From: a virus
Length of the DNA: 64,000 bases
Virus record (IMG/VR): IMGVR_UViG_3300031539_000008
Span: 38,605 to 102,604 of that record
Direction: 5' to 3' (one strand)
The stretch's first letter is position 1; each line of letters begins with the position of its first letter. Position numbers and translations under genes: made by a program. Below the pieces are notes generated by a model. That model made no database searches and was not told where the DNA came from. It was given only the letters and a program-made list of their open reading frames with translations. Below, piece by piece: positions 1 to 64,000 of this stretch.

Positions 1-32
1 CGAGATTCATCGCCGGCCCTGGACGATGCCGT

Positions 33-194
33 ATGAACGACAAGGATGACGACAAGTGCACCTCCGGCTTCCACTGTGGGAACCAGGCCACCGAGCCTCA
101 CCCGTGCCCATACCGTGAGGAGATCAACGATGACAGCGAAACGCTGTGCACCTGCTGCCAAGAATGCGCGCAAGAGTGCGCCAACGACATCTAG
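33..194 (+). CDS. Small Cys-rich phage protein (53 aa)
   Basis: Hand-translated: MNDKDDDKCTSGFHCGNQATEPHPCPYREEINDDSETLCTCCQECAQECANDI; below the ORF track length cutoff. Confidence 0.6.
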   Translation: MNDKDDDKCTSGFHCGNQATEPHPCPYREEINDDSETLCTCCQECAQECANDI

Positions 195-203
195 GAGCCA
201 GTG

Positions 204-371
204 ATGGAAGAGTGGTTCCAGAAGATGCAGGACTGGCACGAGAGCCTGTGCAAGAGCCCGAGGGTTCACCGAATCAACGGCAAGGACACGACCCTGCTCT
301 GCATGCGCGAGAAGGGGCACGACGGAGACTGCATGGAAGCGCTCGCGGAGCCGGAGGATACCGATGACTGA
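204..371 (+). CDS. Hypothetical protein (55 aa)
   Basis: Hand-translated ORF MEEWFQKMQDWHESLC...; AGGAG upstream; overlaps the next start. Confidence 0.5.
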   Translation: MEEWFQKMQDWHESLCKSPRVHRINGKDTTLLCMREKGHDGDCMEALAEPEDTDD

Positions 372-780
372 CGCCTACCGGACCCAATCTCCGCAGCACC
401 AAGAAGCGTGGGACTGGGACGTAATCGTGTACCCAGACGGCTCCATCCGCGTGCTGTGCATCGCGAGCGAGTGCGTGCACAAGTGCAGCTACTCGTGTGA
501 CTGCGCGTCCAAGCCTCGGATTTCGTCACCCATCGTGGACGAGTACGAGAGACCATTGGTCGAGACGCCCTACGCCAACGTGTCGACTGGCGATGCGCGC
601 CATCTGCTGACGACGAGATCCGGCTCGCTGATCTCGGTAATGTCTGGCAAGACCTACCGCCTGCATGGACCCCGGGTCGTTCACCAAGACTTCGCGAGCA
701 CGTCGATCTGGGCGATTTACAGAGATCCGGAGCCACACCCTACGTGGATCCAACGCGTCACGGGGTGGCTGCATGCGTGA
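364..780 (+). CDS. Hypothetical protein
   Basis: 138-aa ORF, GGAGG RBS, overlaps neighbours. Confidence 0.6.
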   Translation: MTDAYRTQSPQHQEAWDWDVIVYPDGSIRVLCIASECVHKCSYSCDCASKPRISSPIVDEYERPLVETPYANVSTGDARHLLTTRSGSLISVMSGKTYRLHGPRVVHQDFASTSIWAIYRDPEPHPTWIQRVTGWLHA

Positions 781-1081
781 GCTGCCCATCGGAGCGACCG
801 GGGGCGCCTGCTACCCCGCCGAGCGCTTTCAGATCCGAGAAGGCTGGCAACTGGAGGTGACTCCGCTCACCCTCGGCCGCGCGCGCATCATCCACACGGA
901 CGGCGTGTCCGTGGACGACTTCTGGTGAATGCCATCCATGGAGGCCGCGGTCGTGGCCTTGGCGGAGTTCATGCTGAACGCTACGATGCTGGAACCCGAG
1001 GGCTGGAACCGATCCAGCTACGGCGCGTGGACACGCAGGCGCCCGAACCTGCTGCGTGAAGAGGAGTACGTCGCACCATGA
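773..1081 (+). CDS. Candidate selenoprotein (in-frame TGA at 926-928)
   Basis: MRELPIG...VSVDDFW-TGA-MPSMEAAVVALAEF...EPEGWNR...RRRPNLLREEEYVAP is one continuous frame; a hairpin follows the TGA. Confidence 0.55.
931..963 (+). promoter_or_regulatory. Bacterial SECIS-like hairpin
   Basis: Stem AGGCCGC (942-948)/GTGGCCT (953-959), loop GGTC (949-952), 21-24 nt after the TGA. Confidence 0.5.
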
Positions 1082-1311
1082 AACAATTTCTCAGTAGTGG
1101 ATTCTCTGGAGCCATGGCCGGTTTTGCCGTCGTCATCTTCGCCGCATTCATCATGTTTCCAAGTGAGGCTCCAAGACGCCCAGATCCAGAGCGCGCTCGC
1201 TTCATGCTGGAGTGCGTCTCCGACCACCAGTACGCTCCGTCGACCTGTGCGGCGATCTGGGAGGGAGAGGACCCCCCTCAGATGGCGAACGGCGTCAAGC
1301 CTGGCTGCTGA
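1078..1311 (+). CDS. Small membrane protein
   Basis: N-terminal hydrophobic helix GAMAGFAVVIFAAFIMF; ATGA overlap with previous ORF. Confidence 0.65.
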   Translation: MKQFLSSGFSGAMAGFAVVIFAAFIMFPSEAPRRPDPERARFMLECVSDHQYAPSTCAAIWEGEDPPQMANGVKPGC

Positions 1312-1339
1312 GCTGTCACTGCGTCGGATCTGCCGCGAG

Positions 1340-3775
1340 CTACGCCCTCATCATCCGCGATAGCCGCCGCCGCTCACCGGCGCGTCGATCATCGCGACGG
1401 GCACTCTTGCTGCTCCGGCGTTTGCGCGACACGAACCCACCGCCGGTCGCCAGGGCCATGTTGACCCGAGCAAACAGCCTGGTCCCCCAGGCGGAGGGGT
1501 TCTTGAGCCACCCCTCTCGTCGCGCGATAGCCTCTCGCTCCGCCTCGCCCGCCAGCTCGATGCCGCCGAATCCCATGACCGGCGGGGGCTCCGTCGGCGA
1601 GCGCGGCGACTCCTGCCACCGCGGCTTTCCCTCCCACCGCGTCGCGATGGCTTTGATTTGGGCCGCAGAGATGGGGACCCCGATGGCGTCAGCCACCATG
1701 TCGACCACCTTCTTGGTGATTTTCGTGGCGCCAGTTGCGTCCAGCGCATCCAGAAGCGTCCACTCGAAAGACCTGAGCGCGCTCTCGGCTATCCGATCGC
1801 TCACTCCCTCCATGGAGGCCGCCTCGGAGAGCGTGTAGCCGCCCAGGACGGCTTCCACGATTCGGAAGTCACGATGCTCCCGTTTGGCTCGGGCGCGCTC
1901 AGAGAGCACGTCTCGCCCCTTGGGCTCAGGTGGGACTGGCGGCCTACGCGCCATAATCCGCATCATCTCCTGGAACTCGCCCTTGCCGAGAGGCGTGTGC
2001 TTCCTCGGCTTCTTCAGCTTGGGTCGCTTGGCGTACCCAAAGGCTGGAGGAGGAGGGGCGACCGGAGCAAAGGTAGATGGCGGAGCCATCGCAGGAAACT
2101 TTCCACGCGGAAGCAAGCGCCTCCCTGGCTTGACGAGTTTCTCCTTGGGCCCACGGATCGGCTCGGTGACCCCCATGAGCTTGAGGGTCTCAGCCATCAG
2201 CTCCTCAGTGGGCTCCATGCCCTCCGCCGTGGCCAAGGTGCGCACCATCTTGCGGGTCCGCCGGTATTCCGCCAGCTCCGGATCCATTGGACCGCCCTTG
2301 CGCGCCTCGATCGCGTACCGAATCTCCTGGGGCATCCCGCGGCGCTTACGCGTGTACTTGCGCGTTCTCAGGATCCTGGGCGGCTCCGTCTCCCCGGCAG
2401 CGATGGCGGTGAAGACGGCGTCGCGTTCCTTGTCTGTGCCGAGGGCGGCAAACACTGCGTCATTGAAGCGGGCCTGAGCGAGAGCCGCAGCGCGCCCTTG
2501 CCGCTTGTCGATCCTTTGCTGGCGGAAACGTAGCTCGGACCAGAAATCGTGCACGTCGTGGGCCAGGAGGTCGGCCAGGAGCGCTGAGTCCATGGCCTGA
2601 CGCGATGCCTCGGTCCCGAGCAGCTCCCACAGCGCAGTACGCAGGCGCTGCTCGGACCAACTGGTCATCTTCCCGGGTTCGCGCCCCTCCTTCCGCATCT
2701 CCTCACGCAGCTCCATCACCTTCGCCATGAAGGCATCTGGATCACTGCGGAGTAGGTTTTTCAGGTGCTCGACCAGTTTCAGCTCGGCCGTGACTGCGGC
2801 ATCCGAATGAGACTTGCTGCTCGCCCCCGCCGCGTCCTTCACTCGGGTGATCTCTTCGGCGAGCGCCGCCTCGGACACCGTGCGTGAGGTCCCCGTTGGC
2901 AGCGCCGCCTGCATGGTGGCCAGGGTCACGAAGTCGGCGATCTGCTCGGCCTCGATGGGCGCCTGGTCGGCAGCCACCTTCTCGCCGTACTTCATCATCG
3001 CCTTGACACCGCCCTTGCGATAGTGACCGATGTACTCCTTGGGCTCCGCCCCACGCATCATTTGCATGGCGAATGAGGCTACGTCGTTCAGCTCCTTGAC
3101 GAGGTTGCGCCCGTCCAGCACTGGTAGGCGCCTGGTCCTGGTGAGTTCTCGCTCTCCTCGTGTCAGCTCCTGATGCAGCCTCTTGACCCTCTGGTCGTAG
3201 GGAGCGTCCATCCCAGGCGTAAGCAGCATCTTGGTAGCGGCGATGGCCCAGGTGAACTCGGCAGAATCCTTTGCCGCCTCGACGACCACCTTCTTCACCT
3301 CTTCGACGGTCTCTGGCTGTATCTCCTGCTGCTCGATACGCCTGGTGATCCGCTCCTCCATCGGCACCTTGAGCGGACCAGCGCGCTTGATGATCTTTGC
3401 GACGCCAACATGGGTGATCCCCACGATGCGCGCGATCTCGCGGTTGCTCATTCCTTCCGCGCTGAGCGCCAGGATCTTCTCTTGAGTCTCCCTGGGAGTC
3501 TCTCGTCCTTTCGTCGTTCCGCGTCCCTTTTTGGTCAGGAGTTTGCGAATCGTGTCCGGCTTGAGCCCGGTCGCCTTTGAGATTTCTCCGTGCTTCCGAC
3601 CATCATCGTGCATCTTGAGGATCAGCGCGGTTGTCCTCTCGTCCGGGTTGGCCATGGCCATGCTGGCCACTGCCGTGCTCAGCCCTAGCAGTTCCCCACG
3701 CGTCGGCGACCGCGCGGCGGACCAGTAGGTGGTGCGCGCGACTCGGCACTTCGATGGTTTCTTGGCCTTTGCCAC
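1340..3775 (-). CDS. Large basic protein with three HTH-like motifs and C-terminal tag-like helix
   Basis: GRKHGEISKATGLKPDTIRKLL; GMSNREIARIVGITHVGVAKII; GYTLSEAASMEGVSDRIA; ends RRRLSRMMRA. Confidence 0.8.
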   Translation of the reverse strand: MAKAKKPSKCRVARTTYWSAARSPTRGELLGLSTAVASMAMANPDERTTALILKMHDDGRKHGEISKATGLKPDTIRKLLTKKGRGTTKGRETPRETQEKILALSAEGMSNREIARIVGITHVGVAKIIKRAGPLKVPMEERITRRIEQQEIQPETVEEVKKVVVEAAKDSAEFTWAIAATKMLLTPGMDAPYDQRVKRLHQELTRGERELTRTRRLPVLDGRNLVKELNDVASFAMQMMRGAEPKEYIGHYRKGGVKAMMKYGEKVAADQAPIEAEQIADFVTLATMQAALPTGTSRTVSEAALAEEITRVKDAAGASSKSHSDAAVTAELKLVEHLKNLLRSDPDAFMAKVMELREEMRKEGREPGKMTSWSEQRLRTALWELLGTEASRQAMDSALLADLLAHDVHDFWSELRFRQQRIDKRQGRAAALAQARFNDAVFAALGTDKERDAVFTAIAAGETEPPRILRTRKYTRKRRGMPQEIRYAIEARKGGPMDPELAEYRRTRKMVRTLATAEGMEPTEELMAETLKLMGVTEPIRGPKEKLVKPGRRLLPRGKFPAMAPPSTFAPVAPPPPAFGYAKRPKLKKPRKHTPLGKGEFQEMMRIMARRPPVPPEPKGRDVLSERARAKREHRDFRIVEAVLGGYTLSEAASMEGVSDRIAESALRSFEWTLLDALDATGATKITKKVVDMVADAIGVPISAAQIKAIATRWEGKPRWQESPRSPTEPPPVMGFGGIELAGEAEREAIARREGWLKNPSAWGTRLFARVNMALATGGGFVSRKRRSSKSARRDDRRAGERRRLSRMMRA

Positions 3776-3800
3776 GGTTCAGTGTCGCATGCTCAGGCGG

Positions 3801-5342
3801 CTAGGTCCCCCGCATGGCCTTGCGGAGAATGTCCCTGGCCACGGGGTTCTTCTTGGCCTTCTTCTTGGCGGTTTTGACGCCCAGATACCCACCAGCGATG
3901 GCGCCGACAGGGCCGAGCAGGAGGGCACCGGCACCGCCGCCAATCGCCGCACGCTCTGCGCGCGATGGATTCTTCTTGGTCCGCTTCTTGGCCTTCTTCG
4001 CCGGCTTCTTCTTGGCTACGCCAGAGCGCCCCTTCGCCTTGCGCAGTGAGGCGCGGATCAGATCGACGGACTTCTTGCTCACTCCGCCGATGTCCCATTT
4101 CTTGTTCTGTTTGAGGTAGCGCTCGATGTCCGCCTTGGTGAGCGTCTCCGCGGTCTTGCCCCATTCATCTGGCGCGTAGACGATCCCCTTGAAGTCGGAC
4201 ACGAAGGCCAAGGTTCCGTCTGGAAACTGGACCCACCACTCGACGGTCAGCTTCTCGCCCACATCCTCCGGGCCAAGGGCCAGCGTTGGCTTGCCAAACG
4301 TCTTGACCAAATCTCCGTAGCTGGCGGTGATTTTACCCTTTTGACTGGTCCCATCCAGCAGCTCAAAGTCCACTTCGGACTCGGCGAGGGTGCGGTGGGG
4401 TCCGATTGGCGCAGCGGCACGCACAGGCGCAGCTTCAGCGCCCTTCAGCGCGACATAGGCCGAGGATGCGCGCGACTTCACCGAGGCCGCACGCGACTTC
4501 ACGGTGTCCCAGAACGATGGGTTGTCCAACGCCTTGCGGAACTCGGGATTCGTCTTGACCTGGCAGGCCTCGCACCCGCAGATCTCTGGGACCAGCGTGA
4601 ACTTGTCCGGGTTGGCCTGCGGACCGAAGCTGCCCTCGCCGCCGTAGTCCTTGACCAGAAACTTGCGCAGCATCGCGAGCGTGCGTCCGTGGCCGGCTCG
4701 CACCGACGGGACCCGCTCCAGGATCATCACGCTGCCCAAGCAGGATCGGTAGCCGTAGTGGTCCACACACTTGCGCAGGATCTTCTTCTGCGTGTCGCGC
4801 GGCTTGGAGAGAAATCCCTTGCCGCCGAGCTTGCCGGGTCGGGTGATAGCCTTGGCCATCCACTTCGCCTTGGGAGGCGTACCCTTGTTCAGTCGTGGGT
4901 TCGTCTTCATTTCCTTGTTGGCCCACTCAGTGGCCCGACGCACCGCATCGCTGATGGATTTGGCCTGGTGGGTCAGCTCGCGCTGCCTGGTACGGCCTTC
5001 GTCCTGGACGACGGAGTAGTAGTTGCCCGGAACGAACGGATCAAGGCCGACCGTGAGAAATAGAGCACCCTTGGTGAGTGCGGCGGTCTCGTTGACGTGG
5101 TCGATGGCCTCCAGCATCCAGCCGTTGACGGGATTCTTCACGGCCCCTCGTCTCGCCTTGCTCCTGGCGCCCGGCGGGTAGTAGGTCACCGGACCGACCC
5201 CCATCATGTGTCCGCCGATGCCTGACGTGGGCACCAGCTCCCCAAGCAAGTAGCTCTCGGGCACCGGGCCCGGCGGCATCCTCTTGATCTTGTGCCCCTT
5301 GGGCACCGATGACTTCCGTTTGGGAGGATTTTTCTTGGCCAT
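3801..5342 (-). CDS. Modular basic protein, 8 xNP motifs, C-terminal ILRKAMRGT tag
   Basis: 513 aa; modules separated by KKNP/VKNP/KTNP/QANP/LDNP; ends KKNPVARDILRKAMRGT. Confidence 0.85.
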   Translation of the reverse strand: MAKKNPPKRKSSVPKGHKIKRMPPGPVPESYLLGELVPTSGIGGHMMGVGPVTYYPPGARSKARRGAVKNPVNGWMLEAIDHVNETAALTKGALFLTVGLDPFVPGNYYSVVQDEGRTRQRELTHQAKSISDAVRRATEWANKEMKTNPRLNKGTPPKAKWMAKAITRPGKLGGKGFLSKPRDTQKKILRKCVDHYGYRSCLGSVMILERVPSVRAGHGRTLAMLRKFLVKDYGGEGSFGPQANPDKFTLVPEICGCEACQVKTNPEFRKALDNPSFWDTVKSRAASVKSRASSAYVALKGAEAAPVRAAAPIGPHRTLAESEVDFELLDGTSQKGKITASYGDLVKTFGKPTLALGPEDVGEKLTVEWWVQFPDGTLAFVSDFKGIVYAPDEWGKTAETLTKADIERYLKQNKKWDIGGVSKKSVDLIRASLRKAKGRSGVAKKKPAKKAKKRTKKNPSRAERAAIGGGAGALLLGPVGAIAGGYLGVKTAKKKAKKNPVARDILRKAMRGT

Positions 5343-5345
5343 GAC

Positions 5346-5624
5346 TCAGCGTCTTCCGCGACCCTTGAGCGTGAGCCCGATGGCACCACGGCCCACGATG
5401 GCGTTGTTTTCTTGTGGCCAGCGGCCGGCGATCGGACCGATAATTCCTGCGCGCTCTGGGTTGCCCATGCCACGCGGAAGGACCTGCGCGCTCATGTGGC
5501 GCCCATCGCCCTGGAGCGGTCCGTAGCTCTTGTTGGGCTTGTAGGTGGAAACCAGGACGCTGCGTCCGTCCAGTCCGCCGATGCCAGCTCCCAGATCTGT
5601 GTCGCTCATTGATGGGTTGTGCAT
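5346..5624 (-). CDS. Small protein with MxNPSMSDTDLGAGIGGL leader
   Basis: Start re-placed at ATG 5624 by identity with the start of 6277..6720. Confidence 0.75.
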   Translation of the reverse strand: MHNPSMSDTDLGAGIGGLDGRSVLVSTYKPNKSYGPLQGDGRHMSAQVLPRGMGNPERAGIIGPIAGRWPQENNAIVGRGAIGLTLKGRGRR

Positions 5625-5656
5625 GCCCTTGGTCTCTTTCTCTCGTGCAGACTGTC

Positions 5657-5908
5657 CTAGAATTTCGAGCAAAAGGGCGGCAGGTAGTCTCCGAGGTAGT
5701 GATTGCAACATTCGCAATTGAACTGGTTGCCCTGGTCGTCGACAGCGCACCGCTTGTAGTCTCCCTCTCCCGAACACGAGCGTGTGCTACCTGGGCTAGA
5801 GGTGATACGACCGCGACCACGCCGACGCGCGGGCTTCTGGTAGGCGGCACGGGTGGAGGCCGCAGATCCGCGTTTGCTTCTACTGGATGCCATGGATGGG
5901 TTGTTCAT
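5657..5908 (-). CDS. Basic leader plus 6-Cys peptide
   Basis: MNNPSMASSRSKRGSAASTRAAYQKPARRRGR followed by a Cys-rich tail ending LGDYLPPFCSKF. Confidence 0.75.
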   Translation of the reverse strand: MNNPSMASSRSKRGSAASTRAAYQKPARRRGRGRITSSPGSTRSCSGEGDYKRCAVDDQGNQFNCECCNHYLGDYLPPFCSKF

Positions 5909-6270
5909 CTTCGTTTCCTTTCAGTCCCTGACTCGGTTGCTAAGTGAAAGCCGCGATGGAGGGCCATCACCTGGACGACCCTCTCCACCCACCTCACATA
6001 TTCACGCACCAAGGAGGCAGGTATCCGCCCAACACGCGAGTGCAACACTGACCCTTGCCAGAATGCCAGTAGTAATCACTCCCGTGACTCTTCTTGCAGT
6101 CTGCGTCCTTGCCCAGATTCGATCCTCCAGGGACGCCGAGTGTCGCTCGTCCGCGCCTGCGCGCGGGCTTCTGGTAGGCGGCACGGGTGGAGGCCGCAGA
6201 TCCTCGTTTGCTTCTACTGGATGCCATGGATGGGTTGTTCATCTTCGTTTCCTTTCAGTTCCTGACTCGG
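5826..6270. repeat. 111-bp direct repeat (5826-5936 and 6160-6270)
   Basis: 2 mismatches; covers RBS region and leader codons of two adjacent peptide genes. Confidence 0.92.
5994..6242 (-). CDS. Basic leader plus 4-Cys peptide
   Basis: Same 32-aa leader as 5657..5908, different core ending LGGYLPPWCVNM. Confidence 0.75.
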   Translation of the reverse strand: MNNPSMASSRSKRGSAASTRAAYQKPARRRGRATLGVPGGSNLGKDADCKKSHGSDYYWHSGKGQCCTRVLGGYLPPWCVNM

Positions 6271-6276
6271 GTTTGG

Positions 6277-6720
6277 TTATCGGAACACGTTTTTCACTTT
6301 ACACATGCCCTTGCAGACCTTGAGCTTGTACTCAGCTCCGCCACCATGCTTGGAGATGCAGTCCGCCTCGCAGCGGTTGGATCCGCCGCCACGGGGAGAC
6401 ATGCCACCGCGAGCGCTGACGGCCTTCAGTGTCCCTCGCGTGCGACGACGCCCCATGCCCAACGTCTTGGGTGCCTGGGTCGAGACCGCGCCACGGTAGT
6501 AGTCGTCACCACGCTCTCCGTCGACCTGGAAGTGGTTGCCGAACACGCGGTTGGCGTAGGAATTGCCATCCGTATTCACCGTGGCTCGAAAGTGACCTGG
6601 CTGAACCTGCTGGAGGTCCACCGAGAACTCGCTTCCGAACACGCGTTGGGCGTAGGAAGGTGCGCCCAGTCCGCCGATGCCAGCTCCCAGATCTGTGTCG
6701 CTCATTGATGGGTTGCGCAT
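6277..6720 (-). CDS. Leader-bearing protein with C-terminal twin CX3C motif
   Basis: MRNPSMSDTDLGAGIGGLGA...CEADC...CKGMC. Confidence 0.75.
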   Translation of the reverse strand: MRNPSMSDTDLGAGIGGLGAPSYAQRVFGSEFSVDLQQVQPGHFRATVNTDGNSYANRVFGNHFQVDGERGDDYYRGAVSTQAPKTLGMGRRRTRGTLKAVSARGGMSPRGGGSNRCEADCISKHGGGAEYKLKVCKGMCKVKNVFR

Positions 6721-6738
6721 GTCCTTGCTCTCCTTCTC

Positions 6739-7032
6739 TCAGCGATTCGTATGGTACGCGAGCCTACAGACTCCCTGGCAGCAGACCCACAGGCCCTTGT
6801 GGTCAACCCTTGCCTTACAGCCGCGCGGGATCCTGGGTCGACTCGCTCGCTTGGTCGCTCCCACGCCACGGCGACATCCAGAGGACACCGGGGTTCCGAC
6901 GGGTAGCATGGTCTGCGCGGCGCATCCACCGATGCCGGGAAACCACAGCCCCATCATCGCTGGCTGTATGGCCGCTAGGTTCTCCAGCGCCATGGTCTCG
7001 CTGTCAGCTTCGGCTCTGCACGGGTTGAACAT
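6739..7032 (-). CDS. Cys-rich basic protein with RGVGA motif
   Basis: MFNP start; RRGVGATKR; CKARVDHKGLWVCCQGVC. Confidence 0.65.
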   Translation of the reverse strand: MFNPCRAEADSETMALENLAAIQPAMMGLWFPGIGGCAAQTMLPVGTPVSSGCRRGVGATKRASRPRIPRGCKARVDHKGLWVCCQGVCRLAYHTNR

Positions 7033-7463
7033 CAGACGATCCGCACGATGGTTGCGCCGCGCACGGTCGGCACCTCGGTCGGGACAACTTGATTCTGGTC
7101 GGAGATGTCGACCTGGACCGCGCCAGGCGCAGCGGCCTCCAGGATGAAGCGATGGATGTACGGCGCGCCCGGCATGGCCTCCTCGGGCTCCTCGACCTCC
7201 TCGGTGACGATCAGCGTGGGGTCACCCTCGACGGCTTCCGTGAAGATCGTCCACTCGTAGGCCGTGCCGCTGGCATGAGGCAGCTCGATGGTCAGCACGT
7301 CTCCGAGGTTCAGCTCAACCTCGGTGGGCAGCTCGGACAGCTCGGTGATGAGTACCTGCTCCGGAGGCTGCCCGCCGTTTCCGTCCTTGACTTTGTCGCC
7401 CTTGCTCTTGGCGAGCAGAATGACGGCTCCGACGATGAGAACTGGTACAAGTGGAAATGGCAT
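7032..7463 (-). CDS. Membrane-anchored chagasin-like (I42) cysteine-protease inhibitor domain
   Basis: N-terminal TM; LNLGDVLTIELPHASGTAYEW and MPGAPYIHRFILEAAAPG resemble chagasin NPTTGYxW and GAGG-xF-A-PG loops (degenerate). Confidence 0.6.
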   Translation of the reverse strand: MPFPLVPVLIVGAVILLAKSKGDKVKDGNGGQPPEQVLITELSELPTEVELNLGDVLTIELPHASGTAYEWTIFTEAVEGDPTLIVTEEVEEPEEAMPGAPYIHRFILEAAAPGAVQVDISDQNQVVPTEVPTVRGATIVRIV

Positions 7464-7479
7464 CTGTGTCCTCGGTCTT

Positions 7480-7854
7480 TCACCCGCAGATCGGGTACCA
7501 GCTCGTGCCGCTTTGATGAGCGACGAGCGCGTAGTTTGCTTTGACTTCCAGGACCGTCCCTGGGTAGCTCAGTCCGCCGCAGAAGATCGTTCCGTTGGTG
7601 ATGTCGACGCAGCAGCTCGCGTAGGAGCCGTAGTGTCGGGGGTAGTAGCCGGCCCACCACGCCCACCAGTTGCCCCACCATCCGCTGCCCCCGCTGCCCC
7701 CGCTGCCACCTCGGCCGCGCCAAGGGTGGCCTGGGCGCCAACCTCCGCCGCCGCCGCCACCACCTCGACCTCGGCGGGCACGTCCTGCACGTCCTCCGCC
7801 GCGCTGTCCTACGCCGCGACGACTTCGATGAATGGTGAGTTTGACTTCTCCCAC
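7480..7854 (-). CDS. Gly/Arg/Trp-rich protein with Cys-containing C-terminal domain
   Basis: KLTIHRSRRGVGQ; GWWGNWWAWW; 4 Cys. Confidence 0.65.
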   Translation of the reverse strand: MGEVKLTIHRSRRGVGQRGGGRAGRARRGRGGGGGGGGWRPGHPWRGRGGSGGSGGSGWWGNWWAWWAGYYPRHYGSYASCCVDITNGTIFCGGLSYPGTVLEVKANYALVAHQSGTSWYPICG

Positions 7855-7859
7855 GTGAG

Positions 7860-8183
7860 CTACCTGTCGTAGATCGAGCGAAATTGGTCTCTGACCAACT
7901 GATTGACGAGCTGCTTCTTGGTCACGCGACCGTACCGCTTGAGCACAGGCTTTTTTTTTGCCTTCTTGCGGCGGCGCTTGGGGTTGTGTGACTCGATGGT
8001 GGCCAGCTTCTTGTAGTAGGCCTTGTCTTCGGTCAGGTGATCCATGGCGATCTCGACGGCCACCATGAAGTCGCTGGTGTGCTCCGTCTCAACCAGCGCT
8101 CCGCGAGCGAGTTCCACGGCGTTGAAGTCAGAGGGGGACTTCCCCACTGACAGACCGCCGGGTATGCGCTCGCGCCACGTCAC
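7860..8183 (-). CDS. DUF5661-like protein with basic tail
   Basis: ELARGALVETEHT...AVEIAMDHLTEDKAYYKKL then HNPKRRRKK; GTG start overlapping the upstream stop. Confidence 0.7.
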   Translation of the reverse strand: MTWRERIPGGLSVGKSPSDFNAVELARGALVETEHTSDFMVAVEIAMDHLTEDKAYYKKLATIESHNPKRRRKKAKKKPVLKRYGRVTKKQLVNQLVRDQFRSIYDR

Positions 8184-8863
8184 GGAATCCGTAGCTTTCG
8201 CTTCCTCTTCGGAGTCTTCTTCTTCGCCACCTTCTTCTTGGCCTTCTTCTTGGCCTTCTTCTTTTTTCCTCCGCGTGGAACCTGTGTCCACTCGCCGGAT
8301 GCACGCATCTCCACGTCCGATGGAGCGTACCGCTCGGTCCACTCGCCAGAGGAGATCATTTCGCGTGACTTCTTGTGCGCCGCCTTGTAGCCGGCGTCTG
8401 GATTGCTGGCCGTGCCAGAGAGCAGGACCGACTCGGTATGCGGGTCGATCAGGCCCCACTGGATCTGACTCTTGGCGCCGGGGTTGGGCACCCAGACATA
8501 TGCCAGCTCGGACGGGTTCTTGGTGAACCGCGTGAGACTGCCAGGCGTGCCCATCACGATCCCCTTCCAGTAACCGAGCAACGCATGCGAGCGCTTGTCT
8601 CCCATGCCCTTGGGCCCACAGCTCATGCGTGGGCTGGCCGCGTATCCGCGAGCCATCGCGGCGTTGGCCCCGGCCGAGCACGAGGTCAGATCGTACTTGC
8701 TGGCCCCCATTTTTCCCTTCGCGCTCCGGCTGCGAATCGGGACGTAGTAGGCACCGCGCGCCTCGCTCCAGCGGATGCGCGCCTGTCCTCCGGCGACGCC
8801 GCGGCCCTCCTTGCGAACTGCGGCAAGCGCCTTGGCGAAACTGACTTTCTGCTTTTTGGCCAT
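8180..8863 (-). CDS. Basic protein with xNP motifs and Lys-rich tail
   Basis: TKNP, VPNP, ASNP; KKKKAKKKAKKKVAKKK. Confidence 0.8.
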   Translation of the reverse strand: MAKKQKVSFAKALAAVRKEGRGVAGGQARIRWSEARGAYYVPIRSRSAKGKMGASKYDLTSCSAGANAAMARGYAASPRMSCGPKGMGDKRSHALLGYWKGIVMGTPGSLTRFTKNPSELAYVWVPNPGAKSQIQWGLIDPHTESVLLSGTASNPDAGYKAAHKKSREMISSGEWTERYAPSDVEMRASGEWTQVPRGGKKKKAKKKAKKKVAKKKTPKRKRKLRIP

Positions 8864-8871
8864 GACTGATC

Positions 8872-10236
8872 CTAGATCTTGCTGAACTTGCGCAGAATCG
8901 TCGCCTTCTCACGGGCACTCATCTGCTTGTTCGCCTTGGGTCCACTCGGCTTGACCGAGCGGGGGGTTTTGGCCGCGACAGCGCGAGCCTTGCGCGACTT
9001 CTTGCTCTTGAACTGCGCAAACAGCCCCTCGTGTCCCCGAATAGGCTCCAGGGGGTTGAGCTGTAGGTAACCACGCGAGGAGAGCTGCATGCGGCGACCC
9101 GAGGCCGTTGCGCCACGTCCCGCGCCGGAGCCTGGACCGTCGCCGGAGAACCGGCTCATGTTGCGACCGGCCACAGAGAGGCGATGAATCGCCTGCTCCA
9201 CCGTCATCTGCGGAGGCACGCCGGCGAACCCTGGGCGCGGCACGTTGCTCGGCCACGGCGCGACGCGCGTGGGCGCTCGCTTGGCCACCTTGCGCTTCGT
9301 GGCCTTGCGCTTGGCGACCTTCCGCTTTCCGGTCGTCTTCCGCTTTCCGGTCGTCTTCCGCTTGGCCACCTTCTTCTTGGCGGTCTTGCGCTTGGCGACC
9401 TTCTTCTTCGTGGCCTTCTTCTTCGTGGCCTTCTTCTTGGCTGGCTTGCGCTTGGCTGTGCTCAGCTTCTTGGAGCACAACTCCAGCCGCATGGAGCAGC
9501 CTTTCAGGGAGTCCTTGAGAGCCTCCTCCTGCTTCTTGGTCAGGTCTCCCCGATGCTTGGCCTTTTTCAGGCGCGTCTCCAGGGACTTGATGTGTGCCTT
9601 GAGCGAGGCGATTTCCTTGCTGTCCTTGCGCTTGGCGGCGGCGATGCGCTTGGTCTCCTGGCGTGCCGCATCGAATCCCTCCATCAGGTCGGACACCACG
9701 TCGGCTGAAACCATTTCTTCGGTCAACTTGGCCAGCGCAGCCTTGCCCTTGGTGATTTTGGCAATCTTGGCCTTGGACGGAATCGAACCCTGGGCCATTC
9801 CCCATTGTTTCTTCGTCAGACCGTGCTTGCGTACCTTGCTTGGCGTACCAGACGGGCTGGCGGGGCCGGCGGCAATCCCGACAGCTTTCTTCTTCTTCGA
9901 CCGCTTCTTCGTGGCCTTCTTCTTGGCCGGCTTGCTCTTGGTCGCTTTCTTCTTCGCAGTTTTCGCCACCTTTTTCTTGGCCACCTTTTTCTTGGCCTTT
10001 TTCTTGGCTGGCTTTTTCTTCGCCACCTTCTTCTTCTTGGTCGCCTTCTTCTTGGTCGCCTTCTTCTTGGTCGCCTTCTTCTTGGTCGCCTTCTTCTTGG
10101 TCGCCTTCTTCTTGGTCGCCTTCTTCTTCTTGGCGGCGTTGCGCTTTGGCGACTTGCGCTTCGCGGCACGCTTCTTCGCCTTCTTGGCGCGCTTCTTCTT
10201 TCGAGGATTGACGACGTTGACGGTGTAGGTGGCCAT
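8872..10236 (-). CDS. Histone H1/Hc2-like Lys-Ala-rich DNA-condensing protein
   Basis: (KKATK)n pentapeptide repeats (15-bp tandem near 10031-10125), central coiled coil, ends ATILRKFSKI. Confidence 0.85.
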   Translation of the reverse strand: MATYTVNVVNPRKKKRAKKAKKRAAKRKSPKRNAAKKKKATKKKATKKKATKKKATKKKATKKKATKKKKVAKKKPAKKKAKKKVAKKKVAKTAKKKATKSKPAKKKATKKRSKKKKAVGIAAGPASPSGTPSKVRKHGLTKKQWGMAQGSIPSKAKIAKITKGKAALAKLTEEMVSADVVSDLMEGFDAARQETKRIAAAKRKDSKEIASLKAHIKSLETRLKKAKHRGDLTKKQEEALKDSLKGCSMRLELCSKKLSTAKRKPAKKKATKKKATKKKVAKRKTAKKKVAKRKTTGKRKTTGKRKVAKRKATKRKVAKRAPTRVAPWPSNVPRPGFAGVPPQMTVEQAIHRLSVAGRNMSRFSGDGPGSGAGRGATASGRRMQLSSRGYLQLNPLEPIRGHEGLFAQFKSKKSRKARAVAAKTPRSVKPSGPKANKQMSAREKATILRKFSKI

Positions 10237-10287
10237 GGTGGTGTTCTCCTGAGTTTGGACGCCCTTCGCGGGCAGGCGAGGTGGGCG

Positions 10288-10407
10288 TCAGCGCCCTCGC
10301 GGAAGTTTCGTGATGCTGAGAGTACCTGCTAACAGGGAAAACGAAAAGAGAACCAACCCGACGTGCACGGCAGCGGTGGCAAGAGTGGGTTTCTTCGGTC
10401 CGTTCAT
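10288..10407 (-). CDS. Micro membrane protein (39 aa)
   Basis: Hand-translated MNGPKKPTLATAAVHVGLVLFSFSLLAGTLSITKLPRGR; ATGA overlap. Confidence 0.55.
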   Translation of the reverse strand: MNGPKKPTLATAAVHVGLVLFSFSLLAGTLSITKLPRGR

Positions 10408-10577
10408 CGCCCCTTGCCGAAGTAGAACGCGGTGCCGACGAGTGCAAGCATCGCGGCCCACAACGGGACCTTCCTGCCGTTCTCATCGTCGCCGGCACCC
10501 ACGCCACGGCGTCCGCGAGTACGGACGATACGACGAGGGAGACGCGGACGACGTGTCTTGTACTTGGGTCGTCTCAT
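10404..10577 (-). CDS. Basic leader, RGVGA, C-terminal TM (57 aa)
   Basis: MRRPKYKTRR...RGRRGVGAGDDENGRKVPLWAAMLALVGTAFYFGKGR. Confidence 0.7.
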   Translation of the reverse strand: MRRPKYKTRRPRLPRRIVRTRGRRGVGAGDDENGRKVPLWAAMLALVGTAFYFGKGR

Positions 10578-10741
10578 TTTACCGCCTTGATGATGCCGTA
10601 GGATGCGAGTCCTCCGAGGATCAGTGCGGCCCACACGGGTACGCACAGATCGGTGGTGTCACCGTTGGCCCCCATGCCGCGACGACCGCGAGACCTCGCC
10701 TTCTTCTTGCGCTTGTTGGTACGTGGACTGAACTTCGCCAT
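10574..10741 (-). CDS. Basic leader, RGMGA, C-terminal TM (55 aa); paralog of previous
   Basis: MAKFSPRTNKRKKKARSRGRRGMGANGDTTDLCVPVWAALILGGLASYGIIKAVK. Confidence 0.7.
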   Translation of the reverse strand: MAKFSPRTNKRKKKARSRGRRGMGANGDTTDLCVPVWAALILGGLASYGIIKAVK

Positions 10742-10752
10742 CTTCTTCTCCT

Positions 10753-11454
10753 TCAGATCCTCATCAGTCTGCGCAGCGTTTTCCGCTGCTCGGGTTTCAG
10801 CTTTTTCTTCGGCATGCGTATTCCGCCGCCGACCGATTCGCCCGCGCGTTGGGCGAGCCAGTTGCAAAGGCCGCCGGGGGATTCGACATCTGGACGTGCC
10901 TCCATGATGGCGAGACAGGCGCTCATACTGCCGCCTGGAATGTCGACAGGATTCCCCTCGTAGGGTCCGACGCCGTATCTGGCGGTAATCTTCTGAGCCA
11001 CACGAAGCAGGCTCCGAGCTTCCGTGACTCCGTTTTGTCCAAGTTTGCGGGCTGGCCCAGGGTCGTCTCCAGAGTGTTCCGCTTCGCCCACGGCCACCGC
11101 TGCGTATTTGATGGTGTCCAGGGCTCCGTTGAAAGCCACTGTGAAATCTTCCACCCGCTGAGCCTTCTCGAAAGCCTTGGCGGCGAGACGCATCGCCTTG
11201 CGGTACCGATCCGCGTGTTCACTGCGTCCTGGGTTGGCTAGCTGCGGATCGAACCCGTACCTCCGCATGATCGAGAGGTTGTTCTTCACCGCCCGCCAGT
11301 CGCTCGGCGTCTGCGACATGAACACCGAGCCCTTCCCGCCCGGGGACGATAGCTTCCAATGACCAGCCTTGCGCAGCGTGGCTGTCCATCCCTGCGCCTT
11401 GGCCTGCTCGATCACCTCGCGCATGCGCCTGGAAAGGTCTGACTTGCGGGACAT
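10753..11454 (-). CDS. Modular protein: HicA-like N-terminal domain, NP-delimited modules, C-terminal tag
   Basis: QGWTATLRKAGHWKLSSPGG...TPSDWRAVKN...RRYGF; LANP, EGNP; ends KTLRRLMRI. Confidence 0.75.
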   Translation of the reverse strand: MSRKSDLSRRMREVIEQAKAQGWTATLRKAGHWKLSSPGGKGSVFMSQTPSDWRAVKNNLSIMRRYGFDPQLANPGRSEHADRYRKAMRLAAKAFEKAQRVEDFTVAFNGALDTIKYAAVAVGEAEHSGDDPGPARKLGQNGVTEARSLLRVAQKITARYGVGPYEGNPVDIPGGSMSACLAIMEARPDVESPGGLCNWLAQRAGESVGGGIRMPKKKLKPEQRKTLRRLMRI

Positions 11455-11462
11455 GGATGGGG

Positions 11463-11798
11463 CTACCGAGCGAAGACCTCGGCGCGTGTGTGAAGTCGGC
11501 CTTCATCGAACTCGATGTGGTCGCGTTCAACCTGATCTACCAACTCGGCCGGGCAATACCTGCGGAACGGAAGCATCTCCCGTGCCGCGTGCTCTGCGAC
11601 GAGGTCTGGCGGAAAGCCAAGGTTCCGCAGCATCCGATGCTCACGGCGCAACTTGTGTTGTTGAGCGTTGGGCAGATACGGAAACAGCGAATCCTCCTCA
11701 AATGCGAAGTGGCATTCCAAACAGCACGCCACATCCATGCGGCAACTATTCATCTTGTCTTTGCAGGCTCCGCAACATGGTGGCTTGACTGGCATCAC
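11463..11798 (-). CDS. Hemerythrin/HHE-like small protein
   Basis: HFAFEEDSLFPYL, LRREH, HAARE pattern. Confidence 0.55.
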   Translation of the reverse strand: MMPVKPPCCGACKDKMNSCRMDVACCLECHFAFEEDSLFPYLPNAQQHKLRREHRMLRNLGFPPDLVAEHAAREMLPFRRYCPAELVDQVERDHIEFDEGRLHTRAEVFAR

Positions 11799-12523
11799 GT
11801 ACCTCTCATGGCCTTCTCCAGGATACCCCTGGTTTTCTTGCTACTCGTGCGATTCTTCCTGGATTTCGTCCTCTTCTTCGTCGGGTTCGGGATGAGACCC
11901 TCTGCCGCCAGTGAGGTAAAGTTACGTGGAGAGACCACCACGTGATCCAACACCGGGATTCCAGTCATCCTGCCGACCTTGACCATGCGTTGTGTCAGAT
12001 CGATGTCAGCCTCGCTTGGCGAGGAGTCGCCAGTGGGATGGTTGTGTGCGATGACCACGCTGTGAGCCTGCCGACGGATCGCCTCCCGAAACAACTCTCT
12101 GGGGTGCACCTCCACCGCCGACAGGCTGCCAATGGCGATTCCGAGCACGTCGATCACTTGCTGGCGTGCGTCGAGCAACACGACGACGAAATACTCCTGC
12201 GGCTTCTTGCCGATGACCCTACGCACGAGTTCTGCTACCTCGGATGGCTGCCTGACAGTCCCCGCGCGGTCCTGACAGGCCGCGTCACACAAGCCAGCAA
12301 CCGCAAATACAGCAATCACCTTCTTGGCCTGGGCAGTGGGAACCCCAAGATGGGTGAGCGCACTCATGCTCGCGTCGGAGAGTCCACGCCCGTCGGGGAA
12401 GTTCTCGGCCAGGATGGCTGCGCTTTTCTTGGTCAGCCCCAACTCACGCAGGCGGTCCACGAGCTTGCCTCGCTCCCGAATCTCCAGGAGTAGATCGTTG
12501 TGTATCGGTCGACCTCTCGGCAT
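11795..12523 (-). CDS. radC: RadC/JAB-domain protein with basic tail and C-terminal tag
   Basis: QEYFVVVLLD, VHPRELFREAI, AHNHPTGDSSPSEAD, LDHVVV; tail PNPTKKR...GILEKAMRGT. Confidence 0.9.
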   Translation of the reverse strand: MPRGRPIHNDLLLEIRERGKLVDRLRELGLTKKSAAILAENFPDGRGLSDASMSALTHLGVPTAQAKKVIAVFAVAGLCDAACQDRAGTVRQPSEVAELVRRVIGKKPQEYFVVVLLDARQQVIDVLGIAIGSLSAVEVHPRELFREAIRRQAHSVVIAHNHPTGDSSPSEADIDLTQRMVKVGRMTGIPVLDHVVVSPRNFTSLAAEGLIPNPTKKRTKSRKNRTSSKKTRGILEKAMRGT

Positions 12524-12936
12524 CAGGTTCCTCGCATCGCTTTACGCAGGATCGCGCGGGCGTCTGGATTATTCTTCGCATTTTTCTTGGCGGTCTTTTT
12601 GGCCTTACTGGGCTCTTGGGCGATACGCCCTTCCGCCAGCTCGATCATGCTATCCTTCTCACCGGCCCGCTCATCCAGACGATCCTGGTCGCGCGCGGCC
12701 GTGTACGCCTGGATGTAGAAGCTGTACTCGACCTTGTAGATGTGGCCGTTGACCTTCGTGTAGAGGCCGGGGATGACTCGGTCGTTCAGGCTGTCCCACA
12801 GCTCATGCCACTGGTAGTCGTCTGGGCCGTAGTCTGGCAGCGCCTGCTGTTGCTTGCGGGGGTCTGGGATTCTGGCGCTGCGTCGGTCGAACGACGACAT
12901 CTCCCGATACGGCGATGTGACAACCGGAGCCATCAC
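12523..12936 (-). CDS. Hypothetical protein with C-terminal tag
   Basis: Ends KKNAKNNPDARAILRKAMRGT. Confidence 0.8.
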   Translation of the reverse strand: MMAPVVTSPYREMSSFDRRSARIPDPRKQQQALPDYGPDDYQWHELWDSLNDRVIPGLYTKVNGHIYKVEYSFYIQAYTAARDQDRLDERAGEKDSMIELAEGRIAQEPSKAKKTAKKNAKNNPDARAILRKAMRGT

Positions 12937-13727
12937 GTCCCTCGCATCGCCTTGCGCAAGATCGTCTTGGCGTCGGGGTTCTTCTTGGCCACCTTCTTCT
13001 TCGCCTTCTTCTTCGCTTCTTTCCTCGCTGGCTTCCCCCAGTTGAGTTCATCCACCAGCGAGATGGCCTTGTCGAAAGCGTCGGCACCACGAAAAGTCTC
13101 GTAGATCTTCGTCTTGTCGCGCACCGCGTATACGCCATGCGGGAGCACGTCAATCCGTACCATCGGGGATGCAGCCTTGGCCCTGGGGTTCTTCACCCTC
13201 TTCTTGGCGCGCTTGCGCGAGGCTTTGCTCGCGGGGTTGCTGCGCAGTTTCAGCATGTCCTCCACCTCGGAGGATATGGAGCTGGCGCCGTCCATGATGG
13301 AGTAATCGTCGGCGTGGTGTCCCTCGTTCCAAGCGGCGTGCGCATCTTCCAGGGCTAGGATGGCCAGGACTTTGCGATGTGACCCGTCTGTGGTTTCACG
13401 GGCCTTTTCAAGCGTCTTTTCAGCTTGCTTGAGGTGAGCCTTCGCCAGCCTGGCATGGGTCTTCTTGGCGGGGTTCGATGTCTTTTTGCGCGGGTTCTCG
13501 TACCCCTCGCCCTCCACGCCCCCGGCCTCGCCCCACCCAGACTCGCCGCCCGGCCACTCGTCCGAGAGCTTGGCCCCGAGCCTGGATGCCTTGCGGTCGC
13601 CGCCCTTGGGCTCGAATCCTCCACCCCGTCGCCACTCCCAGTACGCCTCCAGGTGTTCGCCGGCGGCGTGGTAGTCCTTGCGCTTGAGGGCGCTGGTGGC
13701 CATGTCGAGTGCTGCCTGCGGGTCCAT
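12933..13727 (-). CDS. Modular basic protein, 5 xNP motifs, C-terminal tag
   Basis: Start MDPQAAL (TGATG overlap); ends KKNPDAKTILRKAMRGT. Confidence 0.8.
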   Translation of the reverse strand: MDPQAALDMATSALKRKDYHAAGEHLEAYWEWRRGGGFEPKGGDRKASRLGAKLSDEWPGGESGWGEAGGVEGEGYENPRKKTSNPAKKTHARLAKAHLKQAEKTLEKARETTDGSHRKVLAILALEDAHAAWNEGHHADDYSIMDGASSISSEVEDMLKLRSNPASKASRKRAKKRVKNPRAKAASPMVRIDVLPHGVYAVRDKTKIYETFRGADAFDKAISLVDELNWGKPARKEAKKKAKKKVAKKNPDAKTILRKAMRGT

Positions 13728-14287
13728 CAGTACACCAGTCCTCTCTCCGTCACGGTTAGCCGACCGCCGCTGATGGCGATGGCCTTGGGCGGGCTTCCAG
13801 GCGACATCGCGATGCGCACGTTCTTGCCCAGGGTGTGGATGTAGTCGTCCGTCATTCCGTCCGACTTCCATTTGGAGCTGCGGTACACGATGTGAACCGC
13901 GCGACCGTACGGCTTGAGCTGGTAGTCTTGGAGCTTGAGTTCGCCCATCTGCACGGGGTCACGCGCCGCCCATCGACGAAATAGCTTGGCCGACTTCTCC
14001 GCGCCGGCCGCCTTGAACAGCTCCTGGTCCGGACCGAGATGGCCGACCCATCGCACGTGCTTCCCAGGGAAGATCAGCAACGTCTTCAGCGTCGGGCTCC
14101 AATAGAGGTTGGGGCCCTCCCCCGTGAACTTGTGGACCTCTTCCTGCCCGTCGCTGTCGCGCTCGACCTTGATCTCCAGGGCAGTGCCAAGCAGTGCCAC
14201 GTCGCCTGGATTCGGCAGGCGTGACGGCTTAGGGCCGGGGTTCCCCGCAAGTAGCAGGCACGGTAGGCAGGGGTTTTGGCGTGGCAT
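13727..14287 (-). CDS. Putative virion protein with three N-terminal xNP motifs
   Basis: RQNP, AGNP, LPNP then a globular domain (YRSSKW...YIH...GGRLTVTERGL). Confidence 0.75.
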   Translation of the reverse strand: MPRQNPCLPCLLLAGNPGPKPSRLPNPGDVALLGTALEIKVERDSDGQEEVHKFTGEGPNLYWSPTLKTLLIFPGKHVRWVGHLGPDQELFKAAGAEKSAKLFRRWAARDPVQMGELKLQDYQLKPYGRAVHIVYRSSKWKSDGMTDDYIHTLGKNVRIAMSPGSPPKAIAISGGRLTVTERGLVY

Positions 14288-14496
14288 CTTCGTTTCTCAG
14301 CGTCGTCGGGATCCCTTTTTCGGCCGCGACCGCGGCCCACCGGAATACCGTCAGCCAATCCCCGGGCCGCATGACGCGTCCCCCACTCCCCTGAAGTCGT
14401 GGAAGGACTGTGGTGCGATTTGTGGTGCGATTTGTAGCGTGGAGACGGTCGCCGCGTTGGCGCGGTCCACATCGGCTTTGCTTGGTTGAGTAGCCA

Positions 14497-15060
14497 TCAG
14501 GGGCGGCTTGTATCCTCATATTGTACGGGGAGCTGCGGGTCGCCGGAGCCAGGACCTGGCCCGGTGTGCTTCGTGCACACCCAGATGCCTTTGACGTACG
14601 CGAACTGCTCGCAGTCACCTGCGTCTATAGGCGTTGATCTTCCGGCTGATAGGGAACGCGAACGAGAGCGCGAACGAGAGCGCCGACGCCCAACCCCGAT
14701 CCTTGGGCCCGGTGCTGTTGGTCCATGGGGGAACAGGCATCCGGTAATCATGGACCCTTGGCACTCAGCCAAATCGTGAGCACTCAGCTTGCTCGCCATC
14801 CACTGTTTCTTACACCAGGCTAGACCACTGGAGATGCACTTGCCGCGGGGGCGGCTAGGCGTGGATCCTCCGCGTGAGCCCGCCCTCCCCTTGCCCCGAG
14901 CGCCGACTCCACGGTGCAGAGTCATCTTGACCGGTGCCCCCATGCCTCGCGGCACGATCGGGATGCGGACGTGTCCATCTTGGATGTGAGAACGAGCCGC
15001 GTCGGTGTCCCATGCTCCGAGGCCGACTTGACGCTGATACAGAGTGGGGTTGTTGGCCAT
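14497..15060 (-). CDS. Basic Cys-containing protein with several G[LMV]GA motifs
   Basis: MANNP; GLGA, GMGA, GVGA; RS repeat; KGIWVC. Confidence 0.7.
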   Translation of the reverse strand: MANNPTLYQRQVGLGAWDTDAARSHIQDGHVRIPIVPRGMGAPVKMTLHRGVGARGKGRAGSRGGSTPSRPRGKCISSGLAWCKKQWMASKLSAHDLAECQGSMITGCLFPHGPTAPGPRIGVGRRRSRSRSRSRSLSAGRSTPIDAGDCEQFAYVKGIWVCTKHTGPGPGSGDPQLPVQYEDTSRP

Positions 15061-15061
15061 C

Positions 15062-15493
15062 TCAGTACCTCCCCGTCGCCCGGTACTGACGCTTGGCGGT
15101 CAGACTGATGGGCCGGCGGTTCTTCCCACCTAGCCGGCGGGTGCCGGCTCCCTTGAAGGTGAGAGACATGCCAGATGCAGGCTCGTACCACCCGCCCCGG
15201 CTCGCGCCCAGGCCCTCGGGTTCGTCCGTGTACTGGTTGTTGTTGGCGTCCACGCCGCCGTCGTCTGGATAGCCAACGGTGTCGTTGTAGTCATCCATGC
15301 CGCCAGATGGCTGGCCATCCGGAGCGCAGTCCACGTCTGGCTGATGCGGGTAGGGCGTCTTCCCGCAGTGGCAGTAGTGGTGGTGGTGGTGGTGAACATC
15401 CTGGTGTTCATGCTGCGGCGCACAGCCGGTGTGGCAGCCAGCCACCCCTTGCTGTTTCCCTCGCTGCTTTCGATAGCTTCGTCGTTGAGCCAT
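15062..15493 (-). CDS. His/Cys-rich protein
   Basis: HEHQDVHHHHHHYCHC; EGLGAS. Confidence 0.65.
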   Translation of the reverse strand: MAQRRSYRKQRGKQQGVAGCHTGCAPQHEHQDVHHHHHHYCHCGKTPYPHQPDVDCAPDGQPSGGMDDYNDTVGYPDDGGVDANNNQYTDEPEGLGASRGGWYEPASGMSLTFKGAGTRRLGGKNRRPISLTAKRQYRATGRY

Positions 15494-15498
15494 TTTTC

Positions 15499-16272
15499 TT
15501 ACCTCCGTTGTTTTCCGCGCAAAGTCAGGCCGCGCTTACCGATTCCGCCCTGGTCGCATCCCGCATCGATCCAGTAGGGCATGCTCCTGGTGGGGCATCC
15601 AGCAAATGGCTCGGCGTAGAACTGCGCGCTCTGCCCGATCCAGTACGGCTGTTGCCCGATAGGATAGGGCACCCGTCGCTGTCGCCTTTTTCGTCCTCGA
15701 CGAAATCCATAATACAGGCCGACCGGATTGGTGGTGGGTGCGCAGCCGATGTCCCCGGGATTTGGCCCGATGTACGGGTTGCATGCCGCGCCATACCCTG
15801 GTCCTGGAGGCACCGGTGGCCGAAGAGGCCGGCGACGCGCGGGAATGGGAGTGGCAGCGGGCGGTGCAGCGGAGGTCTGTCCGACGCCAGGGCTCGTGCA
15901 GTCGCCTGTGCAGTCGCCTCCGCACTCACACTCGTGTCCAGATGCGCAGGACTCACAGCAGTACCCTTCCCACCATGGCTGGTGATGGTCCACCGCAGGG
16001 GGGCAGTCTGAGTGACCGCCGCATGGCCGCTCAGGCAGACAGATGGGAAGCGCGCCGCGAATCGAGTAGGGCGTGTAGATTCCACTCTCCATCGCCAAAT
16101 AGCTGCGCTGGAGACCCGGATGCTGGACAGGCTGGCAACCGGGCCGATACGCCGGATAGGCGGGCATTTCGGTATCTCCGCTCCAGGTCCCGTGAGGCGC
16201 GCCCATTCCGCGGCGGTAGGTCAGGGGGATTCTGCGCATCGTCTTGTTCTTCCACTTGTCTCCACAGGGCAT
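15499..16272 (-). CDS. Cys/Pro-rich protein
   Basis: RRGMGAP; CCESCASGHECECGGDC; ends LTLRGKQRR. Confidence 0.7.
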   Translation of the reverse strand: MPCGDKWKNKTMRRIPLTYRRGMGAPHGTWSGDTEMPAYPAYRPGCQPVQHPGLQRSYLAMESGIYTPYSIRGALPICLPERPCGGHSDCPPAVDHHQPWWEGYCCESCASGHECECGGDCTGDCTSPGVGQTSAAPPAATPIPARRRPLRPPVPPGPGYGAACNPYIGPNPGDIGCAPTTNPVGLYYGFRRGRKRRQRRVPYPIGQQPYWIGQSAQFYAEPFAGCPTRSMPYWIDAGCDQGGIGKRGLTLRGKQRR

Positions 16273-16276
16273 TTTT

Positions 16277-16615
16277 CTACCTCTTCGGCTTCGCGAGCGG
16301 GCGATCGTTGTAACAAACCCACCGATAGCCGTTGAAGTGTGGCGTGAACCCGGGGAGGCAGGTCACCCCCCTGGTGGTAGCGGACGCGGCGATGCGGCGA
16401 CTGGGAGGCGCTGGCAGTCTGGCGCCCACGCCGTACTGCGTTGGGTGCATGAACACCTGCGGGCGGTAGGGGACTGCGTAGTCGATCACGGTATCGGTCC
16501 ACGGGTCGTAGCTCGCACCGACGCCGCGGGTGCTCCCTCCGCCGAGCAGACGCTTGGCAGACTCGACTTCGCGCAGCATGCGACCGCGCCCTTTGTCACC
16601 GCTTGGGTTGTTCAT
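16277..16615 (-). CDS. Small protein with MNNPS start and two GVGA motifs
   Basis: RGVGAS, YGVGAR, C...GYRWVC. Confidence 0.7.
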   Translation of the reverse strand: MNNPSGDKGRGRMLREVESAKRLLGGGSTRGVGASYDPWTDTVIDYAVPYRPQVFMHPTQYGVGARLPAPPSRRIAASATTRGVTCLPGFTPHFNGYRWVCYNDRPLAKPKR

Positions 16616-16657
16616 GGGAACTCCTGGTCCCGATGCTACCGCGGCGGAGCTGTACCC

Positions 16658-17614
16658 TCAAATGTTCATCATGCGACGCATGAACGAGCCACGCGTTGCC
16701 TTCTTCGGGGCGCTCGCAGCTCGTTCCTTCGCGGTCTTCTCTACGAGCGCACACGCGGATGCAAGCGCACGCCGGGCTCCCCACGCTGTGTAGCTCCCAA
16801 GAGCCGTCTCGTCTGGGCCGATCACCGTCGCCATCGCCATGCCGTCATGCTCTGCGATGTCTCCGCCTTCGTACGCGCCAAGCGGTTGCACGTCGATGGT
16901 GTAGCTGCGGCAGGCGAACAAGCCGCCGTTGCCCTTCACGGTACGCATGCGCACGCCAGCGGGAACTGGTGGCTGCGGTGGAACACGTTTGCGGCTGCGG
17001 TGTTTCGCCTGCTCGTGCATCAGGTCGATCACTGCCAGCGCCTCCAGGTGGGGGAACGGCTGGTCCGAGGACCATTCTGCCAACACGGCACCGGGTCCGT
17101 CTTTGATCTGGCGCGCAATCTGGACGTTTGGCCCCTGCACAAGTATATGACGGCCTCTGTACTTGTAGATGGTTCCGTTTTCGTCCTTCTGGACGGTGAG
17201 CGGAGTCTTGTTCTCGCGGAATCCTCCGTAGAGCAGGTCGTCTTCGGCGGCCTCCCCTGGATTCTTTTGGACCTTCTCCCAGAACCCCCACTCGATTGTT
17301 CCGTCGGGCATCTTTCGCCCGCTGAAGTAGTGATGTGCCGGAGCCGTCTTTTGCAGCCCGGAGGTGATGTGGTCGAAAAGGGTATCAGCCTGGCGCTGCC
17401 AATCGCGCGGAGCCTCCTCGTACCACTCATCCCCGTCTCCACGCGCATCGGCCTCGGTGATGTAGAGATAGACGCTGCCAAGCTGTCCGCGTAGGGCACG
17501 ATCTGCGTCCGGGTCAAGATGGCGCAGCGTCCCCATCAGCTCGACGATCGCCTCACCCCGAGGCCCGTCTGGCATCTGGATGAACACGGGTCCGGGCTTG
17601 GCTCGCTTACGCAT
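16658..17614 (-). CDS. Modular protein with tag-like C-terminus
   Basis: QKNP boundary; ends KKATRGSFMRRMMNI. Confidence 0.75.
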   Translation of the reverse strand: MRKRAKPGPVFIQMPDGPRGEAIVELMGTLRHLDPDADRALRGQLGSVYLYITEADARGDGDEWYEEAPRDWQRQADTLFDHITSGLQKTAPAHHYFSGRKMPDGTIEWGFWEKVQKNPGEAAEDDLLYGGFRENKTPLTVQKDENGTIYKYRGRHILVQGPNVQIARQIKDGPGAVLAEWSSDQPFPHLEALAVIDLMHEQAKHRSRKRVPPQPPVPAGVRMRTVKGNGGLFACRSYTIDVQPLGAYEGGDIAEHDGMAMATVIGPDETALGSYTAWGARRALASACALVEKTAKERAASAPKKATRGSFMRRMMNI

Positions 17615-17615
17615 T

Positions 17616-18317
17616 TCACATCCTGGTCAGAACACTGGGCAGGCGTCCACGGGATTTGGCGGCTTTCTTGCCGCCGTTGACCTGTGGCTTGGGAGCATAG
17701 TAGCGCTGTTCCCACTGCTTTGCAGCGCGCTTGGCCGCACTTATGGCGGTCTGCTCGCTGCGGTAGGGCTTGGAGGACGTGGCGGCGAGCTTGCTCTTTC
17801 GGTTGTCTTGCACCCAGAAGTGCCAGACGGTTCCGTCTCCGTCGACAGTGATGGAGAAGTCTTGCTCCGCCTCTGGATTGCGTCGTCTTCCAAGTCCACG
17901 CACAGACCAGTAGATCGGGTATCGGGCTCGTGAGTCGGCCCTGATGCGTCCACAGACTCGTGCAGCCCGGACAGAATCTCCGTGCCGCTTCGTTTGGTCG
18001 TCCACACACTGGTACCAGGGATAGGTGCCTGGCCCGCGTCGAGCCTTGTCTACCTTGCGACGTGCGGGGATGGTTTTCTGCTTCCTGGCCAGCTCGCCCG
18101 CAGCGCGCTGCAAGGTCTCTGACATGGCGAAGTCACCCGCGTTTTCCGCCTCGTAGATCAGGTCCGAAAGCCGGTCATGGTAGGCGACATAGCTCTCACC
18201 TTTCTTTCTGCGCGGGACGGCGGGACCACGTGGAATCAGCGCGGTTATTCGGCGCCTGGCAACCTTCTTGGTCGCCTTCTTTCTGCCCTTGCTAACCTTT
18301 TTCTTGGATCGGGCCAC
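17616..18317 (-). CDS. Modular basic protein
   Basis: GTG start MARSKKKV; YPWYQCVDDQ...AARVCGRI module; RRNP; ends LPSVLTRM. Confidence 0.7.
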   Translation of the reverse strand: MARSKKKVSKGRKKATKKVARRRITALIPRGPAVPRRKKGESYVAYHDRLSDLIYEAENAGDFAMSETLQRAAGELARKQKTIPARRKVDKARRGPGTYPWYQCVDDQTKRHGDSVRAARVCGRIRADSRARYPIYWSVRGLGRRRNPEAEQDFSITVDGDGTVWHFWVQDNRKSKLAATSSKPYRSEQTAISAAKRAAKQWEQRYYAPKPQVNGGKKAAKSRGRLPSVLTRM

Positions 18318-18318
18318 G

Positions 18319-18942
18319 CTACCCCTTCGGCCACTGTGATGGTGGAAGGGATAACTTCTCCTCCGCATCGAGAGACGCCCAGTTGGTACGATCGAACTCC
18401 TTGGCCATCTTGCTCAGCCAGGCGATGGCCGAACTCAGCGTCTTGGAGTCTCTTCGGGCCAGATATTCTCCCTCCGCCAAGATGATCGCCTCGTAGTGCT
18501 TGCTTCCCCACCGGTAGACGATCAGCTTGAACGGCCCCGTTGAGGCAGCGTAGTCCTGCTCGTAGACGTTCTCTGGGCTACCGTGGCGATCGGCCAAGCT
18601 ACGGTAGTAGTCGTACGCGGCCCCCTGAACCCCCTTGGACCCAGTGCCCCACATCAGGCGGTGGATGGATTCCTCGGTCTCCGTGCCTTCTGGATCGAGA
18701 TGCTCGTTGCCTTGCACAAGGTCGTCAGCCCACTCGGTGTTGCCGACGTACAGGTAGTACCTACGATCCCAGGGGAACAGATGCTCTCCGGGCCCGGAAG
18801 TTTGCGTCGGCTCTCCGCGCTCGATCTGGTACTTCCAGTCTGGGAAGCCAGGCACCCTGAATGAGCTGCGGTCCTTCTTCTGGCGAAGACCAATCGCCAT
18901 CGCACCAACGATGGCCATGCCCCAGATCAGTGGAAGTGGCAT
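18319..18942 (-). CDS. N-terminally anchored membrane protein
   Basis: MPLPLIWGMAIVGAMAIGLRQKK. Confidence 0.75.
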   Translation of the reverse strand: MPLPLIWGMAIVGAMAIGLRQKKDRSSFRVPGFPDWKYQIERGEPTQTSGPGEHLFPWDRRYYLYVGNTEWADDLVQGNEHLDPEGTETEESIHRLMWGTGSKGVQGAAYDYYRSLADRHGSPENVYEQDYAASTGPFKLIVYRWGSKHYEAIILAEGEYLARRDSKTLSSAIAWLSKMAKEFDRTNWASLDAEEKLSLPPSQWPKG

Positions 18943-19298
18943 CAGTCCTCCATGTCCTCGACCATCTCCTCGATGACCGTACGCTTGACAACGGGCGGCT
19001 TGGGTGCCAACGCCGGAACCGCTATCGTTCCGGCACCAGTCGTCGCGTTGAGCATGAGGCGCTGCGCAGCCTCCCCGGTCACAACGACCCCTTCGGCCTC
19101 GTTCTTCTTCTTGAACATGCGCTCCAGGACGCGGATGGCGAAGAATCCACCCGTCGCCGTGGCGGCGCCCATGAGGGCTCCGGCCCAGAAGGAGCTGCGG
19201 TCTCGCGATGTCTTGGCTGCGGTCTCACCTACACCGCGCGCCTGTCTCCGTTCTTCACGGCGCTTGCGCTGTTCTGGAGTGGAGTAGAGCGATGCCAT
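18942..19298 (-). CDS. Membrane protein
   Basis: FWAGALMGAATATGGFFAI TM segment; coupled to neighbour. Confidence 0.7.
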   Translation of the reverse strand: MASLYSTPEQRKRREERRQARGVGETAAKTSRDRSSFWAGALMGAATATGGFFAIRVLERMFKKKNEAEGVVVTGEAAQRLMLNATTGAGTIAVPALAPKPPVVKRTVIEEMVEDMED

Positions 19299-19307
19299 GG
19301 TCCTCGC

Positions 19308-19508
19308 CTATTCTGGGTCCCGCCCGAGTAGACCTCGGCCGATTTCTCGGCGCTCTTGGATGCGGTTGATCATGTCCCTGCCGACACCTGATGGGCTCGC
19401 CAGGCGCTTCTGGATCTCCTCAGTGGATAGCCCTTGGTCAACCCACTTGAGGATCTGGTTCACGAGTTCCAGTGCAGGATACACGATGGGGGCGAGTGGG
19501 GTGGTCAT
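19308..19508 (-). CDS. Hypothetical protein
   Basis: 66 aa, ATGA overlap. Confidence 0.55.
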   Translation of the reverse strand: MTTPLAPIVYPALELVNQILKWVDQGLSTEEIQKRLASPSGVGRDMINRIQERREIGRGLLGRDPE

Positions 19509-20611
19509 GCGGCTTCCTTTGCAGTCTTTGCGAGGCAGAACGCCAGGTTGGTCTCGATGCGCGGTCGCTGCAAGGCAGGGAGGCCATCGTTGGCCAGGAG
19601 TGCCTCGTTGGCCTGCCGTGCTTCCGCGTACCTACCGACCCAATATGCGGAAATCGCGTAGGCGTCCAACGCCATCCAGGTGTAGGCGGCATCCTCGACG
19701 TACAGGAGGTCTCGCTTCGGATAGGGGAGGTCGCGTGCAGCGCAGGCGTACACGTGTGCCATCGCGTATGCCTTGCTTTGTCGACACAGGGCAGAGAGTG
19801 CGACGAGCGGTTCTGACCGCTGCGGATTAGAGCGGTAAGCGGACAGGTATGAGGCGGCGACCACTTCATCCGTCGCTCCCGACCGGGCCTGGAGGACGCC
19901 GATCTGGTAGAGCGAGAACCACACCTCCTCGTACCATCCTACCATTTCGGCGCGCCTCCGATACCAGACGATGGCGCTTTCCAAGTCGCCGATGTCACGG
20001 TAGCTCTGCGCGAGATAGAACGTCGCCCGACTGTTTAGCGGATTTTCCTCAAGCTCGGCATGAAAATTGGAGATGTCGGCCTGATACTTCCTTTTTGGAT
20101 CCGCGCTCCGTCGGCGCGCTCCGTCGGACGGATGGCTGATTCTGATGCCGTCGATGTTTTCGCTACGAAATCCCTCGCGGCAGTTCAGCGCGCTGTGGCT
20201 TTTCGACCGGTAGAACCATGGCTTATCCGCTCGGATGAGGGTCGGCATCCTCCATGAACTTCCGCTCATGGTGATCCTGGCGAAGTACGCGTCCTCTGAG
20301 AGGTCAGGCAGCGCGAAGCCATCGTCGATCTCCCAGACGTAGGCGGCGTCTGAGAACAGCAGAAAGTCAGCGTGCGGTCTGGCCAGCTCCAGGGCCTCAG
20401 TACGGTTGGACCCGAAGTCGCGCCATGGGCGCTCGTGCAGCTCGCCGGGAATGTGCCCCAGGATGGCCTGGATCTTCTCCTTCGTGTCGTCCGTGGAGCC
20501 CGTGTCCACGATGCACCAGGAGTCGATGAGGTGCTTGATGGGCCCAAGGCAGCGCTCGATGACAGCGCCCTCGTCCTTCACGATCATGTTTAGGCAGATC
20601 GTCGTCCTCAT
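19505..20611 (-). CDS. GT2 glycosyltransferase with TPR-like C-terminus
   Basis: TICLNMIVKDEGAVIERCL, IVDTGSTDDT, DFGSNRTEAL; FYLAQSYRD TPR-like region. Confidence 0.88.
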   Translation of the reverse strand: MRTTICLNMIVKDEGAVIERCLGPIKHLIDSWCIVDTGSTDDTKEKIQAILGHIPGELHERPWRDFGSNRTEALELARPHADFLLFSDAAYVWEIDDGFALPDLSEDAYFARITMSGSSWRMPTLIRADKPWFYRSKSHSALNCREGFRSENIDGIRISHPSDGARRRSADPKRKYQADISNFHAELEENPLNSRATFYLAQSYRDIGDLESAIVWYRRRAEMVGWYEEVWFSLYQIGVLQARSGATDEVVAASYLSAYRSNPQRSEPLVALSALCRQSKAYAMAHVYACAARDLPYPKRDLLYVEDAAYTWMALDAYAISAYWVGRYAEARQANEALLANDGLPALQRPRIETNLAFCLAKTAKEAA

Positions 20612-21210
20612 GTCCTGCCCACTCCAATCCAGTATCCGTACTGGGTCTGCAACCGTCTCACCCAAATGACCGTGAGTTCCTGGAAGCATGGTTGGTACCA
20701 CCTGGCTGCGTCTGAATACCCAGAGAAATAGCGCACGTGTGCGGGGTCGTCAAAGTTGGGGACCGAGAAGATAACCAGCTTCCCACTTGGGATTCGACGG
20801 ATGAACCCTTGGTCGTCGTCGATGTGCTCAAATACCTCGGTGGCGATCACGGTATCGAAATCCCGGTCGAATACTTCACCGTCGCGCATGTCTGCGACGG
20901 CAAACGCCTCGGCTGGAATCTTTCCGGCATTCTTCCGACGTGCGATTTCGATTGCCTTCGGGGAAAAGTCGATTCCCGCGTAGGCGATCTTCGGCAAGTG
21001 TTGATTCAGGCAGCCCGCGAGCTGCCCAGGCCCGCATCCTATCTCGTAGATGGAGCTGGCGTTGTTAGCCGCCAACACATCCACAATTCGCATCCATACT
21101 GGGAGGTAGGGCGAGCCCTGCCACGGGTGCGAGTACCAGGAACTCTGTTCGTACATCCGGTCGTAGTACGAGTCGTCGAGCGCCTGGCTAGCCGTCCCTG
21201 CCTTCGGCAT
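20608..21210 (-). CDS. Class I SAM-dependent methyltransferase
   Basis: IYEIGCGPG, GIDFS, TEVFEHIDDD. Confidence 0.88.
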   Translation of the reverse strand: MPKAGTASQALDDSYYDRMYEQSSWYSHPWQGSPYLPVWMRIVDVLAANNASSIYEIGCGPGQLAGCLNQHLPKIAYAGIDFSPKAIEIARRKNAGKIPAEAFAVADMRDGEVFDRDFDTVIATEVFEHIDDDQGFIRRIPSGKLVIFSVPNFDDPAHVRYFSGYSDAARWYQPCFQELTVIWVRRLQTQYGYWIGVGRT

Positions 21211-21217
21211 CGGTGAG

Positions 21218-22177
21218 CTACAACTCCCAGAGACCGGTTGCGCGCCACTGAAGGGTTGACCCTGTGATTCCGGATCCGACGCCTGGACGAACCTGGAGGC
21301 CGAGCAGATCTCCAACCCCGAAAATCGCGGAGATAGGTGAGAATGCGAACAACACGGGCACGCCCTCAACCATGGGGAAGGGTCCGCTCGTGGAGATCAC
21401 CAGTAGCGGAGGAACGGCCACCGGCAAGTGCGCGAACGCACCTGGCTGCACAGGGGCCACGTTTGGTGGGACGAGATCGAGCAGGTCAATGCTGACTCCG
21501 CTGAAGCTCCCGGCACCAGGGAGATTTTGCGCGAAGGACATGATGACGGCAACAAGGCGTCCAGCGCGATCGGGGATCCACTCCCAGATCGGCCCTGGCG
21601 GCGCAGTGGGCAGCGCTCCTGGGACCCCCAAGTTCCAGTCCGTGCCGAAGGTGAGGCGGAACGGGTCGGGGATTCCTTCTCCGGCCGCGTCGTTGGAGTT
21701 GGTGTGATGCGTGCGGTGCTCTTGGATAATCGGCCCGGTTGGCCCTGTTGGTCCGACACCGCCAGTGCTGCCAGCAGGCCCTGTTGGTCCGACACCGCCA
21801 GTGCTGCCAGCAGGCCCTGTTGGTCCGACACCGCCAGTGCTGCCAGCAGGCCCTGTTGGGCCGACACCGCCAGTGCTGCCAGCAGGCCCTGTTGGGCCGG
21901 TGACCCCTGTTCCGGTTGGTCCCGTTGGTCCCGCGACGCCGGTGCTGCCAGCAGGCCCTGTTGGGCCGGTTGGTCCGACGGGACCAGGACCTGTTGGTCC
22001 GGTCGGACCAACGCTGCCTGTTCCGCCGGTTCCGCCGGTCGGGCCTGTTGGTCCTGTTCCGCCGGTGACGCCCATGGGTCCGGTTGGTCCCTCTGGTCCG
22101 GTTGGTCCGGTTCCGCCGGTATCAACCCACTGCTTCCACGGAGGGCCACCACCAAATCCTTTGACTCTTTGTACCAT
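21218..22177 (-). CDS. Collagen-like fibre/spike protein
   Basis: About 130 aa of G-X-Y (GPT-rich) repeats, then a beta-rich head. Confidence 0.85.
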
Positions 22178-22201
22178 CGTCCTTGCGCCTCTCGTGGCGA
22201 G

Positions 22202-22606
22202 CTAGGGAACACCCTTGACTCGCGCGAAATACTGCCCCGCTTCCGGCGGCAGGTCGTCGACTATTTTCTGAACCTCACGCATCAGCTCGGCGAAATCCGG
22301 GTCCTTCCCAGTGGCGCGTGCCAGCCAGTACGTCCGCAGCAAAGCCACCGCGGACTGGACCGCTTCGGCCACCTTCGCGTCCGCGTCGTAGGTTGAGCCA
22401 AAACACTCCTCCATTTCGGGGGTCTTAGGCTCGTATCGGCTCTCGCACCTTTCCGCTTCAGATCGGTAGTAGCCGTCCCACGTCGTTTCGGCCGCTCGCA
22501 AGCCCTCTTCCGTGTAGACCACGGCCTTGTTGGCGGAATGAGCGCATCCCATGGTCAGCAAGATGCTGACCATGGCGCACTGTAACCGTGTGGTGCACCA
22601 ACTCAT
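22202..22606 (-). CDS. Probable lipoprotein
   Basis: Hydrophobic stretch ending in a lipobox-like TMG-C; helical body. Confidence 0.6.
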   Translation of the reverse strand: MSWCTTRLQCAMVSILLTMGCAHSANKAVVYTEEGLRAAETTWDGYYRSEAERCESRYEPKTPEMEECFGSTYDADAKVAEAVQSAVALLRTYWLARATGKDPDFAELMREVQKIVDDLPPEAGQYFARVKGVP

Positions 22607-22622
22607 GGCAGCGCGGACCGGA

Positions 22623-22805
22623 TTAGGACGATGGACAGTTCAGCTTCCACTGCTGACCGCCGCCCCAACCTTGGAGCCGGCTTTCGCCCGACTGCGTGTG
22701 CATCTTCCACTGGCGACCCGCGCCCCATCCGGCGGTGGGCACCGTGGCGAGCGGCGTGCACAGCACCTTGTATGTGCTTGATCCGAAACCTTTTGCGATT
22801 GGCAT
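22623..22805 (-). CDS. Triple GWGxGxxWK-repeat mini-protein
   Basis: GFGSSTYK, GWGAGRQWK, GWGGGQQWK. Confidence 0.7.
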   Translation of the reverse strand: MPIAKGFGSSTYKVLCTPLATVPTAGWGAGRQWKMHTQSGESRLQGWGGGQQWKLNCPSS

Positions 22806-22856
22806 TTGGGAGTTCTCCTCGCTTGAGTCTACGCGGCCAGGCGCCGCGGGTACAGG

Positions 22857-23054
22857 CTAGTCCTGACCTCCGCAAAAGAGCTTCCACTGCGGTCCGCCGC
22901 CGATTCCCTGAAGTCGGTTACTTGGTCCGCCGCCGATGTGAAACATCTTCCATGGCCTACCCGCGCCCCACCCTCGGGCTCTCACGCCGAGGCTGTCGTC
23001 GCAGTACGTCTTCCAGGTTCCGGGTCCCCATCCTTGTACGATGATCAGCGCCAT
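22857..23054 (-). CDS. Triple GWGxGxxWK-repeat mini-protein (paralog)
   Basis: GWGPGTWK, GWGAGRPWK, GIGGGPQWK; GGAAG RBS before ATG 23054. Confidence 0.7.
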   Translation of the reverse strand: MALIIVQGWGPGTWKTYCDDSLGVRARGWGAGRPWKMFHIGGGPSNRLQGIGGGPQWKLFCGGQD

Positions 23055-23091
23055 GGTCCTTGCTTCCTTTTCTCGGGTTGGTGATTGAAGT

Positions 23092-23874
23092 CTACGCGGC
23101 CTCGCTGTTGTCGTACAGCCAGTCGAGCAAATGGGTTGCGCCGGGGTAGTCGCCCTCTTCTGCGCGTTCCCACATGAAGTCCGGGTCGGTGCCCGTCTCG
23201 GCGAGGGCGCGGTCGAACCGCTCACGTGTCCCTGGGGATCGCTCATGCTCCTCGTTGTAGTCGTCGATGAGCGAGGACGCGGCCATGCCACGACGCACTG
23301 CCAGCCAGTTCTGATGCACAGGCGGCATCGCCTTGAACACGGGATTGCGGATCACTCGCTTCACGAAGTCGGCCAGCATCACCACCGACTCCAGCGGCTC
23401 AAACACGAGATGAGGAGACTGATCGGCGAACGGTCCGTGCACCCCTCCCGCCGAGAGACCGGTAGCCGGAAGGAAGCCGAACCATCCACCTGATCCGAAA
23501 CACCAGTAGCGCCAGTCGTATGGGTTGTCGCCGTAATAGCCGCGACCGACGGCGCCCTTCCACAAGTTGCATGCCGCCTTGGCCTCGTTGTCAGCGCCCT
23601 TGGTCCCGGTGCGCAGCTTCACGTTGGGCGGCATCGCGCCGTAGTCGATTCCAAGTCCGACTAGATTCTTTCCTCCAGATTCCGTGTATGCCACGGCGGG
23701 CGCGAAGGCTGAAAAGCCGGGAAGGGCACCTGTGGCCTCGACCCATTCGGCCCAGGCCTGCGCATCTTTGAGCCCCCCGCTCAAAGATGCAGTAGACACC
23801 TTACTCTTGCTGCCGCGGCGGCGCCCTCCCCCTGCAAAGAGCAGGGCGGCGCCGCCGAGAAGCAGGAGTGGCAT
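23092..23874 (-). CDS. Membrane-anchored lysozyme-like/transglycosylase protein
   Basis: MPLLLLGGAALLFAGGGRRR anchor; AVAYTESGG catalytic Glu-like motif and SGGWFG. Confidence 0.55.
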   Translation of the reverse strand: MPLLLLGGAALLFAGGGRRRGSKSKVSTASLSGGLKDAQAWAEWVEATGALPGFSAFAPAVAYTESGGKNLVGLGIDYGAMPPNVKLRTGTKGADNEAKAACNLWKGAVGRGYYGDNPYDWRYWCFGSGGWFGFLPATGLSAGGVHGPFADQSPHLVFEPLESVVMLADFVKRVIRNPVFKAMPPVHQNWLAVRRGMAASSLIDDYNEEHERSPGTRERFDRALAETGTDPDFMWERAEEGDYPGATHLLDWLYDNSEAA

Positions 23875-23878
23875 GGCG

Positions 23879-24262
23879 CTAGCCACTGTCACCCTCGGAG
23901 GCGGGCGTTGTCTTGCGCTTGCGCTTCTTTCCCCGGAAGCTGGCGCGTTGCAGGCCGCCTAGCAGTCCCTGGACTGCGCGGCCGGCGAAGGCCGCCACGA
24001 GATCGTCGGGGTCCTCGTACTCATCGTCTCCGTCTCCGTCTCCGTCGTCATCCTCATCGGCCTCAGCGCGGCGAGATGTCTTCGTCTTCGTCTTCGTCTT
24101 CGGTCCCGGCTCGACTTCCATGGTCGGTATGTTCGGGTCGCTGGCGAGGCCCTTGACTGTCTCCCACAGCTCCTCCGCGGAGGAGCATATGTGGACATCC
24201 CCACCTGGGTCAGTCACGACCATGGTTTCGCCGTTTTTGGATTGGCGGATGTCGATCAGCAT
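23879..24262 (-). CDS. Acidic hypothetical protein
   Basis: 127 aa with KT and DG runs. Confidence 0.7.
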   Translation of the reverse strand: MLIDIRQSKNGETMVVTDPGGDVHICSSAEELWETVKGLASDPNIPTMEVEPGPKTKTKTKTSRRAEADEDDDGDGDGDDEYEDPDDLVAAFAGRAVQGLLGGLQRASFRGKKRKRKTTPASEGDSG

Positions 24263-24315
24263 CGGACACCCCCGATTCGATTGGCGTTGTCGAGTAGCAT
24301 GGCCGGGATTCTACC

Positions 24316-24981
24316 CTACCCGCCCGGCTGCTGCTGAAACTTCACCCAGGGGAATGGGCCGTCTGGCGAATAGAGGCCGTAGTAGGCCATCGAGGCGGCG
24401 ATGCTCGCGTCGCTGACGGTGGCAGACTCGAAAATTACCTCGCCGCTGTCCTCGTCGATCACGCGCGAGAAGTATCCGCCGAGGTCGTCGTCTGGCAGGA
24501 CGCACCAGCGGCGTCCGGGCTCCATGACCTCAAGCGGATCCAGCGTGTCGTCGATGGACTCCCACTGCTCAGTGGCCTCGTTGTAGGCCAGCCAGTCGAA
24601 GGGGCCCGGCTCCGCGTCATCGCACGCGCCCGCGGGCGGCTGGAACTGCGTCTGCGGATCCATGCTGTCCGCCATCTCCTCCAGAGCCGTCAGGACCTCC
24701 TCCATCGAGTTGGCCATCGGCCCGGATGTCCAGTTGCCGTCGAGAAGCAGCTCCCCCACGTACTTGGCGGTGCCGCTCGGTGTCGACCAGACTCGGTACT
24801 GGTAGGCCGTTCCGCCCTCGGACTCGATCTCACCCTCATCGACGATTTGGTCCTGATCCGCGGATCCGTTTCCTGATCCGGTCTGATCCGTGGATCCGTT
24901 TTGCGCACCGTAGCCGCGCTTCTTGCGTCCGAGGGCCATCAACACGATTGCGCCGATAGCGAGTGGGATGACAGCGTTCAT
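24316..24981 (-). CDS. N-anchored acidic membrane protein
   Basis: MNAVIPLAIGAIVLMALGRKKR. Confidence 0.75.
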   Translation of the reverse strand: MNAVIPLAIGAIVLMALGRKKRGYGAQNGSTDQTGSGNGSADQDQIVDEGEIESEGGTAYQYRVWSTPSGTAKYVGELLLDGNWTSGPMANSMEEVLTALEEMADSMDPQTQFQPPAGACDDAEPGPFDWLAYNEATEQWESIDDTLDPLEVMEPGRRWCVLPDDDLGGYFSRVIDEDSGEVIFESATVSDASIAASMAYYGLYSPDGPFPWVKFQQQPGG

Positions 24982-25508
24982 CGGATCATCCTCGCGAGCA
25001 GCCCCTCTGGGAGAGACCTGGGAAGTGTGGTTGACGCATATTGTACGCCCATGTCGTACCCATGCTGCATGGCCATCTGCATGGCCGTTTCTGAAAACGT
25101 CTGCTCGGAGAATATCATGGCGGCTGCCGGCCATGGGTCGCCCAGAGAACACCTGGGATCCGTCGCCAGCCTGGTTACTTCTTCGGCGTAAGCGCGTGCG
25201 AAGTCGATGTTGTCAGCCATGACCCCTGGGGCCGGGCCAAGTGCCTTGCGCAACACAACCAGCGTGGAATCTGGCGACGCCGCTTCCTCCGGGGTCATGG
25301 GGAACCCAAGATTGGTCATCCCCTTCGCCGCCAACTGGGCCACCCTGGCAAGCAAGCGGATGGCCTCCTGCTGTGTCTGCGGTGTGTACTGGATGGGGTT
25401 GCACTCAGCGTCAATGAAGTAGATGGACCCACCGCCTCCGCCCTTGGCCTTACCCTTGGCCACGGCTAGAAGCGCCGCGCCGCCAGCGATCAGGAGCCAG
25501 GGACTCAT
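24978..25508 (-). CDS. N-anchored membrane protein
   Basis: MSPWLLIAGGAALLAVAKGKAK. Confidence 0.75.
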   Translation of the reverse strand: MSPWLLIAGGAALLAVAKGKAKGGGGGSIYFIDAECNPIQYTPQTQQEAIRLLARVAQLAAKGMTNLGFPMTPEEAASPDSTLVVLRKALGPAPGVMADNIDFARAYAEEVTRLATDPRCSLGDPWPAAAMIFSEQTFSETAMQMAMQHGYDMGVQYASTTLPRSLPEGLLARMIR

Positions 25509-26029
25509 CCGAACGCCCCAGTCTCCGCGTCGTAGCGGATGTCCTTGATCCCACGCGCAGACAGCCCCGCGTTGACCATCTCCGCGATGCGGAGCAGCGC
25601 GTCGCGGTAGGGCAGGTACTCCTCCGGACAGGTGACCTCCAGGATGCAGGTCGGCGGCAACATGATCGGCGCCCCCGCGTTGTACGGGTAGGCGCCCCAG
25701 TAGCTCACCCGCGTCATCCATCCGCTGAGCCACTCCCCGCCCACCGGGGTCACGAAGCCGTCCTGGGTCATGCCCGGTACGCCCGCGTCGATCCCGTCCT
25801 GGCCGAGGAATGGCCCGACAGTGGGCAGATTCTCCAGGGCGATGTCGACGTATCCGGCCTCCCGGTCAGCCTGCTCGGCGGTGTCGGCATCCGGGGCTGG
25901 ACCTGGGCCGCCCTTCGGGAGCGTGCCGGTCACGTCGGTGACTCCACCCTTGCCGCCGTTTTTTGCGCGTCGACCGAGCATGACCATGGCACCGGCAACA
26001 GCGGCGAGATAGAAGATTGATTTGTTCAT
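25505..26029 (-). CDS. N-anchored membrane protein
   Basis: MNKSIFYLAAVAGAMVMLGRRAK. Confidence 0.75.
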   Translation of the reverse strand: MNKSIFYLAAVAGAMVMLGRRAKNGGKGGVTDVTGTLPKGGPGPAPDADTAEQADREAGYVDIALENLPTVGPFLGQDGIDAGVPGMTQDGFVTPVGGEWLSGWMTRVSYWGAYPYNAGAPIMLPPTCILEVTCPEEYLPYRDALLRIAEMVNAGLSARGIKDIRYDAETGAFG

Positions 26030-26973
26030 GGGAGATTGTCCTCTGGGGAAAATGGAGCGCCGCCTACAACGTCCTCTTGGATTCGGTCGCTAATCCACCG
26101 ATAGAACTCTTTGACGTTTCCGCTCGACCACTTCTTGTCGTCCAGCACGCACTCAGGACTCAGCTCATGGATGATGGACCGCGCAATTTGCATAGCCTTC
26201 TCCGTTGGGCCCCATCCTCCGTCTGGTCCGTAGTTGTAGAGGTAGTCGGCATACCCCATCGCGCTGTTTCCGGGGATGGCCAGCGCCTGTGCCAGTGTCG
26301 GAGCCTCCATGGCCATGTTGGACCAGAATCTGCGCCCGACGAGGGCGCCACACGCAGGGGTGAGCCACGCGCTGTTACCCTCCCAGTCGAATGAGCGAGC
26401 CTGGATGATCAGACTGATGGCGTTCTGAACGACGTAGGCGTATGCCTCGGTGCTATTTTTGAGGTCCGCGGGAAGTTTACCCAAGTCCAGGTCGATCTCA
26501 TTTTTGCTTCCCATCGTTCGGTCCCAGTAGAACGGGACATTCCTGATGTCCACCGCGTACTCTCCGACCTGCCCCGTGACCCCTCCGTCCATGTATGACA
26601 CTCCCGACGGCGGCAACTGCTGAAGCACGAACTCGATGTCGGGATTGGAGATGGCGGCCGGATTGATGACTTGGCCAAGGAGCCCCCAGTCCTCTGAGGC
26701 ATCCTCCCATCCTCCCACCAGCGGGATGCTGGTGAAGATGTAGATGGCGGCGGTGGCAGTGTCCATGGTGGCGATGGGCGCGTCGTACGACCCACTCATT
26801 TCCCCTACGGACTCCCTCTGGATCGACACATTGTCGGGCAGCCAATAACCGTCGAATTCCCTGGATCCTTTGTGGCCGAGCTTCTTTGCCGTGCGCGCCG
26901 CACTCTTGCCTGCCGACTTCGTCACGACGACAGCGGCAGCGCCGACCAGCATCAGTGCGACCAGCGGGTTCAT
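26026..26973 (-). CDS. N-anchored membrane protein
   Basis: MNPLVALMLVGAAAVVVTKS; WLTPACGALVGRRFW. Confidence 0.78.
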   Translation of the reverse strand: MNPLVALMLVGAAAVVVTKSAGKSAARTAKKLGHKGSREFDGYWLPDNVSIQRESVGEMSGSYDAPIATMDTATAAIYIFTSIPLVGGWEDASEDWGLLGQVINPAAISNPDIEFVLQQLPPSGVSYMDGGVTGQVGEYAVDIRNVPFYWDRTMGSKNEIDLDLGKLPADLKNSTEAYAYVVQNAISLIIQARSFDWEGNSAWLTPACGALVGRRFWSNMAMEAPTLAQALAIPGNSAMGYADYLYNYGPDGGWGPTEKAMQIARSIIHELSPECVLDDKKWSSGNVKEFYRWISDRIQEDVVGGAPFSPEDNLP

Positions 26974-26974
26974 T

Positions 26975-27844
26975 TCAGCTAAACTCCTTGATCATGTCGC
27001 GCAGACGAATCCACGCCTGAATGTAGTCCTGGTGCCCGGGGTCATTTGGATCCAAAACCTCTGGCCCATCGGCGTACGCATGATGGAATGCCCAGTCGGT
27101 GCGGTCCTCCAGGTTGAGATTCTGATCCAGGGCCTTGTAGGCCCACTCCCGCTCATGCCACATCTGGGCCTCCAGCGGAAAGCGCTCCCTCCACGCCGCA
27201 TCCATGACCTGCATGGCAGGCTGGTACAGGTGGCGATAGAACAGCCGGTAGAGCGCGGGCTCCTGGGCCGAGAAGTCGGCGAACGCCTGGAGATAGGCGT
27301 CCCAGGACGGATAGTCCTGGACGACGGGGAGCTTGGCCGCGCACATCTCGTACACGCCCCCGTCGAAGTCGAACAGGTACTGCATCGCCCATCGTTTGGT
27401 GGGTGACTCAAACGGGGTCTCGCCCGCATCGAAGAGGATTTCGTCCCAGTGGTCGGGCGGCGATGACGCCAGCTCGGCGTCATCCTCAGCCACGGTGTCC
27501 ACGACGGAGTTGTAGAACTCCACGATGTCGTCCGTGATCAAAGGACGGAACTGCTTGCCCACGGCGTACGCCTTGCAGTCCTCAGATACCCACATGGTCG
27601 CAGGCCACTCCTCGGTGGTTACATCCTGCGGAAACTCGTAGCCGTCTGGCATCACGTAGTCCTCCAGCACGGCAAGAACCTGCTGGTTCTCTGGTGTGGG
27701 TGCAGGCTCTCCGTCTCCTCCGTCTCCTCCGCCGTTGGGCTCAGGGAGCGGTTCGGGCGGCGGAATTGGCTTGTGCTTCTTCTTGCCACCGGCCAGCGCC
27801 AGGAGCAGGAGTGCTCCACCTCCGATTATGATTCCTGGATTCAT
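26975..27844 (-). CDS. N-anchored membrane protein
   Basis: MNPGIIIGGGALLLLALAGGKKK; WVSEDCKAYAVGKQF. Confidence 0.8.
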   Translation of the reverse strand: MNPGIIIGGGALLLLALAGGKKKHKPIPPPEPLPEPNGGGDGGDGEPAPTPENQQVLAVLEDYVMPDGYEFPQDVTTEEWPATMWVSEDCKAYAVGKQFRPLITDDIVEFYNSVVDTVAEDDAELASSPPDHWDEILFDAGETPFESPTKRWAMQYLFDFDGGVYEMCAAKLPVVQDYPSWDAYLQAFADFSAQEPALYRLFYRHLYQPAMQVMDAAWRERFPLEAQMWHEREWAYKALDQNLNLEDRTDWAFHHAYADGPEVLDPNDPGHQDYIQAWIRLRDMIKEFS

Positions 27845-28605
27845 TAGAACTCGATCCCTCCCTCGTACTCGTCGATGGCGGATTGGATGTCTGCAACGGA
27901 CGCCGAGGTGATGAAGCTGAGGAGGAAGTCGAGCGCGGGGTACTCCTTGCGCCAGGCTCGGAAGCTAGCCTGCCACTGCGCTGCATTGGCACCTCCGGCC
28001 CCTGGAAGCGTCTCCGCGCATGCTGCTGCCGAAGGCGACGAATCTGCCAGCGCCTGGATGGCGAACCGCACGCTCATCGGAAGGTCGCTTGGGTAGATTC
28101 CAACCTCGGCATAGCTGTTGTAATCGCCCCATGAAGATGGCAGAGATTTGCTCACGTATGCCCCCGGAACCCTGGCCCCAACCTGACCTGCGAAATCGAG
28201 GACGATCGCGTTTGGCATCGTGTGGATGGGATCGCTCCCATCTCCGATTTCGGCCAGCATGGTCTGGTTGATGACGTTCCACTTGAGCAGGTTTTCTTCC
28301 TGCGCCATCCACTGGTAGGGGCTGAGCGCTCCGACTGTCGGAAGCCAGTTTTGGCCCATCACGAACGCTTGGCAGTCATCGGAGACCCACAGATCGTTGG
28401 AGGTCATGCCGTCTGGAATCTGCTTCCCGTATCCGCCACCCTTGGGCAGCCAGCCAGACTTGCTTCCACCTGGGATCGGGTCCGTCTTGTTCGGATCGTC
28501 TGGATCGATCAGCGGCTTGAGGGGACCGCCGCCGTTCTTCTTCTTCCCTCCGAGGAGGGCGAGGAGCAAAAGACCTCCGCCGACGATGACTACTGGTTCT
28601 GGCAT
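27844..28605 (-). CDS. N-anchored membrane protein
   Basis: MPEPVVIVGGGLLLLALLGGKKK; WVSDDCQAFVMGQNW. Confidence 0.8.
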   Translation of the reverse strand: MPEPVVIVGGGLLLLALLGGKKKNGGGPLKPLIDPDDPNKTDPIPGGSKSGWLPKGGGYGKQIPDGMTSNDLWVSDDCQAFVMGQNWLPTVGALSPYQWMAQEENLLKWNVINQTMLAEIGDGSDPIHTMPNAIVLDFAGQVGARVPGAYVSKSLPSSWGDYNSYAEVGIYPSDLPMSVRFAIQALADSSPSAAACAETLPGAGGANAAQWQASFRAWRKEYPALDFLLSFITSASVADIQSAIDEYEGGIEF

Positions 28606-28625
28606 GACGTTCTCCTTGCGACACT

Positions 28626-29216
28626 CTAGCCGCTTATTTCTGGGAATTGAAGTTGACCACTCTGGTTGAAGTAGGCGATGGCCTGCTCGACGTAGCTCTG
28701 CACGTAGTCGGCAAGTTGGGTCATAGCCTCGGGGACGGATCCGCCCGGATCAGCATCCGGCCCGAGTTCCTCGCTCAGCGGCAGCTTGCACAGCGTGCCG
28801 ACAGACGAGATTTCGTTGGTGGCATAGGCGACGGGAGAGTTTGCCACGAGAAGGTGAGCGACGACTACCGCGGAGAGATTCTCCTCTGCTCCGTACAGTG
28901 CGGTCTGATCCTCAGCGTTGGGTTGCGGCTGTGCGCCGATGGCTTCGACGATCTCGACAAGTGCCGGAAGCGCGTACCCACCAAACCATGCACTCTCGTT
29001 CGGCAGGATAGTCCAGACCTCGCACATGCCGCCCACGGAGATCTGCGGGGGCCCATCCTCGGAGGGTGTGCAAGACCGCTCGTTTTCGTCCCAGTGGAAT
29101 CCGACCGGGCATTCAGACGGCTGCGGGGGAAGCGGGGGCGTTTTCTGCCCCTTCTTCTTGCCCTTGGCTAGAAGCATCGCACCGCCGTAAAGAAGGAGTA
29201 GCGTGACCGGTTCCAT
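28626..29216 (-). CDS. N-anchored membrane protein
   Basis: MEPVTLLLLYGGAMLLAKGKKK; CPVGFHWDENERSC module. Confidence 0.78.
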   Translation of the reverse strand: MEPVTLLLLYGGAMLLAKGKKKGQKTPPLPPQPSECPVGFHWDENERSCTPSEDGPPQISVGGMCEVWTILPNESAWFGGYALPALVEIVEAIGAQPQPNAEDQTALYGAEENLSAVVVAHLLVANSPVAYATNEISSVGTLCKLPLSEELGPDADPGGSVPEAMTQLADYVQSYVEQAIAYFNQSGQLQFPEISG

Positions 29217-29219
29217 GAC

Positions 29220-30083
29220 TCACTTCTTTCGGGATAGGATGAATACGCCAACGCCGAGGGCCAAAAGGACTACGCCTGGAGTCTTCCGCAGTGCACCTGT
29301 GATTCCTTTCAGAATTGCGAATATGTCAGCCAGGATCCCCGCGATGTCTTCGGCCGCCCTTTCGATTTTTGCGAAGACCTGATCTTGTTCTTCCAGTGCT
29401 CCGTCGAACAGGCCATCGTCGATAGCGGCGATGATCCAGAACTCGCGTCGCATCTCCAGCTCGTGCTCCAGGGCAACGATGACTTGGTTGATCAGCGAAA
29501 GCGCAAAGAGGTAGTCGGGGCCAGTGCAGCTCGGCGCATGGATGTCCGACCAGAAATCCTGGCAGGCGTTGTAGTCCCAGAAGAACAGCGGGCCTTCCAG
29601 GTTGTTCTCCACGTGCTCCCATGCCTGCTCGGTCATCTCGCGCGGATCAGGCATCTGGACGATGCCTCCGGCGAGAACGGGGAACATGGGTCGGTACACG
29701 TTCTCGTAGCGCAGGGTGATGTTCTCCAGGTCCGCATCGAGCTGCTTGAGGCCTTGCTCCCCAAGGCTAACCTGGGCCCGGTATCCGCGTACGCGAGCCA
29801 GGGTCGATCCCAGGCCGTTGACCGTATGCGCCAGTAGCTTGAGGCGGCTCTCCCTCGCCTGCATGAGCAGGCCGTCCACGGTCACCATCAGCTCAGTCGC
29901 CTCGGCGATCTTTGACAGATCTACCTCGCTCAGGTTTGGCGCGGTTTTGGCCTGCGAGATCATCGAGCGAGCGAGGCGGGCCTGGTCCTCAGACTTCTCC
30001 TCAACTGCGACGAGGTTTCGATACAGCTTCTTCGTCCGCGCAAACAGACCGCCAGCGTCGATGGTGTAGGCGCTACTCGCCAT
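29220..30083 (-). CDS. Helical protein with C-terminal TM anchor
   Basis: Ends PGVVLLALGVGVFILSRKK. Confidence 0.75.
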   Translation of the reverse strand: MASSAYTIDAGGLFARTKKLYRNLVAVEEKSEDQARLARSMISQAKTAPNLSEVDLSKIAEATELMVTVDGLLMQARESRLKLLAHTVNGLGSTLARVRGYRAQVSLGEQGLKQLDADLENITLRYENVYRPMFPVLAGGIVQMPDPREMTEQAWEHVENNLEGPLFFWDYNACQDFWSDIHAPSCTGPDYLFALSLINQVIVALEHELEMRREFWIIAAIDDGLFDGALEEQDQVFAKIERAAEDIAGILADIFAILKGITGALRKTPGVVLLALGVGVFILSRKK

Positions 30084-31128
30084 GACCCCTCGCCATCATC
30101 CCGGGAGGCGGGGTGATACCGTTGCTTCCGTCGGACCAGGAGACGCCAAGGGTAGTGACGACGCCAGCTCCCAGGCTTGCTTCGTTCAGCTTGGGGAGCC
30201 ACACGGTGGGCCGATCATCTCCCCACGGCGTGGGCTCGGCGCCAGGGAGTTCGTGGTCGTCGTCCCAGGTGGTCGGAAGGTCATTCGCCGGCGAGCAAAC
30301 GATCAGGGAGACGTACTGCGCCACATCCTGCTCAGAGGGCTGGCCAATAGCCGTTAGCGCCGCACGGGCGATTCCATGGATGGTCTCGTCGCCCTCAACC
30401 GTGTGGAAGACGCCGTGTGCGACCTTGTTGTCGGTCGGATGATAGGCGTAGGGATCCGGCCGCCGTCGCATCACCCGCTTGCGCCGGAGTGTCAGCGACC
30501 GCCGAGGTGCCTCTGCCTGCGGAGGCATGGGCGTTGCTCGACCAATACGCGGCGATGGCTCCTCACGCTCGGGCTCACTCTCCTCTTCCTCGTCAGCATG
30601 CCCGTCCGCATCGCCGTCGCCGTCGCCGTCGCCGTCCTCCTCGATTTCCTCGATTTCCCGCTCGCGAGCATGGGACGTGGCATCATCTGCGATGCGTTCT
30701 TCCTGGGCGGCCAGTAGGGTGTTCACGCGCAAGCGGATGCGCTTGTAGATCATGGTGGCGCCAACGTCCCGGTCGCCATCGCGCAACTCTGGCGGCCATG
30801 GGAACTCCATGCCGGTCACCGGATGGATGGGATAGATAGTTTTTGCCACGGCCAGCGTCAGCCGATCAGGATCGGGCTCGCCCTTGTCCAGCAGTTCCTG
30901 GGCGACCTCGCTCACACGATGCGGCTGCCAGGGGAAGGTGGTCCAGCTCTGCTTGATCCGTCCGTTTCCACCCTTGACGCGACTGTGAGTCCTACGCGCA
31001 GGTCGTCTCAGCGTTCGCCGTGAAGACGCATCCGCAGTCTTGCCGGCGACACCCCTACGCTTGCCTCTGCTGTGTCCCTTTTTTCCGGCGAGAAGAAGCG
31101 CGCTTCCGATGACGAGAAAATGGATCAC
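30073..31128 (-). CDS. N-anchored protein with LysM-like C-terminal segment
   Basis: GTG start MIHFLVIGSALLLAGKK; FHTVEGDETIHGIAR...VWLP. Confidence 0.65.
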   Translation of the reverse strand: MIHFLVIGSALLLAGKKGHSRGKRRGVAGKTADASSRRTLRRPARRTHSRVKGGNGRIKQSWTTFPWQPHRVSEVAQELLDKGEPDPDRLTLAVAKTIYPIHPVTGMEFPWPPELRDGDRDVGATMIYKRIRLRVNTLLAAQEERIADDATSHAREREIEEIEEDGDGDGDGDADGHADEEEESEPEREEPSPRIGRATPMPPQAEAPRRSLTLRRKRVMRRRPDPYAYHPTDNKVAHGVFHTVEGDETIHGIARAALTAIGQPSEQDVAQYVSLIVCSPANDLPTTWDDDHELPGAEPTPWGDDRPTVWLPKLNEASLGAGVVTTLGVSWSDGSNGITPPPGMMARGHGE

Positions 31129-31841
31129 GTAAAGCCTCCTGGTTGCGCCCACGGTGGTGGGGTGCCCGACAACTTCGCGAGCAGTGAACTTGGCGGATTG
31201 CGTCCCGATGGCGGGCAGACGATCTGGGCCGGGACTGCACCCATGCCGGGAGCACGTGCTGACGGCGCTTGCTGGATCGCCGGCAGCCACAGCAGTCCGA
31301 AGTTGGTGCGTTGAGATGGCGGGGTGAAAGTGGTGTCCTTCACGGGCCATCGCGCAGCGTGCAGGGACTTGAGCGCGTCTGGATTCTGCTTCTCGAAAGC
31401 CAGAGACGCACTGATGCCGCCGACTACGGTGTTACCGCTGTCGGGTACGCCGTAGTAGTAGCGATTCCAGTCGCTGCTGTTGATGCACCTTGCGTACGCG
31501 GTCACTTGCTGCGCCGTCATAGTGGGGACGCCGAAGATGGCCATGGCGGCCACCGCATCGACCAGCGCGCGATCAACCTCCAGGTCAGCAGCGGACACCG
31601 GATAGAACGTGCCGAAGACCGGCTGGCCAGGATTCGACAGGGGCACTTGAAGCTGAGTCCCTCCGTTTCCGTTTCCGTTTCCGTTTCCGTTTCCGTTTCC
31701 GTTTCCGTTTCCGTTTCCGCCGCCAGACGATCCACCGCCACCGCCACCGCCACCGCTACCTCCCGTCGTGGATGATCCTCCGCGTCGTCCGAGTGCGGCA
31801 GCGGCAAGGAGTCCGAGTCCGAGAATGACGATCGGTTTCAT
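31125..31841 (-). CDS. N-anchored protein, (GN)n linker, domain related to previous gene
   Basis: MKPIVILGLGLLAAAALGRR; GTFYPV...LLWLP. Confidence 0.7.
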   Translation of the reverse strand: MKPIVILGLGLLAAAALGRRGGSSTTGGSGGGGGGGGSSGGGNGNGNGNGNGNGNGNGNGGTQLQVPLSNPGQPVFGTFYPVSAADLEVDRALVDAVAAMAIFGVPTMTAQQVTAYARCINSSDWNRYYYGVPDSGNTVVGGISASLAFEKQNPDALKSLHAARWPVKDTTFTPPSQRTNFGLLWLPAIQQAPSARAPGMGAVPAQIVCPPSGRNPPSSLLAKLSGTPPPWAQPGGFT

Positions 31842-32281
31842 CTGGCACCTCTTGGGCAACGGCATACGCCGCGTTTCACGTCTTCGCTCGGGTCGTATCG
31901 CATGTTGTCGCTGACGACGTAGGCGTGGTACGCCTGGTCAATCGGGCGCCCGTAGTGATCGTACTGCTGCTCCAGCACGACGTAGGCTGGACGGTTGAGG
32001 TGGTAGCGAATCCAGGCGGCAAGGTACGCCGACATATCCGCGCACGTCCCAACTTTCTCCTCCAGCAGCTTGTCCGCCGCCAATATGACCTGGCAGAAGT
32101 CCTCGCTGCGACACATCATCGGGTCAACGTACTCAACCCCTGCGTGGAGCAGGCAGCAGGGCGTGTTGGGGTCGAGGCCGAAGAAGATCTGATTGTGCTG
32201 GACTAATCCCTCTAACATCGCCTCCAGCATCTGTACCGTGGACTGGCCGTTGAGCGACCGGAAGCGAAAGCGGAGTTGCAT
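31838..32281 (-). CDS. Transglutaminase-like cysteine protease (putative maturation protease)
   Basis: GTCADMSAYLAAW...HAYVV...YDPS gives a Cys-His-Asp triad in transglutaminase order. Confidence 0.7.
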   Translation of the reverse strand: MQLRFRFRSLNGQSTVQMLEAMLEGLVQHNQIFFGLDPNTPCCLLHAGVEYVDPMMCRSEDFCQVILAADKLLEEKVGTCADMSAYLAAWIRYHLNRPAYVVLEQQYDHYGRPIDQAYHAYVVSDNMRYDPSEDVKRGVCRCPRGAR

Positions 32282-32297
32282 ATCATCGCCGACCACA

Positions 32298-33188
32298 TCA
32301 AAACTCCAAGTGCCAGACGTACGTGTAGAATCGACCAACGCCGGTCGTATTGACGCTGGCAACGCCGGCGGCATTTCCAGGGCGGTCTGACAGACAGCTC
32401 ACGTTTGCACAATCCAAGGAGAAGGGGACGGGGGAGATCAGGCCTGTCGGTGGGGCGCTCCCGGTCGGGTCGCCGAACTCCACCCAGTTGGCTGCGTTCG
32501 GGATACCCGGCGCTGGTCCAGGTGTCGAGATGCGAACGCCCACGGCTCCTGGTGGGCACGGCACGAATACGGGCGTCGCATCGGGGAGGGAGAACGTCTG
32601 CGTGAGCAGGGCCTCTCCTCGGACCGGGGCGAAGCTCTCCTGCACGGATGCCCTGATGATGGTATCGAGAAATAGCCCGGGTCCGTCCATGGACTGCGGA
32701 AGAGTCCCTTGGGGTGTCGAGCCTCGGACGCTGATGCACTCCGGCGGAGTGATGATGTTCAGCTCAAGCGAACAGGAGTGCGCAGAGATGCGCATGCCCG
32801 CGCCAATGTCGAAAACCGCGCGTCGGCCGATCCCTGCTTGATGCCAGGATACGGCCGCCCAGAGCTTGGAGCATGGCAGTCCCGAGCCCTGGATGACCGC
32901 AGGCGGGAGAGGTGAGGCAGAGTTTCCAACGAGCACCTGCCGCATGACCTCCAGGGCATTGATCTCTGCGGTCCACCAACGAGGCTCGGCGCAGCTTCCA
33001 CTGGGCCCACTGACGTACGCATCCATGCTCACCCGCGGGTTGATGGGCGACTCCATGGGCGTTTGGTTCGTATCGACCGGATTCGTGCCCCACCGGCACA
33101 GAAACTGCCGAGTCATCGACTGAGTCGGCGGAGTGCACTGGCCAGCGTAGGCACCGGGTGCAGATGGCTGGCGTGAGTTGAATGGCAT
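32298..33188 (-). CDS. Putative beta-rich capsid/vertex protein
   Basis: 296 aa, alternating hydrophobic strands, directly downstream of the capsid candidate. Confidence 0.5.
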   Translation of the reverse strand: MPFNSRQPSAPGAYAGQCTPPTQSMTRQFLCRWGTNPVDTNQTPMESPINPRVSMDAYVSGPSGSCAEPRWWTAEINALEVMRQVLVGNSASPLPPAVIQGSGLPCSKLWAAVSWHQAGIGRRAVFDIGAGMRISAHSCSLELNIITPPECISVRGSTPQGTLPQSMDGPGLFLDTIIRASVQESFAPVRGEALLTQTFSLPDATPVFVPCPPGAVGVRISTPGPAPGIPNAANWVEFGDPTGSAPPTGLISPVPFSLDCANVSCLSDRPGNAAGVASVNTTGVGRFYTYVWHLEF

Positions 33189-33200
33189 CGGTTCGACCGG

Positions 33201-33242
33201 AAAAATGAGAGCCGACGCCCCCGGCTACCCGGGGACGGCGGC
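33201..33242 (-). terminator. Terminator/attenuator after capsid candidate
   Basis: GC hairpin ccccgg-ctac-ccgggg followed on minus strand by TCTCATTTTT. Confidence 0.55.
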
Positions 33243-33250
33243 GACCTGGA

Positions 33251-33949
33251 CTACGCCAGGACGTTGCACCACAGCACGACGAAGAAGTGGATGTTGCTGG
33301 TGACGACGATGTTGTCGAAGAAGATCTGAAGCTCCTGACCGTTCTGCGAACGGAAGGGGGCCCAGTCGACACACACCGGCTCACGAGTCGCTGCGAACGC
33401 AGCGCTGTTGAGCCCGTTGCCGATCCCGCGAGCACGGAGCTGCGAGTTTCCGCCGATGGTCACGTTCGTGACCACGGTGGGAAGCTCGATCACCGGGTTG
33501 GCGATCAGGTTGTTCGCATCCGGGGCGGGAGCCGCCTCGAAAGCCGTGAACCAGATGGCCACCGCCTGCAACGCCACGGCGTCGAAGTTGGTGATCAACA
33601 GGCTTGAGCCACCCGCCGTGCCAGGCACGACCGGAGCCGTTCCGAGCGTGGTCGCGCCGATCAGGTCGCAATCACACAGGAACTCCTCCGGACACGGACC
33701 GCCGACGGGAGCCCCGAGCGGCAGATCGTTCTGACCGGGGAACCGACAGGACGGATCCTGTGAGTTGTTCGCGCCCATGCCCTGAAGGCGACCGCTGCGA
33801 GGAATGGGGAACGCCCGTCCCCGCCCGGGTTGGCTGCTGCCGGCACCGCGACGAGCGCCGATCATCAGATCGGAGAAGGTCTCGGCTTCCTTGTTGAGCT
33901 TCTTGCTCTGCTTGAGAGCGTTCATGTAGCCATCCAAATGTGCGGACAT
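33251..33949 (-). CDS. Candidate single jelly-roll major capsid protein with N-terminal propeptide
   Basis: Basic N-terminus to LQGMGA, then about 140-aa beta-rich domain (VVTNVTIGGNSQL...LQIFFDN...FFVVLW); second gene of operon, followed by terminator. Confidence 0.55.
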   Translation of the reverse strand: MSAHLDGYMNALKQSKKLNKEAETFSDLMIGARRGAGSSQPGRGRAFPIPRSGRLQGMGANNSQDPSCRFPGQNDLPLGAPVGGPCPEEFLCDCDLIGATTLGTAPVVPGTAGGSSLLITNFDAVALQAVAIWFTAFEAAPAPDANNLIANPVIELPTVVTNVTIGGNSQLRARGIGNGLNSAAFAATREPVCVDWAPFRSQNGQELQIFFDNIVVTSNIHFFVVLWCNVLA

Positions 33950-34139
33950 AGCTGAATCATCCTTGCGTTTGCGCTTTGCAATCCTGCAAAGCCTTGGGTT
34001 TGCGCCTCTTGCTTCCACGACCGGGTGCCAGTGGGTGCTGATTTAGCCATCAGCGCTGACAGAGCCGGCTCTCGTCGAGAGGCTCGACCGAAACCTAGCG
34101 ATCACCGCAGGTTGAAACCTCGATCCGGGTCGATCCGGA

Positions 34140-34520
34140 TTAGGTCGCTTCCAGCGCCATCTGCTTGCCGTAGTTGCCAGCCCAGAGCGAGAGCGCTCCC
34201 ATGCCAGCAGCGCGGGCCGCACCGCTCATCTTCTTACCGGCCATGCCGGTAAGCCCGACGCCAGCGAGTGCAACGCCGACCAAAAGGTCGATGTCGACGC
34301 CGAACATCTTGAGGTCTTCCTCGGTTCCACCATCACGCTCGATGGTGCCCATGTAGTAGCCCACGCCGAAGGCGGTTCCGCCCGCCAGCGCGATCTCCAT
34401 GGTGTTTTCCGCGGCCTCTTTGGCCTTGTCCTTGTAGCGCCGGGCACGTGCAGCCATCCGCTGGAATCCGTCGACCAGCGTATCCTTGTCCAAGCGCTTG
34501 AGTTCGGTGGCGTCTGCCAT
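34140..34520 (-). CDS. Multi-TM protein, putative major internal-membrane protein
   Basis: Three Gly-rich hydrophobic segments; first gene of the structural operon; GAGGA RBS. Confidence 0.7.
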   Translation of the reverse strand: MADATELKRLDKDTLVDGFQRMAARARRYKDKAKEAAENTMEIALAGGTAFGVGYYMGTIERDGGTEEDLKMFGVDIDLLVGVALAGVGLTGMAGKKMSGAARAAGMGALSLWAGNYGKQMALEAT

Positions 34521-34642
34521 GTTGTTTCGTCCTCGTAAGTCCGCAGCGTTGCTGCCGGGGTTGGTTTTGGTGTCTGCGCCTGCGGCGCGGGTGAAACGAT
34601 GGACCAACGCTGCCGGAAACTTGCGGACGTTGCAAGTACCAA

Positions 34643-34658
34643 TGCAAAGCGCATGCCA
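34643..34658 (-). promoter_or_regulatory. Sigma54-type -24/-12 promoter
   Basis: Minus strand TGGCATGCGCTTTGCA, exact GG-N10-GC spacing, upstream of the structural operon. Confidence 0.65.
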
Positions 34659-34737
34659 TGCACTTTTGCAATCGGCGTATAACTATGCGGAAATACTTGT
34701 TGCGCAACTGATCACAACCCGATTTGATGCGCAACTG

Positions 34738-35961
34738 ATGGAACCGGACGAACTCTTCGACCCAGTGGACGTGGACCCGAGCATCCCTGACAAGCTCGTT
34801 GACCGCACTCTCAAGTACCTGCCCGCCCTCATCCGCGTCGATGTCGAGCGCAAGCGAGGCACGAACAGTTGGAAGAAGGTCAACGGCTTCAAGGTCGACA
34901 GCGATGCGAGTGGGGAGCCGGATGCAAGTGCTGAACGTGTCTGCGGAATGATCGTGATGATCGCCCAGAGCGACCACGAACAGGACGGTGGCACTCAGCA
35001 CTACCGCGCGAAGTACCACATCAAGGTCAAAAACGGCCAAATCCAGCGCAAGACGTTTGCGTTCAAGCTCTCGGACGATTCCGACGAGGCTGAGCCAACA
35101 ATGGACAGGCTGGAGGAGCAGGAGGTTTTGGCCGTGGCATTCGACCGCGCCATCGCACTGATTGAGATCCAAAACCGCCATATTGATAGCTGCTACTCAC
35201 AGATGCTGACGCAAGGGCAAACGCAGGCTGGCCAAACAGCGCCGCTATTGCAGACCATCGAGACGCTCGTGAGCAAATACCACGAGGGTCTGAACATGCA
35301 GGCGAATGCACTGCAAGCCGTATCGGAGATGGAACGCAGCAGCAAGGAGGCTGAAATCAAAGGTGAGCGCGATCGTGCCATTCTCGACATGCTCGCCGCC
35401 GCAGCGCCGGCCTTCGCAAGTCAGCTCGGCGCATACTTTGGCAAGCGCAAGGAGGACGCTCCAGGAGTGGATGCTCCGGTGGAAACGGCGACCGTCACCC
35501 AACAGCCTATCGAGCGCGTGAGGCCAACACGTCCGCCACACCGCGCACCGCAACCACGAGAAGAAGAAGTCGACCAACCAACCTACGATCCAGTACAGGA
35601 CAGCGAAGACATGGCCGCCAAGGAAGCAGAAGAAAACCCACTCACGCTGTTCGCGCACTCGTTCCGCGACAGCATTCTCTCGGAGCAGTGGCTCTCACTG
35701 GGCGAAGCGTTGACCAAACAGGAGATGAAACTCCTCAAGGACGCAACCACCGCGGAAAACGACGTGGACACGTCCGCGGGCATCATCGCCTTCAAGGACT
35801 CGCTGCGTCCGACCAAATACCTGCGGCTCAACCGCATCCTCGACCCTGAGCAGCGCGAGATGATTATGAAACTGCTGGAAGTAATCGACGAGTACACGCC
35901 TGATGACCCAGAGGATGACGAAGACGAGGAGGAAGAGGAGACGGAGGAAGAGACCGAGTAG
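34738..35961 (+). CDS. Helical hypothetical protein with acidic tail, divergent from structural operon
   Basis: About 407 aa from ATG 34738; no Walker motifs seen. Confidence 0.75.
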   Translation: MEPDELFDPVDVDPSIPDKLVDRTLKYLPALIRVDVERKRGTNSWKKVNGFKVDSDASGEPDASAERVCGMIVMIAQSDHEQDGGTQHYRAKYHIKVKNGQIQRKTFAFKLSDDSDEAEPTMDRLEEQEVLAVAFDRAIALIEIQNRHIDSCYSQMLTQGQTQAGQTAPLLQTIETLVSKYHEGLNMQANALQAVSEMERSSKEAEIKGERDRAILDMLAAAAPAFASQLGAYFGKRKEDAPGVDAPVETATVTQQPIERVRPTRPPHRAPQPREEEVDQPTYDPVQDSEDMAAKEAEENPLTLFAHSFRDSILSEQWLSLGEALTKQEMKLLKDATTAENDVDTSAGIIAFKDSLRPTKYLRLNRILDPEQREMIMKLLEVIDEYTPDDPEDDEDEEEEETEEETE

Positions 35962-35972
35962 GGCCAAAACGT

Positions 35973-36010
35973 AAAATCCCCGGCAGCACTGCGCTGCCGG
36001 GGCCCCTTTC
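35973..36010. terminator. Terminator between convergent genes
   Basis: ccccggcagc-actgc-gctgccgggg 10-bp stem. Confidence 0.7.
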
Positions 36011-36060
36011 CTTGTCACGCCGTCGAAACCAGAGACAGCACCATACCAGCGGTCGAGCCT

Positions 36061-37332
36061 TCAGTCGAGAATCAGGTCACGGTGCGGCTCAACCTTGAAC
36101 CGCAAGTTCTTGCAAGCGGCGTTCTTCCACTTCGCAATCTCCACGTCGATAAAGCGTCGGTCCAGCTCGCCCTCGTCGTCCCACACGCGATTGAGCAAGA
36201 GGACTCCGTAGGCAGATTGCGCGATGGCAGATCCGCCTCGCAGATCTCCAAGATTCAGCGGACGTTTTATGCGAGCTTGCTCACGTGTCGCGTGTTGAGT
36301 CGGCTGAACCGTTGCGACGATCGGTATATTGAGACGCTTCGCTGCGGCAGCCAGCGCATTGGAGACCTTGAACCAGTGCGAGGTCTCGTTCATGTCGTCC
36401 TTGTCGGGCTGGATGAGCTGCATGAAGTCCAGCGCGATGAAGTCCAGACCCTTGGCGACCTCTGCGCTCAGCAACGCCAGGACGCGCGACAGCCTGGGCA
36501 TCGCCTCGTCGATGTAGCGCAGCTTCTTCGCAGCATCGCTGTCCAGATGTTTAGCAAGTCCCTGGAGCATCGCGGAGAAGTCGGCTTCGGTGACATCAGG
36601 TCGCTGGTAGGTGGTGAACGTACGCGTGCTGACCTGGCGAATCTCGGCGGCGAAGGTACGCGCTGCCATCTCCTTGTCAGTGTCCTCCATCGGCCACAGC
36701 AACGCCTCGTGCCCGTTCTGCGCAGCGTGCCAACACGCCATGCGCCCGAACGTCGTCTTGTGTCCCGAGGTCACCGCGCCGACGAGGTAGAACTTGCCGC
36801 GCTGCCATCCCGTCAGTGCAGTCGCCAGCTTCTCCATGGGCATCGGAATCAAGTCTGTGATTCCGGATTTGAGCGCCTGCGTCCATTCTCGGAACAGCTC
36901 GATTCCGACATCGCGGTGCGTTCGCGCTTCGGCCACGCCACCGGATTCAGCCTCGGCCAAAAATTGCCGCACAGTGTTTAGTGCTTCTTCTGGTTGCTCG
37001 ATCTCGCCCTTTCCGATCGCCTCCGTCAAATCCATCGCCGCTTTGGACAGGTAGCGGACCTGCCACCGTCGGACGATGCGCTTTTCAGCCAGGTTTACAT
37101 CCTTCGCGCTTGGTCTCATGCCGGCTAAAAGCGCGTAGCTGTCGGGGTCTATCCCCAGGTCGCCGGGTCTCCATCCCTTCGCTGCTCCCTGTGCACCCAT
37201 CCACCAGCTACCCAGTTTTCCGTTGCTGAACATCGCAGCGTTCACTCTCGCATCGCGTTGATCCGCAGCGCGATGCACAAGGTAGTGTGCGATCACCAGC
37301 TTCTCCGCTTCTTCATCGCCCTGCTTGTTCAT
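36061..37332 (-). CDS. dnaB: DnaB-like replicative helicase
   Basis: GAVTSGHKTT Walker A variant, LDFMQLI, DLRGGSAIAQSA, IAKWKN. Confidence 0.85.
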   Translation of the reverse strand: MNKQGDEEAEKLVIAHYLVHRAADQRDARVNAAMFSNGKLGSWWMGAQGAAKGWRPGDLGIDPDSYALLAGMRPSAKDVNLAEKRIVRRWQVRYLSKAAMDLTEAIGKGEIEQPEEALNTVRQFLAEAESGGVAEARTHRDVGIELFREWTQALKSGITDLIPMPMEKLATALTGWQRGKFYLVGAVTSGHKTTFGRMACWHAAQNGHEALLWPMEDTDKEMAARTFAAEIRQVSTRTFTTYQRPDVTEADFSAMLQGLAKHLDSDAAKKLRYIDEAMPRLSRVLALLSAEVAKGLDFIALDFMQLIQPDKDDMNETSHWFKVSNALAAAAKRLNIPIVATVQPTQHATREQARIKRPLNLGDLRGGSAIAQSAYGVLLLNRVWDDEGELDRRFIDVEIAKWKNAACKNLRFKVEPHRDLILD

Positions 37333-37612
37333 TCAACTCCCTTGCCATCGCGTCGATCTCCGCGAAGTCGCGGTAGTGCTCGGCCCACTCCGGTTTGCTC
37401 ACTGAGAGCCCTGATTCGTAGGCGCAGCGCGCACGATACCTAGTCACCCAGTAACGCTCGTACCTGTTGCACCACCTGTCCGCCTCGTCTTTGGACTCAC
37501 ACGCCTGGTACATCACCGCACCTGGCACCATCGACCACGGTGATGCGCGAGGGTCCCACACGTACGCCCACCAGGCATCGGAGCCCATGAGCTGCCCCAC
37601 CCAACGTGACAT
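37313..37612 (-). CDS. Hypothetical protein
   Basis: Trp-rich 99-aa ORF coupled to neighbours. Confidence 0.55.
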   Translation of the reverse strand: MSRWVGQLMGSDAWWAYVWDPRASPWSMVPGAVMYQACESKDEADRWCNRYERYWVTRYRARCAYESGLSVSKPEWAEHYRDFAEIDAMARELNEQAGR

Positions 37613-37902
37613 CAGCGCTGATAGCTCTCGTGGCCGTGTTGTGCGGCCAGCGACTCCAGCGCGTCGGCGATGCGCTCCAGCGCCTCGACCTCCCGTTTCC
37701 GCCAATCAGCCTCCGTTTCCGGTGAATCCGATCCGAGAGCGCGCCTCATCCTGCCACGTGTCACGCGTTCATCCATGGACAATCACCTGTTTCCAGCGTG
37801 GCGCGGTAACGCCGGTTGAAATCATCCGCGGAGACCTCCTGCGTCACGGCCATTTCTGCCAAGCGCTTGCGTTTCAGCCATAACAGCCAATTTGTTTTCT
37901 TC

Positions 37903-38934
37903 TCAGCCATGTACAATCACCTGCCCATCCTCGTCGCATTCGTAGCGCACGTTGTTTTTCAGGAAGTAGAATTCGCCGGTGGATTCGTCCTGCCGAATCT
38001 TGGGCTTGCCGTTGTGGCCGTTTACTCGCGGAGTTCTCTCCAGCCATTCCAAGTATTTGGACGATTTCGACAAATTGGCCAAAGTTACAATGGCATCCGC
38101 CGTAGGGCGGCCATCTGGGAACTGCGGCGACTGGCGGCAGTGTTCCGCAGCGTTCCGGATAACGACGAGCCACTCGTCGATTTGCCCCGGGGTTAGCTTG
38201 CGGCCTCCGTGCGGTCTTCGGACCGAGGTTGCGAACGCGGCCTTGTATCGGCGGCGTGCGGCGATCCCGAGGGACAGACGGGCATCATGCAGTGCGTTGA
38301 GCACTGCTTCCACGTCCTCCGGCTCGGAAGTGGCACCGGGGCCTTGCCCCTCGGTGCCGGTGTCGGGGGTATCCCCGACGCTGCGGCTAGAGCGCCTCTT
38401 GGGCACACGTCGCGCAGCCACGCGCTTTTCGCGTGGCGGTTTGGCAGCGCTAGCTGCCACTGTGTTCTTGGCTTGGCTCGGCTCGGCTCGGCTAGGCTCG
38501 GCTAGGTGTGACAATTCGTGACCATCGGTCACGCTTTGTGACACGATGTCACGCTGCGTGACCAAATTGATCACGTCACCACCTCTCGCATCCAGAGACT
38601 GCCTCTCTCTGGACAGCTTCTTGCGAAGCGCGTCTGACGCCTTCGCCTCCTGTGCCATGCGGTAGTTCGGCATTGAAAGCGCCGACTCCTCCACTACGAC
38701 TGTCTTGCAACGGATGAGATCGCTGAGTCCTGCCTCGACAATCTCCCGAGGCCATTTGGGCAAAAATACGCAGACGACATCCACCGGGTCGTGTCCACCG
38801 AGATCCATGCGTCCACGTAGATTCATCTTACGCAGAAGTTGTGGAAACAGCGCCTGGGCTTGCCAGCTCCACGAGAGCGACGTGAAGGTGTCGCTCCGAT
38901 AGAACCTCACGTAGCGCTCATTCTCCCAGTCCAC
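37903..38934 (-). CDS. Phage replication initiator-like protein
   Basis: N-terminal wHTH-like domain (DWENERYVRFY...), low-complexity linker carrying iterons, upstream of dnaB. Confidence 0.65.
   Translation of the reverse strand: MDWENERYVRFYRSDTFTSLSWSWQAQALFPQLLRKMNLRGRMDLGGHDPVDVVCVFLPKWPREIVEAGLSDLIRCKTVVVEESALSMPNYRMAQEAKASDALRKKLSRERQSLDARGGDVINLVTQRDIVSQSVTDGHELSHLAEPSRAEPSQAKNTVAASAAKPPREKRVAARRVPKRRSSRSVGDTPDTGTEGQGPGATSEPEDVEAVLNALHDARLSLGIAARRRYKAAFATSVRRPHGGRKLTPGQIDEWLVVIRNAAEHCRQSPQFPDGRPTADAIVTLANLSKSSKYLEWLERTPRVNGHNGKPKIRQDESTGEFYFLKNNVRYECDEDGQVIVHG
38508..38579. repeat. 10-bp-phased GT[GC]AC iterons, putative intragenic origin
   Basis: Copies at 38508, 38518, 38528, 38538, 38548, 38558, plus 38575. 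Confidence 0.65.
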
Positions 38935-39349
38935 TACGAGCGCTCCTTGATACATCCCTACATTCAAGGATGAAATTAGAGAAGCTGTCGGAACACATGA
39001 AGCGACGACACACCCTAATGCAACTCTGCGCATCGTCAGCTAGGAGGGAGATGTATCTGCGTTCACCTCGTGCAGAGGCGCGCGACAAATCCTCGACGGT
39101 TTTCATGGCTGCGATGCGCAGCGATTCGATGAAATCATCGGCCCCTAAGTCGAGATCCAGATCAGACTTCCCACGGTTGCACGCGAAGCATGATGTGGTC
39201 AGATTCTCCTCCATGTCGGTCCCACCGTTCGCCAGCGCGATGATGTGGTCCACCTCCAGCGGAGATGATTCAGCCGTCATGCCGCAGTAGCGGCAGCGGA
39301 ATCCATCCCTCCAGAAGATCTTGAAGCGCAGGCGCTTGCTTATCGCCAT
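38918..39349 (-). CDS. HNH endonuclease
   Basis: RDGFRCRYCG...LEVDHII...GG...NL...CFACNRGK. Confidence 0.9.
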   Translation of the reverse strand: MAISKRLRFKIFWRDGFRCRYCGMTAESSPLEVDHIIALANGGTDMEENLTTSCFACNRGKSDLDLDLGADDFIESLRIAAMKTVEDLSRASARGERRYISLLADDAQSCIRVCRRFMCSDSFSNFILECRDVSRSARSGLGE

Positions 39350-39513
39350 GGCACGCCCCGCCCGCCCGCCCATGTGGCAAGCTCACCCCTGTATCCAGCG
39401 CTCATCATCCCATCATCGCTCTCTCTTGTACGGCGCCTGCCGTGTCGATGGTCCGTCTCGTTCCGACATCGGTGATACACCGATCACGCGCGATCGATCA
39501 AGGGTCGCGCAAG

Positions 39514-39548
39514 AAAAAACCGGGAGGGCCTCCGTGGGCCACTCCCGG
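39514..39548 (-). terminator. Intrinsic terminator
   Basis: ccgggag/ctcccgg stem with A6 on plus strand. Confidence 0.65.
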
Positions 39549-39639
39549 CTGGAACGAAACGTCATCTCCCAAGAGAGGTTGACGGTTCTATGTTGGGCCC
39601 TTTATGGAGGCCCTTTGTGATTCGACAATCGCACGGATC

Positions 39640-40713
39640 TCAACCCATGTCCAGATAGGCTTCGATCTTCTCTTCGATCTCGCGCACTTGAGCCATTTCA
39701 TGCGGGATCTGCGTGCCCAACCATTCGATGGGGACCTTCTGGTAGGGGTCGAGTCCCACCCTGGTTGCTCGCTGATGAAATGACCCGGGATCGGTAGAGA
39801 TCTGCTCCGGTCGACCATGTTTTCCGCCACTTGCGCAGTGGTGAAGATCCCACCAGTCCGGATCTCCCCCGCGGAGAGACCGCAGCTTGCCGTGACATGC
39901 GCGCAGTGTCTCCAAGTAGGTCTCGGTCGCGATGACGCGGTTGCATAGCACCTCGGGCGGCGCGGTTCGATCCCACCGCCACAAGTGCACGGCTGGATTC
40001 GTCCCGTACGCCCCGCGACTGCGCCAGCGGTTGGCCGACCAGTAGTGCGGGTTTACGTCTTGGTACAAATCACGCTTACGCTTCCACGACCCCCTCGCGG
40101 CCACCTTGTCGGGGTTGAGCAGGTGAGTGCGCTTCTTGTCGTGCTTGGCTTCGCGCCAGGAAACTACGGCTAAAAGCAGAGACAAAGGCTTTGGGCTGCA
40201 CTTTCCAGCGTCAACCTCCTGGCCTTTTCCCCACCGCCACCATTTCTGCGGCTGACAGATCCCCTCGTGCTTCCCATCTACGCGTCTGTAGACGTACGCC
40301 TCCAGCTCCGCGCGCGCCCGTGTGCGCTCGCGCGAATCGAGAGGTCGCGGGACGCAGACTCGGCCGTGCCCTGACACCCACCATGGATCCACGCAGATCC
40401 GAGTCCGTCCGGTTCGCGGATCTGGCGAGCATTCGGTCGGCAGTTCCTCGCTGGCACCGTCCCCTTCGCGCCGGCATGGCGGGAGGTCGTCGACCTCGTA
40501 GCACCAGTTCTCGGCTCCTTCGTACGCTTCCATGGCGAGCGTTGGTTCTGGCTTGGGTACCTGCATCGCAGATAGGTGCGCTGACTCGGGCACTGTTTCC
40601 TCCTGTCTCGGCGTTGGCTGCTGTGGCTCAGCGGATGGCTCAGCGGGTTGGTAGGGCTCGGACGAACAGACCGAGAGGGTGAACAGCGTCATCAGCGTGA
40701 TGGAGTGGCGCAT
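39640..40713 (-). CDS. Secreted Cys-rich protein, possibly lysozyme-like
   Basis: Signal-like MRHSITLMTLFTLSVC; VVSWREA...RGAYG resembles transglycosylase motifs weakly. Confidence 0.5.
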   Translation of the reverse strand: MRHSITLMTLFTLSVCSSEPYQPAEPSAEPQQPTPRQEETVPESAHLSAMQVPKPEPTLAMEAYEGAENWCYEVDDLPPCRREGDGASEELPTECSPDPRTGRTRICVDPWWVSGHGRVCVPRPLDSRERTRARAELEAYVYRRVDGKHEGICQPQKWWRWGKGQEVDAGKCSPKPLSLLLAVVSWREAKHDKKRTHLLNPDKVAARGSWKRKRDLYQDVNPHYWSANRWRSRGAYGTNPAVHLWRWDRTAPPEVLCNRVIATETYLETLRACHGKLRSLRGGDPDWWDLHHCASGGKHGRPEQISTDPGSFHQRATRVGLDPYQKVPIEWLGTQIPHEMAQVREIEEKIEAYLDMG

Positions 40714-40723
40714 CGGCGGGAGT

Positions 40724-43700
40724 CTACCGTTTCTTCTTTGCCTCGCGCGCGCGGGCACGCGTGAGCGCGTGATGAAGGCGGTCGACCGCCTCTTGCGCGT
40801 GTGCATTCGCACCGACCATCGCTTGATGGCCGATTTTGTAGATCCCGACGGGCGGCTCTCCCTCATCGAGATCGCGTGCGATCGAGTCAGCAAGTTTGAC
40901 CACGTCTGGCCAACGGCTATGGAAAACCGCGTCGCTGAGATGCTGACGTGCCATGAAAGTGTCCTGCTTCATGGCACCGCAAGCTCCGCAGCGACGGCTC
41001 GGCCGAGGTCGGTGATGATGACGACGGATTGCCCGAGGGCTATCCGTCCCGTGTCCGCGACGATTCCTAGGGCGACGAGGTGATTGCGGTACTGCGTTCT
41101 GAACGGCTTGTTGTGCCGGGCGCTGCGGGTCAGGGCGTTGACTTCGCCCTGGTTCATGCGGCCGGCGATTTCGGCGGGGCTAGGCATCGTCAGCCTCCAG
41201 CGTCGCGGTCATGGAATCTGGCAGATACTTGATCGTGAATCCGTCCAGGTCGTTGCCTTCGACGGTCGCCTTGCCTTCGCATACTGCTAGCACGGTCTTG
41301 CAGTTCATGTTGGGCAAGATGCCGAGTGCGCGGGTAACGTCCCCCTTCTCAAAGCAGGAACGCAGCTCCATCGCGATGGCGTTGCCGTAGAGCATGGGAA
41401 ACGGACGATTCTCATGTTTCGTCTTAGCCGACTCGTCCTGCTTCGCACGTGTTCCAACGCGGTTCTCGCTGCTGAGGAAGTAGTCGATTCGGTCAGGCGA
41501 GGTCTGGGCGGCGAGATACATCTTCTCGTCCACAGACGAGAAGGAACCGGCACCACACTGTGGGCAAACTGGATCCTTGCTGGTCCCGCCAACCGCGTCA
41601 TCGCGGCCTGACCACCCGCACTCGCAACCCCAGAAGATGGGCAGGGACTGAGGCGGTGCGGGTGGATCTGGCAGCCGACTGCTCGGGATGTCATAGCACT
41701 CCGCAGACTTCCTACACAGCTCGCATGGACCGTATGACTTTGAGAACGAAGTGGGCCACTTGCTCTTGACTCGGCATGGTTCGCAGAAAAACATTATTCG
41801 TACACTTCATTTCCAACGGTCACTTTGGTGAACCAGAGCGACATGAGGTAGGCGACCGCAGCCTCCTTGTGCTCGTGCTTGGGCTCGTAGCTGCCCAAGA
41901 TAGCCATTAGGTGTCGAAGTGCAGCGTCTTTGTCCACGCCCTCCTTGGCGCAGAACTCGTGTCCCTTGAGCCCATCGTAGAACCACCTGGCCATCAGCTC
42001 GTTCCATCGCGTCCCACGATGGCGTTTGAACTCCGGCGGGATCTCATCCCACTCTGGCATCCTGTTCAGCACGTGTGCCGGGAAGGCGATCTCCACGTCT
42101 GAGATTTCTTGTGGCGTCGTCCAATCGTCGTTGCTCATGCTGCTTCCTCGTGGTTGGGCAGGTAGGGAGACCAGCCCGTGATGGATTTGATTACGCCGAT
42201 GGAGCTGGAGGTGAAGACCGTCACCAGGCGCCACCGGCCGTCGGAGCGTCTCTGTCTAAAGCTGTACTGGTCTGGGCCAGTAGGGCGCGGCGCCCCACTC
42301 AGAAGGATGCCGTCGCGTAGCTCACGCCCATAACGCCCGCCGCGATGGAACAGGCGCGGGAGCGCGTCGTATAGCGTGGGCGTGTGCCCCTCGGAACGCA
42401 CCGCTGGAAGGTTGAGTTGGCGTATTGGAGTAGGCGGCTGCTCGCAGGCAATCGCACGACGTGGAGGATCAGCAACGCGCTCCAGTGACGGCGTCGCCCC
42501 GAAAAGTGAGGACTGCTCCAACTTGCTCATGTCCAGAACGACCTCCCCTCACAGGTACCGCGGCACTGATACTCGACAAGCTCCGCCTTCACTGTCTCGT
42601 CTTCGCCAGACTGTGCAGCCCATGGCTCGCAGATAGAGATGCAGTTTCCACCGCAGAATGGGCACAAGCTCGGCGGCTTGGGCACTGCCTTGTATTTCAC
42701 CGCGCTACCCCATCTGAGCAGGTGCGACACCACGTGCCGCACATCTTCAAGCAGCGTGACGAGTTCAGCTCCATCGCGTAACGCCGCAGACCAGTTGGCG
42801 GCGAGCTGACGAGCCGCGAGTGCGGCTGCGATTTCGTGTAGCTCCAAAGGTTCGGACATTTGCTCGTCGCAGGCGAGCAGGTCTTGTTCGGTTAGCCTGG
42901 TCAATGGTCGTCCTCCATCATCTGAGCATGGCGAGCCTCTGCTCGCGTCCAGTAGCACTCGTGCTCCATCCACTTGCTCTCGGGCATCGTCGCCCCACAC
43001 TCGCACTCATACGTCGATGGTTGCGACGTGCGCAGAGCGTGTCCCCCTTCATCTGCAAACGCTTTGATTCTGTCGAACACCTCGACGGCATCTCCGTCGA
43101 GAATGCCCATGTCCGCAAGCCAACGGCACACACCCTTCACGACTGAATCGCCGTACGGTTCCTCTCTGGGGATGAGCGAGGAAAGCAGCTTATTCACATT
43201 CCGGATGATCTCACGCTCACTCATGGCGCCACCCCCAACAGATCAAGCAGGGGACGCAGGGTCCACCCGTACTCGATCTTGCTGCGGTCGACCCACCCGT
43301 GATCCACGAGCCACGAAAGCTCGCTGAGCGTGACTCCACAATGAACGCTCTCATCGCGCCCCTCGTAGAAGACCGGAACCCTCGCATAGATTCTGCCTGA
43401 CTCAGCAGATCCCACTGTTACGTCGCGCTTGGCGTCCAGGCGAAGAGGCCCGTCGACTGTCTCGTCTGGGTTTTCTCCAGAGTTGTCACAGATCCAAATG
43501 CTCTTGCGATCGTCATCGGTGAAGAACCTCTTTCCTTGCCCGGCTGGCTCGATGCAAGCGAGCATCGTCCACTCCCGAGCCTTGTCCGTGGACGGCAGCG
43601 TTTCATCCATCTTCGCGCCCTCAACGATGCCTTCGCCTACCGCCTTCTTCTCGGAGGCCGTAAGCGGGCGGCCGTTGAACGTGGTGATGTTATATTCTCC

Positions 43701-44834
43701 CGCCATCGGGTCGTGTTCTTGGTAGGCGCTATTTTGCAGCTCCTTCGCAAACTGGCGGAGAAGTGCAGCCGGTGGTGGGGGATGGCCAAGTGACCTCACG
43801 ACCTCCTGGTCGTCTGAGTAAGACCGAGCGAAAGTCACAGAGATGTAATAGGTGTCGATGTCGTTCATGCTGCCCTCGCTTCCGCGTTCTTGACCCAATC
43901 CAAGCGCTGGTAGGCCGCCGGGATGCCCTCGATCTCAACGCCAAAGACTTCCCGCATGAAGCACAGCAGGGCGACGCAATCACACTCGTTCTTGATGCGC
44001 GTCTTTTCCATGAAGTAACCCAGGTGCATCGGAATATCCGTCTTGAGGGTCATGCCGCTTCCACCCGTGTCTCCCTCGCGGAGCCAGAACACCGCGAGTG
44101 AATCATCCCCGTCGAAGTCGAGCGTTCGACGGGCGTAGATGTAGTAGCGGGTCATGTTGCCCGGCTGATAGTCGTAGAAGTCGCCTCGTTGGTCCCTGAC
44201 TCCACTCATGGCTTTCGTCCTTGCTTTGGCGGGGTGTAGGTGAGGCCGTATTGCTCGGCCAGGTCAGCGAATGCCCGCTCCCACCGCTCGGGGGTCTCGC
44301 CATCGTGAATCGACTGAAGCTCCTCCAGGAACTCCAGGTCGGCATTTGTGAGATCGGAGAAGAGGCGACCGCTCTCATGCAGCATTTGCACGGTCGAGCC
44401 CTCGATCTCCGGGGAGTAGTCCTTGTCGCTGATGGCCAGCCCGATAAAGCATCGGACGCCATCAGGGGCTCGGTACATGCACGCCTCGGTGTTGCCCTCG
44501 GCTCGCACGTACCCCTGCCTGCGCACCGCTCGCACGATGCGTGTAAACAAGGACTGCGCGTGTAGGAGCCCAATCTCGTCGGGCTCGGGCTCCAGTAGGA
44601 TGATCTGCTTTTTGGCCAGCTTGGCCAGATTTTTCACCAGTCCTCCGGTTCAATCGGTTCGTCCACGTCGGCTTGCGTGTACCCGGTCAGGATCTCGGGT
44701 CGGTATCGCCGCAGCTTGGAAGCGCGGCACTCGCAGCACACCACGCAGAGCGGAATGCCCTGCGCGTCGTTCTCCCACCAGGAGTCGTTGTTCGATGGGA
44801 TGCCATCGAGGCATTCATGGCCGCGTCGTCTCAT
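40724..44834 (-). other. Run of about 11 coupled small accessory ORFs
   Basis: 40724-40972, 40969-41187, 41180-41794, 41794-42138, 42135-42530, 42901-43224, 43221-43868, 43865-44209, 44206-44637, 44634-44834; stop/start overlaps; several CxxC motifs. Confidence 0.65.
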
Positions 44835-45607
44835 CCTCCACCTCCGATCGCCTTCTTTCCGCTGCCCACGCTCTTGCCGCCACCGTCCAGATTGATGCTC
44901 TTGCCATCTCGCTGCCCGGCCTCGTAAGCTCCCCAGTCCCGCCTGGAACTGTTGGCGCGTCCCTTGCCCAACTTCATGTTGGACTTCAGCCAGGCATCCA
45001 CCTCGGCGCCACGTTCGTCGATGAGGGCGATGGCCTTGTCCACCCTCACCAGTGCGGCCGTCTGCCCCTCCAGGCGCTTCCGGGCTTCCTGGCGTGCCTC
45101 CTTCGTCCCATCGCGTAAACGCCTCTTGATGGCGTCCACGGCTCCCAGGCGGTAGCTGCTGGCCCAGGTGCGTCCCAGGCCAAGGGCATTGACGCGCACC
45201 AGACGCTCGATCTCCTTGGATAAGTACCCAAACAGGTAGGAGATCGTGGCCACGTCCGACTGCCTCCCCACCAGACAGAGCGTCCGCTTAGCCTTGCGCG
45301 TATCGTACTCGTACTTGTGGCCGATGTAGCACCGGCAAGCGTTGGCGGTCGCAAGCGCCACGGCGAGCGAGGTCTTCCACTGTGGCAGCCGGCCGGAGAC
45401 CGTCAGCGGCCGGCTACTGTGATCCGCGATCTCCTCGTCGTCGCCATCGGGCTCCTCGCCATCCATGTCGAGTACCGTCTGGTCGATCCTGTGTTGCTCC
45501 ATCAGGCGTTGCGCCTGGCCCGCGGCGTTCGCGGCCTCGTTGGCGTTTGAGGATTCAGCCAAGCGCATGAGCTTCTTGATTCGGTCGATGATTTTTTCTT
45601 GTTCCAT
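44831..45607 (-). CDS. DUF2786-domain protein
   Basis: IIDRIKKLMRLAESSNANEAANAAGQAQRLMEQHRI. Confidence 0.8.
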   Translation of the reverse strand: MEQEKIIDRIKKLMRLAESSNANEAANAAGQAQRLMEQHRIDQTVLDMDGEEPDGDDEEIADHSSRPLTVSGRLPQWKTSLAVALATANACRCYIGHKYEYDTRKAKRTLCLVGRQSDVATISYLFGYLSKEIERLVRVNALGLGRTWASSYRLGAVDAIKRRLRDGTKEARQEARKRLEGQTAALVRVDKAIALIDERGAEVDAWLKSNMKLGKGRANSSRRDWGAYEAGQRDGKSINLDGGGKSVGSGKKAIGGGG

Positions 45608-45626
45608 GGGGTTCCGTTCCGCGGTC

Positions 45627-45656
45627 AGTATGGCTGAATGATTCAGCCACGGTCAA
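45627..45656 (-). promoter_or_regulatory. Sigma70-like promoter with palindromic operator
   Basis: TTGACC-18 bp-CATACT; TGGCTGAAT-G-ATTCAGCCA at 45631-45649. Confidence 0.6.
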
Positions 45657-45657
45657 G

Positions 45658-45689
45658 AAAAAACCGGGCGCCCACCATTGGGCGCCCGG
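45658..45689 (-). terminator. Intrinsic terminator
   Basis: 11-bp stem ccgggcgccca/tgggcgcccgg plus U6. Confidence 0.8.
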
Positions 45690-45717
45690 CGCAAGGACGA
45701 CGCACCTTTCGGTACGC

Positions 45718-47384
45718 CTATGGGCTGCCGCCCATGTCTACCATGTCGCGGAACGGACTCTGCGGGTCACGGTTGATTCGTTTGACTATCAGGGCGTCGC
45801 GCTCGTCCGTATTGTCGGGCGGCGGTTCCTCCTGCATGGCCTCGCACCACGCAGCCTGAATGGTCTGCATGGCGCTCTTGAAGTCGCGCATTTCCTCGGC
45901 GGTGAGCCTATCCCGCTCTACGCCGGTGATCAGCGCGTCCATCTCGGCGGTGGTCAGTTTGATGTAGTGTCGGCGTTCTTGCATAGCTCCACCTTTTTGA
46001 TCCTTTCACCCTCCATGGCGATGTAGGCGTCGAGAGAGTCGATCAGCCCTGGCAGCACCTCCCTGATTGCGGTGCTGGAACTGACTTCATCTGGAAGAGA
46101 TGCCACGCACATGATGATCGCGGACTTCGCGGCCATCATGTGCGATAGGTCGTTGTATCCGTTGATCAGACGCGCTGCCTTGGCAGACATCTCCACGAAC
46201 GTCCAGGCGGCCTCCTCCATTGTGACGCCCTCCTCCTCCTCGTATTTATCGAACACCTGCTTGAGCAGTTGGTCCATGAGCAGCTTGACCAGAATGCTGG
46301 TCGCGGCGATGAACTCGGTGTTGTCCTCCCAGGTGCTCGCCACCTTGGCGGATACTTCCCTGCGCAGTTGGATGGGGATGATCATTTGAGCCTCGACTCA
46401 TCCGCATTGACCACCGAGAGAACGTGGGTGTCCTCATCTTCCACGAGGAAGTATATGTCACCGTGTGGCGTCACACACGCCACGATAATCGTTCCCTCGA
46501 ATTCTTCGTCGTCGTCGTCCTCGCTGTCCCAGGCCACGGTGCGGCCGATCAGGGCTGCGATCCCTACTTCGTTGGTTGTCATGCGTCCTTGCTTTCTTGC
46601 CACGGTGTCCCGTGGCGACCGGCGACCTGCGCCACCCAAAACAGGTCGAACTTGCTGAGTCTTCCACTGGCGACCGCCGCCTGGATGGCAGCTCCGACGG
46701 CGTCAGTCCAACCGGGTGCGCCCCGGAGGTCTGTGCCGTCTACGAAATCCTGGTGTCGCCCGATGGCTGCGGCGACCTTTTCCTCCATGCCCTTGAACTT
46801 GTTTGCAATCTGGCACTCTTCGCACGTAGGCATGTGGCTGACGAGCCACGATAGTCGCATGAGGCGCCCGGCATCCCCACGGGCCGTGTTCTTGGCGTGG
46901 GAGACGGTGGCATCGCAGTACCCGGCCCACCAGAGCTGGTTGAGTTTGTTCTGATCGAGCATCAGCGCTTCGCTCCGTTCACGACCTCATTCAGTAGCAG
47001 GATCATCTCCGTAACCCCGTAGACCGATCTGAGGTATTCGACCTGCTCCTCGACACCACCGTTGTTGACCTTAGTTGCCTCCTCGGATTTCGCATCATGG
47101 ACGGCTTCATCCAGGTCCTCATCTTGGAGCTGGCCGACCAGCGCCTGGAGTCGTTCCTGAAGGCTCTCGCTGTTCTGTGCGCTCATGTCCTACTCCTTGT
47201 CATAGCCATCGAACCAGTCACCCACGCGCTCAGTGAGAGCCCGCAGGTCAGGCCGGGTGCAAGTGCTGCTGCTGGTCTCAGGGTGCCCGCAGTGCTTTCG
47301 AGCCTGGGCCAGCGTGAGGCCCGTGAGGGTCACGACATGGGGGCGATCATCGCTGGCGAAGAAACGGATGATTTTGTAGCTCAT
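45718..47384 (-). other. Run of six small accessory ORFs
   Basis: 45718-45984, 45954-46385, 46382-46582, 46579-46962, 46962-47186, 47190-47384; overlapping starts and stops. Confidence 0.6.
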
Positions 47385-47386
47385 GG

Positions 47387-47767
47387 CTACCACCACGCCC
47401 TGTAGAACACAGTGCGTCCCGCAAGCAGCGCGGACTTTGCCTTCTCGATGAATGCCAGATCATCCTGTTTCTCCTCCTCGGTGCCCCGCGACTGCCCGAA
47501 GAAGAACCCTTGCGTGTCGGGTAGACCTCCACTGCGTATATCGGTCTCCAGTGACGCCAGGTCGCCGTACGTCAGCCGTACGTTGACACAGTTGAAGTCC
47601 TGGTCCTTTCCGCCGCGTGCTCGATAGAGTTCCTCCATCCAGCCATGTAGGTTTGGGTGCTTGCGCCAGTAGTGCACCTCCAGCTCATCCTCTCGCTCGG
47701 GCACGTCGAAGTCGACCCACTCCTTGATCTCCAGCGTAGTGCTGCGAGCGTACATATCCAGTCCCAT
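47387..47767 (-). CDS. Conserved phage protein (MGLDMY...YWRKHPNLHGWM family)
   Basis: Recognisable motif; function unknown. Confidence 0.75.
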   Translation of the reverse strand: MGLDMYARSTTLEIKEWVDFDVPEREDELEVHYWRKHPNLHGWMEELYRARGGKDQDFNCVNVRLTYGDLASLETDIRSGGLPDTQGFFFGQSRGTEEEKQDDLAFIEKAKSALLAGRTVFYRAWW

Positions 47768-47939
47768 CGTTTTGTCCTTTGCGTTTGTGTTGCCCCCGGC
47801 AGGGGGATGAAAAAAAAACGAGCGCAGGGGGTATGCTTTTTTTACTCGAAAGCCGGCCATGCCTTATCCCTGATTTGCGGCGGTCGGCCACTCCCGCCTT
47901 TCTACACGCTCGCCTACCAACGGGCAGCGCCCGCCGATT

Positions 47940-48410
47940 TCAGTTGCAGCAGCAGCGAGCCCAATCCCCAAAACCGGGGTAGATCGCGGAGTTCGGGCAC
48001 GCGTCCAACCAGTATGCGGTGAACACGTTGAACGCCTGGCAATCTGCCAGGTTGTCCCACTTGACGCTGCCGATGCCGCTGCCAGCCTGCTCAGGTGCGT
48101 CACACTGATCCTCGACGCACCAAAGTAGCTGGATCTTGCAGTATTCTTCGCACGAGTCGTCGGTGGTGCCAGTTGGCTGAAAACAGTCGGTCCACTGGAC
48201 CGGATCACCATCGCCATCGCCATCGCCATCGCCATCGCCATCGCCATCGCCATCGCCATCGCCATCGCCCGTCTCGCTCGTGTCACCATCCCCGTCTCCA
48301 AGATCTGGAAAAGATGTGGTGTCGTCGGTCCCCGATGAATCGTCCTCCGCCCCGTTGTAGTCGTCACGGCAGGCCGAGAGAAGTACGCAGCACAGGATTG
48401 TCACTCGCAT
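47940..48410 (-). CDS. Lipoprotein with (GD)n linker and Cys-rich domain
   Basis: MRVTILCCVLLSA-C lipobox; GDGDGD run; ends RCCCN. Confidence 0.75.
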   Translation of the reverse strand: MRVTILCCVLLSACRDDYNGAEDDSSGTDDTTSFPDLGDGDGDTSETGDGDGDGDGDGDGDGDGDGDGDPVQWTDCFQPTGTTDDSCEEYCKIQLLWCVEDQCDAPEQAGSGIGSVKWDNLADCQAFNVFTAYWLDACPNSAIYPGFGDWARCCCN

Positions 48411-48412
48411 AT

Positions 48413-50426
48413 TTACCTGCATCCAGCCTGGTTGAGCACGTGCTCGACCGCATAGGCCAAGTAGTCCGCGTTGTTTTCCTGTCCGAGCTTGCGGTCTATC
48501 TCGACCATGTTGGGGGCGATCACGTCGTCCCTGATGGCGCCGTGCAGCCACCCGCTCCCGAATCGCCCCTTCAGTCCGTACAGCCGAGTGCACTCGTGGA
48601 TCTGCGCCTCGGTGAGAAAGTCTCCGATGGACACGCTCTTGGTCTGGCTCATCGCATCCTCCCCGCCAGCATCTCCAGTTGCTCGTCCCGTGTCATCTCA
48701 GCCCCGCGCTTGATCTGCTCCTTGCGCACGCTCCAGGTAACCTTCTCCAATAGGCCATGCTCCACGTCCAGCCAGATCTCGGCCATCCACATACCTGGCC
48801 CCATTTCCTGAGCGTGCGGCGTTCCCTCCTTCACCCGGGCCATCCAGCAAGTGCGGTCCTCGTAGGTGTTGTGCACCATGAGGAACGTGCACAAGTGAGC
48901 CGCGCCCAGTGTGTGCTCAGGATGCACGCCGCAGTGCATACAGGTGCCGCACTCGTCACAGACCCCAAACTCGCCGTACCCCTCATCACCGCAGGCGGGA
49001 CAGGCTTTTTGCTGCTCCAATTCCTTACCCTTGGCAGCGCAGCAGTCGTCGGGCGTCCACAGAACGCGGCGGACCTTGTTGCAGTGGACCGCGCGGTTGC
49101 GTGGCTTGCCGAGCGGCCCCTTCTCTGCCGATTTCATCAGGACGATCAGTCCCGCGTTGTCAGTCACACACTTGGCTCCGAACATGGCTAACCTCCATTC
49201 GTTGCGGTCGGTGACCGCGGTTCAGAATTGCTCCGTCGATACCATAGGAATCCCTGGCCATCGCACTCGGCCACACACAGTGTGCCGCCCTCGTGCGCTC
49301 CGAGCTGTAGTTCCCGGGTGCGATGCTGCCCACATGGGCAAGTGATCTCCCGGTGGCCAGTTACGGCGAGTCGACACCCGCCAAGATCCTCGGGCACATA
49401 CACCCACTCGGGCACCGGGTTGCCCAGGACGTACATATCGGGGTCTTCGACGCTTTGTCCGTAGACGGCGCCGGCCTCACGGGTGAATCGTTCAATCTGG
49501 CTCATCGGTCAGCTCCTGGGTAGGGGTGAGCAGGGCGGCTAGCCAACTCATCAGTTCACCTCCCCTGGGACCTCGCGCAACCAGTCGCACATGCGGCCGG
49601 TTACCTCGACTCCATCAAAGTCCTTGGACTTGGCCACGTCCTCACCGAACCCGGTTATCTTACCATCCGCGTCGCGGAGGATCTCGTACCCGTGTATCGT
49701 GGTCCGCATCCGTGTTTGCGTGTGCACTGTCAGCATCTCCACGCATCTCGGGTGCCCCTCCAGTGAGCCATGCTCGTCGCGCCACCGCATGACCTCATCC
49801 ATCTTCTCAGGCCCCACCTCGCCCACAGTCCAGCTCTCAGAGACCATGACGACGGCGCAGGCGTCAACCTGCTTGCAGAGCTTTGGCATCATCCAGCTCA
49901 AGATCTCCTTGCGCTCATCGTTCTGCATGAACTCGGCCAGATTGACGAGATAGGCGCACTGGACCGCGTTGCAGTCTGGGTCGAGGTTGCGTCCGATGAT
50001 ATGAGCGACCGGCGCTGCAAAGCCGTCAGTCATCAGAAAGTGCTTCGCTAGGCGAATCACGTTAGCCTCAACGTCCTTCAGCGGAAGGTCCCCGAGCGGC
50101 AGTCCCGTCATGGGGATGGAAAATGGTTTCTGTGGCATGGCATGGGCTCCTAGTGTGGCTCAGTTGGGTAGATCATCATCATCGTCGGCCACGCTGACGA
50201 TGCGATCGGGGAACATACGGCCGGTGAGATCGAGCGCCGCGTTGATAGCGAGGCCACGTGTCTGGAAGGCGAAGGGCGTGGCCATTCCATTACCGCGCTC
50301 GTCCTCCAGGAAGACATGCCAGTGCCCGTGTGGGCAGCGGTAGGTCTGAACCATGAGGTCGCCCACCATGTGTGCGCCTGGGTCTTCGCTTTCGATCTCG
50401 TGGACGAAACTGATCTCGTAGCTCAT
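48413..50426 (-). other. Run of small accessory ORFs
   Basis: 48413-48652, 48649-49185, 49188-49505, 49551-50138, 50160-50426. Confidence 0.6.
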
Positions 50427-50908
50427 GTCTGTGCCCCTTCCCGCGCTGCCGTGTACTCGATCCCGAGGTCGTCGGGGTTACAGCCGGTCTCAACGTACTC
50501 GCCCTCATCGTCCACGGGCTCAAACCCGATTACCAGGACCACCGGCCCGACCACCGGGCACCACGTGGTGCCGCGAGCGGCCATGAACTCTTCGTGCGAC
50601 GTGTAGACCTTGAACATGGGCTGATCGCCCATGTGTCCGGTGTAGGCATCCCACCCCTCCGGCGGCGGCGGCCAGCCAATGGTTTTCATCGCGAGCACGT
50701 TTGCCGGCATGTTGATCAGGCGCCCCTCCTCGTTCCCGAACGCAAGCACGTGCTCCTGTTCATCGTCGAGCAGTAGCTCAATCCAGCCCTTCTCCTGGTC
50801 TGGGCCGGCGACCGCACGTTGCAGCCAATTCAGGTTAGGGCGAAGCCCGGGTTCCCACTCGCGCCGCACGATGCGTCCATCCGGGTGGACGATGTTGGTG
50901 ACTGGCAT
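50423..50908 (-). CDS. DUF3846-like protein
   Basis: LQRAV...GWIE...NEEGRLINMPANVLA...VVGPVVL. Confidence 0.7.
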   Translation of the reverse strand: MPVTNIVHPDGRIVRREWEPGLRPNLNWLQRAVAGPDQEKGWIELLLDDEQEHVLAFGNEEGRLINMPANVLAMKTIGWPPPPEGWDAYTGHMGDQPMFKVYTSHEEFMAARGTTWCPVVGPVVLVIGFEPVDDEGEYVETGCNPDDLGIEYTAAREGAQT

Positions 50909-50940
50909 GGTCTCTATCTCCGTTGGTTGGTGGTTGAAGG

Positions 50941-50982
50941 AAAAAAGGCGCGGCGACCGGGAGCACGGTTGCCCCGGCCGCC
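50941..50982 (-). terminator. Intrinsic terminator
   Basis: GC hairpin next to A6 on plus strand. Confidence 0.55.
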
Positions 50983-51320
50983 ACTTCCGCTTGTCTTACG
51001 TCAACGGGGCGGCATTACTGCCGAGCAGCCCCCCGTCGCTTGCTCCACGTCGCTATGGGGCAGCGCACCCCCGTGGCCTGACACTTGGGAAAAGTTGCGA
51101 GATCGGCCCAATTCAATAGAGATCGCGGCAGCGCCACTCCCCAGAGCCTTAGCGTATCGTGCTTCCGAACTTGATCGTGAGTTGCAATATCGTGAGAAGA
51201 GGACGGATACCGAAGTAGAGCCTTATCTTCGTGCATAGGCGTTCGTGATGCTTGGGCCCGCGTGCAGAGGCGGCCGTAGGGAAAAACTCACATTGGTAGC
51301 CAGCGGCAACCGATCTCGCA

Positions 51321-51375
51321 GGGGGTGCGGCGGGAATCGAACCCGTGTAGGCGCATCCACTAGCGCCCCGCACCC
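51321..51375 (-). ncRNA. tRNA-like element lacking the anticodon arm
   Basis: GGGTGCGG GGCGC-TAGTGGAT-GCGCC TACA CGGG-TTCGATT-CCCG CCGCACCC. Confidence 0.55.
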
Positions 51376-51387
51376 TACGTTTAGTCT

Positions 51388-51606
51388 CTAAGTACCGGCG
51401 AACCTGGACAGTGCGATCGCGGCTAGTCCGTCGACCCAATCCAGTTTCACCGACGCCGGGATGCTCCCGCCGTCTGCGATCTTGGCGCGAGCCAGTGTGA
51501 TCGCATCGGAGAAGTGGCCCGACTCAGCAAGCAACTTGAGCGCTTGCCAGAATAGCTCATCGTACACCTCGTCTTGCATGGGCATGCGTTGCTGTTCTCT
51601 TGGCAT
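51388..51606 (-). CDS. Hypothetical protein
   Basis: Short ORF after terminator. Confidence 0.45.
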   Translation of the reverse strand: MPREQQRMPMQDEVYDELFWQALKLLAESGHFSDAITLARAKIADGGSIPASVKLDWVDGLAAIALSRFAGT

Positions 51607-51658
51607 AAAAAAACCAGCTACCCGGCCCGGGGCACGTCACCCCGAGCCGGATAGCCGG
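51607..51658 (-). terminator. Intrinsic terminator after AAA ATPase
   Basis: Long imperfect hairpin plus U7. Confidence 0.7.
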
Positions 51659-51676
51659 CGCCCATGCCAGTGGGAC

Positions 51677-53116
51677 CTAGACAAGACCAGCGTGGCTGAT
51701 CTTGCCGTTCTTGGGGTACGTGGGCTCGGGCTGTGCCGACGGTGCCTTGCCTTGGGACAACGCGCTGCCGACGATCGCGGCGGCCTTCTCCAGGTCGCTA
51801 CGATCATCGGGCTCTTGCGGCTGGAGCAACCGCATCTGCTGCTTCATGCCTTCAGCGGCCACGAGCAGGTCGGCCGGGTAAATCTCCGTGGCGTCCCCGG
51901 TGCGGGCGATGGCCGTGAGCTTGCTACGCTCACAGACCTCGCGGATCACCGCGGGAATCTGACCCGCAAGGCGCTCGCCCACTGCCTCCAGATCTTCCAG
52001 ATCGTGCATCCGGAGCAGGTCTCCGGTGTACTTCTCCACGAGGCGGATGGCAGCCCTAGCGTCGGGCGGCTCCACCGGGATCACCGCATCGAGACGGCCG
52101 GGGCGCAGCATGGCAGCGTTGATACGCTCCACGTGGTTGGTGGTGAGCACCACCATGATCTCGGTGTCCTTGCTTTCGATGCCGTCGATCACGTTGAGGA
52201 TCTCGTTGACCTTGGAATCCCGCCGCGAGCCGGTGAGCGCCTGGTCAATGTCCTCGCTGAAGATCACACATGGCTGGTAGCGCCGCGCGAACTCGACCGC
52301 CTGGGCAAGCTGATCGACGTTGGGGATGAGCAGGAACGTCCACCCGTTGCGAGCGCACTTCTTGGCCAACACCTTGGCGGTGAGTGTCTTGCCACACCCA
52401 TAGGGGCCAGCGAGCAGATTGCCGCGCTTGAGCGGGATCCCGTTGCGGCGGCACGCTTCGGTATTCTCGATCGGGCCGAATACCGAAGCGTTGATCATGG
52501 CCTCCACGTGCTCGGGGAAAACGAGCTGGTCCTCGTCCACGGTGGACAGGTCCATGAACTCCGGTTGGAAGTCCTCCACGCTGGTCGCGTCGCTCGGGTT
52601 GATGAACTGCATCCTGAGCGCGTTGCCCCGGTAGATCGACGACGTGGCCAACAAGCGTTCCGCTTCGTGGATGATCGCCCGGAATTCCGGCTCGTTCTTC
52701 CGTTGGACTTCACCAGTGATCCTGAGCACCGGAGTGCCCTGTCGCTGCCCGATCTGCGTCTCCAGGTATCCGTTGACACCCGGAATGACCATCAGGCCCC
52801 ACGGTACGCCCACCGACTCACCGACTCCGGTGCGTAGGGACACAACGCGTGGTGGATCGTCGCCCCACCACGACTTCTTGGGGGTGAGACTCGTCCACCC
52901 GTAGCGGTTGGACAGAGCGGTGGCGAGGGCGTGCGCCCCCTCCATGGGCATGCAGTCGATCGTGTGATCGATGACCACCTTCTGGTTCTCGTCCACGATC
53001 CGGCGCGTGACCCAATCGAGTAGGGCCGTCAGGTCCATATCCACGGGGATGGTGATCTCTTGGGTGTCGGAGCGGAGCAGCTCCACGTCACAGTGCTTCA
53101 ATGCTTGGGTAGTCAC
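51677..53116 (-). CDS. Classic AAA-clade ATPase
   Basis: GPYGCGKT, IFSEDID, LTTNH, AMLRPGRLD second region of homology. Confidence 0.9.
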   Translation of the reverse strand: MTTQALKHCDVELLRSDTQEITIPVDMDLTALLDWVTRRIVDENQKVVIDHTIDCMPMEGAHALATALSNRYGWTSLTPKKSWWGDDPPRVVSLRTGVGESVGVPWGLMVIPGVNGYLETQIGQRQGTPVLRITGEVQRKNEPEFRAIIHEAERLLATSSIYRGNALRMQFINPSDATSVEDFQPEFMDLSTVDEDQLVFPEHVEAMINASVFGPIENTEACRRNGIPLKRGNLLAGPYGCGKTLTAKVLAKKCARNGWTFLLIPNVDQLAQAVEFARRYQPCVIFSEDIDQALTGSRRDSKVNEILNVIDGIESKDTEIMVVLTTNHVERINAAMLRPGRLDAVIPVEPPDARAAIRLVEKYTGDLLRMHDLEDLEAVGERLAGQIPAVIREVCERSKLTAIARTGDATEIYPADLLVAAEGMKQQMRLLQPQEPDDRSDLEKAAAIVGSALSQGKAPSAQPEPTYPKNGKISHAGLV

Positions 53117-53311
53117 TTGATGCCTCACTGGCTTGGTTTGGGTTGAGCTGAACGGACAGAATGACCATTCAGCCACGCCCCGACACAGTGTCGAGACGTG
53201 GCTGTATTCTCATTCAACGTGGCAGCCGGCGTCGGCTGGTCGCGCCGCTTGGACGCGGCGCCGACCACGCGCCGGTAACGGCGGCACGGCCGGCGCTTAC
53301 TTGGCTAACCG

Positions 53312-54007
53312 CTACGTGTGGATTGACCAGCCATCGACTGGACTGAGGGATACCGAGAACGTAGGTGCTCCACCATCTCCACCGTTGTCGTGCTTCCCGT
53401 GGAAGATCACGCCTCCGTTCAGTACGCAACGACCATCGGACACAATCGAGAACTCAAAGCTGTACGGGGCCCAGTCCGCGAACAGTGACACTTTCCCCTT
53501 GTAGTTGCCCGCGATAGCTTGGAGACGGTCCAGGCACTCGACGAGAGACCCCATCTTTTCCACTTTCACTGCGAAGGTGAGCACGCTCTCAAAGTGCTCG
53601 CGGTTGACGATCTCCCAACCATGAGTGCAGTCAGGGGTGCGGGGGTCGCCTGCACTTGCCCGATCGCTCATGTGATCCTCGGCGCGCAGTGTCTCACTGG
53701 AAATCTCACTTGATGGTACGTTGCGCGTTTTCATGTCTTCGTCGTCCTTCGACCAGTGTTCCGCTGCGCGGTATGCTTCAGAGAATTGAGCGCTCAGCTC
53801 GCAGCCAGTGAGCGATGCGACCTTACTCGCGAACAACACGTTGATCGGATGCGTGTTCACGTCGGCCGTGCCTAACTTGTTCTCCCGTGCTTCAGCCCAG
53901 ATCTTGTCGATCAGCTTGGCCCAGGTGTGTAGGACACCGGAAAGGTTACAGGCATCCTGAACATCGAGCGCGGCCTTGAAATCTCGCGCGGTGAGTACCT
54001 CTGTCAC
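53312..54007 (-). CDS. Two-domain hypothetical protein
   Basis: ALDVQDACNLSGV domain followed by DWAPYSFEF...NGGVIFHG...WSIHT domain. Confidence 0.7.
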   Translation of the reverse strand: MTEVLTARDFKAALDVQDACNLSGVLHTWAKLIDKIWAEARENKLGTADVNTHPINVLFASKVASLTGCELSAQFSEAYRAAEHWSKDDEDMKTRNVPSSEISSETLRAEDHMSDRASAGDPRTPDCTHGWEIVNREHFESVLTFAVKVEKMGSLVECLDRLQAIAGNYKGKVSLFADWAPYSFEFSIVSDGRCVLNGGVIFHGKHDNGGDGGAPTFSVSLSPVDGWSIHT

Positions 54008-54045
54008 GGTGTTCCCTCCTTGGTTGGCTACGTTGCGCGCTTCCA

Positions 54046-54267
54046 TCAGATGATCCCCATGTAGAGAAACCATGACGGATGACCGTGTTCACAGATGCCG
54101 TCAGGTTCCACACGGCACCCGTCGGTAGCTTCGACTACGCCATCGTTGCCCCACTCCTCAAGCTGATCGATCTCCGGTGGTTCATCCAGTGGCTCGGGCC
54201 ACTTTGCAGTGTGCCCCGGTGATAGGAAGTCGAGGACCTCCCGTAGCTTCTCTAATTGCGCTGGCAT
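54046..54267 (-). CDS. Small conserved phage protein
   Basis: EATDGCRVEPDGICEHGHPSW. Confidence 0.7.
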   Translation of the reverse strand: MPAQLEKLREVLDFLSPGHTAKWPEPLDEPPEIDQLEEWGNDGVVEATDGCRVEPDGICEHGHPSWFLYMGII

Positions 54268-54317
54268 GGCGTTCTCTCCTTGGTTTGTGTTTTAGTTGTC
54301 CGCTGGAGTGCGGACAC

Positions 54318-54350
54318 AAAAAAACCCCGTGACAAGGCCACGGGGTCTTT
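54318..54350. terminator. Intrinsic terminator
   Basis: A7-ccccgtg-acaaggc-cacgggg-tcttt. Confidence 0.75.
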
Positions 54351-54351
54351 G

Positions 54352-54747
54352 CTACTTCTGCTGGCGGACATCCTGGGGGAACAGCGTGTAGCTATCCGCC
54401 TTGGACATTACGCGGTGATCTCCACCGCGACCCTTGGGGCCGGGCGGATCTGCGATCCCGTCGATCTGATGATCCTTGATGTAGTCGCGGATTTGCTCGG
54501 ATTGCTCCAAGATCTGCAACCACTCGCAAGCGTAGAAGGACGGGGGCCTGGTACGGATACCGTTCATTTGTAGGGCACCATACTTGGTTGTCGAAAGCGA
54601 GATCCCCGATTCTTTCTCCGCTTGGAATTTGCGCAATTTGGTAGCATCAGCCTCCAATTGATCTTGAAGCTGCTGTACCTTCAACGCGAGAGCGGCGTAG
54701 TTTTCGGGAGTGATCTCTTCGACCTGTTTAGCGGTGTTCTTTGACAT
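54352..54747 (-). CDS. Coiled-coil plus small domain protein next to the repeat array
   Basis: MSKNTAKQ start with GGAG RBS; KYGALQMNGIRTRPPSFYACEWLQIL. Confidence 0.65.
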   Translation of the reverse strand: MSKNTAKQVEEITPENYAALALKVQQLQDQLEADATKLRKFQAEKESGISLSTTKYGALQMNGIRTRPPSFYACEWLQILEQSEQIRDYIKDHQIDGIADPPGPKGRGGDHRVMSKADSYTLFPQDVRQQK

Positions 54748-55085
54748 AGGCTTTTTTCTCCGGGGCGTCTGCCCGCCCCTTGGACGCGCGGCCAAGCCGG
54801 CGCCGGTAACAGCGGCACAAGCCCCGGCCGTCGCCGTTTCAGCCGTCCCCCGGGGGGCTGAAACATGCCCCCCACGGGCCCCACAATCGACCACGCGGGG
54901 CTTTGCACCATTCGGCCGTCCCACGCCCCGCGGGCATAGGGCCAAGCCCGCCACGGGCCGCACAATCGGCTGCTAGGGCCAAAACAGCCGGCCCCCCATG
55001 TATAGGGGAATTGGCAGAATAGGGACAAATTGGCCGAATTCGGCCGCGGGCCCTATCCCCTACTTAGATGCCGCGCAAAAAGCGC

Positions 55086-55308
55086 GCCGGTAACAGTGGC
55101 ACGTCCAAGGATCCCCCCAATTCAGCCAAATTTGACCAGATACCCAAGGGATCGACTGCCGGTAACAGTGGCACGATATATCCACGGCCGGATCGGTTGC
55201 CGGTAACAGTGGCACGTCAGGGATCCACTAGGATCGACTAGATCTGTTTGCCGGTAACAGTGGCACGTCAGGGATCCACTCGGATCCGCTTGCCGGTAAC
55301 AGTGGCAC
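55086..55308. repeat. Array of five identical 17-bp repeats GCCGGTAACAGTGGCAC
   Basis: Starts 55086, 55158, 55199, 55250, 55292; near-copies at 54802, 53271 and (inverted) 59286. Confidence 0.92.
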
Positions 55309-55380
55309 CAGCCGGATCGATCGGGATCGGGTTGGCGGCTCCGCTGATGGTCCGCATCAGACCCGGAGGCTAGATTATCG

Positions 55381-55410
55381 TTGACGGCATGATACCAGCC
55401 GTGCTAGTAA
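55381..55410 (+). promoter_or_regulatory. Sigma70-like promoter of the recombination operon
   Basis: TTGACG-18 bp-TAGTAA with extended TG. Confidence 0.45.
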
Positions 55411-55528
55411 CCGAATCGGAACGGAACGTGGCGGAAAACCCCCGCAAAGACGACATGCTGGCGCTCGTGGCCGTGGTCTCGCTGCTCGCAGCGCTAACGC
55501 TTCAGGCCCTCGTGGTCCGGGGGTGCGC

Positions 55529-56422
55529 ATGAGCTTGCAGGACACAGACCGCCAGCGCTGGCTTGAGATGCGCAAGGACGGGCTCGGGGGCAGTGACGCT
55601 GCGACCATCATGGGCGCAAACCCATGGTCCACTCCCTACGCGCTGTTCCTGGAGAAGGTTGGTCTCGTGGACACCTCCGACCAGGACAACGAGCGCATGC
55701 TCTGGGGGCGAAAGCTGGAGGGGGTGATTGCCGCGCACTACGAGGAGGTCACCGGGCGAGCGCTAGCGCCGGGGGTCGAAATGGTGTTCTCGCGCGAGCG
55801 CAAGCATCTATTCGCCAACACCGACCGGATGATACTCCCGATCGAAGGCAGAACGAAACCGGGCGTCTACGAGGGTAAGACGACCAGCGCCTACAACCTC
55901 GATGACTGGCGTGGCGGAAAGATTCCGCTTTACTACCAAGTGCAGACGCAGCACTACATCTACGTGACCGAAACCGACTGGGGCAGCGTAGCCTGCCTGG
56001 TTGGCGGCCAGCAGTTTGAGTGGAGCGACATCGAGCGCAACGATGCCTTCCTCAAGGCGTACGTGAAGAAGGCCGACGAGTTTTGGGACCGTGTGCTCAA
56101 CAACGACCCGCCGGAGATGGAGGGCCACCCCTCCGAGCGCCGGGCGCTGAACCTTCTATACGGCGAGGACACCGGCGAGGTCATCGAGCTTCCCGAGCAG
56201 GTCCAGGAGTGGGCTGACCGCATGGCCGAGGCCAAGGAGCGCGAGAAGGCGGCGAAGGACGAGCGCCAGAGCTGCGAGACGCTCATCGTCGGCGCTATGA
56301 AGGATGCCTCGTTCGGCCGGCTGCCCGACGGGACAGCGTTCAAGTACGTCGTGGAGCGCAAGAAGGCCCACACCAGGGCAGCCTGGGAGGGCCGCGTGCT
56401 CAGGAAGGTGAAGCGGTTTTGA
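55529..56422 (+). CDS. YqaJ-like viral recombinase exonuclease
   Basis: WLEMRKDGLGGSDAATIMGANPW, ANTDR, YEGKT, YYQVQTQHY. Confidence 0.92.
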   Translation: MSLQDTDRQRWLEMRKDGLGGSDAATIMGANPWSTPYALFLEKVGLVDTSDQDNERMLWGRKLEGVIAAHYEEVTGRALAPGVEMVFSRERKHLFANTDRMILPIEGRTKPGVYEGKTTSAYNLDDWRGGKIPLYYQVQTQHYIYVTETDWGSVACLVGGQQFEWSDIERNDAFLKAYVKKADEFWDRVLNNDPPEMEGHPSERRALNLLYGEDTGEVIELPEQVQEWADRMAEAKEREKAAKDERQSCETLIVGAMKDASFGRLPDGTAFKYVVERKKAHTRAAWEGRVLRKVKRF

Positions 56423-58454
56423 TCGTCTACACGCTGGAGATCGGCGTCGCCTACGAGGGTGGCGCGCTGGAGACCATCGCGTTGAGCAGGGAGGAGATTC
56501 TCAAGCACCACGCTTACGCGCAGTTTGAGGAAAGAGAGGGTGGTTGCGTCTACCGCAAGGTACGCAAATGGGACCTCGACGACGGGTCTTGCCAGGTTGT
56601 CGAGATGGATTGGGGACGATAGCTGTGGCTCTTTGGACCGACACGCTGCCCAAGAGTTGTCCATTCTGCCGCGCTCCTCTTCACTGGAACCGAGGATCCC
56701 CGATCCTTATTCTGATGTTCGGCTGGCGGCCGTGCTGCACGGACTGCATGAAGAACCTCAACACCCGTTGCTCCTCACTGGAAGTGAATCCATGGTAGGC
56801 CGAACCGTCCCCAATCAGACCTGTCCAGGGTGCAGCGCAAAATTGGAAGCTGCCACCCACGCGGGCCCAGGAAGCCCCTCCCCGAATCCAGGCGACATCA
56901 GCGTCTGCCTCTACTGTCAGATGCCGCTGAGATTCAACGATGAGCTGCGCCTGGAACCTTTGGATCTGGAGAAGCTGGCGCTGGAGAACCCCGAGTCGGA
57001 CGAGGAAGTGAAACGGGTTGTGCTGACGATGAAGATGATGGAGTCGACGGGGCGCATGAGAGTGCCGAAGGGAAAGTGAGACCATGGTAGATGAAACAGA
57101 ATGTCCGCCCACGCCTACGCCCGACATGACCGTGCGCGGGGCGATCAACCTGCGCTCTCATTGGGAGGCGAAGAACGACCTGCGCAGCATCATCGCGTTT
57201 TGGAGGGAAGGAAAAACGCTTACAGCATTCAGCGCCACACTGTCCTCTTGGGCGATGGAGTTGGGGGTGACGCCCGAGCCGCCTCCGTGGCTGGACTCCG
57301 TGGAGGCCGCGCTCAGCGGTCAGTCCGATCTGGACAACAAACTGATAGAGGGCGCACTCACGTCCGTCACTGCTGCCCATCGAGATCAAGTGAACAAGTT
57401 GGAGGATGCCCTCGCCTGGGCGCTGAATCGCATCCTCTATGCCAGCGTGGAGCAGGCCCGAAGCGGCGACGTGGTGACCTTCGACGGCCAGTCAGGGGAC
57501 GAGGTAGTCGAAAAAATCGAGGGCATCGTAGGAGACGTACGTGCGCGTGCGCGTACGCGCGAAGGAGGGGCCGGCGGGGGTTTCAAGCGCGGCGTTGCCC
57601 CGATGGTAGGTGGCGATGCTGAAGGCTGAGACCGAGACAGAACGGCGCCTGGTCGGCCTGGTCGGCGCACTGATGGCCATGGCGCCAGATTTACTCAAGG
57701 TGGCCCTCAAGGCTGCGGAGCTTGACGGCGAAGAGTTGGATGCCCTGGTCAAGCGCTCCGCTGGCGAGGACCCAGGCAGGTCCTTCTCCTGCACGATGTG
57801 GAACGTGATGAACAACACGATCGGGGCCGAGATGCTCAGCCATGAGGAGATCCTGCTCAAGATGGAAAGGAAGCCTGATGCCAGCGACTTGCCGTAGCTG
57901 CCACGCGCCTATTCTGTGGGTGACGACTCCGAGCGGGAAAAAGATGCCGCTCGATCCTGACCCAGTTGACCACGCTGATGGCAGCGCTCTGTTCGTGTAC
58001 TGCGGGGACAACGAGGTTCGGCCCTCCACCAAGGGTGATCGCCTCAGCGACGCCGTTGAATACGCCAGTCACTTCTCCACGTGCCCAGACGCTGGCCAGT
58101 GGCGGGAAGACAAGAGCCCTGTGGTCGAGTGTCCCAAGTGCAAGCACCGCTTCGTAGGAAAACCGTTACCAAGGAAAAAGAAGGGATAGACGCATGACTG
58201 GATGGAAGAAGCCACGATGGCAGGGAGCTGCCAGCCTCACAGGTCCAAGCTCGAAACCGTTACCGCCCACCGAGGCCGAGGTGGTCGCCACTCCGGAACC
58301 GTTACCTCCCGCAGAAGCCGAGGCGACTCCCACACCGGAACCGTTACCGCCCGCAGAAGGACTCGCCCAGAGTTCGGATCCAGGGCCAGCGCCCGATGCA
58401 CCGTCGGAGAACGCATCACCCAATGATCCAGCCCAGACCACGGAGACCGAGTAG
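56419..58454 (+). other. Run of small ORFs including Zn-finger proteins
   Basis: 56792-57079 (CPGC...CLYC), 57084-57629, 57616-57897, 57878-58189 (CRSC...HFSTC), 58194-58454 (TPEPLPPAE repeats). Confidence 0.65.
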
Positions 58455-58463
58455 GAAGGAAAC

Positions 58464-59285
58464 ATGACCAAGAGCACGCAAACCAATGGCGGCGCTGTCG
58501 CGCGCCGGAATCCCACCCAAGAAAAGGTTGCCCACGTCCGCGATCTTCTCAACCGAGCCAAGGGTCAAATCGAAATGGCCCTACCGCGTTGGATGGATGC
58601 GGACCGATTCGCCCGCATCACCATGACCAGCGTGCAGCTCAACCCAAAGTTGTTGGATTGTGATGCGGTGAGCCTGGTCAGCGCGGTAATGCAGTGCGCG
58701 CAGCTCGGACTTGAGCCCGACAACGTGCTCGGCCACGCCTACCTCGTGCCATTCAAGAACAAGGTGCAGATCATCGTGGGATACCGCGGAATCATGCGCC
58801 TAGCTCGCAACAGCGACCAGATCGAGAGCATCGAAGCCAGGGCCGTCTACGAGGAGGACGCATTCGACTTCGCGTATGGCGACAACAAGGTTCGGAACCT
58901 GCGTCACAAGCCAGCGGAGAACGCAAACGTCGGAAAGCTGCGAGCCGCGTACGCCATCGCACGCTTCAAGGGTGGCGGCGAGGTCTGGGAGGTGATCTTG
59001 CCGCGCGATGTGGCCAAGGCCAAGCGCGCTTCTCGCTCGTCCTCTCGCAGTGACAGCCCATGGAAGCTGTATGAGGAGCAGATGTGGCGCAAGACTGCGG
59101 TGCGACGGCTGGAGCCGTTCCTTCCGCTGGACGCCAATGCCCGCCGTGCCTTCGCCATCGACGAGGCTGGCGAACGAGGAGAGCTTCAGTACCTGGAGAT
59201 GTCGCTCCCAGAGTCGTCGGTCGACGGCGATGACGAGGACGATCTGACAAGGCTCGCTCGGGAGGCAGAGGAAAGTGCGCACTGA
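58464..59285 (+). CDS. recT: RecT-family single-strand annealing protein
   Basis: CAQLGLEPDNVLGHAYLVPF, IVGYRGIMRLARNS, EQMWRKTAVRRL. Confidence 0.93.
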   Translation: MTKSTQTNGGAVARRNPTQEKVAHVRDLLNRAKGQIEMALPRWMDADRFARITMTSVQLNPKLLDCDAVSLVSAVMQCAQLGLEPDNVLGHAYLVPFKNKVQIIVGYRGIMRLARNSDQIESIEARAVYEEDAFDFAYGDNKVRNLRHKPAENANVGKLRAAYAIARFKGGGEVWEVILPRDVAKAKRASRSSSRSDSPWKLYEEQMWRKTAVRRLEPFLPLDANARRAFAIDEAGERGELQYLEMSLPESSVDGDDEDDLTRLAREAEESAH

Positions 59286-59375
59286 TGCCGCTGTTACCGG
59301 CACCGTCACTCATGGGCGTCTAAGTGGCAGGATAGAGCGAATGGCAAAGACGAAGAAGCAAAGGACACGGAACGC

Positions 59376-60614
59376 ATGAGGGGTATCGACACTGCCAAAG
59401 TAATCGCCATCACGTGCCCGTACTGCAAGGCGCCGCCGGGCGTGCTCTGCACGACCAAGAACGGTGGGCGTTACACGGGAGACTTCCACACTCATCGCAA
59501 GGGCGTGATACATCCGCGCTTCATGCTCGACCATCGCGGGCGACCAAAGCGTGGGGTGCGCCGCCTGGTCGGAGAGGGCGGCGTCCGAGAGCTACAGGAG
59601 GACGCAAATGACGCGACCAACCTGCCCTGAGTGCGGCGCCGTAGACCCCGAGGACCAGGAGCACGATGTGTGTAGGTCTACGATGGCGCTCCGTGAGCGC
59701 GCCAACATCCTCCAGATCCAGGCGCAGGAGGCCGTAAGCGAGCGCAACCATCAGGCCTACGCCATCGAGCGGCAGACCGAGCTGCGCCGCCAGGCAGAAT
59801 CCAAGTGCGATCAGCTCCGTAGGCAGCTCCAGGAGGAGCATGAGAAGAACCTCGCGCTCATGGACAACATGGCCGATATGATGGTCGTGGCGCGCGCGGG
59901 CGAAATGGCCATCGGGCAGACGGTCATGGAGGCCGTGGGGGACGGCCAACGCCGCTCGATTATCGGCTGCGCTAAAATCTGTGCGGAACTGGCAGAGGAG
60001 CCACACCGCACGGGCGCCATCGCGCAGGCTCTAAAAGCAGCCGAGCGAGAAATACTGGCCCTGCTCACAGTTCGGAAGGAAGAATGAACAAATGGACAAA
60101 CTGACCAAGGCATCCGCAGCGATCTCGCTGCTTGTTGCGCTGCTCGGACTTGCAGCGTTTTTTCTCTTCATAGGCGATGCCAAGGGCGCGCCACAGGAAG
60201 CCTCGCTTGCCGCGATGATCCTGTGCGCCGTGATTCCTCCTTACATCGTCACCCGCTGCCTTGCGCTGATTGCCGGTGGTCCAGGTGCCGCAGACTGACT
60301 GCCTAGACTGCCTAGACTGCCTAGAGATCACGCGCTCACAGCGTGAGTGCATCAACTGCGGTGGTCCCGTGCGTGAGGCCATCGTCCGTCTCCCTGGCGC
60401 TCCTGGTGGCGAGGGGAACGCGGGCGAAGGGCCTCACCACGGGTGGAGCTGCGATCGGTGCCATGCGCTCTGGGATGGCGGTCGCCGCTACGGCTATGCC
60501 TGCCCCGAGCACGGTGGCCACGAGCCCTACGGCAAGCCTACCAGGGCCACCATCGAGCCTGGCACGCCAATGGGCGAGTACGAAGGATGCAACGCAGGCG
60601 GTGACAGCGAATGA
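59376..60614 (+). other. Small ORFs (Zn finger, coiled coil, 2-TM protein)
   Basis: 59376-59630, 59608-60087, 60092-60298, 60285-60614. Confidence 0.6.
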
Positions 60615-61117
60615 CTGGACGCGGATCAGTGAACAAAGGCAAGAAGGCGGAGCGCGCGGTCGCTCGCGCCTTCCGTGGCGCGGGCTTTGACGCCCAACGC
60701 AACATCCAGACGCGCGGACCAGACGCTCCCGATGTCATCTCGTCCTGTTTCTGGAACGAGGTCAAGGACCGCAAGTCAGTCTCGTGCCGATCCGCGTGGG
60801 AGCAGGCGCAACGCGAAGCGCCAGATTCACTGATTCCCGTCGCCATCACGCACATGCCACGGCGCGACTGGCTCGTTACGATTCGGTTGGAAGATTGGCT
60901 GGCTATTTTGTCAGGCATGCAGCAGAATGTCGTAGCGCTGGATTCAGCCAGGGCACACGTGTGGAGGCAGGGCCATGTCGGCACCCACACGCAGGACCGT
61001 TGGGATGCCTACGTCTGGTGGCAGACGTGGGGAGACGGCGGAGAGATTCATCCAACGCCCAAAAACCCGGACGAGGAGAAGGAAGATGCAAGCAAACGAA
61101 GACCGCGGAATCCCTGA
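60611..61117 (+). CDS. PD-(D/E)XK Holliday junction resolvase-like nuclease
   Basis: KGKKAERAVA...PDV...EVK. Confidence 0.78.
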   Translation: MTGRGSVNKGKKAERAVARAFRGAGFDAQRNIQTRGPDAPDVISSCFWNEVKDRKSVSCRSAWEQAQREAPDSLIPVAITHMPRRDWLVTIRLEDWLAILSGMQQNVVALDSARAHVWRQGHVGTHTQDRWDAYVWWQTWGDGGEIHPTPKNPDEEKEDASKRRPRNP

Positions 61118-61380
61118 GCAGGTGCGCATGTTCGGCTACGCCATGCTGCTCGTCCACAAGGAGAAGCTGGAGTACCTGCTGAACAGGTTTCGCTCGGACG
61201 GCATGAACACGCGCCTGATCGACAACGCCTACAAGTACCTGGAGATGCTGTGCGAGGACGGACCCGACGACGCTGCCTTCGCAGACTGGTGCCGAGAGGC
61301 GATGGAACTGGGCAGCTCCATGCTGGACGAGAAGGCTTCCGCGAAACCGTCCCTGCGCGTCATCGACGGAGGGAGGGGCG

Positions 61381-61695
61381 ATGGCTAAGCCAGGCTACGG
61401 TCTGTCAGGCTACCGCTACACCGACAAGGACAAGGAGCGCTGGAAGAAATGGTTTGAGCAAGATGGCCTGACGATCACCGAGATCTGCAACCGCACGGGC
61501 GCGAGTCGTCACACGGTGATGCGCTGGCTCAAGAAAGCGGGGGCGAAGTTCCGCGGAAATCCACGGACATTCGACCGCAAGGTAATCCTGCGTGACATCC
61601 AGGAGGGAAAGCTGACCCAATCAGCCATAGCGAAGAAGCACGGGTGCAGTCAGCGACTCGTGAGTGACATCGCCAACGGAAAGGCACTTCCATGA
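61381..61695 (+). CDS. Double-HTH DNA-binding protein
   Basis: LTITEICNRTGASRHTVMRWL; LTQSAIAKKHGCSQRLVSDI. Confidence 0.82.
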   Translation: MAKPGYGLSGYRYTDKDKERWKKWFEQDGLTITEICNRTGASRHTVMRWLKKAGAKFRGNPRTFDRKVILRDIQEGKLTQSAIAKKHGCSQRLVSDIANGKALP

Positions 61696-63829
61696 ACAGC
61701 TTTGAGGAATGGTGGGTTGATACCGCAGGCAAGCCGCCATCGACCGATGACGAGAGGGCAGCATTCCGCCTCACGTACTTGGCATGGCGAGCGGCGTTGA
61801 CCTTCGGCGCGTGGGACATTCCGGCGCCAGTTGTCGATTCAGCTCTCAAGCGCGTAGGCACAGGGACATCGACGTACGATGACGAGCTGCTTCTGCGCAG
61901 ACGCATCATCGTCGGGGACGAGGTGGCGTCCATGCTCACGCTGGAGCTAGACTCCTTCCAAGACGTGCGTGACCGCCTCGCTACTCAGGCGGAGCAAGAA
62001 TCCTCCTACATGCCCGAAGGCGCCACTCCGATGGGTGGCAGTCGCTGGCGCTGCTCACGTTGCAACTTCATCGGCGGCCTCAAACGCGTGGAGACCATCT
62101 GCCGAGGCTGCGGCTACCCCGGAGACGACACACGGACCTGGCTCAACGATGGCCAAGAAGAACAGTGAGTCCCGCATCGCCCTCCCAAACGGAGAGGTGC
62201 TTGAGATCCACGACGAACTCATCACGCAGGCCCTGGTTGGCCTGGCCGGAGAGCGTGACGATGCCGTTCAAGTCGTCTACGATCTGATGAACAACAACAA
62301 CGAGAAATCTCGCGCAACAGCGCGGGCGTTCCTCAAATTCCACGGGAGAAGATGATGGGAGACTTCAGCGAATACGTGAAAAAATCCGCCGCGAAGGGAA
62401 ATGGACAGCCCAAGGCCATCCAGATCGGCTCCACGCACTACAACCTGGCAGAAATCTCGTTCTACATGAACCAGACGCCGAAGGAGATCTTGACGGCGGT
62501 GTGCCAGAACATCGTCCAGGTACTCCAGCAGCAGGGCGATTACGCCGGCGCGCAGGCTATGATCAAGAACCCGCAGCCGTTCGCCGGGAGCCCACAGGCG
62601 ATGGCCGTATTCATGGCGGCCAGCCTGGAGATCGAGAAGGCCAACGATCGCATCGAGACGCTGACCAGCATTGTGCGAGAGCTGGCCGGCGCGGCCAATC
62701 TTTCCACGATCGCGCGCCTGAAGCTCGACGCACTGGGCGTGGAGGAGTCCGATGCCGAGTAACAAGATTCTGCACGGCCCCTACGGCGACGCCTGGGCCT
62801 ACTTCGTGGAGATGCCCAACTTCCAATTCTCTGGTGGCTGGCACCGCGCGGAGAACGAGGCGGAGGCCCTGGAGAAGGGCAAGCTGGAGCTGGCGCGTTG
62901 GAACCAGGATCTGGATGCGCCAGTAGACCGGGTGGAGGTTCCGGTGCGCGCGCCACGAATCGGGTCCACCAGCGGACGCGACGCGTCAGGCCACCTGACC
63001 GACGGCGAGTACGTCGAGCGCCTGTACTACGGCGGAGACGAATGCGCCCGCATTGAGTTCTCCGGCGCGTGCCCTGTCCAGGGAGTTGGGACGGTTGACG
63101 GGAGGCAGGTGTACTACCGTGCGCGCGGTAGTGGCTGGAGCCTGTCCGTGGAGCTGAGTGATGAGGAGGAGTGGACGTACACCGAGGCGCCGTATGCCTG
63201 GCCAGATGGCGGATGGCTGCATCGAGACGAATCCATGGCCAACATCAAGAAGGCGGTCGCCGCCTTTCGCACGAGAATGGGAGCGAAGTAGATGGCTGAC
63301 TACGACGCGCAGTGCAACTGCGACCAGGCACTCGCGCTATGTGGACTTTTGGCCGAGGCGCGCGAGCTGATCGCGGAGCACATCTCAATTAACGATGGAA
63401 TCGAGTGGATGGAGCGACTCCATCGTTCACGGGACTTCGTGGATCCGGAGCCGCCACGCTAACGAGGGCTGATATGGATCTGATTATTTTCTGCCTCCTC
63501 TTCCCGCTCATGGCGTGGGATGCCATCAACGACGTGAACTACACGTGGTGGCGCAAGTGGCTCGGAGAGGAACCGGAGAGAAGCTGATGCGTGACGCCTT
63601 GATGATCCTGTTTGGCATCCTCGGCATGACGTTGCTCGTGGTCGGCATCCTCGGCATGACGTGCGCGGCAGAGGCATCTCCGAGGTGCTGTGACTACGAT
63701 GCGCAGGGCGTACGCGACCGCCTCACGATCGCATGGTCCCGCGCGTTTGCTGGAGAGCCACTCGGGGACCAGGATCTCCAGGCGTTTTCCGACGCCGACT
63801 CCATCCTCAAGTGCGTGGCTGGAAAATGA
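61692..63829 (+). other. Run of coupled hypothetical ORFs
   Basis: 61692-62168, 62149-62355, 62352-62762, 62752-63291 and shorter ORFs; ATGA-type overlaps. Confidence 0.6.
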
Positions 63830-64000
63830 GATCTGCACAGGAAATTCACAGCCTGTGGAGAACTCTCACGTTGACACGTGGCGGAAAGTAGCCAGGCTCG
63901 GCTCTATGGATCCAGTAGTCGGCGGACGCGTGAGGGCGTGGCACGAGGTCTACAAGGAGGCCGTGCGCCGCGACAACGCCGAGGTCCAGCGGCTCGATGC

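Follow-up and report, generated by a model that had tools for sequence, protein, structure and literature searches.

A recurring glycine-based motif in a capsid-like protein and small proteins of an unclassified 100-kb virus, and its possible role as a processing site

An unclassified 100-kb virus carries a recurring short protein motif, [R/K]-G-[M/V/L/I]-G with A, Q, or N after it, in the arm of a capsid-like protein of jelly-roll type and near the N termini of about ten small proteins. Several of these small proteins, whose genes form a separate module, are basic or rich in Cys. The recurrence is real, and the motif has the form of a short linear signal in flexible segments. Tentatively, we read it as a processing site cut during maturation by the virus's own enzyme, encoded at 31838 (probability of about 0.4). 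The window analyzed here is a 64,000-nucleotide stretch of the viral record, and genes are named by their first coordinate in it.

Recurrence of the motif in small proteins

The copies of G[MVL]GA and its variants listed in an earlier note on this DNA all exist, in frame and on the minus strand. The small genes that carry them, together with two additional copies outside that list (14351 and 8180), are as follows.

5346..5624, minus strand: 92-aa protein, start MHNPS, LPR-GMGN-P (5460-5471)
6277..6720, minus strand: 147-aa protein, GIG-GLGA-P (6661-6672); weak member, no Arg before the motif
6739..7032, minus strand: 97-aa Cys-containing protein, CRR-GVGA-T (6856-6867)
7480..7854, minus strand: 124-aa Arg/Gly-rich protein, SRR-GVGQ-R (7804-7815)
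8180..8863, minus strand: 227-aa basic protein, PK-GMGD (8597-8608); extra, looser copy
10404..10577, minus strand: 57-aa protein with basic leader (+13), TRGRR-GVGA-GDD (10494-10505), and hydrophobic helix; paralogue of 10574 (E = 9e-9)
10574..10741, minus strand: 55-aa protein with basic leader (+11), SRGRR-GMGA-NGD (10667-10678), acidic patch, and hydrophobic helix; AGGAG ribosome-binding site
14351..14497, minus strand: 48-aa ORF, FR-GVGD (14378-14389); extra copy
14497..15060, minus strand: 187-aa orphan with GLGA (15013-15024), PR-GMGA (14935-14946), and HR-GVGA (14899-14910); GGGAGG ribosome-binding site
15062..15493, minus strand: 143-aa ORF, PE-GLGA-S (15203-15214); weak member, no Arg before the motif
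15499..16272, minus strand: 257-aa Cys-rich protein, YRR-GMGA (16198-16209) near the N terminus
16277..16615, minus strand: 112-aa protein, TR-GVGA (16514-16525) and Y-GVGA-R (16421-16432); GC3 of 0.81

We compared motif counts in six frames of the whole 102.6-kb record with null expectations. The enrichment that the earlier note had suggested measuring was not significant for the loose pattern G[MVL]GA alone (37 matches; Markov-3 null mean of 21.6, null maximum of 38) but was clear for RG[MV]GA (8 observed versus 1.18 expected; maximum of 5 in 200 null runs), with 7 of the 8 copies on one strand inside 10 kb. RG[MV]G[ANQ] likewise occurred 11 times versus 1.75 expected (null maximum of 7), and 9 of these matches fall between 5474 and 16528 on the minus strand. 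When 12 small proteins were scanned blindly for k-mers, the words that recurred most were RGVG (6 proteins), RGVGA (4 proteins), and the reduced word +GhG (9/12), each count exceeding the largest for any k-mer in 500 shuffles. Synonymous codons vary from copy to copy, indicating that the signal is a protein motif rather than a DNA repeat. While both Gly residues are fixed by the way the copies were collected, position 2 is hydrophobic throughout, Arg dominates just before the motif, and the residue after it varies (A, Q, N, D, G, or L).

Some of the recurrence reflects paralogy (5346/6277, 10404/10574, and possibly 15499/16277); nevertheless, the motif is found in at least five or six groups without detectable homology to each other. 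Both motifs of 16277 are retained in P0094-96, its only homologues, while the C-terminal Cys region diverges; for 14497 no homologue was found. In 10574 and 10404, as the earlier note described, the motif stands between the basic leader and a hydrophobic stretch of about 18 residues. A basic leader proved to be a feature of only about half of the carriers: the segment before the motif is clearly basic in 10404, 10574, 15499, 16277, 7480, and the capsid candidate, and neutral or acidic in 5346, 6277, 6739, 14351, 14497, and 15062. Expression of the small carriers is only putative, since the majority are orphans whose codon use is atypical (GC3 of 0.61 to 0.72). Their ORFs follow directly on one another, with ATG starts and sites resembling Shine-Dalgarno sequences, and their coding scores are low.

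Two further matches are unrelated to the motif: APGMGAV in 31125 is not conserved in homologues, and AAGMGAL in 34140 sits in a fully conserved glycine-rich hydrophobic segment, by eye a membrane helix. In this genome, unrelated proteins also share a second terminal tag, ..ILRKAMRGT; the genome further encodes extremely Lys-rich proteins (e.g., 8872-10236) and a pair, 5657 and 5994, whose leader is conserved and whose Cys-rich core varies.

The capsid candidate and the enzyme encoded nearby

Six features bear on how the motif might be used.

33251..33949, minus strand: capsid candidate, 232 aa, true start MSAHLDGYM
33770..33781, minus strand: GMGA at residues 57-60 of the capsid arm (RLQ-GMGA-NN), corresponding to "site 2" in the family
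32298..33188, minus strand: conserved 296-aa ORF lying between the capsid-candidate and enzyme genes
31838..32296, minus strand: transglutaminase/papain-like Cys-His-Asp enzyme (invariant triad, fold), candidate protease
7032..7463, minus strand: membrane-anchored chagasin-family (I42) inhibitor of papain-like cysteine peptidases (Pfam Inhibitor_I42, E = 4.2e-8)
11795..12523, minus strand: RadC-like JAB protein, alternative candidate peptidase (Pfam RadC, E = 4.9e-38; Prok-JAB, E = 1.2e-6)

The capsid candidate, which we modeled with AF2, begins with conserved helices (residues 3-30), continues in an Arg/Gly/Pro arm predicted to be disordered (26-92), and ends in a beta-sandwich domain (94-232). 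The QGMGAN copy ends a basic N-terminal extension, as had been claimed (net charge of +6 before GMGA, -1 over the next 20 residues). The arm has pLDDT below 50, suggesting that the motif region should be accessible. A search recovered 27 family proteins at E ≤ 0.01, including the window's own, of which 26 were aligned (alignment A1). Across these 26 homologues the N-terminal helices are strongly conserved, and in the otherwise unalignable predicted-disordered arm a basic residue followed by G-[MVLI]-G is kept at two sites, site 2 reading R-G[MV]G-Q in homologues. R.{0,1}G[MVLI]G occurs in 17/26 arms versus 2.1 expected, and G[MVLI]G[AQN] in 19/26; shuffled arms gave about 2 to 2.5 for such motifs, with a maximum of 8. 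The proposed link between the capsid arm and the small proteins is supported, and the motif is conserved in the capsid family, being absent or degenerate in some homologues (P0006 and P0025). Glutamine follows the motif in 15/35 arm copies, whereas Ala holds that place in this virus's capsid copy and in 11/22 small-protein copies.

The beta-sandwich domain has jelly-roll-type matches to HCIV-1 (Z = 7.4), P23-77 VP16 (Z = 6.6), and VP17 (Z = 5.8). Because these are middling, the identification of this product as a capsid protein is only plausible. Copies of the 32298 gene, 43 to 50% identical, occupy the same place in relatives L002, L004, L006, L007, and L008; the product has no Pfam or PHROG match and could be a second capsid protein.

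The 31838 product, of about 147 aa (probable start GTG 32296 or ATG 32281), had been called transglutaminase-like, and its assignment as a transglutaminase/papain-like Cys-His-Asp enzyme is supported. C80, H119, and D130 are invariant in 41 sequences of 25 to 56% identity, a family with extra conserved Cys pairs. Pfam Transglut_core is matched, weakly, by 13 of the 41, and this virus's own protein has no Pfam match. The AF2 model is confident (pLDDT of 93.8) and matches TgpA, the putative Cys proteases 3kd4 and 3isr, PeiW, and LapG, none of these matches scoring better than middling (Foldseek E = 1.9e-3 and Z = 7.6 at best). Capsid candidate, 32298, and enzyme stand in this order in L002/L003, L004/L005, and L008 as well, and in each of the four lineages seen the enzyme gene keeps its place two genes behind the capsid candidate. 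The inhibitor match scored 33.8 bits (cut-off, 27.2), and its gene lies between the motif-bearing genes 6739 and 7480.

Possible processing and alternative explanations

As a processing site, the motif would present Arg at P4, Gly at P3, a hydrophobic residue at P2, and Gly at P1, and the cut would fall just ahead of a P1' residue that varies. Such a bond, following the second Gly, would suit the hydrophobic position 2, the Arg dominating before the motif, and the variable residue behind it; papain-like peptidases draw their specificity mainly from a hydrophobic residue at P2. The 31838 product would make the cut, releasing the conserved N-terminal helices from the capsid protein in the manner of a scaffolding propeptide, and would detach the leaders of small proteins as particles mature. 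The chagasin-type inhibitor encoded in the same genome could hold the enzyme in check until assembly. We infer all three elements of this scheme: that the motif is cut, the position of the cut, and the enzyme responsible. The excess and clustering of the motif, its conservation, the enzyme fold and triad, the gene order, and the I42 inhibitor argue for it. Against it stand the middling fold scores, the failure of this virus's own enzyme to match Pfam, the missing or degenerate motifs of some homologues, the Arg-less carriers (6277 and 15062), the orphan status and atypical codons of most small carriers, the paralogy, and a fold and triad that also serve cross-linking transglutaminases, isopeptidases, PNGase, and acyltransferases/N-acetyltransferases. 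The interpretation in the earlier note, taken as a whole, is partly supported.

The motif might instead be an uncut docking signal that binds a common partner (the inner shell face, a membrane vesicle, or a chaperone) and brings the capsid arm and small proteins into the particle, as encapsulin cargo-loading peptides do. We consider this rather unlikely. Conservation as a short island in disordered segments would suit any linear motif, the ILRKAMRGT tag suggests that peptide addressing may be in use in this genome, and the strongly conserved capsid helices would also fit a permanent structural role. However, docking leaves the adjacent enzyme and the I42 inhibitor unexplained, and a variable residue directly behind fixed ones, like two or three copies in a single short protein (14497 and 16277), is more typical of cleavage sites. 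It is less likely still that another peptidase, RadC-like or from the host, cuts the motif while 31838 acts elsewhere, e.g., on the cell wall at entry or exit. The strong RadC match, the position of that gene inside the small-gene module (between 10404/10574 and 14497), and the virus-encoded pseudomurein isopeptidases PeiW and PeiP among the nearest structural matches of 31838 (Z = 6.3 to 6.8) are consistent with this idea, and JAB/MPN enzymes characteristically cut after Gly-Gly. Yet we know of no established peptidase activity for RadC-type JAB proteins; 31838, not RadC, adjoins the capsid gene in every relative seen, and I42 inhibitors target papain-like peptidases, not metallopeptidases.

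Alternatively, 31838 could be a true transglutaminase and the motif a cross-linking site, with the Gln that most capsid homologues carry directly after G[MV]G as acyl donor to Lys-rich internal proteins, stabilizing the particle. The fold and triad equal those of transglutaminases, and the Gln frequency and the Lys-rich proteins would fit; however, the supposed donor is not conserved, given the Ala in the capsid copy and half of the small-protein copies, and the inhibitor points to peptidase activity, making cross-linking improbable. We give similarly little credence to the absence of any shared function, in which Arg/Gly-rich composition in GC-rich DNA and recent duplication of a leader cassette among doubtful small ORFs would account for the copies. 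The loose-motif count within the null range, the paralogous carriers, the low coding scores, and the orphan 14497 are in line with such an origin. In contrast, the strict motif recurs more often than composition-preserving nulls allow, in DNA as well as in protein, spans groups without detectable homology, and persists both in the capsid family, which is unrelated, and in the 16277 homologues, and the end-to-end tiling of the ORFs with their start signals also argues against it.

Comparison with known systems

The adenovirus protease AVP (adenain) cuts (M/I/L)XGG-X and (M/I/L)XGX-G in capsid proteins and in the small, strongly basic precursors of the core (pVII and pX/mu) during maturation (PMC4246237). 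The likeness lies in a Gly-based motif common to a jelly-roll capsid-like protein and small basic proteins. However, AVP belongs to clan CE (Ulp1-like), with the order His...Glu/Asp...Cys rather than Cys...His...Asp in a transglutaminase-like fold, and places its hydrophobic residue at P4 rather than P2. Cleavage here is a proposal, and the host appears to be bacterial, given the Shine-Dalgarno sites, sigma-70 factor, and DnaB of the genome. LapG, a transglutaminase-like cysteine protease, makes a site-specific cut at the small-residue Ala-Ala in LapA (PMC10990149). This BTLCP endopeptidase has the same fold and Cys-His-Asp triad, and its structure (4fgo) matches 31838 weakly (Z = 5.1); unlike 31838, which has no signal peptide by eye and carries the extra Cys pairs, LapG is periplasmic, calcium dependent, and regulates an adhesin. 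HK97 prohead maturation also involves a helical N-terminal capsid part on a linker and a protease gene beside the capsid gene, removal being hypothetical here; it differs in capsid fold and in its herpesvirus-like serine protease, compared with a beta-sandwich candidate and a Cys-His-Asp enzyme.

Double-glycine leaders cut by C39 domains (bacteriocins and RiPPs) resemble the system in pairing a conserved leader with a variable Cys-rich core (16277 versus P0094; 5657 versus 5994) and a Gly-containing junction site with a papain-like Cys peptidase. The motif here, however, also occurs in a capsid-like protein, and no ABC transporter or C39 domain was found in this virus. The leader consensus is LSxxELxxIxGG, whose hydrophobic spacing differs from that of our motif. 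Among sphaerolipovirus-like capsids, built of two vertical single jelly-rolls (P23-77 VP16/VP17, HCIV-1, and HHIV-2), the likeness rests on the C-terminal domain, on a second conserved gene directly after the capsid candidate, and on the long run of genes behind it that encode an N-terminal hydrophobic helix plus a Lys stretch. However, that group is not known to have a maturation protease, and unrelated beta-sandwiches give Z scores as high as theirs (PHM, Z = 7.6). We recognized no packaging ATPase of the FtsK/HerA type in this virus, and its genome exceeds 100 kb, whereas known members have genomes of about 16 to 31 kb.

A Gly-hydrophobic-Gly motif shared by the small proteins

A gene cited by one number is identified by its lower coordinate and lies on the minus strand. 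The genes needed for the argument are these:

33251 to 33949, minus strand: capsid candidate
32298, minus strand: open reading frame of 296 amino acids, between the capsid candidate and the enzyme
31838 to 32296, minus strand: transglutaminase-like enzyme
7032 to 7463, minus strand: candidate cysteine-peptidase inhibitor
5346, 6277, 6739, 7480, 10404, 10574, 14497, 15062, 15499 and 16277, minus strand: small proteins carrying the motif

The motif consists of Arg or Lys, Gly, a hydrophobic residue (Met, Val, Leu or Ile) and Gly, followed by Ala, Gln or Asn. All copies listed in an earlier note were present in frame, and we found further copies in 14351 (FRGVGD) and 8180 (PKGMGD). The loose form used in that note, G[MVL]GA, was unconvincing alone (37 six-frame matches in the record versus a Markov-3 mean of 21.6 and maximum of 38). 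The stricter pattern with a preceding Arg was in excess: RG[MV]GA occurred 8 times versus 1.18 expected (maximum of 5 in 200 runs), and RG[MV]G[ANQ] occurred 11 times versus 1.75 expected (maximum of 7). Nine of these 11 copies lie on the minus strand from 5474 to 16528, about 5% of six-frame space. When every 4- and 5-mer in 12 small proteins of the motif region was counted blindly, the lists were headed by RGVG (6 proteins), RGMG (4), GVGA (4) and RGVGA (4), and the top reduced patterns were +GhG (9 of 12 proteins) and +GhGA (6). Each leading k-mer exceeded the largest count of any k-mer in 500 composition-preserving shuffles. Because the copies differ in their glycine, valine and alanine codons and occur in all three frames, the signal belongs to protein rather than DNA; the codon differences rule out a DNA-level repeat or regulatory site. 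We conclude that this is a genuine motif of the proteins, clustered and conserved.

Inspection led us to reject three known kinds of signal: prepilin-type (the hydrophobic stretch does not directly follow the Gly), Tat (no RRxFLK) and lipoprotein (no lipobox). Matches in 31125 and 34140 were rejected as members of the motif set. The product of 30073 to 31128 (minus strand) and its homologues in relatives' loci L002 and L008 loosely keep G-V-[AG]-[GA] after an N-terminal hydrophobic helix and a basic stretch (RRGVAG in the window, GGGVAG in L002, EEGVGAQ in L008; absent in L004); judged from sequence, this could be a degenerate copy.

The small open reading frames follow one another closely along the strand, only 1 to 40 bases apart, and GGAGG-like sites precede most of them. 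They start at ATG, except for 7480, which has GTG and no clear ribosome-binding-type site. Their third-position G+C is low for the genome (0.61 to 0.72 versus 0.72 to 0.85 in long genes), and several were dropped by crude gene calling. Pfam and PHROGs searches with the small proteins gave no match, and 14497 had no homologue among 5.8 billion proteins. Only the pairs 5346/6277, 5657/5994 and 10404/10574 were clear paralogues, and 15499/16277 and 14497/6739 showed hints of paralogy, so that the motif is found in at least 5 or 6 groups without detectable common descent. The earlier proposal that the motif ends a basic leader applied to 10404 (+13), 10574 (+11), 15499, 16277, 7480 and the capsid candidate (+6), and failed for 5346, 6277, 6739, 14351, 14497 and 15062.

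Homologues of 16277 were found in other assemblies (P0094 to P0096). They keep the first ∼80 residues and, with them, the two copies of the motif (RGVG[A/L] and [Y/F]GVGAR), while the Cys-containing C-terminal core of 16277 to 16615 (minus strand) is replaced between relatives. Likewise, a common leader joins different bodies in the pairs 5657/5994 and 5346/6277. These comparisons suggest peptides built from a leader and a variable core, which may represent a new class of virus-encoded processed peptides. An M-x-N-P start is common among the small proteins in 5346 to 7032 and 14497 to 16615 (minus strand), as in MNNPS, MRNPS, MHNPS, MFNPC and MANNP. Adjoining the motif carriers is a small gene (7860 to 8183, minus strand) whose product has a DUF5661 domain (Pfam E value of 7e-8).

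The capsid candidate and its arm

The capsid candidate has its true start at MSAHLDGYM, is 232 amino acids long and has 26 homologues (49 to 82% identity); neither it nor 32298 matched Pfam or PHROGs. The alignment has a conserved helical N terminus up to IGARR, a variable-length arm rich in Gly, Pro and Arg, and then a strongly conserved domain beginning CPPEFLCDCD. The AlphaFold model has predicted helices at residues 3 to 30, pLDDT below 50 over 26 to 92 and a beta-sandwich at 94 to 232 (block pLDDT of 66 to 95, AF2). Foldseek returned weak jelly-roll-type matches (E values of at least 0.014), and an exhaustive aligner returned HCIV-1 (Z of 7.4; root mean square deviation of 3.0; 116 aligned), VP16 (Z of 6.6) and VP17 (Z of 5.8), with PBCV-1 and faustovirus also among its rows. 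Capsid identity is unproven, since unrelated sandwiches score as high as jelly-roll capsids (PHM, Z of 7.6); helped by gene position and conservation, the model makes a capsid protein plausible.

Within the arms, R.{0,1}G[MVLI]G occurred in 17 of the 26 homologues versus ∼2.1 in shuffled arms, and G[MVLI]G[AQN] in 19 versus ∼2.5, with a maximum of 8 among the shuffles; because the homologues share ancestry, they do not count as independent observations. Two sites recur: ARR-G[MLI]G directly after the helices and, ∼25 residues later, R-G[MV]G-Q. In the window's protein, the first site is degenerate (ARRGAG) and the second reads GMGA. As read from the alignment, the motif is a conserved island in an otherwise unalignable arm. 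The link that the earlier note drew between the capsid candidate and the small proteins is thus upheld, with the motif kept in the arms of capsid homologues and recurrent in the small proteins. RARGIGN in the folded domain (residues 174 to 178) was rejected as a site; the homologues have no conserved G-x-G there.

The conserved gene 32298 adjoins the capsid candidate in relatives, and all relatives whose loci reach far enough (L002/L003, L004/L005 and L008) show the order capsid candidate, 32298, enzyme, making four lineages including the window. A metagenome scan yielded 8 syntenic loci, none reaching the small-gene module. Searches of IMG/VR (queried with the two single proteins, capsid candidate and enzyme, and with alignments A1, the 26 capsid homologues, and A4), of GTDB genomes (A1 and A4) and, by tblastn, of GenBank phages found no relatives; Atlas look-ups gave only unnamed viral clusters. 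One of the module's best conserved proteins is the small product of 34140 to 34520 (minus strand), which has a coiled coil and a hydrophobic segment rich in glycine; where it aligns, it is 75 to 85% identical in most relatives.

A transglutaminase-like enzyme and a chagasin-family inhibitor

The enzyme gene most likely begins at 32296 or 32281, right next to the stop codon of 32298. An HMMER pass over 1.8 billion representatives found 59 relatives of its product. Across 41 aligned sequences (25 to 56% identity), N30, Y51, C80, H119 and D130 are invariant, giving a catalytic order of Cys, His, Asp with local signatures GTCxD, YHA and DP. Weak Transglut_core (PF01841) matches occurred in 13 of the 41 (best E value of 3.5e-5); the window's protein had none at an E value of ≤1, and a PDB profile search gave nothing relevant. 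The AF2 model (pLDDT of 93.8) predicts a Cys-bearing helix packed on a beta-sheet with the His and Asp. Its top Foldseek rows were TgpA (probability of 0.99; E value of 1.9e-3), 3isr, PNGase and TG2; VIA gave 3kd4 (Z of 7.6; root mean square deviation of 3.6; 120 aligned), PeiW (Z of 6.8) and LapG (Z of 5.1). Of the proteins matched, 3isr and 3kd4 are putative cysteine proteases, and PeiW and PeiP are pseudomurein isopeptidases. PeiP, TglA, transglutaminases 2 and 3 and arylamine N-acetyltransferases also matched. Scores were middling, and the match list was almost wholly one superfamily. The invariant triad, the weak profile matches within the family, the confident model and the single-superfamily matches together make the assignment as a transglutaminase-like Cys-His-Asp enzyme well supported, and the fold named in the earlier note was right. 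"Protease" is one of several activities in this fold; peptidase, transferase and isopeptidase activities look alike by sequence and fold. The family also keeps several other Cys residues (a CC pair near residue 43, C57, C63, C140 and C142), which may bind a metal or form disulfides, as happens in some members of the PNGase type.

Between two motif-bearing genes lies 7032, whose product matches the chagasin family (MEROPS I42, Pfam PF09394; E value of 4.2e-8; 33.8 bits versus a gathering cutoff of 27.2) over residues 51 to 121, covering positions 2 to 72 of the 91-position profile. Of the inhibitory loops (NPTTG, GxGG, RPW/F), judged by eye, ASGTAYEW resembles the first; the other two look degenerate. 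Sequence features point to a virus-encoded, membrane-anchored I42 cysteine-peptidase inhibitor. Chagasin-family proteins inhibit papain-like cysteine peptidases; a virus with this gene probably has such a peptidase to manage, its own or the host's. A literature search found no example of a phage-encoded chagasin-family inhibitor.

Proposed cleavage at the motif and the viral setting

We tabulated all G-[MVLI]-G copies, 22 in small proteins and 35 in capsid arms, a collection rule that itself fixes both Gly and the hydrophobic middle residue. The preceding residue is Arg in 10 of the 22 and 14 of the 35 copies, respectively, and the following residue varies (A, Q, G, N, D, S, T or L). A constrained block followed by a variable residue is expected where the scissile bond lies behind the second Gly of R-G-hydrophobic-G. 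In the peptide ...SRGRRGMGANGD..., P2 would then be Met and P1 Gly; papain-like enzymes classically depend on a hydrophobic P2. In a wider reading that we consider rather unlikely, a transglutaminase-fold cysteine protease would cut this signal in the scaffold-like arm of a jelly-roll capsid protein and in small basic, membrane-bound or hypervariable Cys-rich peptides, which would be released inside the particle or into the host, with the chagasin-type inhibitor controlling the timing.

Cleavage of the motif by the 31838 enzyme is, in our estimate, the best single explanation, with a probability of about 0.4. A RadC-like JAB protein (11795 to 12523) encoded inside the small-gene module is a second candidate for the cutting enzyme. 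The motif could instead be a docking element that is never cut, which we consider less likely, or, with low probability, a site of transglutaminase cross-linking, a reaction that requires Gln where this virus mostly has Ala. For the preferred reading, cleavage by 31838, precedents exist. LapG is a transglutaminase-fold enzyme that acts as a site-specific endopeptidase on a small-residue motif (PMC10990149), and the single adenovirus protease processes precursors of the capsid and of the basic core alike at a Gly-based consensus (PMC4246237). Clan CE proteases (adenain, African swine fever virus pS273R and poxvirus I7) recognize a short consensus based on Gly in several precursors of virion proteins and cut there; here, a candidate consensus is present and conserved. 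However, those proteases have a Ulp1-like fold and the order His, Asp/Glu, (Gln), Cys, whereas 31838 has Cys80, His119 and Asp130. Membership of clan CE was rejected on this difference in order, and no clan CE structure was among the matches listed. 31838 would therefore be an analogue rather than a family member, in line with the earlier note's parallel using a different protease fold.

Proteolytic maturation at a short common consensus occurs in tailed phages, with serine proteases, and in eukaryotic jelly-roll viruses, with clan CE cysteine proteases; we know of no case among prokaryotic jelly-roll, membrane-containing viruses. If 31838 cuts the motif, a third protease fold would have been recruited independently for proteolysis during viral maturation, a new form of the process, and the consensus would predict mature virion proteins across a whole group of uncultured viruses (at least 26 homologues of the capsid candidate; at least 59 clusters of the enzyme at 50% identity). 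Motif, enzyme and inhibitor form a compact system testable in Escherichia coli.

The source record is linear (102.6 kb, rated 71% complete; the window spans bases 38605 to 102604). The window has 62% G+C, and from 1.3 to 54 kb the minus strand carries most genes. Recognizable genes encode a DnaB-type helicase, an AAA ATPase, a sigma-70 factor, Dam, a tyrosine integrase and RadC. Among ∼30 larger proteins scanned, none matched a terminase, a portal or an HK97-type capsid, and one weakly matched a PHROG "tail protein" (7e-5). From 31.8 kb down to 23 kb runs a series of genes whose products have an N-terminal hydrophobic helix and then a Lys-rich stretch. Vertical single jelly-roll viruses (P23-77 VP16/VP17 and HCIV-1 type) have major capsid proteins with an eight-stranded jelly-roll core, two adjacent capsid genes and an FtsK/HerA-type packaging ATPase. 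In the window, 32298 could be the second capsid gene; the scanned proteins yielded no such ATPase, and the only ATPase detected was the classical AAA protein at 51677. We consider rather unlikely the fuller picture of a >100-kb uncultured, apparently tailless, membrane-containing and probably bacterial virus with adenovirus-like maturation assembled from other components, comprising protease, R-G-hydrophobic-G signal and inhibitor timing.

Other features of the window are these:

51677 to 53116, minus strand: the AAA ATPase, matching PHROG 10440 (function unknown) very strongly (1e-120), the only strong PHROG link found
21218 to 22177, minus strand: collagen-like G-P-T-G-P repeats and a nonrepetitive C-terminal domain, possibly a fiber or spike
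8872 to 10236, minus strand: extremely Lys-rich protein of 454 amino acids with (ATKKK)n-type repeats, which may be a core protein that condenses DNA
3801 to 5342, 10753 to 11424, 11795 to 12523, 12523 to 12933, 12933 to 13727 and 16658 to 17614: proteins with a basic amphipathic C-terminal tail

Similar tails (..ILRKAMRGT, ..LRRLMRI, ..FMRRMMNI), often following an NP, occur on these otherwise unrelated proteins and on products of genes upstream of the window, and may be a second addressing signal.
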